Shown here in pieces: positions 1 to 64,000 of a stretch of DNA of 64,000 bases. The DNA comes from Bilabrum cf. latius (Eukaryota). The notes below the pieces were generated by a model that was not told the origin of the DNA, ran no database searches, and saw only the letters and a program-made list of their open reading frames with translations. The stretch covers positions 124,001-188,000 of the forward strand of contig OZ237738.1 in the NCBI GenBank assembly GCA_965178125.1, written 5' to 3'. A program made the translations under genes and the position numbers. Within the stretch, counting starts at the first letter, position 1, and each line of letters starts with the position of its first letter.

Positions 1-1869
1 CTGGGGGCGCACGGGGAGGGGTGGGAGCTGCTGGGGCAGCGGCCCTGGTGCTCCGCGCCCCCGCTGCAGCAGGCGCGCACGCGTCCCCTGCAGCGGGACC
101 CAGAGTACCGCTGGAAGCGCGAGTGGAGCAAGGAGTACCAGGGCGAGGGCACAGGGGGAGCGGGAGCTCGGGCCAGGGGTCCGAGCATCAGGCGCGCGAA
201 GGGGACAGGGCCAGGGGACGGCAAGGAACAGGAACAGGGACAGGGGGCAGGCGCCTTCTCCGGTGGTCGCCTCGCAGCTGCCGCCCTCACGGGCCGCAAG
301 CGCAAGCGACCCACAGACCCAAGGCGCAGGTGGGCGGAGCGCAGGCGCCGAGCCGCCGCGGAGGACTCGCTGTACATGCTGCGCCCCCGCATCACGAGAG
401 ACAAGGTGCTGGCCCTCGACAGGATACCGCTCACGTAGAGGTCCGTTCAGTGGCGCCGGTCCGCTGCCGCCCAGCTGGCGGGCAGGGCGGCCGCCCAGGA
501 GAGGGTGCGCCGGGAGCGGGTCACGGGCCCGCTGGCCGGGATGGCGCTGGCGGCCGGCGCCGTGGGGGTGCCGATGCCCAGGTCGGGGTCGTTTGCGCGC
601 GCCGTGCTGCGGGGACAGGGGCAGGTGGCGGACGAGGGCGCCGTGGACGGGAGGGGCCACGGGGTCGCGTACGGGCCCCGCGTGGGACTGGGGCAGGCCG
701 TGCTCTCCGAGACGCATGCCGTGCACGCAGCTGCCTTCCCCGGGGGCGCCCCCGTGCGCCTGGCCACCGGTGACGCGCTCGGGCTGGGCGAGGAGGCCAG
801 GGGCTCGGCTGCCGCGGTGGCTCCCGGGGGGTTGTTCACCGGGTTCCACCGCCGGAGCGCGCCGAAAGGGGCGGCGCACGCGCGGCGCAAGGGGGACATG
901 GTGCACGGGAGCGCGCCCCTCGGGTGGATGGCTCGGTGGTCGGACGGGTCGGGCGACCCCGACCTGGCGGACAGGGGCGTGGTGGGCCGCGCGTCTGCGC
1001 CCGTGCGCAGCGCGGTGATGGCTGACTCGGCCTTTGCGAGGATCGGAGGGGGGGCGGGGGCCAACGGTGCCGCGCCCCGAGCCGCTGTCGGCGGTGAGGC
1101 GGCAAGCGGGGCCGCTGGGTCTTCGTCTTCTTCTTCCTCCTCGTCGTCGTCGTCGTCGTCTGCTTTTTCGTCCAGGGCGGGCGGACATTCGGTGGGCGGC
1201 GCCGGCGCCGGCGTGCACCCGGACGACACGCAGGTGGTGGATCCAGCGGGGTCTCGAGCGGCGGGGGACGCTCTGGGCTGGGTGCGGGCGGTGGGGCGGC
1301 GGGCGGAGGCTGCGAGCGGGCTGGGGCGGGGGAGCGGGGCGCTGCTTCCGGCCGAGCAGCGGGCGCAGGGGCTGCTGGGCGGGCTGCAGGGGTCGCACAC
1401 GGGCCTCATGAAGCAGCGCGCGGCCTTTGTGTCGTCCACCGGGGGGCCCGTGGGGGTGGTGAGCGGGTCTGCGAGCAGCGGGCAGTCGGCCAGCGGTGCC
1501 TCCGCGAGCAGCGGACAGGGGCTGCCGCTGGGCTCTCTGGCGGCAGCTCACGCGTCCAGCGCTCGCGTGGACGAGACGTACGCCCTGGAGGACTCTGATG
1601 ACGAAAACCTGCTGCTGTCCGCGCACGCCGCCACGGCCGACTGCCGGACGGGCTACGACGGGACGGACGAGACTCCTTCCGCGCCGCTGGGGTCGAGGGA
1701 GAGGTGGGCCGCCAGCATGGTGGAGGGTGGCAGCAAGGGGGTCGGGGCGCTGCAGGCGGCCGACCGCACCGGCTGGCTGAGCACCGCCGGGTTCCACCCC
1801 CAGGCCGGCCGGGACTCGGCGGCTTTCCTCTTCCACCAGCAGTCTCTCGTGGACCAAAAGCTGCTTTGA
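1..1869 (+). CDS. Hypothetical low-complexity protein, 5' end outside window
   Basis: Frame 1 is open from base 1 to TGA at 1867-1869 except for one TAG (436-438). Ala/Gly/Ser-rich with a poly-Ser tract; no recognisable domain. Confidence 0.6.
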
Positions 1870-2002
1870 AGACAAGATACCAATCATTCGCTGTTGTGAT
1901 TCTGTTTCTTGCTGTTGCCTGGCGGCCCGTACCCACTTGTGCTGTGGCACAGGATGGCATGGCTTGGCCTCATGCGCTCGAAAGAAGCTACTTTAGAAAT
2001 AT

Positions 2003-2384
2003 TCATGCCTTCCACAGCAATATCGACACCCCCTCGTACACAGACAAATAAATATAAGCCTTAAGCTTCTGCGTTACGAACGCCCCAAACGATTTTCCAA
2101 CGATACAGTTCCATCCCTTGCCCTTCTCTTTGTCGCATCGCTCGCGAATTCGCTCAGCTAGCTTTGAGTATACCAATGATGCCGGAGGATTTGTCTTGAA
2201 AATATCAATGCATAGTTCCTTGATTTCAGCTTCGTCTTCCTCGCTGAGGTCCTCGGCTGCGTAGAGTGCTAAGCTAACACGGTGCGATGGATGCTGCTGT
2301 GAAACCCCTGCAAAAAGGCCAGGCTGGCGGGCCAAGGTCACTTCAAATCTCACCGTACACAATTGGCTCTTTTCTCATCGGCAT
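2003..2384 (-). CDS. Dynein light chain type 1 (LC8 family) protein, 2 exons
   Basis: LC8-type motif 'LAERIRERCDKEKGKGWNCIVGKSFGAFVT...YIYLSVYEGVSILLWK'. Predicted ATG 2384 and GTGAG...CAG intron 2257-2353 give MPMRKEPIVY/AEDLSEE. Ends TGA. Confidence 0.85.
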
Positions 2385-2527
2385 GACTGCCTTTACCTTC
2401 CGTGTAGCAGCCCGGGAGGAGGCTCGCAAACCGCAACGGAATTGCGGTTCTAACCACAAAAAAACGTTGCGACCGCGGCTTGCGACCTGGGGCGTCCAAA
2501 CGGAAACTACTGGCATTCAAGTCAGCC

Positions 2528-4550
2528 ATGGCGAGTAAGGTTGACGATGATGCGCTCGCAAGGGCATCTACTGCAGATATTACCTCGTCGCGTATCCGGG
2601 AGCTGGAAACGGCCATCATGGAGCACCAACTGGACGAGGACGGCGGCCTTCCAAGCAGGCGCGTGTGCGGAGCAGCCATGGATCTATGCCTATTGTACAA
2701 TGCCTGTGCGAAGGACGCCATCGTAGACTATACAGCTTCAAAGGGACAGCGACCCGAGAAAAAAGCACGCAGCCGCTCACGGTCTCCTCGGGCAGCCCGG
2801 CCTGGTGCAGCGACCAAATCCAAGGCGGCAGCTGCGGACGAGTACGACACCAACCCCGCGGTGGGCTACTTGAAGAGAGCCACGACCATGCTGGAATCGA
2901 AAACCCTGTTTCCATCGTCCTAGCTCAGGCGGCGGCTCCTGGCGGTGACATACAACAACCTCGCGCTCTACCACACGAGACGCACTGCGCGCATCCACAC
3001 CGCGCTCGTGTACCTCGACGCGGCGACCGCGCTTGAGTTGGACATCGTGCGGCATGCAGATGCAAAAGCGCGGCAGCACGCAGAGTACTACCAGCGGGTT
3101 GTCTCCCGGCAGTCCGCAAGACGGGCCGCGGCCGAGGCCACCGGGGGCCACTACCACGACGGCAGCGGGAGGGCACTGAGCCCCCCGCGGTCCCCTGGCG
3201 TGCGCATGGAGGAGACAGAGGCGGCGCTGAGGGGCGTGCGGGAGAGGGCGCGGGCCAGGGGGGCGGATCCCGGAGAGGTGAGGGGCTACGTGGTGGGGCC
3301 CGGGGACGTCCCACGGAGACACCCTCCCCCGCGCGGGAATTAGGGGGGTGAACGCAAGGGAGCAGACAAGGGTGGGGATGGGGCGGGGAGCTACTCAAGT
3401 AGTGCGGCCCACGAGGCCGCCAAGGAGGCCTCTAGGGGCCTGCAGACCGCCCTCTTGGCCTGCGCCGCCGACAGGAGGTCCCTTGCGAACACGTACGTGA
3501 ACGCAGCGTGCGTCTTGTCGCAGCTGGGCAGGCACAGTGAGGCGCTGGAGCGGGCGCAGGCCGCCGTACGGCTGCTGGAGAGCGTGATTAGAGAGGTCTA
3601 CGGCAGCGGCGGCAGCGGCGGCGCAGAGGGCAAGGGTCTGCAGGAGGGCGAGAGTGCGCTGGAGCTGGGCGCCCTCCTTGTCTTCGCCCTGCACAACGAG
3701 GGTGTGGAGCTGGAGCACCTCAGGAGGTACAGGGATAGCGAGTGGGTGTTCGCCAAAGCGGTGAGGGCCGCCGCCGCCTCGCTGCCGCCGGGGCACCCCG
3801 CTGCCGAGGCGGTGGCGGCTGGTCTGGAGCACGTGAGGGCAGCGGCAGTGCACGGCGAGAAGCGGCTGTCGGAGCGGCGGGGCAGGGGCGGCGTGCCGAG
3901 CCACTCGGTGGGCAGACGGGGCCGTGCAGGCGCCTCGACGTCCTCCCCCCGTGTGGGTGTTGGTGTGGGGGGGGCGGGCAGGAAGTAGGTGAGGAGTCCG
4001 CGCGCCAGGGACGTGTCACCCCGTGCTCCTCGCATTCCCAGGTCTGCAGTGGAGGAGGAAGAGGGGGTTGGCGAAGACGAAGAGAAGGAACGGGGGGAAA
4101 GGATGGCGGCCGGGCCTAGGGCGGTGGGTGCTAGGGCTCCTCGATCAGGGGTTGCGAGCGGGGCGGCTGGGAATCCCAGGAGGGCAGTGGGCGGGTCCAG
4201 AGGGCCTGGTGCTGAGAGGGCGACAGATGAGAGCAAGGGCAAGGACAAGGGTAACGGCAAGGGCAGAAGTAGCAAAACATACCAGCGTGGATAGAACTAG
4301 GGTGTAGCATCGCGGGCAAAAGATGCTGAGCAGCAGCAGCAGAAGCAGCAGCAGCAGGATGACAAGCGGTAGACGAGGAAAAGGCCGCCGTATTAGGAAG
4401 ACAAGGATCTTGCAGATTTGGATGCAGCGGCTGATGCGTACGTGGGCGGAGACACTGCCGCAAGCGACGCGGATGCAGATGCAAGCTAGGGTGCCAGCGG
4501 GGCACTTCACAGTGTGCATGATGACGGCGATGCCGGAGGGGCCGCGGGCA

Positions 4551-4608
<58 letters not shown>

Positions 4609-5188
4609 GAAGGAAGTTGTGTTCGCAGACCAACCAGTCGTGCACGGTGCCGGTGCCAGTAGGGGGAACGAAGGGGGTGGCAAGCGCTCCGACGGGGACG
4701 GGCCAGCGCTCCCGGAAGCAGGCAGGATCCAGCCGCTGGACGACACCGGCAGGCAGCCCTCGTCCGATGCAAGGCAGCCGTCGAGGCCCGCCCCGCCGAG
4801 CCGGCCCACACCCCCCGTGCGTGAGAGCAGCGAGGAAGGGGGGGCTCCAGTGGTTTCGGAGCGGCTGGAGCTGGAGGGTGACCCCGGATATGGGGGTGAG
4901 GATGGGGGGGGGCAGGGCCGGGGGGTGGCGAAGACACCGATGGCGAGGGTGAAGATCTGGGGGGAGGACGGGGGGTAGGGGTAGGGCGACGGTGCGGGGG
5001 CGGGGGTGGGGGGCAAGGAGGGATCAGATAGGGGCGTGGCTGTTCCCCGGACGGCCCCCGATGGGTCCAAGGACTCCGGATCCGTGCAGGGGAAGGACTT
5101 CTCGGCCATGTCCTCTGATGCGGGGGCCTCGGCACTTCGGCCGCCCACAGCCCCGGAGGAAAGGCTACTTGCGATGCTAGACGCCTGA
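2528..5188 (+). CDS. TPR-repeat protein with long disordered C-terminus (10 in-frame TAG)
   Basis: TPR-like helices 'LLAVTYNNLALYH', 'LANTYVNAACVLSQLGRHSEALERAQAAV', 'ALHNEGVELEHLRRY'. ORF pieces 2480, 2945, 3455, 3989, 4514 and 5006 share one frame, are separated only by TAG, and end at TGA 5186-5188. Confidence 0.8.
4554..4608 (+). repeat. (CAGGGA)n hexamer microsatellite encoding poly-GQ
   Basis: Tandem GGGACA units read directly; in frame within the TPR gene. Confidence 0.9.
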
Positions 5189-6733
5189 GAGCTACGCTTT
5201 TGCTGAGCAAGTGCCGTTCAGATGTGATTTTGGGAGGCTAGTCTGGCTTTCATGTTCCGCAGTGTTTTGTGCGCGGCGCCTCAGGTCCTTAGATCCGTCG
5301 GTTGTAACTTACCCCGACACATTCATCACACCAATTCTTGACCGCAACGATCCCCGACACAATACAACTCGTCGATTATCACGCGACATCAATAGCGTAT
5401 CTTCCATGTAATGAGGTTTTTTCATTGTGTAATTAGTGAATTACCATACAACCACCGTAAGGCTAACGAGAGGAGCAGCACGCTGATCCAAATGCCACTG
5501 AAACCACAGTCCACGCTGCATCCCTATTGTGCAATCATTTCGACGAATAGAATGCGCTATTGGTCGACTTCATTACAGATCAAATAGGTATTTAAAACAA
5601 ATCACCGCTCCAGTATGTCACAGAGAGTCCATTAGAACCGAGGATGGTCTCATTTGACGTCAGATCTCGATTCATTTTGGGCAGAATCCAATTCACCACT
5701 GTCCTGATACACTTATAGTTTATTTATACATACGATTTGTTTGTGTATGGTACTGTATTTGTACAGGTCCTACAATTTCGCAAGTTGTGGCTGTTTCCAG
5801 TGGTTTGGTACCATTCAGAACACAATTGTGTCAAATCTATGAGGCCAGTACTAGTTTGAGACTAATCATGGTATTAATATACCTAATAAAAGGCAGTGTA
5901 CGGATTTTCAGTCCCAATGGTGTAGAATAGCATGGCGTACTTCAGGTCTTCTGGATCTGGCCACCCGCACAGCTGCTGGTGCTGCTCGTGTCCTAATGAT
6001 GGCCATAGTAGCCTCCTGTTCGATTTTCTGAATACGATCAATACAAAAAATGTAGTGGTTGGTCTCAATTCGCGGTAAGCTGCAGATTGGTGAGGTAAAT
6101 GTGCAATAGCTAACTCTGCGGCCTGGTTCAGTCATCCTCACGGGAAACACCCTACTCATGAACCGCACAGCAGAATATGAGCGCGTTATTTGAATAAAGT
6201 CATCAATTTGCTCAGAATTATGAGGAGTGTAATCAAATTCAGTATCTCAGAGGGCCAATCGAAGCAAGTTTGTTGCGGCTGCCAGAGGGATGACCGTGGA
6301 CCCTGTCGTGTCCAAATGAATCTTATTCAGACATTCGTCTGCACAGCAGCGTATAATTTAGCATCATTATCATACAGGTATATTTTTAGGTCTATTTTGT
6401 AGACTAGAAAGGGGTATGCGGGCAGTGTCGGGGTGTCGTGCGACACTAATCACACAGTTTTGGCGCCGCGCAAAGCTGCAGCTCCCTGCTAGAGGCCAAT
6501 TCTTTGAATGGCATGTTAACAGACTTAATCTCATCGTATGGAGTTGAAAGGCGCACCAGCAGACTCGCAAGAGCGCGCTGAATCGAATTGCATCATGATT
6601 TCTTCTCCGAATTATCTGGGCGCCGCGCAAATTGCTGATCCGGAACCGGCAAAAACCAGTAAATTGTGTATTGTTCCGTTACATTCGACGGATCTAATCT
6701 GCAGTGTTCGTTTGCTCATTCAGAGCACGCGGG

Positions 6734-9700
6734 ATGAAACTGATGAAATCGATTTCATTATTCTTTGGATCCATGCTTACTACTGCCCTTGCTGACCCGG
6801 CCTCCTGGTGCCCAGGCGTCGACAAGCCACCATTTCAAGTGTTTCTCGATCTCACGTGCAACGAGCAAGGCTGCCCCGACATGGAATAGTTCCATTTTAC
6901 CACGAACCAGCTTTCGTAGACTGGTCATGGGTGCAGACTGCCTGGCTGCAAGCCGTGGTCCCAAGGGGACTTCCCCCAAACGAGCCCGAACGGAACGATC
7001 TAGAGCAACGGCGGCGTGCCACAGGCAGCGAACTTTTCGCTTCACGTCTAGAAGCTGCTGAGTAGCGTGCAGGACTGGATTCCATCCTCAGATTGGACTG
7101 GTAACGCGGTCTTCGACTTCGAGTCTTGGACGCCGGTGTTCGAGAGGAACGATGGGTCTGGCACCTGGCACGGCGATGCTTACTACGATCGATCGCTGGA
7201 TCTGGTCAAGCAGCAGCACCCTGATTGGACGCACGCGCAGCTCGTTGCTGCCGCAAACGCTTCTTTCACCGCGGCGGCGGTGGAGTTTTTCGCCACGACC
7301 CTGCGGACCGTGCGGTCGATGCGCCCCAATGCGCTGTGGGGATTCTACGGCTTTCCACAGAACGACTACTACCCGTGCGACAACACCACAGGCAGCGACG
7401 GTTCTCATGATGTCTCATACAAGTGCGGCTACGAAAGCTACAAGGGCCCCCTGATGCGCGCCCAGAACGACCGCCTAGCCTCGGTGTGGGCCAACAGCAC
7501 CGCACTGTACCCGTCCATCTACCTGCCCCCGCGCCCCGCGGGCTGGCCCATGGACAAGTTCGTCGAAGTCAACCGAGAGTACGTGCGGACCGTGACCCAA
7601 GAGGCCGTACGGCTGACTCGCAAGCATGGATCGGGTCCTGTGCGCCCCTTCGCCTGGTCCTTCTACCACAACGGGAGCCGCACGCTGCAGGCCGCGGATG
7701 TGCGCAACCTGCTCGAGGCAGCCTACCAGCCCCCCGAGGTGGACGGGGTGCTGTGGTGGGGGTCACCTACCTTCTTCAACCTGACAGACTACCAGGCGTT
7801 CGCCAACGACACCCTGGGTCCCATCGTGCAGGGCTTTCTAGAGGACAAGTGCCAGTGCGCGAGGGAGAGCTGCGGCGGGCACGGGGCCTGCCTGCCATCT
7901 GGTGGGCAAGGCTAGTCCGGGGCGGTGTGCGCGTGCTTCGAGGGCTGGTCAGGTCCCGACTGCTCCCAGCCGAGCGATGTACCCGTGGATAGGCATGCTC
8001 AACAGTCGTCCCCAGCGCCTGCGTCCTACCCATCGCCAGCAGGGTTCGATCCCGCACAGTCCGCGCCTGCGTCCTACCCACCGGGCACGAGGAGTGCCGT
8101 GGGTGACCCCGGCATGCGGCTGGCCCCCCGCGTGCTCATGGAGGGGTGGACCTTCTGCAACCGAGCGGGACCCGACTGCGGCGTGGGGCCCAGGTGGGCC
8201 GACTGCGCGCCGGACCAGGGCCAGCCAGCAGGCCCTGGGCCCAGCGGGAACCTCGTGTCTCCCGCAGACAACGCTGCAGGGCTCAATGCCAGCGCGCCCC
8301 AGTCGCAGTGCGACCCATACACGCAGCAGAAGGAGCGCGATCTGGGCGCCCTGTGCGAGCGCAAGCCAGGCTCTGGTGCGGGCAACTCGTCCTTCTTCTG
8401 GACGGGCATGCTCAAGTCAGGCAACATGGACGACAATCAGGAATGCAAGCTATGCGGGCTGTGGTGCGAGCCGGACTGCTGCCCCAAGCAAGGCGCCGAT
8501 AAGGCAGAGTCCTCCGCTAGCACCAGCGGCGGGGGGACCAGCCGTTACAGCGCGGACACAGCAACCGAGTACGCTCTCCGGGGGTCCAGACTACCGAACG
8601 ATGGCGTGCACGGCAAGGCGACCAGACGGTCGAGGTCAAGCAGTGGCCTCCAGTTTGACAACAAGCCCATGAATCAGCCCATCGTGTCGCAGGAGTGGAC
8701 CACGAGCAGCGGACAGGGGTCCTCCCAGTCTTGGGAGGGTGCCATATTCGGGACGTGGGACCTGCCAGTGTACCAGACCATCGCTGCCGTGCGCACGCTC
8801 GCCGAAACCGGGTCCAAGGTGCCCTGCAGGGAGTATCCCAGCGTGCCTGCAGCCCTGTGCTCTGCATCAGACAGCAGCGAGACCAGCGGGCCAGCCGGAA
8901 GTGCCGCTGCCCCTACAGCTGCTTCTGTTTGCGACCTGACCGGCGTCTGGGTTGGCACGGACAGGAGTCACGCGATCTCAGTCGCGCAGGTGAACGGCTC
9001 CACAGACGGGCGTCCTGCTGTCGCACTGGCTAGGGCAGAGCCGTGGGGGGACGTGCTGGCCACGCTCACGATCACACCAGGGCAAGGTGGCGCGGCGGAC
9101 ACCGTCGTGATGAGCAGGCCGGGAGAAGGAGACGAGACGGGGACGCTGTCGCCGGTCAGTGGGTCCTCGGGTCCGTGCACCGGCATCCAGTGGAGCCAGG
9201 GGTCGTCGGTCACGTGGTGCCGGTCCAGCGCTCAGTGCGATGTCCCGTCCCCTGGCCCCATCGAGCAGTCCTCTTTCTTCCAGCAGGACTGGCGCATGGC
9301 CCCCATCCCGGCCGCGCCATGGGAACACGAGATCAGCAGCGCTGGTGACCAAGCGACGTCTAAGTCATCCTCGTCACAGCCCCGTCTTACGTACCGATCC
9401 ACGATGCGCACCAGCCAGCACTACTCGTGGCTTATGCTGTACTTTGGCGCCGATGCAGCGCAGGGTTCCAAAGGCGGCTATCCGTGGGACGGCCGCGGCA
9501 TCATGTCCACCCTTCCCGTGTCCTCGCCCCACCTCCCCAACGCGACCAACGATGCATTCCGCGCGAGGTTCTGGCTCAACATCACCACCAGGCAGTCGCT
9601 CGGGAGCTTCTACTTCTAGAACTGGGCCTCGTGCTGGAAGAACAACGGCAGCCTGTGCGACGGGGACCAGAGGTCAGACGTGACCCGGTACATCCTGCTG

Positions 9701-10279
9701 GACCTGAACGCGAAAGCCATCGGCAGGGGGCCCCGAGGAGAGGCCCTGACCTGCGGGCCCGCACCCGATGAGCAGCTGCTGTGCCCCGCGTGGCACGTGC
9801 TGGCCTCCTCGGGAGAGCGCGTATTCCCCAACGACACGGCAAGGTTTCCCTACGATGCGTACCACTACGTAGGCGGGACAGGGAGGGTCGGGCGGCGCAT
9901 TGGTGGCGCCGTCGGCAGTGGTGGAGAGAGTCATGCCGTCGGTGCGTACGAGTACGGGGTGCCGTCCTCATCGCCAGTGGGCCACTTCGACTTCTTCAGC
10001 AACCCCTAGGAGCAGGACTTCATTAAACTGGCTCCTTCCGCGGAATGGGCTGCCTTTGGGCTGCCTGCATCGGTGCAGGACGGCATGAAGCCGGGCTGGT
10101 GGGACGTCAACGTGGGCGGGGTGACTGCGCGGGTTCCCATGGACGGCATGGAACCCAGCCACCGGATTTGGACCACCGTGAACATCGGCCCCGAGATGGG
10201 CATCGGTGGGGAGTGTGCTGCTCAGTTTGCGCAGTGGGAGGTCGCTGGATACGACGTGCTGGCCCAAGGGAGCCAGTGA
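6734..10279 (+). CDS. Secreted GH56 hyaluronidase-like + EGF-like + plant-type Cys-rich domain fusion (7 in-frame TAG)
   Basis: Signal peptide MKLMKSISLFFGSMLTTALA. GH56 motifs 'NGGVPQAAN', 'GNAVFDFESWTP', 'RPNALWGFYGFP', 'STALYPSIY'. EGF 'CGGHGAC...CACFEGWSGPDC'. Then 'DPGMR...EGWTFCN...WLMLY...SCWKNNG..CDGD..DVTRY...FPYDAYHYV...SNP*EQ'. TAGs at 6887, 6917, 7001, 7049, 7913, 9617, 10007; ends TGA. Confidence 0.85.
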
Positions 10280-10389
10280 GTAGATAGTCTGACGACATGG
10301 ACGTACGTCGTCTACTTGCGTGTACACGATGCAAACCGATCCGATGATTGCTGCTGATGGATTTTGGCTACAAGCATTACACTATGGTC

Positions 10390-10450
10390 TCTGTATAGCC
10401 TCAGCTCCAGGTCCCCACGGTTTCTGTATAGCCTCAGCTCCAGGTCCCCA
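10390..10450. repeat. 28-bp direct repeat (33-bp period) duplicating the GH27 stop-codon region
   Basis: TCTGTATAGCCTCAGCTCCAGGTCCCCA at 10390-10417 and 10423-10450. Confidence 0.85.
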
Positions 10451-11891
10451 TGTTAGCATCTAGCTCCAGAGGGCCATGCGAGCCGGGTGGGAGCAGCAGC
10501 AGCGGCTCCGTGCCTGCCCCTGCAGACAGCCCCGTCACAACTAGATCTCCGCCCTCCCATGGCCGCAACTGCGTGCCGTTCCGCAGCGACTGCACCCCCC
10601 AAGGGTGCTCCTTGGACGGGAGAGGCACGCCCGTCTGCACTGGCAGAGCATCGGGAGGCAATCCGAGGTCGATGGGTGCAGAGCCGGTGTTGATCCAGAC
10701 TGCCGCCCAACTCCCGCCGGACAGCTGGCGGGCCCACACGTTCGCATTCTGAGGCACACTGGCAGACGCGCGAGCACTGTTACCGTTGGCAGCTGCACCG
10801 TATTTCTAGCTTTCGCTTGCCTCGCCGAGGTCCACCTCAGGAGCAGCAGAATCACTCGCCACCTCCTCCGCTGCCTCGAATCCAGTCAAGTTGCCCCCCA
10901 CCACGCGGAGGGGCGGTCCAGGGTTGGGGTCCTGGTTCACAGCGATCAAGAATCTGTTCCCCCACGCGCCCCGCTCCTCAACGGACATGTTCGTCACATC
11001 CCCCGAGATGAAGAGGGGAGCACCGAGCACGCCCCAGGCATCCATCTGGGCTCGCACGTGCCCGGGCTTGGGGTCGTTCCAACCGCCCAGGCAGTGCGCA
11101 TTGCGCGGCGCCGCGGATCCGAACAGCAGGTCGGGGTCGGCCCATGCCCCGGGCCCGGAATGGCCACCCGCAATGGAGAGCACATCCAGCGCCTTGCTGG
11201 TGCCCCAGTCGCCCGCCCCCCAGAACCGGACGTCGTAGGCAATTCTGCACGCGTTGGCTAGTTCGGCACACTTCGGTCCCATCCAAGAGGGCCCTCCTGA
11301 GGCGCCGCCCTTGCTCGTGCCGGGCGAGTGGCCGCAAGTGGAGTAGAAAATCGGCACGCCGGTCGCATTCAAAGCGTCTCGAATGCGGGCGTAGCTCTGT
11401 TCAGCCGCAGCTCTGCTGTGATCGCCGCTCATGTCGTCCACTTTGAGGTATTGCGCACCCCAGCTCGCGATGCTCGCCGCGTCCTGCTCCTCGTGTCCTT
11501 GCATGCCCGGGCCTTTCGTGATCGTCTGTGGCCCGCGGTCCGAATAGATGCCCAGCTTCAGGTGCATGCTCCTTAGGTGCTAGCTCAGCCACGGAATACC
11601 GCGCGGAAAGAGCTCGGGGTTCCACGTAATGCTCCCATTCGGCTCGCGGTCTTTGGAAATCCACCCGCAATCTATGACGAGGTACTCGTACCCAAGATCG
11701 CGGAGACCTGTCGATACCATGGCGTTGGCTGCTTCTAGAACGAACGTTTCGTTGGGACAGCAGCCAACAACGTCGTAAGTATTAAATCCCATTGGGGGCC
11801 GAAGCCCGAGCCCGTTGTTGAGCCCATGTGCAATGTGCAACAACTTGAGCGCCACCAGCACGGCTCCTGCGGCTCCTTGCACCGAAAACAT
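10434..11891 (-). CDS. GH27 alpha-galactosidase / alpha-N-acetylgalactosaminidase (2 in-frame TAG)
   Basis: Signal peptide then 'LNNGLGLRPPMGFN', 'YLVIDCGW', 'FPRGIPWLS*HLRSMHLKLGIYSD', 'WGAQYLKVD', 'GPGAWADPD', 'IAVNQDP', 'VWARQL'. TAGs at 11580 and 10806; ends TGA. Confidence 0.9.
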
Positions 11892-12229
11892 GCGTGTGGT
11901 ACCCACAAATAGGAAACAGCGATTAACCCGTACGATAAGCCTTGCAGCAATAAAAAATATGGTCGAGCGTTTTTTTGTTGCGGTCACGGTGAGACCACGA
12001 ATTTGGAGTTCCATTCGGCCTCATCATCACAGCTTGTGCACGGCAACTGACTTGCCGTGCATCAACTGTCACGGGAGGCCGTGCAAGGATCGGATGAATG
12101 CAAGATCTTTTGATGGATCCACTTCATGGCATCGATCTGATCTGGGTGCTCTCAATCAATTCCGTGGCTGTTCCTAGCGGGCTAGGCTGGTTGCCGTGCT
12201 TGACTTGGTCACGTTCCCTCCATTCAGGC

Positions 12230-15200
12230 TCACTCGCCACCGAGCTACCCTCCGCCAGGTGCTCTTGCGCCAGTTTTCCTCACACCATGACCACCCCGAC
12301 GTTTCCCGGCATCACGCCCCTGCGCTGTGAGACCCGTGGGGGAACTACCCCCGGCCACGCCCCAGCCACTGATGCCCAGTCCACCGGCACCGCGTGCTCC
12401 ACCGTGCACAGCACCCGGCAGCACAAGGTTGCCTCCCCAAGTGGCCGCCCTGCCCAGCGAAAGGGTGGGCGGCAGCGTCACCCCCCTGCTGCTGACGGCT
12501 GGCTTCAACCCGCTCGCGGTGCCATCCACCGGTGGCAGTCCCATGCCGCGGTCCCCCGGGCTCCTGCACCGAGCTCTCCCATCCATCCTTCCCAGCCACA
12601 GGGACTGCTTGTGCCGGGGCGAAGCACTTGCAGACTGCCAGTGAATGGCGGCAAGTTCCCGCGGGGAGCCTCGCTGCTGCTCGTGCCCGTAGCCTGCCCC
12701 ACCAAGCTCGGAACCACCGGAAAGGACGACGCTCCGCCGGACGGCGCTGGCAGTGGATCGCGAGCCGATCGGACTGCTTGCCCCACCCGATCTGCGCACC
12801 GACTATTCCCTGCCGCCGCGTTCGGTCGGCTCGCGCTGCCGGCCATTGCTGGCCCGTCCCGTCGATGAACTTGCACCGTGTCGAGAGCTGGCCGTCTTGC
12901 TGCCCACCGAGTAGCTCAAAGTGCGCCGCAGCCGGCTCCCTGAGACTATGCCATCTCTGCCGCGGGACCGGGCGGGACCTCTGCTGCCCTTGCGGCCCTG
13001 CCCCATAGACACAGACACACGGCCTGAAGATGGACGCAGCAGCTCGACCTCCCTGGCAGCTCCTGCCAGGCCCGCCCCGCTCTCCGGTCTCACTGGTATG
13101 GGCGCCCACACCTCTTCTCTGCGGGCCTCTGTGAAGGCCTGCAGCCGCTTGGTCTCCTCCTCCCGACGAGCAGCCGCCACCCGCTCTGCCGTCCTTCTCC
13201 TCGCCTCGGCAGCGGCACGCATCCTGCGGGCTCGCGCCTGCAGAACGGCCAGCTTCCCGTCGGCGGAGGCCGATGCTGCTTGCTCCCGGGAAGACGCACC
13301 GCGGGAAATCGCTCTGTCCTTGCTGCCGGCACGTGCGCGGAAGGAAGCGCGGGAGGCGCTGCGGCGGCCGCTTCGCTCCTCGCTGGCACCATTCGCGGCA
13401 GAGGCAGAAACAGAGGCAGAGGCAAACCCCCTCGCTGCTCCTGCAGCACCCGAGTCCCTGCATGCCTGGGGCTCGCCCGATGCCGCCGCGCTCTTGCCGG
13501 CTCTCTCCGCCGCCCGAGCCTCCGCACGAGCCCTCTGCGCATGTCGCCTGAGCAGTTTCGCAATGGATGCAGTGGCCTCCTCGTACCCAGGCCTGCCTTT
13601 GAGCTTGCGCAGCGTGGCCAGCCTGGCCCCCTCTGCCGACCGCCACTCGCTCCCCGGCATGCGGGACCACGGGTGCAGCCCCTCCGATTCGAGCAGCGCG
13701 TAGAGGCAGGCTTTGCCCACGTCCCGCCAGTGTGCGGGCACGTACTTTGCGGGCAGCGCGCTCAAGCCCACTCCGGGCAGGCACGGAGGGGAGGCCCGCC
13801 CGCCGTCTCCCGAGGCGGGCGGCTTGCTGCCCACCGTGCGCGCGCACCCGTAGTGGCACTCGAGCGTGAAGCACCTTGGGTGCCCCGTGGCGCGGTACAG
13901 CGCCACACGGCCGGACCCTCCCTTCTTGCCCCCTCGCTTGTCCACCCCGTCCATGTTCTTGGCCGAGAAACAGCTGGCGCCCAGGTCAAAGTACTGCGAA
14001 TGCACGCTGCACGCCTGCGCGAAGAAGTTCGCTTCTACCTGAGTCGCCGCGTCGTCGATGTGGTTGCCGAATATGAAGCAGCCTCGCTTGTTGATGTGCG
14101 CGTGCAGGTCCAGGTATAGCCCGAGTTGGCCTGCACGGGCGTGGTGCAGGACCAGTTGCTTGGCAGCGTGCACCGTGGGGTGCACCGCCGGGTCTGGGTC
14201 CTCGTAGCACCGGTTGAGGTTGAGGCCGCGCGAGTCTGCCCTGTAGTGGCCCATGGCCACCCCGTCTGGGTTGAGCACCGGTATGATCTTGAACACGAAG
14301 TGCCTCAGCAGCGCCTCCGTCCGGGGGTCCTCCCGCCGCAGCAGCACCTCGAGGATCCCTTGCAGCACATGCGAGGCGGGAGTTTCGCCCGGATGCACCC
14401 GAGCCGTGATGACAGCCACTTGCTTGCCGCCCCACGCCCGGACTGGCCGCCTCCATCGCCGCCGCGCAGCGGACTCGCCGGTCGCAGGTCGGGCCCTCCT
14501 CCCTGCCGAGTACCGCTTCCATTCATCCCCCCACCCTTCTCCCTCTAGGAATCGCCGTTGCTCCTCCGCTGGCACCCACCCATCGACTGCAGACGCCTTG
14601 CCCTCGGGTGAACCAGTAGCGGTGGCAGCGGCCGCTTCCGAGCTCGGAAGGCGAGACACCTCATGCCCTAGGTCAGGCAGCAGGTGCGGGTCTCGCACCA
14701 TGACTGCGGCTGACTCTGACTCCACGAATTTATCATCATCCTTCCCCGTGACAGCATCGGGCTGTCCCACGCTGCTGTTCCTGCCGCTGCCGCTGCTGCT
14801 TGCTCCGCTAGGCGTGCTCCTGGTGCCACTGCCGCTGCTGCTGCTGCTGCTTGCTCCGCTAGGCGTGCTCCTGGTACCGGTGGCCAGGAGCAGAGGGCCC
14901 TCCCGCTCGGGCAAGGACGGGAGCACGATGGCATCGCGGCCGCTTGAATCGGTGCTCTTGCCCTCCTGGATGCCTGCGGCAGGTGCCTCTGCCGGCGGCT
15001 CCCACCCAGCCATGAGCAGGTGCTCGAGGGCGAGCATGCGGAGCAGGTCGTGCTCGCCCGCCGTGGATGCCGGGCCGTGCCGCCCCGTGATGGTTACCAC
15101 GTCAACGTCGCGCCCTTCAAGAGATGAGCAAATTCGCTCCCTGCAAAAATATATGCCTCTGCGCAATCCCGGCAGCCTAGCGAGCACCGACTCTTGTGCC

Positions 15201-15967
15201 AGCGAGAGGCACGCCTCGATAGAATCGGAGGAGCGGGACTCGTCCCCAACCGCGCCACTGCCCGCGATTTCTACCTTATGCCCATCTGTTGGCTAGTTTT
15301 GGCTCTCAGCGGCTCTGGTTTTGAGCTGGTGGCGCAGGGACTCTGATGCATCGCGGTCTTCAATACAATCATTCCCGAGGTCTCCTTCGTGCGCAGCCAA
15401 CTGCTGCTGTTGCATCACGTACGGGAAAGGAAACGTCAACGCAAATTCAACCTCAGCATCGCCTGTCTCAAATGTATAAGAAAATTCAAATCTTCCGTTC
15501 GTAGGACCATCTTGCTTGGGAGTGGCCGGTTCAAGATCGTTAGACTGCTCGTCTGGCCCTAAACGCGCTGCGCTCAGCCCTCCAGATTCCATAAAATGCT
15601 TAGTCTGCCGCTTCAATTCGTCTGGCAGGTCATCGTAGCTACTTTGGTCCTGTGAATAGATGATTCCGGCAGGAAGGTGACCCCATGCCGACATCCGTGG
15701 CGTTGCCCTGTAGGCAACTCGATGTCCAAACTTCTCCAAATTGGACTGCTTGTTGACAAATCGCACAAGAAACCGCACAGTCCTGCCCCTAGCTGCCCCC
15801 TTGACCCGGAAATTAAACCATGAGCGGTAGTTGCAGACGAATTTCGTCCCAGCACAGTCTGGCCTAGGAAACAGCTCCACTGCTCCATGAGCCGCTCTAG
15901 CGTGCCATAAATTCCCCCCATCGAAGTCGCCTGTAAATATCAGACCATCGACTTCATGCGTGGGCAT
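12230..15967 (-). CDS. Cytosolic carboxypeptidase (M14D, CCP5/AGBL5-like tubulin deglutamylase) (3 in-frame TAG)
   Basis: 'FTGDFDGGNL', 'RSWFNFRV', 'EFALTFPFPY', 'ITARVHPGETPAS', 'FKIIPVLNPDGVAMGHYR', 'NLNR', 'YLDLHAH', 'FTLEC'. ORFs 15293, 12803 and 12245 join through TAG; TGA at 12230-12232. Start codon is my best guess. Confidence 0.88.
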
Positions 15968-16258
15968 CCGATGGGCCAAAAACGGATCGGAAACAGTGGC
16001 AAATACGATTTTTGTAACGAGCGGTTTACCCTGTGCTACGTGCTTACGGCTCGTGGATTCGCCGCCCTTATTTCTGGCTTTTTAGGTGAGATTCCGCTGT
16101 CATACGTGATGAATTCCATTATTTGATACATGATTATCGTAGCATCTTGGTCGATTAGTGAAAAGAAACGCAATTAGTTCTACAATATTGCCAGTCTCAT
16201 TTGAATGTGCTCGCCCTGCTCATTTGCTCGTGTTGCGCAGGGATTCTACGGAGTCGTT

Positions 16259-19200
16259 ATGGAGGAGCAGGATCCCAATGGAGAAGCTATGACAAAGCCA
16301 AAGCTCGAAGCAGTGGACATGTTCATGGCGGTCACCGGATGCAAACGAGAGCGAGCACTGGAGTATTTAAGCGCGACCGATTTTGATGCCGAGATTGCCC
16401 TAAATCACTTCCTAGAGAACCAGCCACCCGGTGGCGATGACGACAATGATGATGATGATGATGCTGTAGAAGTAGCTGCCGCCGGACCAGCAGTGAGGAG
16501 CAGCAACGCGCAGGAATCCAGTGCTTCTAGCGCTACTTCGGCTGCATCGACAGGTTCTGCGGCGGCAGCCACCTCTGGCAGCTCGGGTCGAGGTCGCGGC
16601 CGAGGCCGAGGCCAAGGTAGCGCATTGTCAAGCCGGAGAGGGCGTGGCCGGGGGAGGGGCGGCGGCAGGAGGAGCACGGCACCCTTGGCATCCGACGAGC
16701 AAGCCTCGGTGCCGAGCGGCAAGCAAGCACAGGGCGGTGCATCCCTTGCAGCCTCAAGCTCTGCAGAAAGCACCGGTGACATGTCTGTGGACCTGCAGTC
16801 GTCGATGGCGAGCTCTGCCATGCCCAGCGCGGCCTCCTCCACGAGCACCTCGAGCTCCGGCAGGAGGAGCTCCAGGCTGGCCAGCAGGGGGCAGTCTGCG
16901 GTGGAGGCCGCTGCCCGGCGCAGGGCACAGGTGAACGGCAGCGGCTCTCCCCAGAACCGCAAGCGGTCGCGCCCCGATGAGAGGGTGGCCCGTGAGAGGG
17001 CTGCTTGGAGAGAGGCCAGCGAGGCTGCCGAGATGCTGGCAACGGGCAGGCGGAGGGCCAGGCAAGCCGCGCGCGGAGGGAGGGCTGCCCCTGCCTCTGC
17101 CTCTGGCGGTGCCTCTGCCGGTGCGGATGCGGGTGCGGGTGCGGGTGCGGGTGCGAGTGCGGGTGCGGGTGCGGGTGCAGGTGCAGGTGCGGGTGCGAGT
17201 GCGGTTGTGGGGGCGCTGTCCGCACCCTCGAGTGCATCTAGCGGGCAGGCTGCCATGGCGGAAGATGAAGAAGAGCAGCAGGGCGAGGAGGAGGAGGAGG
17301 AGGAGGAGGCAGGAGCGGAGGGTGGCATTGCTGAGGACCAGGTTGGCACTGGCATGGACGGCGACAAGGCAGGCGACGATGACGATGAGGACGAGGACGA
17401 GGATGAGGACGAGGACGAATCTCCTCCTGAAGCAGGTGGTGAGGATGACGATGACTTCGTACCTCCCGGGGGAGCCGAGCTGCCCCTCGCTGCAGCACGG
17501 GCTCCTACCCGCTCTCGGCGCGGTGCCAGTTCTGCAGCGATGCAAGACGGCGACTATGACGAGGAAGCCTCCTCTGCAGGGCAGGCAGACGAGGAGGAGG
17601 ACTACAGCCCGGCGCATGCACCGGCACCTCGAGGGAGGGGCCGCCCAGCCAAGAAGCGCAGGACCCTGGCAGGTGCAAGGTCAACACTCATGCAAGAAGT
17701 AGCGGAGAATCCGCTGTACAAGTGGGCTGCCGGGCGCAAGCATGGCAAGCATAAGATTGTGCACATGGGTGCCCTGGACCCGGCTGCTATATTCGACGAT
17801 GAGGTCTCGAAGGCTATAAGCGCGGAAGGAAGGGCGGCGCAAGCGGGAGGCCAGCGGGTTGTGCGGCCCACTCGTTTCGTCCAGGCGCAGCAGCACGAGC
17901 GGAAGCAGGCCATCCTGCTAGCTCCTGTCAGCGCGGGGAGCACGCTCGACAAAGAGCCGCTGAGCCGGCGGCCAGTGCGCCAGCTGCTCGGCGAGTTCGA
18001 GTTTTGTATCAGCACAAAAGCCTGGGAACGAGCGCACGGCGCGCTCATTGTTTCGATTCCTGATCTGGTTGGGAAGCGCAACGGCACTGACGTGAAGGTG
18101 CCTGCCCTCTTCCCATCGCTGGCAGACGCGGCGTGGGCACACCGTGCGTGCCAGCTGGGGGCAGGCGCGGTGGATGATCGGTCCGAGGCGGTCAAGTCGC
18201 AGATGCGGCAGGGTACCCTCGAGAATGCCGTATCGTATGGCTGGCTGGCCCGGCGAGTTCATGCTGAGAGAGAATTGCTCGCAGGAAATCGCAAGAAGCT
18301 GCGGAAAGTGCTCACTGTTGCTTTCAGCGAGGACCTGAGGGCTTGCTACGACCCCTTCTACGGAGGCGGCGTGGAGGAACCTGCTCCGTCCAAGGCGGTG
18401 CGGGCCCTGCTGGAGTCCATGCTCTCGCACAGGCACGGCACGACGAAGGAGGAGGCAGCTACTCGCCTGATAATGAACGAGGACCAGCTGGTCTTCCTGG
18501 ATACACTGCTCAAGATGTCGAGGGTCGACTCCAACGGGGGATATGACGCGAGCAAGCGTGGTCCGTATAGGCGCCAGGAGCCCAGCGCACGGGTTCGTCG
18601 GCTGTAGGTGGAGCTAGGCATGCTCACCCGCAAGGCGCAAACGCAGCTTCAGCGCCAATTCGATCGTATGGCCGCTCTAGACTTCCTCGCAGGCAGCTCC
18701 ATGTCCCCCAACGACTATAGAACGGACAACCAGATCGGCGTAGTCACCTCGGCCTCAGAAGTGCCCTACCGTGGGCTCAGTCAGGGCGACCAGGATCGGG
18801 CGCGGAGACTCAACAGAGACCTTCAGGTTGCCCTGGTAGCCGACAAGGTGAAGATGCGGATCTGGAAGGCCGGATCGCAGCCCCTGGTGCACGCAAGGTT
18901 CGCCATCCCTCACATGGACGAAGAGGGTGTCTTCTTCCGAGTGCAACTCTTCGCAACGGAGTACGTGAGCACTTCGCTGGCAGGCGGTTATCATCCCATT
19001 TGGCAGCGCATCCGTCTTGCCAGGCCGGTCCTCGTCTCACCGGCTACGCTGCGGTCCACCCGACTCGGGATGGGCTACCTCTATCGCGGCCTGGACGAGG
19101 GTGCTATCGCCATCGACCCATATGCGGTGGCGGAGCACCAGCACGACGAGTCGTGTGAGAAGGAGGTAAATGCTGCCTACAAGGCATGCGCGAGCCTGCC

Positions 19201-22200
19201 AGAGAAGGAGGGCGGCGCCAGTGAGAGACGGCAGGTGCCTCCAGCACCATCTCCTGGTGCGGCGACTCAGGCGCAGCGAAGCCCCTCGAATCGGTCTTCG
19301 CCAGAGGGAAGTTCTAGCGCGAGTGTGGCTAGCTCCTCGCCGCCAGCCCAGAGCTCAGGTGCCGCGGCTGCTGCGAGCCAGGCCTCGACACTGGCCGAGG
19401 AAGAGCTCGCCGTTCCCTCCAATGCCAGCGCGTTGGATGGCGCCTCGTGGGAGCATGCGTCCATGTTCGACGGGGAGCTGCACCAGCACGCATTGTTTGA
19501 AGTACACGGGCAGCGGGCTCTGTCCCTGATCGCCAGGGCCTGGTCGCGCGAGCTCGAGCACACGAGAAGCATCATGCGCATGCCACGGCGCCCGGAGCGA
19601 TTCTTGGGTGACTCCACCACGGACACGAGCCGCGCTGATACCAAGGCGCTGGAGAAGAAGTATGTCGAGAAGAAGAACACGCTGAAGCCGAAGCTGATTG
19701 ACGAAGCCATGCGTGCGATGGGTCTGAGGCAGGGCCGCGAGCTCTGCCCACCGGCCAAGACCGAGGCAGGCACTTCGCCGTTCATGAAGCCTGGCACAGG
19801 CCTGGCCACCAAGTGGCTGCAGGATTAGCGCGCGACGAGGCAGTTCAGTTTCTCCGTGCAGGGCTTGCTTGACATAGTCGAAAAGACGGCGCTGGCCGAC
19901 GGCGTGGCCCACGGAGAGACAAAGGACACGCAGCCACCGGGCCTGACGAGCACCTTGTATCCGTACCAGAGCAGCACTGTCCAGTGGATGATCGACTCGG
20001 AGAAGCGATCGTTCGGACTTGCAGACGGAGCCATGTTCCCCGTCCCGATCGGGGCTCGCGGAGACCGCAAGCTGTGGATCAACACGTTCGGCCAGGTGCA
20101 GGACAGGCTGGCCATTCGAGGGCCCCCAATGACTGGTGGTGGCATCCTCGCAAGTGAGATGGGCCTTGGCAAGACGATCATGTCCATTGCCACCATTCTG
20201 GCCAATCCCAGGCACCCGGACAATTGCGATCAGGCAATCCCGCAGGACTTGAACTAGACGTTCCAGCAGGCCGCCCAGGTCAAGTCTTCAAACATCGCGC
20301 GAACCCACGAGCTGCCCATGATGCGATACGCTATTGTAGCTCGGTTTGCGGGCCTGCTGAAAGCCTCAGAAGTAAAGGAAGCAGCCAAGGGGAATTGGCC
20401 CGGTGACTTTACGGCTCGCACGTCGCGGTCCGGCTTCCGCCTGCGCCAATCGAGCGATCTGCGCACCGAGGACTATTTGCGTATGGTGCCGCGGCCGCGG
20501 GCCAAGGCTACGCTCGTGGTGTTGCCCGTGTCTCTGATCGGGCAATGGGCTACAGAGATCGAGAAACATGCTCCTTGCCTGTCGGTGGTGACCTTTCACG
20601 GCCAGAAGCGCAAGCAGATTCCACCCGTTGCCTTCCTTGGCGCTGACGTCGTGCTGACCACGTACTCTCTGCTCACCACGGAATGGAACGTGCTGGAAAT
20701 GATCGACTGGCACCGCATCATGTTTGACGAGTCGCAGAGCGTCAAGGGCAAAGCCAGCAAGGTCTCGCTTGGCGCCACCTGGCTTTGTGCGTCCAACAAG
20801 TGGCTCGTCAGCGGCACTCCCTTCACGAAATCGGGGCACACTGACCTCAGCGGCCAGCTCCGCGTGCTGCAGGCCACGCCATACGACGAGAACATCATGT
20901 TTGCCTCCTCGATCGAGAAGCCGTTCTACACGATGACCAAGGCCCACGCCAAGAGGGTCGACTCGAGGAAGACCTGCGAGGACCCGCGGGGCAACGTCGG
21001 TGCGTTCCTCGGGCTCTGGTCGCAGATCGGTCGGCGGCACACCAAGGCGCGGCTGGCACAGACCAAGCAGCTGTGCCTGCCCGGGCGGTCCTACAAGCTC
21101 GAGTTCGTGCAGCCCTCCGCCGATGAGACGCTGCTAACGCAGGCCCTCGTGCAGCGGATGGGCGAGCGATTCGCTGCCATGACCCGTTTCGGGGAGTCGC
21201 ATGCGCTCAACCGGTTTGCCCGCATCGAGTAGCTGGTCAACCGAGTGCGCATGGGAGCTGCACTGCCCAGCCTCGTCGAGCTGAGCAACTGGGGGGCTCG
21301 GGAGGCCTTCAAAGTGGACAGAACGTCCCAGGACGGCCAGAAGGTTATCAACACGCTGACCAAGAGCGTGTCGGAGATCATCGCAAAGCTCAAGAAGGAC
21401 CAGGAGAAGCAGGTCAAGGAGCTCGAGAAGCAGGGTATCGTGGACGAGCAGCGCTACAAGGACGTGAGCTGGGCCAGGAACATCAACTACCTCAAGGAGG
21501 TGGAGAAGATCCTGGAGAAAGTAGACGAGGAGTGCTGCATCTGTCTCGAGCGCATGGATCGGCCCACGCTCACGCCATGCTTGCACCTTTTCTGCCACGG
21601 CTGTATCCAGGGGGTCGTGAATGCCGCCACCTACAGCGCCCCGACCTGCCCAATCTGCCGCACGGGCTTCAATCGCTCCACCAAGTTCACCGAGCTCACC
21701 CAGGACGTGACATCGGCCAAGAAGGAGGGGGCCAAGGCCAAGGCGGTTGACCCGGAGAAAGAGGACGTGATGGTTTCCACCACTGGAGGAGCCACCGTGT
21801 CCGTCAAGGGCAACATCGCGGCGGCGTGGAGGCGCTGCAAGGCGGACGCGCTGAACTGCTCCAAGCTGAGCCACCTGGTAACGTGCATGCGGCGCGTGTT
21901 TGCAGCTGACAGGGGGTCCAAGTGCATCGTGTTCACGCAGTTCAACGATGTCGTGAACACGGTGCGGGCCCGCCTCCGCGCCGAGGGAATTGACCACGAG
22001 TTCATCTCCGGCTCCATGTCACAGCCCAGGCGACAGGCGGCTATGCAGCGGTTCGCTGGAGACCGCAGCTGCAAGGTCTTTGTGCTCACGCAGAAGAGTG
22101 CGGCTGTCGGACTCAACCTGACGTGCGCCAACCACGTCTTCTTCATGGAGCCGTCCATGAAGATCCAGCAGGAGAAGCAGGCGGTGGGCCGCGTGCACAG

Positions 22201-23041
22201 GGTAGGGCAGACCCGGGCAGTGGTGGTGCATCGTCTGGCACAGAAGGGCACTGTGGAGGAGGAGGTGCTGGCCATGAACTTCGAGCTGGAGAGGAAGGCC
22301 AGGGGGCAGGGGATTGCTGGCGGGGACGGAGGCGAGGCTGCGCAGGCGGAGCTGGCTTCTGCCGTGGGGCACGCGGTCTCATCGGAGGACTACGACCAGG
22401 CGGTGGCGGAGGCGGAGCGCCGCGAGCGCATGGCGCACATTCGGCGCTTCTTCCAGCATGGAGGCACGAGCCAGACGTCCCAGGGATAGCTGACCAGGGA
22501 CCTGAAGGAGCTATTTGGAGACGAGGCGGACAGCTCGAACGCAGGTAGCATGGCCGGAGTGATGGGCATGCAGGTAGAAGACCCTGTGGCGGCAGTGCGG
22601 CAGGTGGTGGACAGCGCCTCCTCCATCCTCGCCCATGACTATGGGGCCCTCGCCTCGTTCACTCCGCAAGTGGCGGCTAGTCTCTCGGTAGCAGGCGGGG
22701 TGGTGCAGCCGCAACGCCACAGCGCCGCATCGTACTACAAGAGCCTGACGGATGATGCTCTCCGGGAGCACGTCAACAGCAGGCTGACGAGTGCCCGCGC
22801 GTATGCCGAGCACGAGCACATGCGCTGGATGGCAGCTGACGAGGTCCCCGTGTTGATGGGGGACGACGAGGACGATGATGAGGACGAAGCCGAGGAGGCA
22901 GCCGTTGGGGCAGGAGCAGGCTTTGCAGAGCTGGCTGACATGATGAATGGGCCGAGCAGCGGGGCGGGGAGCTCGGAAGCAGCCGCCTTGAAGTCGAGGT
23001 TCCAGGTGGCCATGGGGGACGGCGAGGAGGACGAGTTCTGA
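16259..23041 (+). CDS. UBA-like + SNF2 ATPase + RING + helicase C (Rad5/HLTF/SHPRH-like), ~2260 aa (5 in-frame TAG)
   Basis: N-terminal 'FMAVTGCKRERALEYLSATDFDAEIALNHF'; 'LYPYQ', 'GGILASEMGLGKT', 'TLVVLPVSLIGQW', 'IMFDESQ', RING 'CCICLE..CLHLFCHGC..CPICR', 'GLNLTCAN', 'QAVGRVHRVGQ'. TAGs at 18605, 19826, 20255, 21230, 22487; ends TGA. Confidence 0.9.
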
Positions 23042-23270
23042 GCAGGCCCTGATAGGCAGGCTGTGCTGCTGGCATTTTGGCGTGTGCGGCGAGCTATGCA
23101 TGTTTCGCTTCTATATATAAGTATTCCACAGAGTAGAACACCCGAAAGGTTGCTTTCATTTGCACTGGCCTTTCCAGGTGCATCACATGGTGGCGGCCCA
23201 CTGGCAACTTGGCCTGGAGAATCTATTCCCCGCGTGCAGATCACGCCAATACTGCTCACTAAAGGTGTTT

Positions 23271-25364
23271 ATGGCATCGCCAGGACACACTCTTCAAGAT
23301 TTCCCGGATGTACGTGCTTTGCCAAACCCTGCTCGCGAGCCTCTTTAGGACTCAGACAAAGCCTCTGCGAATGGACTGCGAATCATGTCTGTAAACGCGT
23401 ACGCCGGCCACGCCATGCCATCTGCTCTGTCTTGCATTTTGCCGAGGGGTCATCACGTAGAAGGCTCTATCGGTGCCCCGTCTTGGCGGTGGAGGGAATA
23501 GTGCAAGCGTATCGAGCAGTAGCAGCCAGACATTGTTGGTTTTCAGGAAGTTTTTCGATCTTCCGCTGTACGACTGTTCGAAGGCAAGCTAGGAGCTTCA
23601 TACCAATTCGTTTATAGTCAAGCATTTAATATGAAGGGCTGGGTTGCTTTTATATCGGTTACGGCATGCTGTGTTGTGGTCGGTATCATGATTTGCTTGC
23701 GAGTGGTTGGTCTCGTCGAAGCACTGCTAGGAATCAATTTACACGGAGAGTTACAGCCATCCAGCTTAGCACAAATAACATCAGCAATAGTTCTGGAGTT
23801 CTGCGTGTATTACTGGCTGAAGAACACCCCACTAGGAGACTTTTTGCTGGGCGATTTGTCTGGTGGGATGGTACTGGCACTGCGGCGGAAGAAGGTCCTC
23901 CTGCGATCGTTCCGGTCTGAGCATTATCGAATGGGTGCTCATGATATACTGTCATGGGGCCGACCACGCGTTTGGTAGGCAATCGTGGTCGACGTGATCG
24001 GCGCTGCGACCCAAGGGCACCCCGGTGCTACCCACGAAGCCGTCAAGCCGCTCAAGAGCAACACAGGTGCACAGCATGCAGCTGAGAATCGCAAGAAGGA
24101 CCTTTGCGCTGAAAGCAGCAGGGTTGAACCCACCGCGGCTACAAATTGAGGACAAGCGGCGGGCGAGTCCCGGCTAAGCGCAAGCAGCATCCCAGCGTCC
24201 CACGGCGGTGCAAAGGGAGGTGCCAGTAGCACTCGCATTGAGATTAGCGCCGACGGCTCGCCAACCTGCAGGAACAAATCTCTCGTTGGATCCAGCAGTA
24301 GGGGCGAGGGGCCCCCGGCGGCCTCGGCAAGCGAGCACGATCGCGCCTGCAGCAGCCATGGCGCGGACCGCCCGCCGACTGCTGCCTCTGCTGCCTCGAT
24401 ATCGCGAGTGCTGCTGGTGCACGCGCATGCCCCGCTGGGCGAGTGCGAGCACACGGACCGAGCGCGCATGCTGGAGCTGCGACTGGCGATCGAGGCGGCT
24501 CGGGGCATGGGCAGGGGCACGTTGCACTCATCGAGCGAGGCTTCTACAGACGGTCCCATCGCGACCGGGTCTGAGTCTAGCTCTAGCTCCGAGCCTACAC
24601 CTACCTCTGGCAGGGAGCATCCAATCGTTGTGTTCGGCGACTTGAATGCGCGCTTCCGCTCGATCACCATCAAGGAGATCGGGCTATGGTCGGCCACCGC
24701 CAGTGCCAGCCGGCACGTGAGACGCAGGTCTGGGACTCACCGCATGGATTGGCGCACCTGGGATAACCAGGAGAACTACTTGACTCGGGGCTCATCCAGG
24801 GAACTGGACGGCAAGCTGGACTGGATCATGTTCCACTCGGGGGGCAGCGAGCGCTGGGGCAGCGAGGGGCAGCGACAGGGGCAGCGGTAGGGGTAGGGGC
24901 AGGTGCACGCCGAGAGCACGGGCACAGGTACAGGCGCGGGCATGGGGCGTCTTGACGATGTCGGGGGCGGTGCAAGAAGCAGCAAAGCAGGGAATTCACT
25001 GCGACCTGTCACCGATACATCTGAATCAGGTGCATCAGGTGCGTCAGGTGCGTCGGGTGAATCACTTGAAGAGCCACGACGAGGCAGCTAGGAGCAGATG
25101 CTGGAGCCATTCTCTGCAAGTAAAGGCAGCGTAGATTGCAATTGTCCGGAGTTTGACAGCGACGGAGAGAAGGATTGGCGCTCCCTTGCATGCCCGGTGT
25201 GGGCGGTGCACGAGGACGCCCGGGTGCAGTCAGAGCAGCGCAAGGCCGACCAACAGGCGCTCTCTCCTGCCATGGTGCTGCGGGATGCGTGCGTGTGCCT
25301 GTGGGAGCCTCAGGCTCCCTCGGACCACTACGCGGTGGCGGCTGATTTTGAACTGGTGGCTTGA
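23271..25364 (+). CDS. EEP (exonuclease/endonuclease/phosphatase) family protein with internal TM helices, copy A; 7 TAG and one in-frame TGA (24147), possibly disrupted
   Basis: 'LRIMSVNAYAG', 'PDIVGFQEV', 'LLVHAH', 'VVFGDLNA', 'KLDWIMF', 'PSDHYAVAADF' all lie in one frame. Collinear with copy A' at 34953-36803. Confidence 0.78.
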
Positions 25365-25392
25365 TTGTATTAGACAATTAATCCTAACCTTT

Positions 25393-28300
25393 TCAGGACA
25401 ATATCGATATCAGCCAGCTGCTGACTCTCACCAACACCGACACCAAATCCAGGCACACCATCAGCATGACAGCAGGCCCGGCCACCATCAGCCGCTCTTG
25501 CGCCCAGACCTCCTGTTGAAATCCAGTCGACACGAGTCGGTCCAGCTCATGCCCTGTCCGGCCCCCGTCGCATACCGACAGCGGACACGCACCTACCACA
25601 CATGCTATTGCCCATGCAGCTGCCACCAGCCCCACCACGTCCCTCCATATCCCAAAGGCCACCCTCCACGGGTCCCTGGTCCACACCCGGGCCAGACGAG
25701 GGGCCACAACCCCGTGAGCAAGCAGGAAGGCCCAGCAGGCCGACTAAGACTCCCAGGCTAGGACTGCACCAAGCCTGGTGGTCAGAAGCAAGGAGTAATG
25801 CTTGCCCAAATATGCGGCGGTCCGAATCACAGGGGGGTCTACCTACTGAGGCCTTGGCTATTGCAGCTGGTGTGCTCTTCGCGAGTGCTCGTTGGAATCA
25901 GTGTACCCCTGCATGGACAAGGGCACAACTTTCATCTAAGACTCCAGTGTCGGTCGGTATTGTACCAGTATAGCCCCCAACACATCCTAGTCAGTCCACA
26001 CTAGCCAGCATCTAGCCGCCATTGACAAGGACTCGGCTGCCAACAAGGAAATGGCGACAGATGACTCCCCGGCAAGGAAGCAGCAGCCAGCTCCGAGAAG
26101 CAAGGCAACTAACCGAAGCGCGTCAAACACCGCGATCGCCAGTTCTGGAGCAATAACCATTCTCTAGGAGTTGGACGCGAGCTTGGCAACACTCGCGCCA
26201 CCAACAGCGAAAGAATTGGCGCGCACAGCCGATCTCACCTCTGCACGTGGAGCTCCTCGCAGCCTCGCCTGCATCGGCCCCTGGTGCTTGCTGGGTGGAA
26301 GCGTGCCAACTACCGTCCGCTCCGAGCTAGATTCGCCCTTTTCGCTGGGATTCTTTGCCGCATCACTCCCGTTGCTGCGTATAGGAGGCTCCCAGTCCAC
26401 CTCGCTAGATCTGCAGCAGTGCTTAGACATCACTGGACTATCGATCAAACTGCTGTCCCGACCAAGGCCCCACGGTTCGACGAACTAACTGTCCCCAAAA
26501 TGCTCATCGATCTTTGAAGCCCCTGCAATGTTTGGCCCTCGATGCGTGCTCTCGTGCGAGTGTACATCTACTTCCACTACGCCTTCATGGGTTCCATCAA
26601 CAGTTGACCAACGAGACCCTGTCTCTGTCTCAGCTCTTTGTAGCAGCTGTTTGCCAGCACTGCATTGCTCAGCTTGGGTGTCAAGCATATGCTACAGTTG
26701 ACGACCCCATGCGTACGATAGCGCCAGCAACACCGCCATCACGGCACACACGCTTGCAATGGCATACGTCCACGCCCACGTCCCCCCGCAATCAGACACG
26801 CTCGATCCTGTCCCGCCTGAGGCGCATGGAATTGACACTGTGACACTCACGCTCTACGGGTCGCTCGCCGGCAGCCACACGCCACCGAGCGCTCGCCCAT
26901 GCTCCCGACGCAGCATCGCGCCCAGTCGCTATGCCACGGCCCCTGCTGATCTGACCCTCTGCAGCACCTTGCCCTGGAGCTGGACGGCGGGCAGCGGGTC
27001 CAGGCGCAGCTGCACTCGCACTCGCATAGGCAACACTGGCGCGTCCGTCTGCGGCGGCACTGGTGGATCGCGTACGCTGGTGCCAGACCCAGTGCCATCT
27101 CGGCTGGCTGCACCAGGCTGATACACATCGTCGGCACGAGCTGGCATCGCAGCTATTTCCAGTATCACAGCTTCCACACGACGCTGGTCCAGCTCGGTTG
27201 CGTTCCCAGCGCCCCCCGGCTGGAACGACGACTCCCACTCCCCAAGCACGTCCGCCACATCGGCCGAGATCTCGTGCTGCATGAAGGCCACCTGTGCTGG
27301 GCTGGGATCCGGGTACTGCAGGCCGGGGATCTCAGCGGTGGCATCAATAGGCACTTGCGCTGCAGGCCAGCGGTTGTAGTCGAACGCCAGCTGGAATGAT
27401 ACCGTGGCCCGCGACAGCTGCTCCCGCTGCATCCATCGAGACCCGAACACTTCAACCAAGCCACCGGGCCCGTCTCGCACACATCTCACGTCTGGATCCG
27501 CGGGCTGGTCAGGCGACGATCGAGCATACCGTGGTGGCTGTGCCTTGCTCCAATCCGGCTCTAGCTATGCCACGATGCCTCCGGGCTGATGGCTTCCAGA
27601 TCCGTCCACAGGCGGGCCTCCCGCCATGCCCGGGAAGCCCGTCCAGAACGAATGCCACACACGCGCCGTGTCCAGCACCAGCCGCCAGCCCGACCCTATC
27701 CCCTTGTCTGCTACTGAGCCAGTCCTTGCCTCCTCACGCCGAGCCCACCGCTCCAGCCCCACATCCACCGGCAGCAGGCTGACGTCGTCACACTCCATCC
27801 GACAAACGGGCCGGAACCGGAAAGCCCCGATGTTCGACGTGCTATTGCACACCCACGATCCGCCATCGATTCTAGGCAGGGTACGGTTGGCGGGCGGTGG
27901 CTCGATGCGATGCAGCGCCGCCCCGCGGTACCTGGCCACGGGGCCCAGCAGCGGGTTCACAGAGCCGGCCTGCAGATACCACGGCTCCGGCGCAGCAGCT
28001 GTGGGAGACCTCGCAGGCTGCGTCTCACTGGCATTGACACCCAGCTTGCCGTGCCATTGCCCCCGCTGCACAGGGTATCCGGGCGTCCACTCGCCGCCCG
28101 CCTGTGCCGCCCTTGACTCGGCTGCAGCGGGATAGTCGAAGTGCATGGGATCGTAGTTGCGCGGCTGCGAGTCCTGGTCCGCAAAGCCTGCCATGGGCAT
28201 GCAGGCTAGTCGGGCCTTGCGCTGCCATGCGGGCCTGCGTGCCTGCTCCCGGATCCATGCCTGCACAACTGCATCGTAGGCCGGGTCAGTGTATTTGAGA

Positions 28301-29928
28301 CCCGGGGGCACGACAGGGGAACACGACCGGGAGGCTAGGCATGCGGGATCGGCCAGCAGCACCAGCATCCCTCGTTCATTACGCCGTTCAGTGAGTGGGT
28401 GTCGATAGCTCGCGCACTCTGCGCTGGTATATTGAGTTGTTGGCTGCCTGGTCACAGCAGCCGTATTGACGATGATCTACGATACGTGCAGGCGGTTCAC
28501 CTCCCACGCATACTGAGCAGGCTTAGATCGCATGTCATCATCAACCGCACTATCGTGATCTGCACCTTGGACAGCCGCATACGCTATCCGCAGCACAGCC
28601 ACAGTGCCAGGCGGGTACACCACCGTGAGCACCTGGTGCCATCGGTTGAAGGTGCCCAGCACCGAGCTGGGGTACTGGGGGTCGCCACCACGCAGTGGAG
28701 GTGTGGTGAGGGTACCACTAGAAGCTATATTGTACTTTGGAACACTTTTTTGTGCGTTGTAGTAGGGCAGGTTCGGGTTGCCAGTGACAGGTGCCGGACA
28801 CGTCGCATTGCTGCCACCTACTGCAGTGGGCCTGTGCTGGAGCTGCCCCCAATCGATTGCCTGTAGGCATGTATCGTTCGGCATGACGGGCCTGTCCCAG
28901 GGAGAGCACCGCGAGCTAAACACGGCGCTGGAGCAGTTGGTCCACGTCTGCCAGAACGAGGTCACAAATCTTCCTACTTGCCACCGGTAGTACCTCTAGG
29001 GGCCATTGTTGTACAAGAAAATCGTCTTTGTAGAGTACTGCTGCCGCGGAACAGGCGCCCATGGCGTCTCGGCTTGCTGAGAGAGTGCACCGCTCTATTT
29101 TGCACCGGTGCGCGCTAGTATGGGAGGATTGCTAGATCCTCTGCCACTACCATCGCCAGGTTCAACGCCAACGCCGCTTCCACATCTACTGTCACTGCCT
29201 CCGCCACTGGAAGACTCAGTCCGGTTGTATTTGTAGTAGGCCGAGCCGAGTAAGCCACCGGATAGCGAGTTTGTCGACTTAACAAGGATGCTGAACCGGA
29301 ACATCCACTGCTCCTCAGTCCAGGGCTCCACGGACCTCGTGGGAGGCAGCAGGGCAGAGGGACGGGTGGGCAGGCCGAGCGCCAGGACCGGCGGCTCCTG
29401 CGGGGTCATGGCTGCGGCGGCCAAGCCCTGATCTGCCGTCATGAGAGATGGCAGAGCGACTGCCCGGTGCACAGCTGGGTCGAAATCGGGGCCCGCAGTC
29501 CAATTCCAGCGATGCCTAGGCTGGATCGCGGCATCGCCGGACCACGGCTGGAACACCAGATCGCATCCCCATCCAACTTGCTGTCGAGCTGCATCAGCAG
29601 GAGATAGAACGCGATGCGATCTTGCTTTGGGGTATCCGATACCCAAACTGCTTGGATCTGGAGCAGCTATCGCCGTTCCTGCGTTGTGATAGTTGGTCGA
29701 AGGCAGATGACAGGAACGAAGTTGGATGACAGAGCTCCTACCGCAGTTGTTGCTCAATTTAATCGTACCATTACAGACAGCTTGTCTAGACCTGCCCATA
29801 CCGAATGGGATGAGAAGCTGCGGATTGCTCGAGCTAATTGCAGACCCAAGAGAAGCAAGAACAGCCTGAGGCTTCAGGACACTACCTGCTACCACCAGCA
29901 CGCCACAAAAAAGCCTAAGTGACTTCAT
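25393..29928 (-). CDS. Orphan ~1480-aa protein: signal peptide, large ectodomain, C-terminal multi-TM region (copy B; about 14 TAG; intron 29679-29768)
   Basis: One continuous frame through TAGs from MKSLRLFCGVLVVAG to TGA at 25393. Hydrophobic segments 'WAWTYAIASVCAVMAVLLAL', 'VVGLVAAAWAIACVVG', 'AVMLMVCLDLVSVLV'. Paralogous to 30076-34924. Confidence 0.75.
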
Positions 29929-30075
29929 CCCAAAACCTTTCGCATAAATACGAACAAGGCTGGTACCCAAGGCGAAAGGGTGTGGTCGCCATTTCCTGTG
30001 TGGTCGCATTCTTTGGTCGCGACCGTTAATGAACATACAGTGCCAATAAGAACCAGAAGGACCACGCCCTGGACC

Positions 30076-33000
30076 ATGACTATAGTAGGCAGCCACCAAT
30101 ACTATCTACTGCTGCTTACCATGCTGTCACTTCTGGATGTCAGGCAAAGACTCGCAGCAGGAACACTGACTGCAGCTCTGCTAGATTCGTCGCCTCAGGT
30201 GCTAGTCCCATTTGGACTGGCAAATTTAACAGGTGTTACATGTAATGGTTAGGCAGTGCATGTATTTACTTGGGTTGTACATGCAGCATCGAGCATACAG
30301 GTCTGTTCTGTGCACGCATTCTACCACCGCAGGAACGGCGATAGCTGCTCCAGATCCAAGCAGTTTGGGTGTCGGATACCCCAAAGCAAGATCGCATCGC
30401 GTTCTATCTCCTGCTGATGCAGCTCGACAGCAAGTCGGATGGGGATGCGATCTGGTGTTCCAGCCGTGGTCCGGCGATGCCGCGATCCAGCCTAGGCATC
30501 GCTGGAATTGGACTGCGGGCCCCGATTTCGACCCAGCTGTGCACCGGGCAGTCGCTCTACCTAGTTTGATGGCCGCCGACAATGGTACCGCCGCCGCAGC
30601 CATGACCCCGCAGGAGCCGCCGGTCCTGGCGCTCGGCCTGCCCACCCGTCCCTCTGCCCTGCTGCCTCCCACGAGGTCCGTGGAGCCCTGGACTGAGGAG
30701 CAGTGGATGTTTCGGTTCAGCTTAGGGGATGGTAAGGCCATGTATCCAGCCGCTGGCGGCTTGCTGGGCTCGGGCTATTTCAAGTACAGCCGAGAGCGCA
30801 GCACTATGGAGCGCAGTGGTCTTGATGGAGGGGCTACTCATGAGCCGACTCGAGTAGATCCAGGGCGCTAGTACCCGTGGGCTACTCCTGAGCCGACTCG
30901 AGTAGATCCAGGGCGCTAGTACCCGTGGGCTACTCATGAGCCGACTCGAGTAGATCCAGGGCGCTAGTACCCGTGGGCTACTCATGAGCCGACTCGAGTA
31001 GATCCAGGGCGCTAGTACCCGTGGGCTACTCCTGAGCCGACTCGAGTAGATCCAGGGCGCTAGTACCCGTGGGCTACTCCTGAGCCGACTCGAGTAGATC
31101 CAGGGCGCTAGTACCCGTGGGCTACTCATGAGCCGACTCGAGTAGATCCAGGGCGCTAGTACCCGTGGGCCCCCATCCCTCGGCTGCAATACATGTCGAG
31201 GACGGGCATCTTATATAATATGGGCCCCTAGCGAGTTTTTCGCTGGCAGATTGGACGGTTCGTGACAATGCTCCGGCAGACGTGGACCAACTGCTCCAGC
31301 GCCGTGTTTAGCTCGCGTTGCTCTCCCTGGGACAGGCCCGTCATGCCGAACGATACATGCCTACAGGCAATCGATTGGGGGCAGCTCCAGCGCAGACCCA
31401 CTGCAGTAGGTGGCAGCAATGCGACGTGTCCGGCACCTGTCACTGGCAACCCGAACCTGCCCTACTACAACGCAGCAGGATAGACCAGTTTCGATTTTTC
31501 GAGCGTTGCCTCCAGTCGCATAGAATTCACACCTCCACTGCGTGGTGGCGACCCCCAGTACCCCAGCTCGGTGCTGGGCACCTTCAACCGATGGCACCAG
31601 GTGCTCACGGTGGTGTACCCGCCTGGCACTGTGGCTGTGCTGCGGATAGCGTATACAGCTGTCCAAGGTGCAGATCACGATATTGCGGTTGATGATGACA
31701 TGCGATCTAAGCCTGCTCAGTATGCGTGGGAGCTGAACCGCCTGCACGTATCGCAGGTCGTTCGAAATACAGCAGCCACCGATCGTACTTTGAGCTCTGA
31801 GGTCAGCAGCGTTTCCTGCAGCGCGGCGCGTTTTGTACCTGGCATGTATCCATACAGAATAGCTACACCGGGCGTGCTGGTGCTGCTGGCCGATCCCGCA
31901 TGCCTGGCCTCCCGGTCGTGTTCCCCTGTCGTGCCCCCGGGTCTCAAATACACTGACCCAGCCTACGATGCAGTTGTGCAGGCATGGATCCGGGAGCAGG
32001 CACGCAGACCCGCATGGCAGCGCAAGGCCCGACTAGCCTGCATGCCCATGGCAGGCTTCGCGGTCCAGGACTCACAGCCGCGCAACTACGATCTCATGCA
32101 CTTCGACTACCCCGCTGCAGCTGAGTCAAGGGCGGCACAGGCGGGCGGCGAGTGGACGCCCGGATACCCTGTGCAGCGGGGGCAATGGCACGGCAAGTTG
32201 GGTGTCAATGCCAGTGAGACGCAGCCTGCGAGGTCTCCCACAGCTGCTGCGCCGGAGCCGTGGTATCTGCAGGCCGGCTCTGTGAACCCGCTGCTGGGCC
32301 CCGTGGCCAGGTACCGCGGGGCGGCGCTGCATCGCATCGAGCCACCGCCCGCCAACCATACCCTGCCTAGAATCGATGGCGGATCGTGGGTGTGCAATAG
32401 CACGTCGAACATCGGGGCTTTCCGGTTCCGGCCCGTTTGTCGGATGGAGTGTGACGACGTCAGCCTGCTGCCGGTGGATGTGGGGCTGGAGCGGTGGGCT
32501 CGGCGTGAGGAGGCAAGGACTGGCTCAGTAGCAGACAATGGGATAGGGTCGGGATGGCGGCTGGTGCTGGACACGGCGCGTGTGTGGCATTCGTTCTGGA
32601 CGGGCTTCCCGGGCATGGCGGGAGGCCCGCCTGTGGACGGATCTGGAAGCCATCAGCCCGGAGGCATCGTGGCATAGCTGGAGCCGGATTGGAGCAAGGC
32701 ACAGCCACCACGGTACGCTCGATCGTCGCCTGACCAGCCCGCGGATCCAGACGTGAGATGTGTGCGAGACGGGCCCGGTGGCTTGGTTGAAGTGTTCGGG
32801 TCTCGATGGATGCAGCGGGAGCAGCTGTCGCGGGCCACGGTATCATTCCAGCTGGCATTCGACTACAACCGCTGGCCTGCAGCGCAAGTGCCTATTGATG
32901 CTACCGCTGAGATCCCCGGCCTGCAGTACCCGGATCCCAGCCCAGCACAGGTGGCCTTCATGCAGCACGAGATCTCGGCCGATGTGGCGGACGTGCTTGG

Positions 33001-34924
33001 GGAGTGGGAGTCGTCGTTCCAGCCGGGGGGCGATGGGAACGCAACCGAGCTGGACCAGCGTCGTGTGGAAGCTGTGATCCTGGACATAACTACGATGCCA
33101 GCTCTTGACGACGATGCGTATCTGCCTGGTGCAGCCAGCCGAGATGGCACTGGGTCTAGCACCAGCGTACGCGATCCACCAGTGCCGCCGCAGACGGACG
33201 CGCCAGTGTTGCCTATGCGAGTGCGAGTGCAGCTGCGCCTAGACCCTCTGCCCGCCGTCCAGCTCCAGGGCAAGGTGCTGCAGAGGGTCAGATCAGCAGG
33301 GGCCGTGGCATAGCGACTGGGCGCGATGCTGCGTCGGGAGCATGGGCGAGCGCTCGGTGGCGTGTGGCTGCCGGCGAGCGACCCGTAGAGCGTGAGTGTC
33401 ACAGTGTCAATTCCATGCGCCTCAGGCGGGACAGGATCGAGCGTGTCTGATTGCGGGGGGACGTGGGCGTGGACGTATGCCGTTGCAAGCGTGTGTGCCG
33501 TGATGGCGGTGTTGCTGGCGCTATCGTGCGCATGGGGTCGTCAACTGCAGTCAATACTTGTGTCGCGGGATTTGCGTGGCAGTGCTGGCAAGCAGCTGCT
33601 GCAGGACGATAAAACAAGAGCTGCATCATACTGGTCAACTGTTGACGGGACCCAAGACGACGATGTTGTGGTAGGAATTAGCAGAGAGAGACCATTGGCT
33701 GGCGACCAGCTGCAGCACGCGCAACAGCCAAAGGAAGGCGGAGCTGCTGCCCGCATGTCAATGACAGCTGGTCACGCGATCAAACCAGACAGCAGCCAAA
33801 TCCCTTTTAGAGGTATCGTGTCAGTTGCAGGTTCTCCGTTTGACTGGAACCGCAGCGAGGACTGGTTGCCGCCAGAACAAAGCTGCAGCGACGAACCCGA
33901 AGATGCTCTGCAGCAGTGCGAGGCAGTCGTACATGCTGCGCAAGACGGCAGCCTCTCGCAAACAGGCTAGTCCCAGTGCAACATTCATGTGATCAGGGCA
34001 ACTAGCGGCGGCCAGTCAGGTGGTCATCGCCCTTTGGAACAGAAGCAAATGGTGGTATTGCGCTCGCTTCTGCTGCACGCAGTGATTGCAGCGGCGTTTT
34101 CACTGTACCGGCTATTGGCTCTCGTCTTGGCGTGCGTGATGTGCGCGTAGGTTGGAATGTTGGCCGTATGCCTGACTTTGCTATGCAGCGAACTGATTGC
34201 AATGGTGCTAAGGGCTGTACTGGTGCTACTGGGCCGGGACGCGGTGGGTTCAATCCTGCGTAGCGCTGGGATACACTGGTCTCAAGGCCGAGTTGCACGC
34301 GGCATGCCAGTGGTCCCGATGGGTAACAATTCCACTGGTCAGCATAGTGACATGGACCCAAATGCAGGCGCAAGGCTGTCTTAGATCGACATCTTCAGTG
34401 TCTAGTACAGCATGGATCCCACCTCGACACCCGAGCAGGATGAGTCCGCTAGTCCACAGATACGCCCACCCACCGAGGTTCTGGTTTCGACTTGTGCGAG
34501 TAGGTTCATTTCTGATCATCACTCAATTGCATTTGTGGCATAGATGGGTGCAGTCCTAGCCTGGGAGTCTTAGTCGGCCTGCTGGGCCTTCCTGCTTGCG
34601 CACGGGGTTGTGGCCCCTCGTCTGGCCCGGGTGTGGACCAGGGACCCGTGGAGGGTGGCCTTTGGGATATGGAGGGACGTTGTGGGGCTGGTGGCAGCTG
34701 CATGGGCAATAGCATGTGTGGTAGGTGCGTGTCCGCTGTCGGTATGCGACGGGGGCCGGACAGGGCATGAGCTGGACCGACTCGTGTCGACTGGATTTCA
34801 ACAGGAGGTCTGGGCGCAAGAGCGGCTGATGGTGGCCGGGCCTGCTGTCATGCTGGTGGTGTGCCTGGATTTGGTGTCGGTGTTGGTGAGAGTAAGCAGC
34901 TGGCTGATATCGATATTGTCCTGA
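30076..34924 (+). CDS. Orphan ~1590-aa receptor-like membrane protein, copy B' (about 18 TAG; intron 30248-30332)
   Basis: Signal-like N-terminus, same intron position as copy B (CNG/TAIAAP), continuous frame through TAGs to TGA at 34922-34924. Confidence 0.75.
30831..31166 (+). repeat. 7 x 48-bp coding tandem repeat (16 aa, WAT[H/P]EPTRVDPGR*YP)
   Basis: Unit GGGCTACTC[A/C]TGAGCCGACTCGAGTAGATCCAGGGCGCTAGTACCCGT starts at 30831, 30879, 30927, 30975, 31023, 31071 and 31119; no spacers. Confidence 0.95.
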
Positions 34925-34952
34925 AAATATAAGGATTAATTGTCTAATACAA

Positions 34953-36803
34953 TCAAGCCACCAGTTCAAAATCAGCCGCCACCGCGTAGTGGTCCGAGGG
35001 AGCCTGAGGCTCCCACAGGCACACGCATGCATCCCGCAGCACCATGGCAGGGGAGAGCGCCTGTTGAACGGCCTTGCGCTGCTCTGGCTGCACCCGGGCG
35101 TCCTCGTGCACCGCCCACACCGGGCATGCCAGGGAGCGCCAGCGCCGATCAGACAGTTCGGCCTGATCAGGCGGTGACGCGACATCCGGTGTCTCCTGCA
35201 CCTTCGTACTTCCTCCCGTAGAAACATCGTCCAACGCAGCACATTGGGCCATTTCTGCGTCGTGTGTTGGAGCCGGTGCCTCTGTGGCACGGCACATCGA
35301 GCTGTCGGTGGTCGTTGCACAAGTGGACGATGAATCGGCTGGCGGCTATATTGCTGCAGATGCAGCTGAGGATCGGTCGCAGCGCATTTTCATGCTATGA
35401 GCGGTTGCTAATGCGGACACTCGCGGCGGCGTGGTGTAAAAACAGTTGCCAGCAGCTCCTCCCGGACAAAATAGGATCCAGTCCAGCTTGCAGTCTGGCT
35501 CCTGTGCTGACCCCTTCGTCAGCACGTTGCTGCTGTCGTCCCACGTGCGCCATTGCAGAGGCTCGGGTGCTTCCAACCCAGCACTGTCTGCGTTCCCTGC
35601 TGTCCTAGACTACCTGTCGGCCACGTGAGCTGCCACGCTCGCGCATGCCGAGTGCAGGCCAAGCCCGGCCACAGTCTGAGAGTCAGGGCCTGCATTCAGA
35701 TCCCCCATCAAGACCAATGGTAGGTTCGCAGCAGCACGAGCGCTACCCGTGCCTCCCAGCGGTAGTGCAACAGACCCACAGGCAGCCTGCGCCCATCCGT
35801 TCCAGCACCCAGAGGTCACGGTGGAGCCCAGCCATGGAGCTGCCTTGCTCGATGAGTGCAATGTGCCCCTGCCCATGCCCCGAGCCGCCTCGATTGCCAG
35901 TCGCAGCTCCAGCATACGCGCTCGGTCCGTGTGCTCGCACTCGCCCAGCGGGGCATGCGCGTGCACCAGCAGCACTCGGGCCCACGTCGGGCCAGCGGCA
36001 CGCGCCACCGAGGCTGCTTGGTCCTGGGTGGGTCGCTCTGCAGCCCCAGAGTGCTCGTATATGCCCTCCTCGCCGATGGCTGCATCGATTACAAATGCTT
36101 GCCATACCCGCTCGCGCCCCCAGGACAGCACGTCGTGCGCCCCCATGCGATACGGCTCAGAGCGGGCGGCTCGCAGCCGCACCTTGCCTCGGCGCAGAGC
36201 CAGCACCATACCGCCAGACACGTCTCCCAGCAGAAAGTCCCCGAATGTAGTTCCACTTAACCACAGCACCATGAAAGACTCAATGGCTGTCCAAACCACG
36301 CCCCAGTGCCACCAAGATACCCCAAGCATCATAGCGTGTGTCAAGGTGCCGGTCAAGATGCGGTTTAGTGCCGAAGCTGCGACGGCTCCAATTCCCGACA
36401 AAGCGCTCGCTGTGCACAGCAGGAATGCCCATCCCTTGAAATTGTTTGCCTAGTGATAGATTATCTCGTAATTCTCCCCGAGCTGACTTCGGTACAGCTC
36501 AACGAGGCTAGATCGGTACACCTCTTGCAGTGCAAGAACGTCCGGGGCAAGCCGCAAAATTCTGTCGCACTGGTCCTTCCAGCGCCACGATGCCTTGTTC
36601 AACGGAGGCTCAACGTGGTGATGCTATGATAGGAGGCACTGCATGGCGGTGGGCATTGCGTGGCCAGCAAACGCGTTCAATGTCATGACACGGAGATTCG
36701 ATACCCCGAGAGACTCAGCATCCCTTGGGGGCCTTCGGGCGGAAGGAATAAGCGCCTCCTAGTCCGCGTGAGACTCCTACTTGAAAAACGTAAACTCGCT
36801 CAT
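34953..36803 (-). CDS. EEP family protein with internal TM helices, copy A' (6 in-frame TAG, intact)
   Basis: 'LRVMTLNAFAG', 'PDVLALQEV', 'LLVHAH', 'VLMGDLNA', 'KLDWILF', 'PSDHYAVAADF'. ATG 36803; ends TGA. Confidence 0.82.
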
Positions 36804-37369
36804 ATATTCTAGCAGAAAAATGAAGATGTACAGCCGGAGGTTACAGGTAACAATGCTCCGATTTTGAATGCTGCCGAGAGGGCTGCAGCGAAGCCGGAAT
36901 AGCCATCATGCTAGTGGAGCTCTGTGGCGGCGAGAGTGTGGCATGCGCTCATTGCACCGCGCAGGCATGTTGCTATGATGTTCTCGCTTCAAGTCCACCC
37001 CGTTCTCCTCCGAGGAGTCCCTTTGCGACTCGCTGTTTTCATATGTTGCCCGCTATCTTACTGCCATCGGAGCCCATGGGCCAGCTGCGCCAGGACCCCC
37101 GCTGCACGATATGGCTTGGCATGGCGCAGCACCATGACCTTGACGCCCTAGTCACCTGCTGGGCCTTGGTCACTCATGGGGCTCTGGGGCCTCGACTTGC
37201 CCTGGCGTGGGCCGTGGCCCGATCATGAGGGTTGCCGCTCGCAGCGACAAAGAGAGGAACGTGGCTGGGATTGTGCACTTCGCGCGAAACGGGAGTTAAG
37301 CAGCCATGGCGCATTGCATTTGTCTACGCATGTATATGCAGTGCGTAGACTAGCCCCTGCAGCCAGTCC

Positions 37370-38161
37370 ATGGTCGCAAAGTGGTTCTTGATGCGAGGTG
37401 TATTGCACGGTGACGCGCACCCGCAGCGAACGGATAATGTGCGACATCTTTTTGAAATCGTAGCACTGCCAGCAGCCATGGCAGCGGCAAAAGAAACTCA
37501 TCACTCCCATGAAGATAAGGCGAGCATGCCATGGTGGCCACGAACAAGCATGTCGTTCGGTGCACTGGAGGAAATCGCAGTTGCGACAAGCCACGATGCA
37601 AGGAGTACACCAGCAACTCATGCAGAAGCCGATCCCAGAGCAGGCGGCCTCGGTGAAATAGATTCAAAGGGTCTCGTTGTGCCCGAAGCGGTCGAGGTTC
37701 GCAGCAGGCTATCGGCTTCGCTGACTGCACCGCTGGAGCGGGCGAGTGTTAGACTGTTTATCGCTGCACCAGATGAAGCTGGGGCGCTGGCACTGGTGCG
37801 AGAGTGCATGGAGTCTGCATCAAGCGGCAAAGATGCATCAGACGCGCTAGATGAGCCAAAGATCGACCCGGAGGAATCAGAGGAAGACAGGGAGGCTCGG
37901 CTGCAGGCGTACATGCGTGACGTCGGGTCGCCCCTATTGCAAGTTTGCCTGCTTGGCACGGCAGACGCCTGGCAGCAAGGCAGATTAGGCCCTAAGAGCA
38001 GCAGCAGCGATGTGCTTAAGGAGGCAGTGGCGGTGCTCGACCGCGTCAAGGCGCGCGCCGAGGAGAGAGGGGTGGGCGCCTGCCAGGCGGCCAGGGACGA
38101 GGGCGCCGACTGCATCGGGAGGGCGCAGAGGGAGGCGCTCGCGGCTGCCAGGGCCAGGTGA
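37370..38161 (+). CDS. Hypothetical protein; 5' structure unresolved
   Basis: 263-aa open frame with protein-like composition. The same frame extends upstream through TAG 37346 and TGA 37226 into ORF 36908. No domain recognised. Confidence 0.45.
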   Translation: MVAKWFLMRGVLHGDAHPQRTDNVRHLFEIVALPAAMAAAKETHHSHEDKASMPWWPRTSMSFGALEEIAVATSHDARSTPATHAEADPRAGGLGEIDSKGLVVPEAVEVRSRLSASLTAPLERASVRLFIAAPDEAGALALVRECMESASSGKDASDALDEPKIDPEESEEDREARLQAYMRDVGSPLLQVCLLGTADAWQQGRLGPKSSSSDVLKEAVAVLDRVKARAEERGVGACQAARDEGADCIGRAQREALAAARAR

Positions 38162-38226
38162 GGGAGGGAGGGAGGGAGGGAGGGAGGGAGGGAGGGAGGG
38201 AGGGAGGGAGGGAGGGAGGGAGGGAG
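38161..38226 (+). repeat. (AGGG)16 purine microsatellite
   Basis: Perfect tetramer run read directly. Confidence 0.95.
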
Positions 38227-38375
38227 AGAGGGGAGAGCTGGCCCTGATGAAATACTGATTCAAATGCAACCCATTGTCCATTCTTTCTATCATGCTCACA
38301 ACAATACGCACCACATTTCCTCTGCAAACCAAGCCCCCGCCCTCTCCAGTGCTGCCCTCCCTGCACGCCCCGTCT

Positions 38376-40474
38376 TCACACCTGCTGCGCCTGCATTGAT
38401 TTCCCAGTGCCACCGCTCGGTGCCTCGATAGCCATGAGGCCGCTCCCGCCCTCACCCGATGCCACCGCGTGTGCTGCGGCAGCCACGTCTCGAGCAGCCC
38501 CGCCCGCCCCCGGGGCACCGAGCGCTCTTGCGCCCCCCCCGTGAGATTGAGCGCCGGCGTGCTTCTATGAGTCCTCGAGACTGGCACCCGTTCCTCTCTC
38601 ACCCTCCCCCTTGCCCCCGGCACCCACCCCAGCAGCTGCCTTGAGGTTCCCAGAGAACCAGCCTCCGTCGTACTGCAGAGCCTCCGTCCTTCCCACGTCC
38701 ACGTCCACAAAGTAAAGCATCCCGATGGGTAGCAGCAGCATGCACACCACGTAAATGAACCCGTAGCGCAGCACCCCCGAGTTCTGCGCGATGACGGCCA
38801 CCACGAGTGGACCCAGCCAGGAGGACCCCTTGTCCGACAGCTCGTACAGAGCAAACATCTCGCTCTGGCGGCCGGGCGGGATGAGCGAGGCGTAGAGCGT
38901 GCGCGAGTAGGACTGCACAGAGCCCAGGTTGAGGCCGTACAGGGCCACTGCGATGTACATCTCCAGCCCGGACCGCAGCCCGATCGTGCTGGAGGCGAAC
39001 CCTAGGAGGCCGTAGAGGGGCACCAGGCATATGAGACCGAGGTTCATAGCGATCATCTGCTTCTCGGTGAACCCCGTGCGCGCCTGCACCCACTCGAAGA
39101 AGAAGTTCCCGATGCCGGCGAAGATGGGAGGCACGAGCAGCAACGAGGTCAGGGCGAGCGTCTTTGAGAACCCAAAGTCCACCTCTGTGTTTGCGTAGAG
39201 CGCCCCTACGGAGGCCACAACCGAGAAGCCGTCAGAGTACACGAACCAAGTGATCAGGAAGAAAAAGAGGTGAGGCAGCTCTCGCGCCCTCGAGATGGTC
39301 GCCACGGTGCGCTGCCAGCTGAATAGCACCACGTTGCCCGCGCCCTCTGGGTACGGAGCCCCCTGCCTGGGCCGCATGGTGGTAAAGGTGTAGGTGGCGA
39401 ATGCGATCCACCACAGCCCCGCCAGTGCGCAGTTGAGAGGAAACGCGATGTTGGACGGAATCAGGAATGCGATCACCACGGCCAGTGCCATCATGACGAT
39501 GGAGCCGGCGTACCCGTAGGCGAACCCCCTCGCAGAGAGGTAGTCCATCTCCTCCTGCAGAGCCTCCTGCCCCTCCCTCGAGGCCAGGTCTCGGTTCAGC
39601 ACCGAGGGGCGACCCTTTGCAAGATCAACCAGGTAAGGGTTGTAGAATACGAACGTTGCGCCGTACAGGACATTCGCAATCACGCCAAACAAGCCTCCTA
39701 GCCACCAGGTGTCCTGGGTGGTCGCGACGATCAGAATGCAGAAGAGCGCCCCAGTGTACGTTGTGACCTGAAGAGCAAGGCGCCGATTGCTCGAAAAGTC
39801 TGCCATGGCTCCAACGCTCACGAAAACGACCGCCTAAAGCAAAACAGACAGCGAAATGGCGATAGAGGCGAAGGCGCTCGGGTCAACTCCACTTCCAGCG
39901 AATGATACGCGCAGCTTGAACAAGTCTTCCCCGTTGGACTGTAGACATTCCGATGATGTCTGCAACAGGTATGCAATAGTGGACAGTTGAGCTTTTCGAA
40001 TACTAGTAAGAGCAACGACAGCACGCATGTGAGACGCTAGTTGCATTATTTTTTGGAACTGTGACTCACCTCTGGATATCCTGCGCAAATATCTCCGCAG
40101 CACCGGTCCACCAAGCTATCTGTTATGTCATTTCTAAACAAAAATCCCTCGCTCTCGGCTGAAACTCCGGAGCAGTTTGCGAAAGAGGCAGTCGTCAGGT
40201 TGGTCAGAACATTACCGCAAATCTCCGGGAACCCAGCCGCCTCCAAACCAGCATTTTGTACCAAAAGCGGCCAAAAACCGCTAATGACTACCGTCGACAC
40301 CGCAGACGACCCCCAATCATACGCGTAGAACCCAATCACTTCAGTATCGGTTGTCGGCAGCCCTGTCGCATCCTCGCCCGCATCCGGGCTCGGACTGGGC
40401 AGTTCCGGGGATTTTTCTTCCTCAGCCGGCGAAGGAAGTGTGGATTCAGACGCTGAGACTACCTATGTAGGCAT
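38376..40474 (-). CDS. Atg22/UMF1-type MFS transporter (intron 39960-40069; 3 TAG)
   Basis: 'GFYAYDWGSSA', 'SLSVLL*AVVFVSVGAMADF', 'LSARGFAYGYAG', 'FVYSDG', 'QSYSRTLYASLIPPGRQSEMFALYELSDKGSSWLGP'. ATG 40474, TGA 38376. Confidence 0.88.
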
Positions 40475-40691
40475 GAACTGCGAAATTGGGCGTCTAAGCG
40501 GCCCAATGTGTTGTTGCCGATGGCCTGCCGATACACGGGGCTCCGAATCTTCGAGTCGCGCGGCAGCCCAGTGCGGCACAGGTTGCCCTGCCCAGGTTGC
40601 GACTGGTAGGTACCCGGCACAATTTACGGGACACCGTCATGCGATTTACAGGCTGCAGTATGTAAGTAGTATCGATTCATTTCGTCTCATC

Positions 40692-41972
40692 TCATCTCAC
40701 AACACCCTGCGGCCTGTGCAAGCCCCTGCTGCGACCCCCCCCTGCAGCCCCTGGCCGGGCGTCCAGGTCCCCCCCTACATTGCTGTCGAAGGCAGCTCCC
40801 TGCCCATGCCTCGGATACTGCTCCATCCACGGCTCGTGGGACCCATGCGCCCCGGCCGCCTCCTCATCCATCCCAGGCATCGAGGTGGACGTGCGCAGAG
40901 CGCCAAAGACCACCGTCTGTCCCCCCGCCGCGCCCCCCTGCCCCTCCCCGTCCCCTCCCCCGAAGATCCCCCCGTCGTCCTTGGCGCTCTCCTCGGACCT
41001 CTTGGCCCGGGCCCTCTCCAGGAAGAGCATGCACCACGTGATGGACGCCAGCAGCAGGGCCACCAGCAGCCACTCGTACCCAGCCAGCAGCTGCAAAGTG
41101 CTCGTGTGCTCCCGCAGCAAGGGGGACGCGCAGCCGCCCTTGGAGTTCCGCGGGCACGGTGTGACGGCCCTGTCGGGCTGTTTGGATGTCCCAGCGAACC
41201 CGCAGCAATCGAACTGGGCCTGTGTGGCTTCTAGCACGGCGCGGTCCTTGGAGGTGCTCGTGCTGTGCAGCGAGTGCCAGTTGAAATCCAAGGTGCGTCG
41301 CAACGAATCTGTGTCGCTCTGCGGATGCACGGAAGTATGCGTGTGCGTGGACCAGGGTGCTGAGGAGGCAGAGCGTTACAAGCTGGGCGTCGATCGTATG
41401 CGCAGCTCACCACTGCTAGGTTCAGTGACACCGCCAAACCGAGTGCGCAAAAGAAACTCAGCCACGCAGCTAGCGTGTACAGCCGGACACTATCCATTGA
41501 CGGGCACTGCGAGTGGGATCATCACCAAACAAAGGCCAGGACTTGCTTGCTGCAGCACGCTCCCACGATTCGCTGGAAGCACGAACTGGCTGGGGTTCTC
41601 ACCTTGCAGCAGTACGGAGCAAACAAACCGAATAAAGAAATGGCCGCTATAGCTATGGCAGTGCCGAAGCAAGCAGAAACGAGCGTCTACGCTCCGAATC
41701 GCGTGGACGGTAGTTCAGTAATTGCAAACATGGTATGAATCAGGAATCCAATGGCAATCTGCAACAGAACAAAAAATACATACAATGGAATGGGGCGTAT
41801 GAGTGGCTGTAGGCGACCTTATATTATGAGAACAGCACCTTCCCATTCGCCTCACAAGTTGAGCCAGTTGCAGTGCGATAAGCCCAGTCTTGTAGAGGGG
41901 TGGATCGCATAGACTCGACAGACTTCGACAGGCATCGCATCCACAATTGCGGCACTATGCTCCTTGGCACAT
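40692..41972 (-). CDS. Tetraspanin-like protein, 4 exons (introns 41759-41855, 41507-41602, 41319-41410; 2 TAG)
   Basis: Hydrophobic helices flank a loop with 'QAQFDCCGF...PC...GC'. GTGAG/CAG junctions keep the frame. Ends TGA. Confidence 0.72.
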
Positions 41973-42180
41973 ATTACGGGCCAGAAGGGCCGTAGTCGGG
42001 TGCACTGGAACGGAGCCAGTGCATTAATCAGACTAAATAGCGAGCAGTTATAGCGTGAGGCGGAGCCAGAACATTTCCAGCGTGTGCGAGCGGCTACGCA
42101 TGTAAATAACGATGCATGCATGTGCGGAGACATTGATGTACATAATATCTACCCAACCAGTCGCGGATCGCTTGATGCTC

Positions 42181-44840
42181 TCACAGCATCGGCCCCAGGG
42201 GGCTCGCCTCCTGCTGCGACCAGGGGCACCTGCACACGGGGTCGCTCGAGTCGCAGCACGGGGCGTACTTGTCGTCGCCCGAGTAGTCCGCCTTCTGGTG
42301 CTTGGTGCTGCTGATGTTGGCCAGCTTCGCAGCCCGCAGGCCCGCGACAGTCTTGAGCGTGGCTGCGTCCAGCTTGACGGGCGTGCTCTCGGCCGGGTCA
42401 TTCACCACGTCGAACACCAGGGGGTCGTCTTCGTGGGAGGCCGTGGAGCCATGGTGACCCGCGCAATCGCCCGCGGTGTACTGCTCATAGTACACCGTGT
42501 ACTGCTTGTACCTCACCACGTTCAGCTCCCCCTGCCCGTTTGGGTGGAAAAGCGTCGTGTGCGCCTCCTGCGCGCCCTCGAAGAGCACGGGGCCCAGGTC
42601 CACGCCGTCGAACTCGCGGTCCTTGGGTAGATCCACGCCGGCCAGCGCCGCGATGGTGGGCATCACGTCCAGGGTCGATGCCAGCGCGCTGGTGACCTGC
42701 TGCTTGGTGTGTCCCTTCCAGTAGAAGACCCCAGGCTCCCTGTGGCCACCTTCGTTCGTCGTGAACTTGCCGGTGCCCCCCTTGAGCGTCTTGGCCGCGT
42801 AATCGCCCGTGAACTTGCCCTAACTCGCTGCAAACTGGCACTTGACGTTCCATGGGCCACTGCAAGGCGACATAAGTGGGGGAAGGGGGTGAAAGGGTGT
42901 GTGAGAGCTTGTAGGACGACGGGTGAGGGCGCAGCTGCGCAAGTGCTGATCAACACACTGCGCCGGAATATGCAGCTAGGCCTCCGGTCACATGCAGTGC
43001 ATTGTACTGCATTCGCAATCGCGCTCACTTGTCAGCGCTTAGGATGAACATGGTGTTGTCCTCCTGGCCGGTCTCCTTGACCGAGTTCCACACGTTCTCG
43101 ATGAGACCGTCCAGCTCCCTGAGCGTGTCTCCGAACACGGTGCCCCGCAGACTCGAGTTGCGGTACTTGGGCTCGAAGAACAGAGGCACCTGCGGGGGGT
43201 TGTACCGGGGAAGCAAAGCGTACAGGGATGGGAAGGGGAAATCTGATGCGCCACACAGAAGGCAAAGCGTACAGGGATGGGAAGGACTGCACCGGCTGCA
43301 ACAAGCTGCTCTAGCACGGACAACCCAGCCCCGTTCACTGGTGCAGAATAAATAAATAAATAACCCCCCAATGACAGGCACCATCAAGGGTGTCCTCACG
43401 TGCGTGTGCGCCGGTCCCATGTACAGGAAGAAGGGCTTCTGCTCTGCGACCGCGTTCTCCATGAACTCATGCGCGGCCTCGGCGTAGTATGTGGATAGGT
43501 AGGTCAGATTGACAGGCTGACTCGCGATCACGTCGTTGCAGCTGGGCTTGCCGCTGCAGTTGCTCGTGGTGTTGTAGATGGGCAGGCCCCTGACGTGGTT
43601 CCCTCGCACCCAACGGGGCTCGTCCGTGAGCCTCTCCTCGTCCCTCATGCGCCTGTAGAAGGCCCTCTGCACCTCTAGGGCGTTGTCGGGCAGGTTCTTC
43701 CAGCGGAATGGGTCGCCTTCCTGCTGCCCGAAGAGGGCCGGGTCCAGCGGCAGCGCGTCGATCTCTTCGTCGGTGAGGCGGCCCGCGCGAGCGACGGTGG
43801 ACTGCGGTGGTGGTGCATGGAGCATTGCCAGACGGGTCAGAACAGCAACCTTGAAAATGAAAGAGGCGGTACTCGGCTGTGGGGCCACCGCTGCAATGAA
43901 TGGTGCAAGACACCCGTCGAGTATGAAGAGACGGCGGGCGGGCAGGTGCTCGTCCCCCAACAGGGAGGCTCACCGCTGCCTTGCTGCAGTAGGGGATCGG
44001 GGGCAGGTCATAGTCGGGGCTGCGAGAGAGGGTGGATGAAGAGCAGGGCTGAAGGCACACCAAGGGTGATGGGGTGTGGGGGGGGGGAAGGTGGGCTGTG
44101 CGGCGCAAGGCAGCAAGATCAGTTGCAGCCGCACGAGTGGCACTATCATTCTATTCTCTGATCTTACACGTCCACGCAGCCCATATCGGGCGAGAAGGGG
44201 ATGCCAAAGTTTCTGTCGTAACCCCGGTAGCTGATGTGGTACCCAGGCGTGTGGCCGTTGTGAGTCTTCCCGATAGTCATGGTCGTGTATCCGCCCTGCT
44301 GCATGATGTTGCCCAGCGTGAGCTCCTCTTGAGGCAACCCGAACTGACTCGGAGGGCCGAAGTTGTGGGTCACTCCCGTTCGAAGACCCAGCCGGCCAGT
44401 TAGCAAAGCTGCACGCGAAGGAGTGCACACCGATGCCCCGGCGTGGAAATCATGGAAGATAACCCCCTGCTTCGCTAACGACGTCAGAAAAGGGGTATCA
44501 TTAGGCATATTCGGGTCATTGAAGCTGTAGTCGCCCCACCCGCTGCAGAGATGTGATAAATCCAATAGCCAAGCTCCAGTATTAGTCTGTAATCATTCGG
44601 ATCCAACAGCGGGTAATTCTGCCACCAGCATAAATACACTTACCTATCATCAACAAAGACAACTGCGGGAGTATACTATCACTGGCGAGAAGCAAAGACT
44701 GTTGGGAGCGAGTTGCAGTTGCATCCGCAATGAAGATTGGGCAGCTCACGAACAACGTTCGGCTTGCTTCCACGGTACAGATCGCTAGCCAGAACAACAG
44801 ACAATGAGGATGCAAGGGCGATCCCGGCTATAGTCTTCAT
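42181..44840 (-). CDS. Arylsulfatase (ARSG/ARSA-like), about 7 exons, 1 TAG (42820)
   Basis: Signal peptide, spliced 'KPNVVLVFVDDSGWGD', formylglycine motif 'CTPSRAALLTGR', 'GYTTMTIGK', 'HTHVP', spliced 'SADNGPW', 'EGGHREPG'. Ends TGA. Confidence 0.9.
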
Positions 44841-44992
44841 ATTCGGTGGTCTGGATGGCTTTGAGAGGCGCGTCAATTCTGAATAATTTTTTAGAACGTA
44901 CACGCCACAAACGGCCTAAAACGGGCGAGCAATTTTCAAGCGCAGGTAGCAAGTGTGGACCACTCATTTTAAATATTTGGCGAGTATATCAA

Positions 44993-47900
44993 ATGAATGC
45001 GTAGCAGTCAAACAGTTTATTAAGACTTCGTTCGCGGCGGAGCCATGGTAGTCACGGAAACTACGCGTAGGCAAGTGCTCCTGGCCAGCCCAAGCAGCTT
45101 AAATCTCGCGCTGCATTGAAGGGCAGGGGCAAGAAACGAAGCCGAGAAGAGATGGGTACTCTAGGCGATGGCGTATCTGGAAGCGAATTGGAGCAGCCCG
45201 GTTCAGATTCGAAATCAGGTGTTTCAAAGTTGGGCTTGGCCGCAGCGGTCACTGGCCCCAGATAGCTCCGACAGTCAAGTTTGCGAACGAAATTAGTTCA
45301 ATCATCTGGTTTTGCTCCTCAAGAATTGAGTTGCAGCGGATTCAGTTAGTGTCCGCACGTGGACGAGCAGCTCAACGCCAGTTAGGCTCTTGTCAATGCA
45401 AAGCGACCGCACCGCTGGAAGTGTAACCACCAGGGCTGTGGGACTACATCAAATCTTCTAATTTGCTTGCATTGCGGTACGATTAGGTGCGGACGGGATG
45501 CAGACGGCCACATGGCCACGCACTTCGCCGATCACCCGGAGCACAGCTGCACAATCGACCTCAATTCTGGGGCAGTCTTCTGCTACCGCTGCGACGACTG
45601 GGTCGTGCCCTCCCTGGCTGGTCCTGCCGTGTCGAAGGTCCAGTCGACCCTTAGCAAGCTGCGGGAACCAGCCCAGGCTGTTAACTCGGCTACCGATACA
45701 GAGCTAGACCGCAGCTCGGACAGCGAGGCAGGTGCTCGCCCTCAAGCAAGTGCTCGCACAGTGGATCTCAAGGCAAAGCGGGAGGGAAGGAGTAGGATCC
45801 GAGGCCGCCATAGTGCGCAGTCGAGGGGGAAAGGCCACGACGCAAACGGTGCGGTCGATGGATCGGACGCCAGCTCAAGGTTTAGCTTGTCAGATACAGA
45901 GGACGAGGACGAGGACGAGGACGAGGAAGAGGACGACGAGGCAGCCGATGCGCGGGGCACAGGCAGCAAACGATCCACGAGCCCACCAGTACACAGCGGC
46001 ACGAGCGTCGCCGGGATGGACGGCGAGGCTGCTGCTGGGGCTGGCCTGGGAACTGGCGAAGGCGGTGCACACTCGAGAGCAGCGGGGTCCAGAGCCACGC
46101 CGCGCCCCACTCGGCTCTCTCGGGGCCATTAGCAGTTGAGGGACTCCGGTGCTGGTCGTCGCACCACGCGCTGGTCTGCATCCAGAGGCAGGCATTCTTC
46201 TGGAAGACAAAGCGGGGGCGGGAGCAGGGGCAGGTCCACTGCGGCTGCCTTTGATGCTGCTATGGACGGCGATGGGGTGGGCGAGGGCGAGGGCGAGGGC
46301 GGGCATGGTCTCGACTATGCTGCTCTGCCGAGCCTCGCAGTGGCTAGTCTGGGGAAGGCGGCTTCCCCCCGCCGCCTCAGTCGCATGGTTCCGCTGGGCA
46401 GCCCCTCCGACGTGAGAGAGACGGAGGTGCTGGACATCAAGGCTACCCTCGAGGCCAGGCGCAGGCGGAGGCTGCTGCTAGCTGTCTTCGAGGCAATACG
46501 AGGGGAGGCAGAGGAGCGGGCGCGAGGGACCGGGGCATCGGCACGGGCCAAGGCCCGTGGGCAAGCAAAGATGCAGGCCCAGGGGCACTCATCGCAACCA
46601 TCCAAGGATTGGGGTTCAGCTGCCACTGGGGGGTCCAGCGGCAAGGGGAAGCGAGGACCAGTCCGATCTGCAAGGTCCGCGTTTGGGGCACCCTAGGCGT
46701 AGGGCCCTGCCACTTTCCTCCGTCGGTCCACGCGTCGTGCCGCTGCAGACAAGGGGAAGGCTGGCGCAGTGGCAATGGCGGACTCGACCGATGGAGAAGA
46801 CAGCCTGGACCTGGATTCGTAGGAGGAGGAGGAGGATGAGGATGAGGATGACAGTTGTGACAAGTGGGAAGGGCCGGCATCGCAGGACTCCGAGTGGAGC
46901 CTCAGTACGCCACTGCAGCCGGCAGGGGACGCAGGGAACAGGGAGGAAGACAGGGCGGCAAGCCCGAGCAGCTCGTCAAGTGGGGCGTCCTCGCATGCGG
47001 GTGTGCCAGCCTCGGCCATGCCGCGGTCCAGTCGGAGGCAAAGATCAACTAGGGCAGCCGCGCAGCAGCCCAAGCACCCCCGCACGGCGGATCGCCTCCG
47101 CAGCCGACTGCCTCTGTAGGTGCTCTCTGCTGCACGCAGGCCGCGCCGGACGTCCCTTCCCGGGCTGCTCCCCGGCCGCACGGGGCTGACAAACCTGGGA
47201 AACAGCTGCTACATGGCAGCGACCGTGCAGGCCCTCAGCTACGCCCCGCCAGTGCGCAGGTACTTTCTTCACGCCTTCCGCACGGTTGAGCTGGCCCGGG
47301 ACACAGAGGTGAGGTCCGTGTCCCCAAAGTCGGTGGCCAGGCTCAGGAGGAGAGGCTCCCTCGTGGTGCCTGCTGGGGCGGTGCCCATGATGGCCGCCAT
47401 GACCGGGCGCGCGCCCTCGGCGGGATCCACCCCACCGGTTGGCTCAGCTCTGGGACAGGGTCTGTGGGGCGGCGGGCAGGGGCCCGAGCGGGTCTCGCCG
47501 AGCGCGCTGGTGCGGCAGCTGGGCAGTGTGCCAGGATCACCACCGGCGGGGCTATCCAGTACAGCCACCAGGACGAGCGCAGCACCCGCCACCTCTCAGT
47601 CCTCCTCGTCTGCATCGTCGTCCTCGTCCTCGTCCTCGAGCAGCTCAAGGGCGCTCCTAGTTGACGCGGGGAAGGCAGGCATGCTGCTGCTGTCGGCCGC
47701 ACCTGTGATGCAACACCAGCCGGCTGCAGATGTCTACAGCTCTATGGCCACGAGGCCCAGCAATGAAGGCGGCCCGTCGAGTGCGCGGGGGTCCAGGTCC
47801 AGGACCAGGACCAGCTCGAAGACTGCGAAGCAGTTGTCCTCGTCATCCTCGCGGGGCAGGAAAGGCTAGAGGCAGCCTGCAGCTGGTGCTACTGCTGCTG

Positions 47901-50194
47901 CTCCAGCTGCTTCACGCGGAGGTAGGCGAGGCAGCAAGGGGTCAAATCGAGGCGGCGGGCGCCCTAGAAAGCAGGCACCACCTGCACGCACCTCGACACC
48001 AAAGAGCAGCAGGGCTCGCAAAGGAACTCTGGCGTAGTCGCAGAGGCGCGGCGGGACTCCCACCGTCGCAGGGCCAGCGTCGAAACAGAAACAGAAAAAG
48101 CAGGCGCGCGCTTCCAAGGCGCACGAAGTGGTGGACGCGGTTCCTGCCGACCGGAGCCTTTGCGTGCAGTTCCACCGCCTGCTTCGTCTGCTGTGGAAAG
48201 GAAAGTGGGCGGCCATATCCCCATGGGGATTCAGGAAGGCCGTGTGGAGGTTTCTCCCGGAGTTTCGGTCGTACCAGCAGCAGGACGCGCAGGAGTTCGT
48301 TGTGGCGTTTTTGAACGCGCTGCACGAAGAACTGAGGCGGGGAGGGGCCGCGCCAGGGTCAGAGATGGGGCTAGCTCCCTCCGACCCGGTAGCGCACTCC
48401 GCATTCCTCCGGGCGGCCGCCTCTCCCCAGAGAGAGGACTTGCCGCCTCTGCTGGCCCTGCCTGCAGCTGCCCAGGAAGGGCTGGGAAAGCAGGTGCAGA
48501 GCCCAGTCGCACAGGGGAGGACGAGCGGCACAGGCAGCAGGACACTCAAGCTGCGTGGGGGTGCCAGGACGAGGGGAGCCGGTGGCCCGGATTCTTCAAC
48601 GCGTCGGTCCGGCAGGGCCCGCCGAGCCCCCGAGCGCATCGTGCCGGGCCCTCCACCGCCGAAGCCACGAGCAGCCAAGAAGCCGCAGGAGGGCACCAGT
48701 AGCACGGGTGCCGGACTAGCCGGGGCGCGGTCGGGTGCTCGGGGTCGCACTCCAGCACGGAAAGGCTCCGAGTCGCCACCCTCTGCAAAGAAGCGCCGCA
48801 TCATCACTAAACCTGCAGGAAAGGCCGAGAGCGTGGTATCGACAATGAAAAGCAAGGGCAGGAGCGCGGGTCGGCAGGGCAGTGCGCGAAAGAAGGGCAG
48901 CACCGCATCAGCTGGAGGGGCCCCTGGCAGAGGCAAAAGCAGCCGCACAGGATCAAAGAGCGCCCGTTCGAAATCTGCACGCAAGCCCCGGTCATCCTCC
49001 GTGCCGTCTGCCGCTGGCAGCGATGAGGTCGACGACGACCGCCCTGCCGTGACCTTTGAGCTAGAGGAGGACGACGGCTCGCTGATCAGTCGTATCCCCC
49101 TGTTCCACCCGAGCGGCTTTGTGGGGGGTTGTCTGTTTGGGTCCACAAGGGCGGAGACCACGTGCAGCGGGTGCAAGAACGTATCTGGGCGGGAGCACGA
49201 GTTTGTGTGCCTCTCTGTGGACATTGATGAAGCCAAGGCGTATGCAGACTCCGATGGTGACGCTGCATCGAGATAGGCCGTGCAACGGAGGATAGAGGCG
49301 GGTAAACTAGTGTACGATCGGCTGCAGTCGGCGGCGGGCGTGCTGGGGGCCAGCTTGCAAGGCTAGCTTGGGGCGTCATCAATGGACGAATCGATCGACC
49401 TGTCGGCAGCGGGGTCACCACCCGAAGAGGAGGCCTCGGCTGCGAGTGGCGCCGGCAGCGACTCGGAGATGCCCCCGCCGCCCAACGCCAGAGGCAGGTC
49501 TAGAATGGCGGCTCTCCTCGCGGATGCTGGCTCTCCCGCGCCAGTTGGGGGTCCACGGCTGGCCTCTCGTCGCAGGCGTCCGTCTCGCAGCAGCCAGGTT
49601 CCGGTGACGCTCGAGGCGTGCCTACGGAAAACCTGCGCAGCTAGCTCGTTGTCAGGCGACAACCAGTACCACTGCGATGGTTGCCGGGGCAAGCGGGATG
49701 CGGAGCGGAGGGAGCTCCTGTCCAACCTGCCGCAGGTGCTCATCGTGCACCTCTCCAGGGCGTTCTGGACGGCACGCGGCAAGACCAAGAGCCAGGTGCA
49801 CGTGGATTTTCCGATGAATGGGCTGGATCTGGCGCCGTTCTGCTCGAAAGAGGCCACGGTGAAGCCCGACCCGCGAGCGGAGAGCTTCCGCGCAGCTGCA
49901 AGGAGTGCGGCCACGCCAGTGCGGGATGTGGCTGCATCGCTGCAGCAAATGAGCGGAGTAGAGCCGCAGTCCTCACAGGCTGGCGTTCCGTCTATTCCAC
50001 TGTACCACCTTGCCAGCATCGTGGTGCACCACGGCCGGGGCATTGACAAGGGCCACTACACTTGCTACTGCTACGACCGGGCCAAAGCAGTATGGCTGCA
50101 CTTTGATGACGCGCAGGTCGTGGTGTGTACCCCGGAGCAAGTGGCAAAGGTGCAGGCGTACCTGCTGGTGTACGTGCGGGAGGACTCGCTGTGA
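44993..50194 (+). CDS. ZnF-UBP + USP (C19) ubiquitin-specific protease, USP3/44/49-like (about 14 TAG)
   Basis: 'CPHV...C..CGTTSNLLICLHCGTIRCGR...HMATHF...FCYRCDD'; Cys box 'GLTNLGNSCYM'; 'QQQDAQEF'; His box 'VVHHGRGIDKGHYT', 'WLHFDD', 'QAYLLVY'. One frame from ATG 44993 to TGA. Confidence 0.88.
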
Positions 50195-50341
50195 TGGGTC
50201 TATCACGGATCTGCAGTGGTCGCGGCAGTCTCGGAAAATTCATAGATCTAGATACGATTGAATCTGGGCACATAATGTCTACGTTCGGAGCATAATCTGG
50301 ATTCCGGATTCCGGAACCAGCTTAACCAATTTGATGACAGG

Positions 50342-52045
50342 TCACCATGAGTCTGTCCACAAAAGCTGCGGCTCTGGCGAGGCACTAGGAGGTTGACGGA
50401 ACCCGGTCGCCGAGTCCGGGGACCGTCCCACCCCGCAGGCGACTCCCATGTGGCCGTTGCCCATGGGGATGCATGCTACAGTGCGTGCCGATAGCCCCCT
50501 CTCTCGCAGTTTTGGGCCGCGACGGCCATCAGCTCCCTTTGCTGCGTTGCCAGATGTTGGCGCCAGGAGCGGCCCGCTTGCATCCACAGGCCCGTTCCAA
50601 GACACGCCCACCCAATAGGCCCTCTCACGCACCCCGCCCCTGTGCGGCACGCCGTTCCATTGCCCCGATTGGTCAGTCCACCCCCTCACCGGAACAACCT
50701 CTAATGCTTCCACTGGCGAGTCGCACACCGCAAGAGGCACGTGCCAGTGGGGGGATCCGTCGGCGGGTGCAGCCCACTGCCGCACCACGCCGTCCATGCT
50801 GGAACTGAGCAGCACCAGGTCCCCAAGGTTAGAATCGTCGACCGGTGCCCCGTTGCTGCTGCAGTTGCTCCATCCCTTGGCCTGCGCATCAAGCAGCGGA
50901 GGCATGGCTCCGCGAGTCACGAACCTGACGCCGGTGACCTCCTCATATCGCTGGTCTGACACATCGCTGCGGTTGTGGACAAGAGAACGGCGGTGGTGGG
51001 CATCCAGCGGGATGGGGCGCACAGTACTGCTGCCCCCTGATGTGCCTGCTATGCCATTCATGCGACGAAGAGCAGTTGACCGTGCCGACTCTGCGAGCGG
51101 CTGACCGCTCTTTCGCAGGTCCCACAGGACGCACTAGCCGAATGAGTTGCCTGTCGCGAGAAGTGGGGCGCTCGATGCGATGAATCGAGTCGGCTCTCCT
51201 AGCTGATGCATTATACTTGCTGCAGCTGTGCTTGGTGCAGGCAGGGCAGCAGCAGTATTGTCCACAGACCACGCGGGCTCTCTGTCCCAAGGCGGCCCTT
51301 TCCCTTCCTGGCTCAAGGCCAATCTCCCTGTTCCCTTGGCAGCAGCGGCGCTGTTTTGCTCCTTCCGATGCGGCTGCAGATGCACCGGCCGGGAGCATTC
51401 TCCTGGCCACCACAGGTCAGCCGCCCGCTCTATGCTGCCAATGGAGCACTGGCACACGCATGCCGCTCGGCGCACCGCTGCTCCCTCTCTCCCACTCCCC
51501 GCGCCCCCCGCAGCCCCCGCACCCCCGGTGCTGACCCGCAGGTCGAGGAGGAGAGTGCCTGCGCGCGAGCAGCTCACCAGGGCGAAACGGCCCCACGAGA
51601 GCAACCGAGCACGGAGCACCTGCCCCGCCCCGGGAGCGATGCGACTTGACCAAGAGGCCGCATTGGAGAGGGCAGTGCTGTCTCCTGGCGATGACTCGAG
51701 CAGCCGGCACGCGTCCAGACCGGCCAGCATCGTCGGCGCGCCTGCGGCTCGATCCGCGGGGCTCGGTTCCAAGCGGGCGCACAGAGTCGGTGGGTCGCTG
51801 CGCCCCCAGCTGCTTGAAATATCATGCGCTGTCGCTTGTCTGCGAAGCCGAAAGCTGGTCCAAGCGACCGGCCTCGCACTGTCCCCGGGCATCACGGTTC
51901 CGATGTGGATCGCGCTGCTACCACTTGCGGCAGCCATAAGGCCACAGCGCACCCTCACAGGGGCTACAGATGCAGGCAATATCCCTCGAAAAGGCTCAGT
52001 CAGGCATACTTCACTGTATCTTGCTTCCGAACTTCGCCTTGGCAT
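50342..52045 (-). CDS. Degenerate WD40-repeat protein (1 TAG at 51134); start uncertain
   Basis: 'LLATGNSFG*CVLWDLRK' and 'LLSSSMDGVVRQW' are WD-like repeats. ORFs 51134 and 50342 share a frame; ends TGA. Confidence 0.6.
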
Positions 52046-52450
52046 TGCAAGCGATCCAGCTGCATGTCTCCACGTTCGGGTAGCTACTGATGCGGCACCA
52101 CAGGAACCAGAGGTTGCCAGTTTCCATTGTAGCAGAGAGAATTTCCTCTTCGAAGATTTTGTAGAAAATTGTGTGCCCTGTTGGAGCACCCATGGCCTCG
52201 CGATCCTTCTTTGAAGCCATGTGCTGTTCAGCGAGTTTCTCCAGGATGATGATACTTTGCGCAGCTACAGCCCGCCTTCCAAGCCAACGAGGCTGCAGAT
52301 ATCGCTACGTATATCATCAGACATGACAACTTCACCCATGTATCACAACGATAAGGGTGCCATTTGCGTAGGAACCGTGCGACGACCTCATTCGTCACCC
52401 GCAGACGAAGGCGGGCGGCGCGTCGCACGCCCATCAACCGAAGATCCAGC

Positions 52451-53680
52451 ATGGCAGCCGCTGCAGATTCTGGCAAAACCGAGAGGATTACCTACAAAAG
52501 TCTTCACTCATTTGTTTTGGACACGCTGACCAAAGAAGGCCTACATGAAAGCCCAGCAAGGGACGTTGCCGACGGTTTGGTCGAAGCAAGTCTTCGAGGC
52601 GTGGATACGCATGGAATTGCGCTACTTGGGCACTACGTTCGCGATTTAAGGGCTGGGGGGATCAATAAGAATCCAAAGTACAAGATTTCGAATCCGTTCC
52701 CCTCGCTCGCCGTCGTTAGTGCCGACGCAGGCCCTGGACTGTCGGCCGGACGTTACGCGATCCGCGAGGGAATCAAGATTGCAAAGGTGCAGGGCGTCTG
52801 CTCCGTTGTTGTGCACGACTCTACCCATCCGGGTGCTATGGCGTTTTTCACGCTAGAGGCCGCCAGGCAAGGGTACATCGCGTGGGCTATGACTAACACC
52901 GACAAGAAAATGGTGGTGCCTGGATCAAACAAGGCCTACTTTGGTACAAATCCCATCGCCGTAGCTGCCCCGAGGACCGACAGAGACCCATACTCTTTCG
53001 ATGCAGCGACAACTTCCATCCCTTTCAACAAGGTGATGGTGTGCCGCCGGGCGGGCAAGCCCACGCCGCCGGACGTAGCCACGGACGCTGCGGGTGTGCC
53101 TACAACGGATGCAGAGGCAGCCGCCTAGCTGCTGCCTCTGGGGGGCGAGCGGTTCGGTTACAAGGGCCACGGCCTGGCGAGCATTGTAGAGATGATGTGC
53201 GCCGTGCAAGCAGCCACCCCGTTCGGCCCGAATGTGCGCCCCATGTTCGGGTCCGAGAGCCGGGCAGACGACCGGAGGGACCTGGCGCACTGGTTCCTCG
53301 TCATGCGACCTGATGCCATGGACGTGTTCAGGGGCATTGCCGACCCCGGAAAGCCACCACGAGCACACGGGGAGAAAGGCGAGGGAGGCGATGCAGCAGG
53401 CGACGATACCGATAAGCCTGCCAGTGAGGAGGGTGCTAAGGATTTCAGGGGCCGGCTGCAGGCCATGACAGACGAGGTCCGGGGCCTCCCCGAGGTGGCC
53501 CCAGCAGAGGGACACTCCGCCCCTTCGACGGGTTTCGCGAAGCCCGGACTGGCTGGTGACCCGCAGACCGGGCATGCTGCAGAGAGGGGCAGAGACGGCA
53601 TACCCATCCCGCCCGAGACTGCAGCTGTGTTCGCCAAGCTGGCAGAGGAAACAGGGGTGGTGCCCGAATACATCGCTTGA
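52451..53680 (+). CDS. Ldh_2 family (AllD/ComC/malate-L-lactate type 2) dehydrogenase (1 TAG at 53126)
   Basis: 'LVEASLRGVDTHGI', 'STHPGAM', 'FGTNPIAVAAP', 'FDAATT', 'AAA*LLPLGG..GYKGHGLA', 'GIPIP'. Ends TGA. Confidence 0.88.
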
Positions 53681-53785
53681 TCGGGATCAGAGCTTTTAGG
53701 GCGACTTGAAATCATACTGGCATGGTTGTGTCGAGTCTGCCACGCACCTTGCGAGGATCTGCGAACTGTGGTGCCCTGAACCCTG

Positions 53786-53813
53786 CATTCATTCATTCAT
53801 TCATTCATTCATT
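53786..53813 (+). repeat. (CATT)n microsatellite between convergent 3' ends
   Basis: About 7 tandem CATT units. Confidence 0.85.
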
Positions 53814-53924
53814 TGGATTGCCGCTGCCGACTGCACGCCGTCGCACATGCACGTTGTTTGCCACCGCCCGCACTAGCCAAATTAGCTGTTCGACTAGCTC
53901 GTCAGCATCAAGATCAGGCCAAGA

Positions 53925-55709
53925 TCAGGCCACAGAATGCAGCAGGCCTTCTCTGTCTGTGCCATCACCGGCAGGCAGGTTAGGGTACCCCGCAGTCTGC
54001 ACCGGCGTGCGCAACCCACCGCTGGAGGACCCGCCGAGCCCAAGCCTGACCGCCCCCGCGCCCGTCGATCCGCCCGCGGTATCCCCGGTCGTACTGTTCT
54101 CCCGCGCCCCTCCGTGTTCCCTGAGCAGCTGCCTGGCCACCTCTGCCTCAAGGGCCTCGAAGAACGCCCCCCCGTCGTCCTCCCTCTGCAGCGCGCCACC
54201 CATGCCGCAACGCTCCGTGAAAAAGAGTGCGGCGGCAAACAGAGCAACATCAAAAAGAGGTGCCCCGGGCTCGCATAAAGCCCTGGACACTGCCATCGCA
54301 GCTCCGACGGAGTGGGCAGCGGCTGCGCTGGGAGGCTGCCCGTGAGCGTAGGCAGACCTGCTGCCCATCGTCATCACGCCGCACCGCTCCCCAATCTGCT
54401 GCATCTCGTCACCCCAGCTGCTGACTCCGCCGCCACTACCACCCACCGCCGCCACTCCGTCCTCAGAGCCGCCGGTGCTGCCCAACTCGTTGCTGTTCCC
54501 TACCCCAGCTGCACCTCCCGCACCCGCGGTCGCCCTGGTGGACAGGGCGCCTTCGGGTTGCAGCGGGCGCGCCCCATCCAACCGGCCGCGAGGAGCAAGC
54601 ACCACCGGGCTAAAATCGACTCCGAGTTGCTGGCCCCTGCGCCCCGTTTCATCCCCGCCCTGTCGCAGTCCCCACTGCCCCAGCCCCTCGCCGTCCGATC
54701 CCTTGGGTCTCTCCACCTAAAATCCCCTCGCGACCAGAAACCGCTCTGTCCTCCTGGTCCGCAGCTCGTCTCGGAATCGGATGAACCGTGCCACCTCCCC
54801 ACTGCTGACCACCGAGCTGACCGACCGCCGGAAGTACGTCCCCATCCGCGTGGCCACAAGCGCGTCATCCGTGAACCAGGGGAACGGCCAGGCGCGCCAA
54901 TCCGACCCAAAGACCTGCTGCAGGTTCTCCCAAGGGCCCAAGTCGTATGACGATGCCCTCCCGCCGCTGGCCTCAACCGTACTGAGGTTGTGAGAAGCGA
55001 TGTAGAGGTGGCAGCCAAGGAATCCAGTGAGCGAGATTGCAAAAGATATGGACAGTACCACAGAGAGCATGCCTCCCAGGCCTGGTTTCCACGAAGCGCC
55101 GCCCATTGCATCCTTGTACTACTATCTAGTATACAGCCCCGACAACAAGAATAACTCCTGCCTGCAGCAAAAGGCCGTATAGAACCCAGTGAGTGCCGTG
55201 TAGGCAACGAACAGCAAGAAGCTCTTGTAGTTGCGGTAGCCGGCCACGTTGGAAACCCACGGACAAGTGTGGTCAAATTTGAGAGCGCACTCGCCCGTCA
55301 CAGAGTCGTGCTTGCACCTCGGCGGCTTTGCTGCCTGGCACGTTCTGCAATGCAGAATGCCTGTCGGGCCAAGCACCGGCTGGACGCGGCCCCGCTGCCC
55401 CGGCCGCACACCAATCCCAGCTGGTGTAGGATGGGCAGTTCGATAAAATAGCGGGGAATGCCCTGGATGCGTTAGTGCCGTCTTGAGGTAGGCCCAGAGA
55501 ATCATGAAAATTAGGGCTGTCAGCAGCACGAACTGCACAGCGCCACAAAATGCCATGAGAGAAGACTGCTGGGGCTACTATATGACCCAGAAAAGCAATA
55601 AATAGCGGATTCCGACCTCGACGTACACCATGAGAACAAGGCCAACGACTAACAGAATTGGCAGAACTGCAAGCCACCGCATAATCCTGTATCGGTGCCA
55701 AGAAATCAT
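53925..55709 (-). CDS. DHHC-family palmitoyltransferase (DHTC variant; 5 TAG including two TAG-TAG pairs)
   Basis: Two N-terminal TMs, 'CRTCQAAKPPRCKHDSVTGECALKFDHTCPWVSNVAGYRNYKSF', 'NLSTVE', 'YDLGPWENLQQVFG'. ATG 55709, TGA 53925. Confidence 0.88.
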
Positions 55710-55980
55710 GCTGCCGCTAGATTACGTAGACCAGTCACAAAGCTACGAGCTTGCCAATGTTGGCTGTCTCGACAGGCGTGGATGTGCGTGCCTCAAGGGC
55801 ACTGACGGCTCTTCGAATTGACGGAACCTTCACCGCAGCAGCCCTCGTCTTGAAGTTGCTGGCTCCGTTGACGAGGTCTTGCGAACATGCTGGGCCAATA
55901 AACCACTGAAGCAGGTCAATACACCATCCGTGGTAGATCGAACACGCAAGAATTCTATATTTTGTCACGCAAATACAAAC

Positions 55981-58900
55981 TCAACGAGGAGGTGGCGGGT
56001 GTCCCCCCGGACCGCCCATGCCCTGGGACCCCCGAGGCATTTGTACCACTCTAGACTGCATCTGGTACTGTGGATAAGCGATCTGCCCGTTGGAGAGCAT
56101 GACTGCACCGGGAGGCAGCACACCGGGGGCCCTGGCCTGCATGGGCACCGCCATGCCCTGCACCTGCACCTGAGGGGCCGACGGATACACAATCTGTCCG
56201 TTGGGCAGCATGGCGGCACCGGGCGGCAGCATCACCACGCCACCGCCCCCAGCCGGGGGGGTGGGTGGTGGAGCTGCATGCACGTAGGTCACCGCCGTGC
56301 CACCACGCACTGCACCCGAGTGCATGGGCATGGCAACGGACCTCCCCCCCATCCCCCCCCCCATCATCATGGGCACTGTCCCCATCACCATGCCCTGGCT
56401 GCTGCCAATTGCAGGCATCCGACCCCCCATGGGCATTGACATGGGCATTGACATGGGCATGGACACAGCAGTACCCGCAGGGAGGCCAGCAGAGGCCCCA
56501 GAGAGGCTGCCTGCAGTAGGCATGTGCATGCCTGCAGAAGCTCCCCTGGCACCTGCCCTTCCCACCAGCTGTGGCACGCCCCCAGCACCCACATGGAAGT
56601 ACGAGCCGGGGGCAGTCGATGCCCCGCCTGCTGCCCCGCTGCCCGCAACAGCCCCAGCACCGGCGCCGGCCGCGCCCTTGCCGTGACCATGGCCGCCCCG
56701 GGGGAGTGGGCTCCTGGCTCGGCCCGGGACACCAGTCGTGGTGATGAAATCTGACGTGCGCACAGGAGCCGACGCCTTCTCCATTTCCTTCTCTCTCTCC
56801 TTGTCCTTCTTCTTCTGCCTCCTCTTCTTTTTCCGCGGCTTCTTCTTGGGGCCCCCGGAAGCATCCCCACCGCCGGAGTCATCACCGGTCCCATGCCCCT
56901 GCCCCTGCCCCTGCCCCTGCCCCTGCCCCTGCCCCTGCCCCTGCCCCTGCCCCTGCCCCTGCCCCTGGCCTTGGGCATTTGGGTCGGCAGGCCCGTGGGC
57001 AGGCGACGAGGCAGTTGAGCTGGGAGCAGAGCCTCCAGTGCTGCCCCCATCCTTGCCCTTGCCTTTCCCCTTGCCCTTCCCCTTCCCCTTCCCCTTGGTC
57101 CCGCCGACTTCCCCGGCAGCCGCAGCCTTGGCGGCCGCAGCGGCTCGTTTCTTGGCCTTTGCCTTCTTGCTGCCCACCAGCCCAGCGTCCTCAGCCTCCT
57201 CCGCTGTCATCGAGGTCCACGCGAACACCCCGGCGCAGTCGCGAAGACACACCTGCGGGTTGAACGGGTGGTTGGTGCCCACCTGGAACACGCACGGCAG
57301 CCGCTGCATGAGCCGCTTCAGCCCACCCAAGTTCTCTTTGACTCCGTCTGGAAACGCATCGGAGCCCGTGATAGCGCGGAGGGCCTTGCCCACCTGCGCC
57401 ACGGACAAGGTCCCTTTGCTCCGTAGCAGGCGGAGCAGCACCTGCGCCACGCCGCCCGCCGTGGCCACTCCGGTCGCCGTCGCATGGGACAGGTCGATGG
57501 CCGCGTCCATGACGGCCTCGTTGCCCTGCAGGGGATCCCAGTCGCCGTCCTCGGCCTCCTCCCCGCTGATCCACGAGGACGCCATCGAATCGGAGCGACG
57601 CAGCCGCATGAGCCGGCTGGGCTGTGGCCGCCGCTGCTGGCTCTGTCCGGGACTCGACAGCCTCGACGGCTCGGAGCGCATGCTTCCGTTGGCGGGGGGC
57701 GCGTCCCCGCCGCTGCCTCCGTCTGCACCATCCGACTCGGGGATATCCACCATGGCCCCGCCGCCGCTGGGGGAGCCGTATTGCGGTGAGCCAGCTGGCG
57801 AGGCTCCTGCCATGCCGCTGCCGAGCCGGCTGCGAGATGCGGTGCGCACCACGCGCATGCCGCCGGGGGCCTCGGGAATGCTGAAATCAGGGGCGTCACT
57901 GGCATAGCTGGTCGCGCTGGCCAGCGGGGCAGCGGCGGATGCGTCGTCCAGACCAACCCCCGCTCGCCGGCTGCTCCTGTTGGCTCCCTCCTTGCCATCA
58001 TCATCATCGCTGCCACCGCCGCCGCTGCTGCTGCTGCTGCTGGACCCGCCTGCGTATTTCCACCCAGAGGATCCCAGCTCGACTCCGCCGCCGCCGTCAT
58101 CGCTGGAGAAACCCCCGCTGCCACCAGACAGCCCCGACAGCCCCGATGATCCAGACCTGCAGCCAGCCGTCCACGCATCTGGCCCGCCCATGGTCAAAGG
58201 CCACAGATCACTCGCGGTGCTGCGCGCGTCGCCCCACCCCGCAGGCGACGGCACAGCCTGCCCCACGCCTCCCTCCCGCACAGCGCCAGACCCGGCAGCG
58301 CCGTGCCCGGATGCCTGTCTCCTTGGCGATTGTCGTCTTGCGCCTGCGCCAGCCCGTGCCGAGGCAAGCGCTGCTTCGAGCGTGACTGCCAGCACCTGTG
58401 TCTCGTCACCCGCCGTGCTCGACTCCGAGGAAACCTGCCCGCTGCCACGTTGCGCGATCTGTCGGCCCGCCGCGACATTCTTCTGCGACATCGCGGGCGC
58501 GGGCGCAGAGGCCTCCGACGCCAGCGGGCTGCCTGGATACGGTGCCGCGCCGTCAGGTGCGTCGCTGGCGTGGTCGTCGTTGCCGCGTGATCCGGCATGC
58601 CTCGCGGGTGCGCTCGTGAGCAGCAACAGCGGGCCGTGGGCCCTGCCCGAGTGCCTGCGCCGCTCACCCCGCACCGCGTCCAGGGCGGTCTGCCTCAGCT
58701 GAGCCGACTGCGCGGACATGTCTGACTGGGCCGTCAGGAGGCGCGCCCGCGCTGCTCCGATGTTCTCGCGTCCTCGCCGCACAGGACTGGCGGCACCATG
58801 GTCCAGAGCCGCCTGGCTGGCCCTCTGCAGCTGCCGCAAGCGGTGCACAGCAGCCCTGACCGCGATCGAGTGAGACTCCCAGCGGGTCTGCAGAGCGCGA

Positions 58901-61900
58901 TCCGCGAGGGAAAATGCGCCCGCTAGCTGCCTTAGCGCCTGCTCGGCGTCGGTGGGATCCGGCCGCTTGCCTGGGGGATGTGAGGCGGGCGGCGGCGGTG
59001 CTTTGGCGCGCTCCTGCATGGCGACCAGAGCCATCGCCTCTGCCTGGGAGCGTAGCTCGGTGGTAGCGTGCCCCGAGGCGCGACTGACGCTGCTGAGGAC
59101 GTTGTCAACCACGGTTGAGCTCGCCAGTCGGAGCCTGGTCAGTCCCTCCAAGCCGTCGTCGTCGTCATCGCTCTGGGGCTCGTCCTCCTGCGCCACTGGC
59201 TAAAAGAATCGGGTGGCCTCGCGCACCGTGAGCCCTTCCACCTCCTCGATCTCGTGCTGCCGCGCGCGCACAGCAGCCGCCGCTGCATCCACGCCGTCCT
59301 CCCACTCGAGCGCGTGCCGCACGACCCGCCTCACCGGCCGAAGCAGCGCGTTGCCGTGAGTCATGAGGAAGAGCGTGGGACCGACTCCCGGCCTGGCCTC
59401 GTGGTGGGCCCGCCACCCCCTCTCGAAGGCAGCCTGCACGCGCTGGTGCTTGCTCTTCTTGCCTTTGCCCTTCTTCTTAACAGGAGCACTCTGCTCCCCT
59501 TCGGCCCCGCTCGCGCCCCCTCGTGCCGGTGCAGCACCATCCTTGCCCTTGCCCTAGGTCTTGCCCTTGTCGATGCCACCGTCGCCTGCAACTGCGCTGA
59601 CCCAGTCCCTCTCTCCTAGGGCCAGCTGCGCCTCCTTCACCGCCGCATCGGCCGCCTCCTCGGCCTCGATCCGCAGCGCAGACACGTAAGACGAGGCAAA
59701 GGAGCCGGCGGCGGGGGCCAGCAGGGGGTGGCACAGCCCGGCGTCTGGCGGGGCGGCCAGCATGGCCACGCCGGCCAGCAGCAGCGCGCTCACCGAGAAC
59801 TCTGGGTGGTCAAACAGGAGCGAGCTTCGACGGGTGCCCTGCAGCATACCCATGGGGTCTGGAATGGGCGCGCCCGCCCCGATGCGCGCGTACAGCTGCT
59901 GGAGCTGCTCAAGAACGAGCTTGTCGGAGAGAAGGCCGCCCGACTCAGCGGCTGGGGCTGTGGCCGCGCCTGTGGTCCCGCTCGCAGGGGCGGCAGGTGG
60001 CTGCAGGGTGTCCCTGGCTGGTTGCGGCTGCGGCGGCTGCCATTCAGCCGCGCCTCCCCCGCGCCCCTCTCCGGTTGCGCCTTGTGGACCAGCCGCGAAG
60101 GCTGCGTGCATAGCGGATGCGTTTAGAGCGTGTGAGTGCTGCTGCTGCTGCTGCTGGGCCTGCTCCTTGGCATCTGTGCTGGCCTGTGCCTCGGCTGCGG
60201 TTGCCTTGGCTGCAGCCCTCGCCCTCGCGATCGCGGTCCTGAAGTGATGGAACACGTGATCGGCGGGAAAGATCGGCAGCGGCGTCAGGGGATGGAGCCT
60301 CCGCTGGTCGTAGCCCCCAGCCACTGGGAGCTTGGGCACGTCGATGGCGAACGCTTCGCACGCCGCACGCAGCTCAGAGGCGAGGACGGGTTCTCCGGCG
60401 GGAGTCAGGGCCACCACCTCGTCCACGATCTCAGCCACGGGACGAGCGTCGGCACCGTCGGGCACGCCCGCATCAACGGCAGCGGCATGGCGCACGACCA
60501 CTCCGCCAGATCGCCCGCTGCGCACGAGGGCGGAGGCCATCGCAGTGGATGGATCCGCTCCGCCGTACTCGATCTGCGCGCGCCTGTGTCGCACCGCCTC
60601 GGGCTCGACAAGAGCCGCCGAGGACTGCCCCTCGGGGCCTGCTGCTGCGGCGCCTGTTCCGCCCCAGTCCTCTGCAATGAACCGCGTCTCGCTGATGAAC
60701 TCGGCCCCGGGCTCCAGCGACACGAACCGGCTGCGCACGGGCGGGGCGGGTGCGGGCGCACTGGACTGGTCGTCGTCCCTCGATTCGATTCGGAGCCGCG
60801 GGGCCAGCTCCAGGTCCCGGATACGCGCGGAGGCCTCCGCGTGCCCCCCGATATCTCCTACTTGCGGCGCAACGCTGCTCTCTCCCGCGGAGGCCACCGA
60901 CCGGGGCGTATGCAGCGAGTCGCCCGAAGCGAACCGAGCCCTCATCATCACAAAGGACGGGCTCCTCCTCTCACGGCCGTGGCCCTGCCGACCACCGGTG
61001 CCGTGGCCACTCTGGCTGCCGCCGTCCGGCTGGCTCAGCTGCAGGCTCGGAACCCTCGATCGCTGCTCCCTCGCCGCCCCGGTGTGCTGGCCCTGTGCAA
61101 AAACCTGTGAGTGGGAGTCAGCTGACAGCTGTGAGTGGGTCCGATCGCGCAGGCGGGGCGAGAGCCCCAGGCCCACGGGCAGGTAGAACCGAAGCATGCC
61201 GCGGGCACCCTCCCAGCGCGGCGAACTTCCGTGCAACAGCTGCTGCGAGCCTTGGCTAGACGTGCGGGCGATGTTGGACCGCCTGCGCCCACCAGGGCCC
61301 GTTGCGCTCGGTGATCTCGGCCTCGTTGCCGCCGCGCTCCCACCTGCTGGGCCACCAGGTGCCGAGATCCTCGGGGGTGGTACCCCCGGAGACTCGACCT
61401 GCGACTAGTCTTCGAACTGGTCCTGCGCTGTCTTGGTGCCAGCAGCAGGCACTCCAGCTGTCTTGGACGCTCGCCGCTTCGGCACGATTCGTGGGCCCGT
61501 CCGACTGACAACAGGCGACGAGGGCACATCCGGGGTGGGGGTCGAAGAACCCGTCCCCGCCACCTGCACCGGCACGATGTTCAGCCGAGACTCTGAGGCA
61601 GCACGAGCCACCATCGCCAGCCGAGAACCGGTCGGTGCCTGCGTGGAGGACGCTGAAGGCCGCCGCCTGGGCCCTCCCGACTGAGAACCCCCTAGGCTGC
61701 TGGGGACGGAGGGTCCGTCCACGGAGACTGCCCTGCTGCCGCCCCTTCCCCGCCCGGCGCTCTGCAATCGCCCGGGAGGGGCCACCTCCTCCGACCTCAG
61801 CTTCTATCCCTGCAAGCCGCTCGAAGCAGGCTGCTCCTGCTGCAGCCGTTGGTGTGATGAGTGGACGGCGAGACCCCCGGAATCGTCCTCTCCCTTGCTC

Positions 61901-64000: not shown

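Follow-up and report, generated by a model that had tools for sequence, protein, structure and literature searches.

In NCBI code 6, used by ciliates, dasycladalean algae and hexamitid diplomonads, UAA and UAG are both read as Gln and UGA is the sole stop; in ciliates reading UAR as Gln, the release factor is UGA-specific. In the metamonad Iotanema spirale (Fornicata), UAG encodes Gln, and UAA and UGA are both stops, ending 104 and 15 of 119 transcripts, respectively, according to the accessible text of PMC5304391. UAG-only reassignment to Gln (NCBI table 15) is also described, in the accessible part of PMC11687900, for the ciliates Hartmannula sinica, Trochilia petrani and Protocruzia tuzeti, in which 93.5–100% of the aligned C-termini end at UAA; for phyllopharyngean ciliates, the UAA share of stops is given as 92–100%. 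In the rhizarian exLh, UAG means Leu and 56/71 stops are UAA, and in Scotinosphaera UAG means Ser (PMC5304391; PMC11687900, accessible parts). The first-pass annotation of the present locus had invoked Iotanema, exLh and phyllopharyngean ciliates as precedents, which agrees with what these two papers state in the parts cited.

The stretch analysed here (the window, 64 kb) is eukaryotic nuclear DNA with a GC content of 62%, in which 20 genes were traced (Table 1). TGA was the stop codon in 20/20 of these genes from a single window, namely, 19 genes of the list and the dynein light chain ORF. The curated coding sequence (18,722 codons) contained 102 TAG, 0 TAA, 0 TGA, 628 CAG and 132 CAA codons, although up to 5 of the TAGs (45002–45383, 5′ region of the ubiquitin hydrolase gene) may precede the true start codon. 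Thus, the claims made from inspection of the sequence, that TGA terminates every gene and that exons are devoid of in-frame TAA in spite of the use of CAA, were both borne out.

Table 1. Genes traced in the window, with their in-frame TAG codons and terminal TGA.
Gene	Positions	Strand	In-frame TAG	Terminal TGA	Details
g1, 5′-truncated	1–1869	+	1	1867–1869	no Pfam match
dynein light chain (LC8-type) ORF	2003–2374	−		2003–2005	PF01221, E 5.9e-17, profile 6–86 of 86
g2, low-complexity	2528–5188	+	10	5186–5188	no Pfam match
secreted GH56 hyaluronidase-EGF-DUF7705 protein	6734–10279	+	7	10277–10279	TAGs include 6887, 6917, 9617, 10007
alpha-galactosidase (Melibiase_2)	10434–12012	−	2	10434–10436	
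cytosolic carboxypeptidase (Peptidase_M14)	12230–15967	−	3	12230–12232	
UBA-SNF2-RING-helicase protein	16205–23041	+	5	23039–23041	2278 aa; 3 TAGs before or between conserved domains
eep2, second endonuclease/exonuclease/phosphatase-like copy	23121–25364	+		25362–25364	in-frame TGA at 24147–24149; consensus intron around it looked for, not found
parA, large membrane protein	25393–29926	−	14	25393–25395	family unassigned
parB, inverted paralogue of parA	30245–34924	+	18	34922–34924	7/18 TAGs within tandem 16-aa repeat, 30869–31159
eep, Exo_endo_phos family	34953–36803	−	6	34953–34955	
gene X	37391–38161	+	0	38159–38161	no family match; 37461–38151 covered by contigs of runs X6, X7
ATG22 transporter	38376–40393	−	39834–39836	38376–38378	at least 2 exons; intron 39960–40069
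tetraspanin-like	40692–41972	−	2 (41955–41957, 41687–41689)	40692–40694	4 exons; introns 41319–41410, 41507–41602, 41759–41855; contig depth highest of the stretch
sulfatase	42181–44840	−	1 (42820–42822)	42181–42183	7 exons; intron 44020–44167; microexon of ~19 nt near 44644–44662
ubiquitin hydrolase (zf-UBP + UCH; USP)	44855–50194	+	up to 14	50192–50194	start codon uncertain; TAGs 49274, 49364 inside UCH region
665-aa gene	50342–52339	−	2	50342–50344	no family match; weak coding score
Ldh_2 family dehydrogenase	52451–53680	+	1 (53126–53128)	53678–53680	
DHHC palmitoyltransferase	53925–55709	−	5	53925–53927	TAG first bases (−): 55580, 55577, 55124, 55121, 54719
large low-complexity gene	55981–63999	−	6	55981–55983	5′-truncated by window end; 2672 aa seen

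Similar to code 6, UGA is the sole terminator seen and UAG is Gln, but UAA is not sense in the window (0/18,722 codons vs. ~21 expected), that is, the defining feature of code 6 is lacking. Compared with the accounts in the accessible parts of PMC5304391 and PMC11687900, the locus resembles Iotanema in that UAG alone has changed its meaning and now stands for Gln, UAA is not sense and UAG never acts as a terminator (PMC5304391), and it resembles the UAG-only ciliates in that TAG stands for Q with TAA and TGA treated as stops, the TAGs being spread along the gene bodies as other Gln codons are (PMC11687900). As in exLh and Scotinosphaera, a nuclear code treats UAG apart from UAA; the meaning of UAG is, however, Gln and not Leu or Ser. 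Stop usage also differs, since Iotanema terminates mainly (PMC5304391) and the UAG-only ciliates nearly always terminate at UAA (PMC11687900), while no TAA stop occurs in the window. The host is not a ciliate, has ordinary GT-AG introns, and is a probable stramenopile with a GC-rich genome, a lineage unrelated to that of Iotanema.

Reading TAG as sense increased the summed length of ORFs of at least 300 aa from 15,281 aa (standard code) to 35,992 aa, and ORFs of 1193 to 2672 aa appeared solely in this case, while taking TAA alone as sense gave 16,086 aa, hardly any gain. When TGA was taken as the sole stop, no long ORF was extended at its 3′-end, and all the TAAs crossed (6695, 16084, 30227, 52352 and 55724) lay upstream of start codons. 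Conserved domains continue in the same frame downstream of TAGs: TAGs at aa 801 and 1208 precede SNF2, RING and Helicase_C, while 12 in-frame TAGs lie ahead of the UCH domain. We regard as nearly negligible the chance that the TAGs are not translated as such, being altered by U-to-C RNA editing or belonging to pseudogenes or assembly errors. Nothing in favor of this explanation was found in the window, where only TAG interrupts the frames (102 times vs. 0 for TAA and 0 for TGA) and TAGs are retained between paralogues, five of them being common to parA and parB. Furthermore, contigs from runs X5, X6 and X7 skip GT..AG introns and cover 10 TAG codons without a differing letter, and the intron-skipping contigs (three runs, two studies) showed zero differing letters across 36001–56000. 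The RNA label of these runs is a guess, one of them being labelled “probably DNA”; nevertheless, the unchanged TAGs argue against editing.

The amino acid was deduced from homologues and paralogues. The column of the ATG22 TAG (39834–39836) was Gln in 21/21 homologues having a residue there (24 aligned), and the summed log-odds over 10 TAG columns reached +13.1 bits for Gln, with Glu following at −4.0, 17 bits behind; the homologue searches used Q at TAG positions, which may bias the alignments slightly. In the GH56/DUF7705 protein, Gln was the commonest residue in three of the seven TAG columns (13/37, 30/45 and 8/20). Homologue fragments from metagenomes (55–64% identity) end exactly at the CAG (Gln) residues 354 and 681 of this gene, and a relative may share the code. 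A meaning other than Gln, such as Glu or Leu, is suggested by columns dominated by Glu, namely, residue 106 of the GH56/DUF7705 protein (Glu 38/114, Gln 11/114) and aa 1676 of the SNF2 protein (Glu 19/39, Gln 3/39), by residue 962 of the former (L, P, I or V; Gln 0/22) and by the melibiase column, which is Asp in 4/4 PDB chains; Met or Ala occupies the Ldh_2 column. This meaning is extremely improbable considering the invariant ATG22 column, the log-odds and the paralogue exchanges. In parA/parB blocks with conserved flanks, TAG stood opposite CAG, CAG and CAA, Gln codons in 3/3 cases, and in eep/eep2 opposite CAG, CAA, CAA, CTT and AGG (3/5), so TAG was exchanged with CAG or CAA in 6/8 cases; the poorly alignable parts of parA/parB contain 12 more rows with TAG opposite non-Gln codons. 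The proposal that UAG is sense and UAA is not was supported: TAG is a general sense codon behaving as Gln in the window, and TAA is excluded from the frames.

A dual meaning, where UAG would also terminate at gene ends, could be read from the TAG located five codons ahead of the TGA of the carboxypeptidase gene and from a TAG within the non-conserved C-terminal tail of ATG22. However, about 0.5 TAG is expected in the last five codons across 20 genes at the observed density, thus a single one is unremarkable, and TAG was needed as a terminator in 0/20 genes. Profiles and homologues continue to the TGA in three genes: the Pfam profile Dynein_light is complete (86/86) at the last residue before TGA, UCH (254/254) six residues and Sulfatase_C (127/127) 14 residues ahead of it. 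We therefore consider this dual role very unlikely.

With TAA as a synonym of TAG, the CAA/CAG ratio (132/628) would predict 21.4 TAAs, in contrast to the 0 observed (Poisson P = 4.9e-10, or 4.9e-9 without the 11 TAGs copied via the tandem repeat or inverted duplication). Other NNA/NNG pairs gave expectations of 14.6 to 41.5, their ratios being 0.14 to 0.41, and the lowest, CTA/CTG (0.143), still predicted 14.6 TAAs beside 102 TAGs. Outside the frames TAA is frequent, in introns as well as in spacers, with 125 occurrences in 6,871 bases of non-coding DNA. Among the 111 ORFs of at least 50 aa ending in TAA, the top coding score belonged to an exon end (44164–44592, −), while a second exon end (40046–40636, −) scored about zero; none of the others scored like the genes of the window. 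Both of these apparent TAA stops had been assigned to introns by the first-pass annotation, and this held: TAA 44164–44166 is part of the GTAAG donor of an intron across which contigs of three runs join, and TAA 40046–40048 lies within a probable 110-nt GTGAGT..CAG intron, deduced from the frame change and homology to the Cafeteria protein, with none of the listed contig joints falling there. Ordinary code 6, with UAA also meaning Gln and unused merely through GC bias, would suit a GC-rich genome under-using third-position A, and nuclear stop-to-Gln changes mostly hit both codons (PMC5304391, accessible text). Against it, even the range from the CTA/CTG to the CAA/CAG expectation leaves P at ~5e-7 to 5e-10, CAA is used freely, and no coding-like ORF in the window requires TAA read-through, which makes this code highly improbable. 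In-frame TAA at Gln positions, which would have pointed to code 6, was absent from this one window. The exclusion of TAA from the frames goes far beyond the effect of GC bias, and TAA does not serve as a further, silent codon for Gln.

The absence of TAA at gene ends allows two interpretations. UGA may be the sole stop, with UAA having no cognate tRNA and not being efficiently recognized by eRF1; the release factor would then be UGA-specific, yet only a tRNA-Gln with CUA anticodon arose, so that this possibility departs from the best explanation solely in the role given to UAA. It is consistent with the 0/20 TAA stops. Non-coding DNA has TAA and TGA at 125:252, and the coding sequence read out of frame has them at 91:527; a neutral TAA share of 15–33% among stops gives P(0/20) = 0.04 to 0.0003. 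TGA also ends the tetraspanin gene, whose transcript-like contigs are the deepest, and the published UAG-only cases have UAA as their main stop (PMC5304391; PMC11687900, accessible parts). Conversely, 20 genes are few, and a true TAA share of 5–10%, plausible with a GC3 near 0.7, would give P(0/20) = 0.36 to 0.12. The described UAG-only lineages all retain a UAA stop, as far as the same parts of these papers go. The lack of any role for UAA is, considering all these, a possible but rather unlikely state, and we know of no eukaryote in which a former stop codon is left without assignment.

Taken together, the window is very probably explained by a code in which UAG is Gln, UGA is the working and only terminator seen, and UAA is kept out of the frames. 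Within this explanation, we slightly favor UAA being a functional but rare stop, and its being effectively without assignment is a less probable option; the first-pass annotation correctly judged that the window cannot separate the two. By analogy with other stop-to-Gln codes, UAG would be decoded by a tRNA-Gln with anticodon CUA, which would differ from tRNA-Gln(CUG) by a single anticodon change and would pair with UAG, not with UAA, and the N-domain of eRF1 would have lost UAG recognition. A UAA-reading tRNA-Gln(UUA) is presumably missing, which would explain why UAA never turned sense. GC pressure, perhaps together with weakened UAA recognition, may have left UGA as the sole stop seen. The 64-kb window contains no tRNA gene, Rfam match or eRF1 gene.

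The host is probably a GC-rich, intron-poor protist whose nearest relative with a name is the flagellate Cafeteria, a bicosoecid stramenopile, as judged from a single gene, the ATG22 protein being 52% identical. The Cafeteria roenbergensis/burkhardae genome is similarly GC-rich (about 70%) and has few introns, and the accessible text of PMC6972860 reports mitochondrial UGA as Trp and no nuclear code change; unlike the window with its TAG, Cafeteria ATG22 has a Gln at the position aligned with 39834–39836. No nuclear code change was found reported for stramenopiles in the literature searched, and a nuclear code with UAG as Gln appears to be unreported so far in the group of Cafeteria. Reassignment of UAG alone to Gln is a rare but already known kind of code, and the present case is unusual in that termination occurs solely at UGA.

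Under the standard code, ORFs of at least 300 aa summed to 15,281 aa in the window, versus 35,992 aa when TAG was taken as a sense codon, and the TAG-sense ORFs reached 2672, 2278, 1948, 1577, 1564, 1283 and 1193 aa. Taking TAA alone as sense gave a sum of 16,086 aa, hardly above the standard code, and with TGA as the sole stop the long ORFs gained no length at their 3′-ends. Conserved domains lay in the same frame 3′ of TAG codons: one gene had SNF2, RING and Helicase_C there, another UCH. The curated coding set of 20 genes (18,722 codons) contained 102 in-frame TAG codons and neither TAA nor TGA. Two genes of this set were spliced according to contig joints, and the 5′ half of eep2, the second copy of the Exo_endo_phos family gene eep, was left out. 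At most five of the 102 TAGs, all near the 5′ end of the ORF of the zf-UBP/UCH ubiquitin hydrolase gene (USP), may precede the true start codon of this gene, which is uncertain. The divergent sulfatase gene starts on the opposite strand, and just 15 nt separate its start from the first ATG in the USP frame.

Coordinates of the features in the window discussed in the text
Feature	Position	Strand	Observation
Dynein light chain ORF	2003-2374	-	TGA directly after Pfam profile position 86/86
Spacer	5189-6733		1.5 kb, same-strand genes either side; 45% GC, TAA-rich; no convincing ORF in any frame
GH56-DUF7705 gene	6734-10279	+	Secreted protein fusing GH56 hyaluronidase, EGF-like segment and DUF7705
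eep2	23121-25364	+	Second copy of eep
In-frame TGA of eep2	24147-24149	+	Within a ~95-aa insertion relative to the single-ORF paralogue eep
Inverted duplication	25176-29686 / 30325-35141		Large; arms 86-98% complementary
parA	25393-29926	-	Lacks the 16-aa repeat of parB
parB	30245-34924	+	Inverted paralogue of parA
Repeat in parB	30869-31159	+	Seven tandem copies of a 16-aa unit (PTRVDPGRxYPWAT..), one in-frame TAG each
eep	34953-36803	-	Exo_endo_phos family
ATG22	38376-40393	-	
TAG codon of ATG22	39834-39836	-	
Intron of ATG22	39960-40069	-	110 nt, GTGAGT..CAG
ORF ended by TAA at 40046	40046-40636	-	Coding score about zero
Tetraspanin-like gene	40692-41972	-	3 introns from contig joints
Sulfatase gene	42181-44840	-	6 introns from contig joints; start codon at 44840
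Intron of sulfatase gene	44020-44167	-	GTAAG donor; bridged by three runs
ORF ended by TAA at 44164	44164-44592	-	Exon end
Microexon of sulfatase gene	44644-44662	-	~19 nt
USP	44855-50194	+	
High-depth stretch of USP	45339-46005 (around 45896-45941)	+	Contig depth hundreds-fold above flanks, many loose ends, in 4/4 runs
Very tight gene spacings	25364/25393, 34924/34953 and 44840/44855		

Editing of the TAG codons was considered in a comparison of the window with the contigs of four coded sequencing runs over positions 36001-56000. The contigs of X5 and X6, which belong to one study, and of X7 from another bridged eight intervals, while those of the genome-like run X1 bridged none. Seven of the eight bridged intervals had CT..AC ends, that is, GT..AG on the minus strand, and the joint from 44544 to 44750, present in three runs, carried 17 extra letters that form part of the sulfatase microexon. 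Owing to this intron skipping, X5-X7 are read as transcript-derived, the RNA label on the runs being a guess. No letter differing from the window was reported in any of the four runs over this interval, and 10 TAG codons lay inside contig pieces with no other letter at any of them (two in the tetraspanin-like gene, one each in the sulfatase, ATG22 and Ldh_2 genes and five in the DHHC gene). Editing is thereby ruled out, because the intron-skipping contigs keep the letters of these 10 TAGs unchanged.

The meaning of the codon was sought in alignments with homologues. The column of the ATG22 TAG held Gln in 21 of the 21 homologues not gapped at that site, among 24 aligned sequences including the two closest. 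With the GH56-DUF7705 protein as query, a full HMMER search yielded 149 representatives that could be used, in which Gln was the commonest residue in three of the seven TAG columns (13/37, 30/45 and 8/20) and was not in the other four (5/80, 11/114, 5/43 and 0/22). Summed over 10 columns (seven of GH56-DUF7705, one of ATG22 and two of SNF2), the log-odds amounted to +13.1 bits for Gln and -4.0 for the runner-up, Glu. In the homologue queries each TAG was entered as Q; this cannot produce an invariant column and might nudge the other alignments. The search with the SNF2 part returned 893 matches of 21-42% identity, in which the TAG columns were variable or gapped. In alignments with PDB chains the TAG column of melibiase was Asp in 4/4 chains and one GH56 column was Gln in 2/4; the TAG sites of Ldh_2, melibiase and DHHC were variable or gapped against PDB and did not identify the residue.

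The paralogues within the window gave a second view of the exchange partners. The alignment of parA with parB contained 28 rows with TAG: five had TAG in both genes, eight placed it opposite gaps, and three, in blocks with conserved flanks, placed it opposite CAG, CAG and CAA. The remaining 12 rows set TAG against other codons in parts that, judged from the alignment, are barely alignable. In the conserved-flank blocks of eep and eep2 the partners were CAG, CAA, CAA, CTT and AGG, so that six of the eight exchanges from the two pairs were with CAG or CAA. From these sequence comparisons we conclude that UAG specifies glutamine. By analogy with other lineages, as described in the available text of PMC5304391, a tRNA-Gln(CUA) and an altered eRF1 may be expected; ARAGORN found no tRNA gene in the window. 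A UAG-only-to-Gln code would also predict that tRNA-Gln(UUA) is lacking and that the eRF1 changes fall in the N-domain (GTS, NIKS, YxCxxxF).

The first-pass annotation had set code 6 (both UAR codons Gln) with GC-biased codon usage against its own proposal that UAG is decoupled from UAA. The curated set contained 132 CAA and 628 CAG codons, so a TAA synonymous with TAG would be expected 21.4 times from the CAA/CAG ratio, or 14.6-41.5 times from other NNA/NNG pairs. The absence of in-frame TAA was borne out over all 18,722 codons, with a Poisson P of 4.9e-10, or 4.9e-9 without 11 TAGs that copy one another. The triplet itself is not scarce in the window: 125 TAAs were counted on both strands of 6,871 bases of non-coding DNA and 91 at out-of-frame coding positions. 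Code 6 with GC-biased usage is therefore at odds with the window, as in-frame TAA was found 0 times against about 21 expected. Among 111 TAA-ended ORFs of at least 50 aa, the best coding score belonged to the exon end of the sulfatase gene, and none of the others scored like the genes of the window. Two apparent TAA stops, at 40046 and 44164, had been assigned to introns earlier, and both coordinates proved right: the latter lies in the GTAAG donor of a sulfatase intron, and the former in the ATG22 intron, which was inferred from a frame change and a tblastn search with the Cafeteria protein.

The claim that 20 of 20 genes end in TGA also held, the count comprising 19 gene ends and the dynein light chain ORF. 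The distance from the end of the profile to the TGA of the gene was six residues for UCH and 14 for Sulfatase_C, and the tetraspanin-like gene, which had the highest contig depth, ends in TGA as well. None of the 20 genes ended at TAG, a small sample in which rare use is possible. A code of the Condylostoma or Blastocrithidia type, where a codon is ambiguously stop or sense, is accordingly unlikely in these 20 genes. Back-up TAA was not clearly enriched among the in-frame codons after the 19 TGAs: within the first five codons it occurred only at +5 in parA and parB, which count as one event because of the duplication, and the other two TAAs lay at +19 and +27. The in-frame TGA of eep2 is the one oddity; no consensus GT[AG]AG..CAG intron spanning it was found. 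An intron of atypical sequence, decay of this gene copy or the presence of two genes instead of one could account for it.

The absence of TAA from the 20 gene ends fits a rare stop and an unused codon alike. The probability of 0/20 is 0.36-0.12 if the true share of TAA stops is 5-10%, and 0.04-0.0003 at a share of 15-33%, as neutral TAA:TGA ratios would indicate; with 20 genes this leans weakly toward UAA being disfavoured as a stop. A stronger version, which we regard as rather doubtful, is that UGA is the sole functional stop and UAA is empty, lacking a cognate tRNA and recognised by eRF1 poorly or not at all. If true, the nuclear code would comprise 62 sense codons, a single stop and an empty codon, and would stand between the standard code and code 6, in a stramenopile lineage that is free-living.

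The available text of PMC11687900 and PMC5304391 lists UAG-only nuclear codes in the rhizarian exLh (Leu), Iotanema (Gln), Scotinosphaera (Ser), Protocruzia tuzeti, Hartmannula sinica and Trochilia petrani (all three Gln) and other phyllopharyngeans (Leu). Among codes that separate UAG from UAA it also names a ciliate with two distinct reassignments. The window shares with the UAG-only-to-Gln code (NCBI table 15 type) the sense use of UAG, its Gln meaning, a UAA that is not sense and UGA as a stop. In those UAG-only codes for which counts are given in the same text, UAA is the main stop (56/71, 104/119 and 92-100%), whereas TAA stops in the window were 0/20. We place the code with the known UAG-to-Gln-only codes; it is unusual in that termination was seen only at UGA and in its new host lineage.

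As for this host, ATG22 had 52% identity to Cafeteria roenbergensis (E 5e-139), and its next named matches were fungi at 36%. The other genes tested were without close named relatives; the best named DUF7705 matches came from dinoflagellate and diplonemid transcriptomes. The sequence of ATG22 suggests a bicosoecid-like stramenopile, which is only a lead since it comes from this one gene. Cafeteria, at ~70% GC, has 1.7-1.9 introns per gene; the available part of its description mentions a mitochondrial code change only (PMC6972860). Judged from titles and abstract openings, full-text literature searches turned up no stramenopile or bicosoecid with a changed nuclear stop codon; the one mention of "codon reassignment" in a stramenopile review of 2024 refers to work on mitochondria. 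A metagenome scan with ATG22 gave two distant loci of 26-27% identity. A metagenome homologue of the GH56-DUF7705 protein (55-64% identity) was fragmented, its fragments ending exactly opposite CAG (Gln) at residues 354 and 681. Such ends are expected from a standard-code gene caller if the relative has stop-to-Gln codons, and this pattern would fit in-frame stop-to-Gln codons in the relative too.

The window has 62% GC and densely packed eukaryotic genes. The families found were a GH56 hyaluronidase-DUF7705 fusion, alpha-galactosidase, cytosolic carboxypeptidase, a UBA-SNF2-RING helicase, ATG22, sulfatase, zf-UBP/UCH ubiquitin hydrolase, Ldh_2 dehydrogenase, DHHC palmitoyltransferase, dynein light chain and a tetraspanin-like protein; several genes had no family match. 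No Rfam match at gathering thresholds, and no rRNA, was present in the window. A search for near-length homologues of the GH56-DUF7705 protein produced three matches, none close and none with the full architecture. The inverted duplication carries parA and parB head to head, each a copy of a 1500-aa membrane protein of unassigned family, and also includes the 3′-ends of eep and eep2. With only 28 nt between convergent stop codons, overlap of the 3′ UTRs is unavoidable. The high-depth stretch of USP is a short acidic GAG/GAC-rich coding sequence matching many other places or organisms.

Nuclear codes that split UAG from UAA are rare. The code described here would be a further, probably independent origin of a UAG-only code and, as far as the searched literature goes (titles and abstract openings), the first in stramenopiles. 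Unlike the cases in the available text of PMC11687900 and PMC5304391, it occurs in a GC-rich genome where termination is carried by UGA rather than UAA. It therefore offers a natural test of how eRF1 can give up UAG, whether it retains UAA or loses it as well, and bears on a possible role of GC pressure in deciding which stop codons outlast reassignment. Standard-code gene callers will fragment most long genes, both here and in related metagenome contigs, as the broken GH56-DUF7705 homologue appears to show.

What the first reader, a model, noticed from the sequence alone, without database searches (positions are those of the whole stretch)
23499..36572. Internal proof that UAG = glutamine from the paralog pairs
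Seen: at five homologous positions in otherwise conserved context, TAG in one copy matches a Gln codon in the other, in both directions. 23499 TAG (SWRWRE*C) vs 36570 CAG (SWRWKDQC). 23619 CAA (YSQAFNMKGW) vs 36450 TAG (YH*ANNFKGW). 23976 TAG (RVW*A) vs 36099 CAA (RVWQA). 28477 TAG (RLHVS*) vs 31754 CAG. 26692 TAG (WGRQL*) vs 33548 CAG. TAG behaves as a synonym of both CAG and CAA. A few TAGs in poorly conserved stretches face Leu or Arg instead (23520, ~36624, 34541).
Basis: seen in the sequence. Interest (0 to 1): 0.9.

Follow-up and report, generated by a model that had tools for sequence, protein, structure and literature searches.

The report
Protist genome reads TAG as glutamine
This stretch of a GC-rich protist chromosome uses the stop codon TAG as an ordinary glutamine codon, a rare change of the genetic code that makes standard gene prediction cut its genes into pieces.

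Summary
The window is compact eukaryotic DNA. In 14 long ORFs (17,014 codons) TAG is in frame 104 times, TGA once and TAA never. The two other frames hold 233 and 255 TGA and 34 and 45 TAA. TAG is therefore a sense codon.

The paralog pairs alone do not prove glutamine. Of 25 TAG:non-TAG columns, 6 face Gln and 6 face Arg. BLOSUM log-odds favour Gln over Arg by only 2-4 bits.

Outside evidence settles it:
- TAG sits at a Gln column of ATG22 (Q in 14 of 19 homologs) and of a GH56 protein (27 of 43).
- Over 12 columns Gln scores +11.8 bits and the next residue +0.5, and the columns behave like true Gln columns.
- A metagenomic relative also has in-frame TAGs. Six of its 9 face the window's CAG, one at the SNF2 motif-IV glutamine, which is Q in 114 of 116 homologs.

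All 14 ORFs end in TGA, and the role of TAA is open. No tRNA or eRF1 could be examined. The code is a known variant (table 15). The lineage may be new: the closest named homolog is from Cafeteria.

The parts
23160..25364 (+). Gene A, a protein of the endonuclease/exonuclease/phosphatase family. It has 7 in-frame TAGs. It is a single reading frame broken by one TGA at 24147-24149.
   Evidence: ORFs; frame and TGA; alignment to A'; the Pfam match was obtained on A'.
25393..30099 (-). Gene B, 1568 codons, no Pfam family, 14 in-frame TAGs, ends in TGA.
30233..34924 (+). Gene B', paralog of B and head-to-head with it, 1563 codons, 18 in-frame TAGs, ends in TGA.
   Evidence: 1089 of 1424 aligned residues are identical to B.
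34953..36803 (-). Gene A', intact paralog of A, 616 codons, matches Pfam Exo_endo_phos, 6 in-frame TAGs, ends in TGA.
23499..23501 (+). TAG in A. It faces CAG at 36570-36572 in A' and CAA (Gln) in the metagenomic ortholog on L002.
36450..36452 (-). TAG in A'. It faces CAA at 23619-23621 in A and TCT (Ser) in the L002 ortholog, so the column is variable.
23976..23978 (+). TAG in A, facing CAA at 36099-36101 in A'. Flanks are 7/10 identical.
28477..28479 (-). TAG in B, facing CAG at 31754-31756 in B'. Flanks are 7/10 identical.
26692..26694 (-). TAG in B, facing CAG at 33548-33550 in B'. Flanks are 6/10 identical.
31481..31483 (+).
36624..36626 (-). TAG in A'. It faces AGG (Arg) at 23445 in A and CGT (Arg) in the L002 ortholog. 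It is the best-conserved column that does not face Gln.
30831..31170 (+). Tandem repeat in B', 48 nt x 7.1 copies, with one in-frame TAG per unit (...PGR-TAG-YPWAT...). Its 7 TAGs (at 30869, 30917, 30965, 31013, 31061, 31109 and 31157) count as one event.
26639..28367 (.). Longest arm of the inverted duplication, 97% complementary to 31875-33603. Four further arm pairs are 86-98% complementary and are separated by diverged stretches.
39834..39836 (-). TAG at codon 90 of the ATG22-like transporter gene (38376-40103). The column is Gln in 14 of 19 homologs, among them the 11 eukaryotic or unnamed homologs closest to the query that cover it.
6917..6919 (+). TAG at codon 72 of the GH56 hyaluronidase/DUF7705 gene (6704-10279). 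The column is Gln in 27 of 43 homologs.
10007..10009 (+). TAG at codon 1102 of the same gene, in the DUF7705 part. Gln is the commonest residue, in 8 of 20 homologs.
9617..9619 (+). TAG at codon 972 of the same gene. Homologs have L 10, P 8, I 3, V 1 of 22. This column speaks against Gln.
21938..21940 (+). CAG at codon 1912 of the SNF2/RING helicase gene (16205-23041), the motif-IV glutamine (FTQF). It is Gln in 114 of 116 homologs. The relative on L001/L002 has TAG at this position.
21230..21232 (+). TAG at codon 1676 of the SNF2 gene. It faces GGC (Gly) in the relative, and homologs have A 7, G 5, D 4, V 4 of 26. The column is variable and does not fit Gln.
24147..24149 (+). The only in-frame TGA inside any of the 14 ORFs. 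It lies in a roughly 135-codon insert of A that A' lacks.

Best explanation
The window is nuclear DNA of a GC-rich, gene-dense protist with few or no introns. In this organism UAG has stopped being a stop codon and is read as glutamine. It makes up about 13% of Gln-type codons (TAG 104, CAA 139, CAG 569). UGA ends every gene seen here. UAA is neither a sense codon nor an observed terminator in this window.

Shown here:
- TAG is in frame and tolerated throughout conserved genes.
- Gln is the residue that best fits the columns under TAG.
- A second, related organism shares the trait, and in its ortholog TAG and CAG swap places with the window's gene.

Inferred from what is established for other UAG-only reassignments (Panek et al. 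2017, PMC5304391, passages read):
- A tRNA-Gln with anticodon CUA reads UAG but not UAA. It would be one mutation away from tRNA-Gln(CUG).
- eRF1 has lost efficient recognition of UAG.

The paralog pairs A/A' and B/B' belong to a roughly 13.6-kb inverted duplication. Its arms are kept 95-98% identical in patches, probably by gene conversion. TAG, CAG and CAA drift into one another there as synonyms.
For: 1. TAG is a sense codon.
- In 14 ORFs (17,014 codons) in-frame TAG = 104, TGA = 1, TAA = 0. Frames 2 and 3 hold TAG 116/102, TGA 233/255 and TAA 34/45.
- Under the standard code the same genes fall into pieces.
- Pfam domains lie on both sides of TAGs, for example in the SNF2, GH56/DUF7705 and ATG22 genes.
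- Five TAGs are shared by B and B'.
- At most 3 of the 104 TAGs lie before the first ATG of their ORF.

2. The residue is Gln, from outside homologs. Queries were coded with X at TAG.
- ATG22 codon 90: Q in 14 of 19.
- GH56 codon 72: Q in 27 of 43; codon 1102: Q in 8 of 20.
- SNF2 codon 1208: Q in 3 of 6.
- Summed log-odds over 12 columns: Q +11.8 bits, next Ala +0.5. The ranking is the same for pseudocounts of 2, 5 and 20.
- Calibration: mean Q log-odds is 1.13 at the 11 TAG columns and 1.00 at 119 true Gln columns. It is -0.58 to -2.28 at columns whose query residue is E, R, K, L, S, A, Y or W. Random sets of 11 E, R, K, L or S columns are called Gln in 0.1-2.8% of 2000 draws.

3. The ortholog.
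- Metagenome contigs L001 and L002 carry the SNF2 ortholog (56-68% aa identity, GC 56%) with their own in-frame TAGs.
- Of its 9 TAGs, 6 face the window's CAG; the others face T, E and R.
- One is the motif-IV glutamine, Q in 114 of 116 homologs.

4. The paralogs.
- Gln is opposite 6 of 12 moderately conserved columns, as CAG x3 and CAA x3.

5. Low-complexity runs.
- TAG takes the Q place in G-Q repeats, at 24888 and 24894 in A and at codons 859 and 861 of the 2402-5188 gene.

6. Terminators.
- All 14 ORFs, and the relative's SNF2 gene, end in TGA.
Against: Several columns do not fit Gln.
- GH56 codon 972 has L 10, P 8, I 3, V 1 of 22.
- SNF2 codon 1676 has A 7, G 5, D 4, V 4 of 26, and Gly in the relative despite 8/10 identical flanks.
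- GH56 codon 100 has P 17, A 14, V 10 of 85. Ldh_2 codon 255 faces M, A, A in solved structures.
- In the A family compared with the relative, Ser is opposite TAG in 4 of 6 columns, Gln in 1 and Arg in 1. For these six columns alone Ser scores 7.5 bits and Gln 3.0.
- Arg is opposite TAG as often as Gln in the full paralog tally (6 and 6 of 25).

There is no direct evidence of decoding.
- The window holds no tRNA gene and no Rfam match.
- No genome is held for the window, so tRNA-Gln(CUA) and eRF1 could not be examined.
- There are no peptide data.

Two TAGs lie where a stop could equally be: codon 1245 of 1249 in the M14 gene, and codon 513 of the ATG22-like gene, beyond the alignable end of its homologs. 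A dual meaning is therefore not excluded.

The organism is placed from one gene only.
Confidence: 0.9

Rival explanations
1. TAG is a sense codon but stands for another amino acid. Arg is the strongest candidate, then Lys, Glu and Ser.
For: In the paralog tally Arg is opposite TAG 6 times of 25, as often as Gln. Arg scores 11.0 bits against 15.0 for Gln over 12 columns, and 9.0 against 11.0 over all 25. A' TAG 36624 faces Arg both in A and in the relative. Ser is opposite TAG in 4 of 6 A-family columns against the relative.
Against: In the 12 outside columns, no residue other than Gln scores above +0.5 bits, against +11.8 for Gln. Sets of 11 true Arg, Lys, Glu or Ser columns are called Gln in only 0.1-2.8% of draws. 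For the 12 SNF2 ortholog columns Gln scores 14.0, Glu 6.0, Lys 4.0 and Arg 3.5 bits. The relative puts TAG at a position that is Gln in 114 of 116 SNF2 homologs.
Confidence: 0.04
2. UAG has two meanings. It is Gln inside genes but still ends some genes, depending on context, as in ambiguous codes.
For: Two TAGs sit where a stop would do no harm: M14 codon 1245 of 1249, and ATG22 codon 513, beyond the alignable end of its homologs. With TGA plus TAA at about 1.6% per codon in the other frames, an open tail of 62 codons after a true stop would not be rare; that is my inference.
Against: Every one of the 14 ORFs can be closed by TGA. No gene needs TAG as its end. In eight ORFs, conserved sequence follows the last TAG: SNF2 is open and 56% identical to the relative beyond codon 2095; the GH56 protein aligns to about residue 1189; B, B', A and A' are near-identical to their ends; UCH and Ldh_2 have Pfam matches past their last TAG.
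Confidence: 0.08
3. The TAGs are real stops. The ORFs are decaying pseudogenes, or the TAGs lie in unrecognised introns.
For: Gene A carries one in-frame TGA, so at least one copy may be damaged or may hold an intron. CAG to TAG is a common nonsense mutation (general knowledge).
Against: There are 104 in-frame TAGs against 1 TGA and 0 TAA in 17,014 codons. The other frames would predict about 244 TGA and 40 TAA. TAGs lie inside Pfam domains and at conserved Gln columns. Five TAGs are kept in both B and B'. A second species shows the same pattern.
Confidence: 0.01
4. The DNA belongs to a giant virus, or to a viral insert, that uses TAG = Gln, and not to a cellular chromosome.
For: Earlier notes of this scan describe giant viruses that read TAG as Gln (unchecked AI notes). 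Some giant viruses are GC-rich (recalled, from no call).
Against: The gene content is cellular: an ATG22 transporter, a DHHC palmitoyltransferase, a cytosolic carboxypeptidase, a UBP-type deubiquitinase, an SNF2/RING helicase and an Ldh_2 dehydrogenase, several with long low-complexity linkers. Pfam found no capsid, polymerase or packaging family in the 18 ORFs scanned. A scan of IMG/VR contigs with the SNF2 part found no relative.
Confidence: 0.04

Closest known systems
Iotanema spirale (fornicate): nuclear UAG = Gln with UAA kept as stop (Panek et al. 2017, PMC5304391; passages read)
   Same: Only UAG is reassigned, it is read as Gln, and UAA is not a sense codon. The mechanism predicted there, a tRNA-Gln(CUA) plus a changed eRF1, is the one I infer here.
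   Different: The lineage is unrelated. In Iotanema UAA is the dominant stop. Here TGA ends all 14 ORFs and TAA was never seen as a terminator. The Iotanema evidence came from transcripts; here it comes from genomic DNA only.
UAG-only to Gln in ciliates: two phyllopharyngean lineages and Protocruzia tuzeti (McGowan et al. 2024, PMC11687900; passages read); NCBI translation table 15
   Same: The codon table is the same: TAG = Gln while TAA and TGA are not sense codons.
   Different: The best-known ciliates are AT-rich with nanochromosome or macronuclear genomes (recalled). This window has 62% GC and GC3 of 0.71. The closest named homolog found is from a stramenopile, not a ciliate.
UAR = Gln codes, table 6: many ciliates, ulvophycean green algae, hexamitid diplomonads, Streblomastix, Amoeboaphelidium (as listed in PMC11687900)
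   Same: A stop codon is turned into Gln by tRNA-Gln variants.
   Different: Those lineages read TAA as Gln too. Here in-frame TAA = 0 where about 25 would be expected from the CAA:CAG ratio. Reading the window with table 6 lengthens ORFs only at their upstream ends, by 1-35 codons, and adds no TAA inside them.
Phages and giant viruses with TAG = Gln: crAss-like phages (PMC9523058, listing abstract only); giant-virus MAGs with alternative codes (PMC13524828, passages read); scan notes e1-5306704, e1-5483507, e1-5483497
   Same: TAG is read as Gln while TAA and TGA remain stops.
   Different: Those are viral genomes whose hosts are unknown or use the standard code. This window looks cellular. 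I tested no link between them.

Membership tests
UAG-only Gln code (NCBI table 15 type) | UAG occurs in frame inside conserved protein-coding genes | tested here: met
   104 in-frame TAGs in 17,014 codons of 14 ORFs, some inside Pfam domains.
UAG-only Gln code (NCBI table 15 type) | UAG is decoded as glutamine | tested here: met
   Tested by comparison only. Q scores +11.8 bits against +0.5 for the next residue over 12 columns, with calibration. In the ortholog 6 of 9 TAGs face CAG, one at a column that is Q in 114 of 116 homologs. There are no peptide data.
UAG-only Gln code (NCBI table 15 type) | UAA is not a sense codon and still terminates | tested here: inconclusive
   TAA is not a sense codon: 0 in frame where about 25 are expected. 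Termination by TAA was not seen: 0 of 15 terminators, counting 14 ORFs and the relative's gene. If TAA made up 10% of stops, P(0 of 15) would be 0.21.
UAG-only Gln code (NCBI table 15 type) | UGA terminates | tested here: met
   14 of 14 ORFs, and the relative's SNF2 gene, end in TGA. There is one internal TGA, in gene A.
UAG-only Gln code (NCBI table 15 type) | A tRNA-Gln with anticodon CUA | not testable with these tools
   ARAGORN found 0 tRNA genes and Rfam 0 matches in the window. No genome is held.
UAG-only Gln code (NCBI table 15 type) | eRF1 altered in its stop-codon recognition motifs | not testable with these tools
   eRF1 is not in the window and no genome is held.
UAR = Gln code (NCBI table 6) | TAA is also used in frame as Gln | tested here: not met
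   No in-frame TAA in 17,014 codons, and table 6 adds no TAA inside the ORFs.
Ambiguous stop/sense codes (Condylostoma or Blastocrithidia type) | The reassigned codon also serves as the terminator of genes | tested here: inconclusive
   No ORF needs TAG as its end. TAGs at M14 codon 1245 of 1249 and ATG22 codon 513 could be stops.

The most novel reading that the evidence does not exclude
The reading is a UAG-to-Gln reassignment not yet reported, in a stramenopile-like lineage related to bicosoecids and shared by at least two species that differ by 32-44% in an orthologous protein. It would be the first nuclear code change in stramenopiles. UGA may be the only working stop. Such protists would also be natural candidates for the unknown hosts of the TAG = Gln giant viruses noted elsewhere in this scan.
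Probability: 0.35. Interest if true: 0.72.

Novelty: new member of a known kind. Interest (0 to 1): 0.58.

Why it matters
Changes of the nuclear genetic code are rare. Cases where UAG and UAA part ways are rarer. The 2024 paper I read in passages lists, for UAG-only to Gln, two phyllopharyngean ciliate lineages, Protocruzia tuzeti and Iotanema spirale. A further independent case in a GC-rich genome would help test how GC pressure and the loss of UAG stops lead to codon capture.

There is also a practical effect. Public protein collections hold this organism's and its relative's genes only as fragments cut at TAG. P0182 ends one residue before TAG codon 1351. P0181 and P0197 are split at the relative's motif-IV TAG. 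Any annotation or metagenome binning made with the standard code is therefore wrong for this lineage.

Tried and rejected
- Whole genome: none is held, so tRNA(CUA), eRF1, 18S rRNA and genome-wide tallies could not be done.
- tRNA and RNA families in the window: none found.
- DHHC protein homolog search: no hit at E <= 1e-8. In solved DHHC structures its TAG codons 44/45 and 196/197 fall in variable loops, so they say nothing.
- UCH: TAG codons 1638 and 1668 lie in an insert that does not align to solved USP structures.
- Ldh_2 codon 255: the column is variable (M, A, A) in solved structures. I kept it in the 12-column score, where it counts against Gln.
- A' against solved structures: no hit at E <= 0.01.
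- SNF2 codons 801 and 2095: not aligned to any of the 120 homologs.
- Sequencing runs: no RNA holder is listed. The four runs laid were all assembled contigs, so they show neither expression, splicing nor editing. They do show that segments specific to each of the two copies are present in several runs.
- Relatives of the SNF2 part in viral contigs and in prokaryote genome contigs: none.
- Earlier findings on this genome or on look-alike sequence: none.
- Naming the organism from other hits: the only named top hits of the GH56/DUF7705 protein are transcriptome entries labelled Gymnodinium smaydae and Namystynia karyoxenos. They do not place it.
- Pyrrolysine: considered and set aside without a test. 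The genes are eukaryotic, and TAG is as frequent in frame as out of frame.
Full report
**Observation.** I translated the four genes with TAG written as X, so glutamine had no advantage, and aligned A with A' and B with B'.
- B/B' has 1424 aligned residues, 1089 of them identical. It has 19 aligned TAG columns.
- Five of these are TAG in both copies. Eight TAGs are unaligned.
- A/A' gives 11 TAG:other columns: Gln x3 (CAG 36570, CAA 23619, CAA 36099), Arg x3, and Val, Leu, Phe, Thr, Asp once each.
- Gln is thus opposite 6 of 25 columns. It is opposite 6 of the 12 whose flanks are at least 4/10 identical, and 5 of the 6 whose flanks are at least 6/10 identical.
- With Gln at 4.2% of residues, 6 of 12 has P = 4e-6. 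The pattern is real and not chance.

**What the region is.** Read with TAG as a sense codon, the window is tiled by long ORFs covering 80% of it. Pfam assigns these families:
- a weak TPR match, E 0.0024 and below Pfam's cut-off (2402-5188);
- a GH56 hyaluronidase fused to DUF7705 (6704-10279);
- an M14 cytosolic-carboxypeptidase-like protein (12230-15979, minus strand);
- an SNF2/RING/UBA helicase (16205-23041);
- an ATG22-like transporter (38376-40103, minus strand);
- a UBP-type deubiquitinase (44363-50194);
- an Ldh_2 dehydrogenase (52364-53680);
- a DHHC palmitoyltransferase (53925-55709, minus strand).

This is cellular eukaryotic gene content, with long low-complexity linkers. GC is 62% and GC3 is 0.71.

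The finding's interval is an inverted duplication with the order A, B (minus), B' (plus), A' (minus). B and B' lie head to head around 30100-30230. Five arm pairs are 86-98% complementary (four of them 95-98%) and alternate with diverged stretches. That mosaic suggests gene conversion; this is my inference. Segments specific to each copy occur without differences in contigs of several public runs, so both copies are real.

**TAG is a sense codon.**
- In the 14 ORFs (17,014 codons) the reading frame holds 104 TAG, 1 TGA and 0 TAA. The two other frames hold 116 and 102 TAG, 233 and 255 TGA, and 34 and 45 TAA.
- TAG is as common in frame as out of frame, while the other two stops are purged.
- At most 3 of the 104 TAGs lie before the first ATG.
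- Seven of the 18 TAGs in B' come from one 48-nt tandem repeat and count as one event.

**Which amino acid: the paralogs alone.** BLOSUM62 log-odds for the 12 better-conserved columns are Gln 15.0, Arg 11.0, Lys 5.0 and Glu 3.5 bits. For all 25 columns they are Gln 11.0 and Arg 9.0.
- Gln leads, but only 4- to 16-fold over Arg.
There, synonymous and non-synonymous differences are equally common: 35 against 34 among 943 codons.
- The three TAG/CAA pairs need two changes and weigh more.
- So the paralogs suggest Gln but do not prove it.

**Which amino acid: outside homologs.**
- ATG22 codon 90: 14 of 19 aligned homologs have Gln, among them the 11 eukaryotic or unnamed homologs closest to the query that cover the column. 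The five exceptions (I or V) are among the most distant hits, one of them named a bacterial MFS transporter.
- The GH56/DUF7705 protein was scored against the 150 best of 1,263 representatives (E up to 0.001). Codon 72 has Q 27 of 43. Codon 1102 has Q 8 of 20, the top residue. Codon 116 has E 38, A 23, D 12, Q 10 of 115. Codon 62 has K 7, Q 4, E 4 of 31. Codon 404 is variable, with Q 3 of 41. Codon 100 has P 17, A 14, V 10 of 85. Codon 972 has L 10, P 8, I 3, V 1 of 22.
- SNF2 was scored against 120 homologs. Codon 1208 has Q 3 of 6. Codon 1351 is variable. Codon 1676 has A 7, G 5, D 4, V 4 of 26. Codons 801 and 2095 did not align.
- Ldh_2 codon 255 faces M, A, A in solved structures.
- Summing profile log-odds over these 12 columns gives Gln +11.8 bits and the next residue, Ala, +0.5. 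The ranking does not change with the pseudocount.
- As a calibration on the same alignments, the mean Gln log-odds is 1.13 at 11 TAG columns and 1.00 at 119 genuine CAA/CAG columns. It is -0.58 to -2.28 at columns where the query has E, R, K, L, S, A, Y or W. Random sets of 11 E, R, K, L or S columns are called Gln in only 0.1-2.8% of 2000 draws.
- Three columns (GH56 972, GH56 100, SNF2 1676) do not fit Gln. Genuine Gln codons also sit in such columns, and the calibration allows for that.

**Which amino acid: an ortholog in a related organism.** A metagenome scan returned two overlapping contigs, L001 and L002. They are identical over their 743-nt overlap and have 56% GC.
- They carry the SNF2 ortholog, 68% and 56% identical over 821 and 431 columns. 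On L002 the ortholog of gene A follows downstream, so gene order is conserved.
- This relative also has in-frame TAGs, and its SNF2 gene ends in TGA.
- Its 9 TAGs face, in the window, T, E, Q, Q, Q, Q, R, Q, Q. All six Gln are CAG, with flanks 6-9 of 10 identical.
- One is the motif-IV glutamine (FTQF), which is Gln in 114 of 116 homologs.
- The window's three TAGs in the aligned part face I, G and K.
- None of the 12 columns is TAG in both species, as expected if TAG and CAG interchange freely.
- Log-odds for these 12 columns are Gln 14.0 and Glu 6.0.
- The A family is less clear. Against the relative, TAG faces Ser in 4 of 6 columns, Gln in 1 and Arg in 1. A TAG 23499 faces Gln in both A' and the relative. 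A' TAG 36624 faces Arg in both A and the relative.

**The other stops.**
- All 14 ORFs end in TGA.
- TAA never occurs in frame. If it were read like CAA, about 25 would be expected. Reading the window with table 6 lengthens ORFs only at their upstream ends. TAA is therefore not a sense codon.
- Whether TAA terminates cannot be told from 15 terminators. P(0 of 15) is 0.21 if TAA made up 10% of stops.
- A dual stop/sense role for TAG is not excluded. M14 codon 1245 of 1249 and ATG22 codon 513 lie where a stop would be harmless.

**The organism.** The closest named homolog found is the ATG22-like protein of Cafeteria roenbergensis: 51% identity over 75% of the query, against 30-40% for the fungal hits. 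This is one gene, so the placement near bicosoecid stramenopiles is tentative. Other named top hits come from mixed transcriptomes and do not help. A viral origin is unlikely: Pfam found no viral hallmark family in the 18 ORFs scanned, and IMG/VR holds no relative of the SNF2 part.

**Mechanism (inferred, not shown).** Where UAG alone is reassigned, the decoding tRNA must carry anticodon CUA, which pairs with UAG but not with UAA. For Gln it is one mutation away from tRNA-Gln(CUG). eRF1 is expected to lose its affinity for UAG (Panek et al. 2017, PMC5304391, passages read). None of these parts lies in the window.

**What is known.**
- McGowan et al. 2024 (PMC11687900, passages read) list UAG-only to Gln in two phyllopharyngean ciliate lineages, Protocruzia tuzeti and Iotanema spirale. 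They list UAR to Gln in several other groups.
- Five full-text searches found no paper reporting a nuclear UAG reassignment in a stramenopile or bicosoecid.
Further lineages listed in the supplements of PMC5304391 or PMC11687900 would have escaped me.
- The runs that hold the window date from 2025, so a description may be on its way or already out elsewhere.
- Earlier notes of this scan report giant viruses with TAG = Gln and unknown hosts. A giant-virus catalogue (PMC13524828, passages read) says that all isolates so far come from standard-code hosts. A protist lineage with this code is an obvious host candidate, but I tested no link.

**Verdict.** The reading that UAG means Gln is supported with about 0.9 confidence. 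It rests mainly on outside homologs and an ortholog, not on the paralog pairs. The code variant is known. The lineage appears to be new to it.

Noticed in passing
window 24147-24149: Gene A is one continuous frame (23160-25364) broken by a single TGA. The TGA lies in a roughly 135-codon low-complexity insert that A' lacks. It could be an unspliced intron, a nonsense mutation in one copy, or read-through. It is the only in-frame TGA in 17,014 codons.
   Followed up: partly
window 30831-31170: A 48-nt tandem repeat of 7.1 copies (98% matches) inside B' encodes a 16-residue unit with one TAG per unit. B has no such array.
   Followed up: partly
window 25176-35141: The inverted duplication is a mosaic. 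Four arm pairs are 95-98% complementary and one is 86%; the stretches between them have diverged strongly. In A/A' the N-terminal half is about 50% identical while a 43-residue block and the C-terminal 58 residues are almost identical. This suggests patchy gene conversion.
   Followed up: partly
window 20255-20257; L001 and L002: Public protein collections hold these genes only as fragments cut at TAG. P0182 (98% identical) ends one residue before TAG codon 1351. P0181 and P0197 are split at the relative's motif-IV TAG.
   Followed up: yes
L002 1-2010: The gene order SNF2 helicase followed by an A-type gene is conserved in the metagenomic relative. The relative's contig ends within A, so it cannot show whether the duplication is shared.
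   Followed up: partly
window 24888-24896 and 4976-4984: TAG takes the Gln place in short Gly-Gln repeats (GQRQGQR-TAG-G-TAG-GQ in A; GG-TAG-G-TAG-GDG in the 2402-5188 gene).
   Followed up: partly
window 6704-10279: One ORF joins a GH56 hyaluronidase domain, an EGF-like module and a DUF7705 domain. In the representative library the best hits carry these parts as separate, shorter proteins.
   Followed up: no
window 27209-27884: One run (X5) differs from the window at 7 single bases within one 1.9-kb contig of gene B, while three other runs match exactly. This looks like strain-level variation.
   Followed up: no
window 1-2000 and 56000-64000: GC rises to 69-74% here. Long ORFs are open on both strands and have no Pfam match, and the 2672-codon ORF at 55981-63999 is largely low-complexity.
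   Followed up: no
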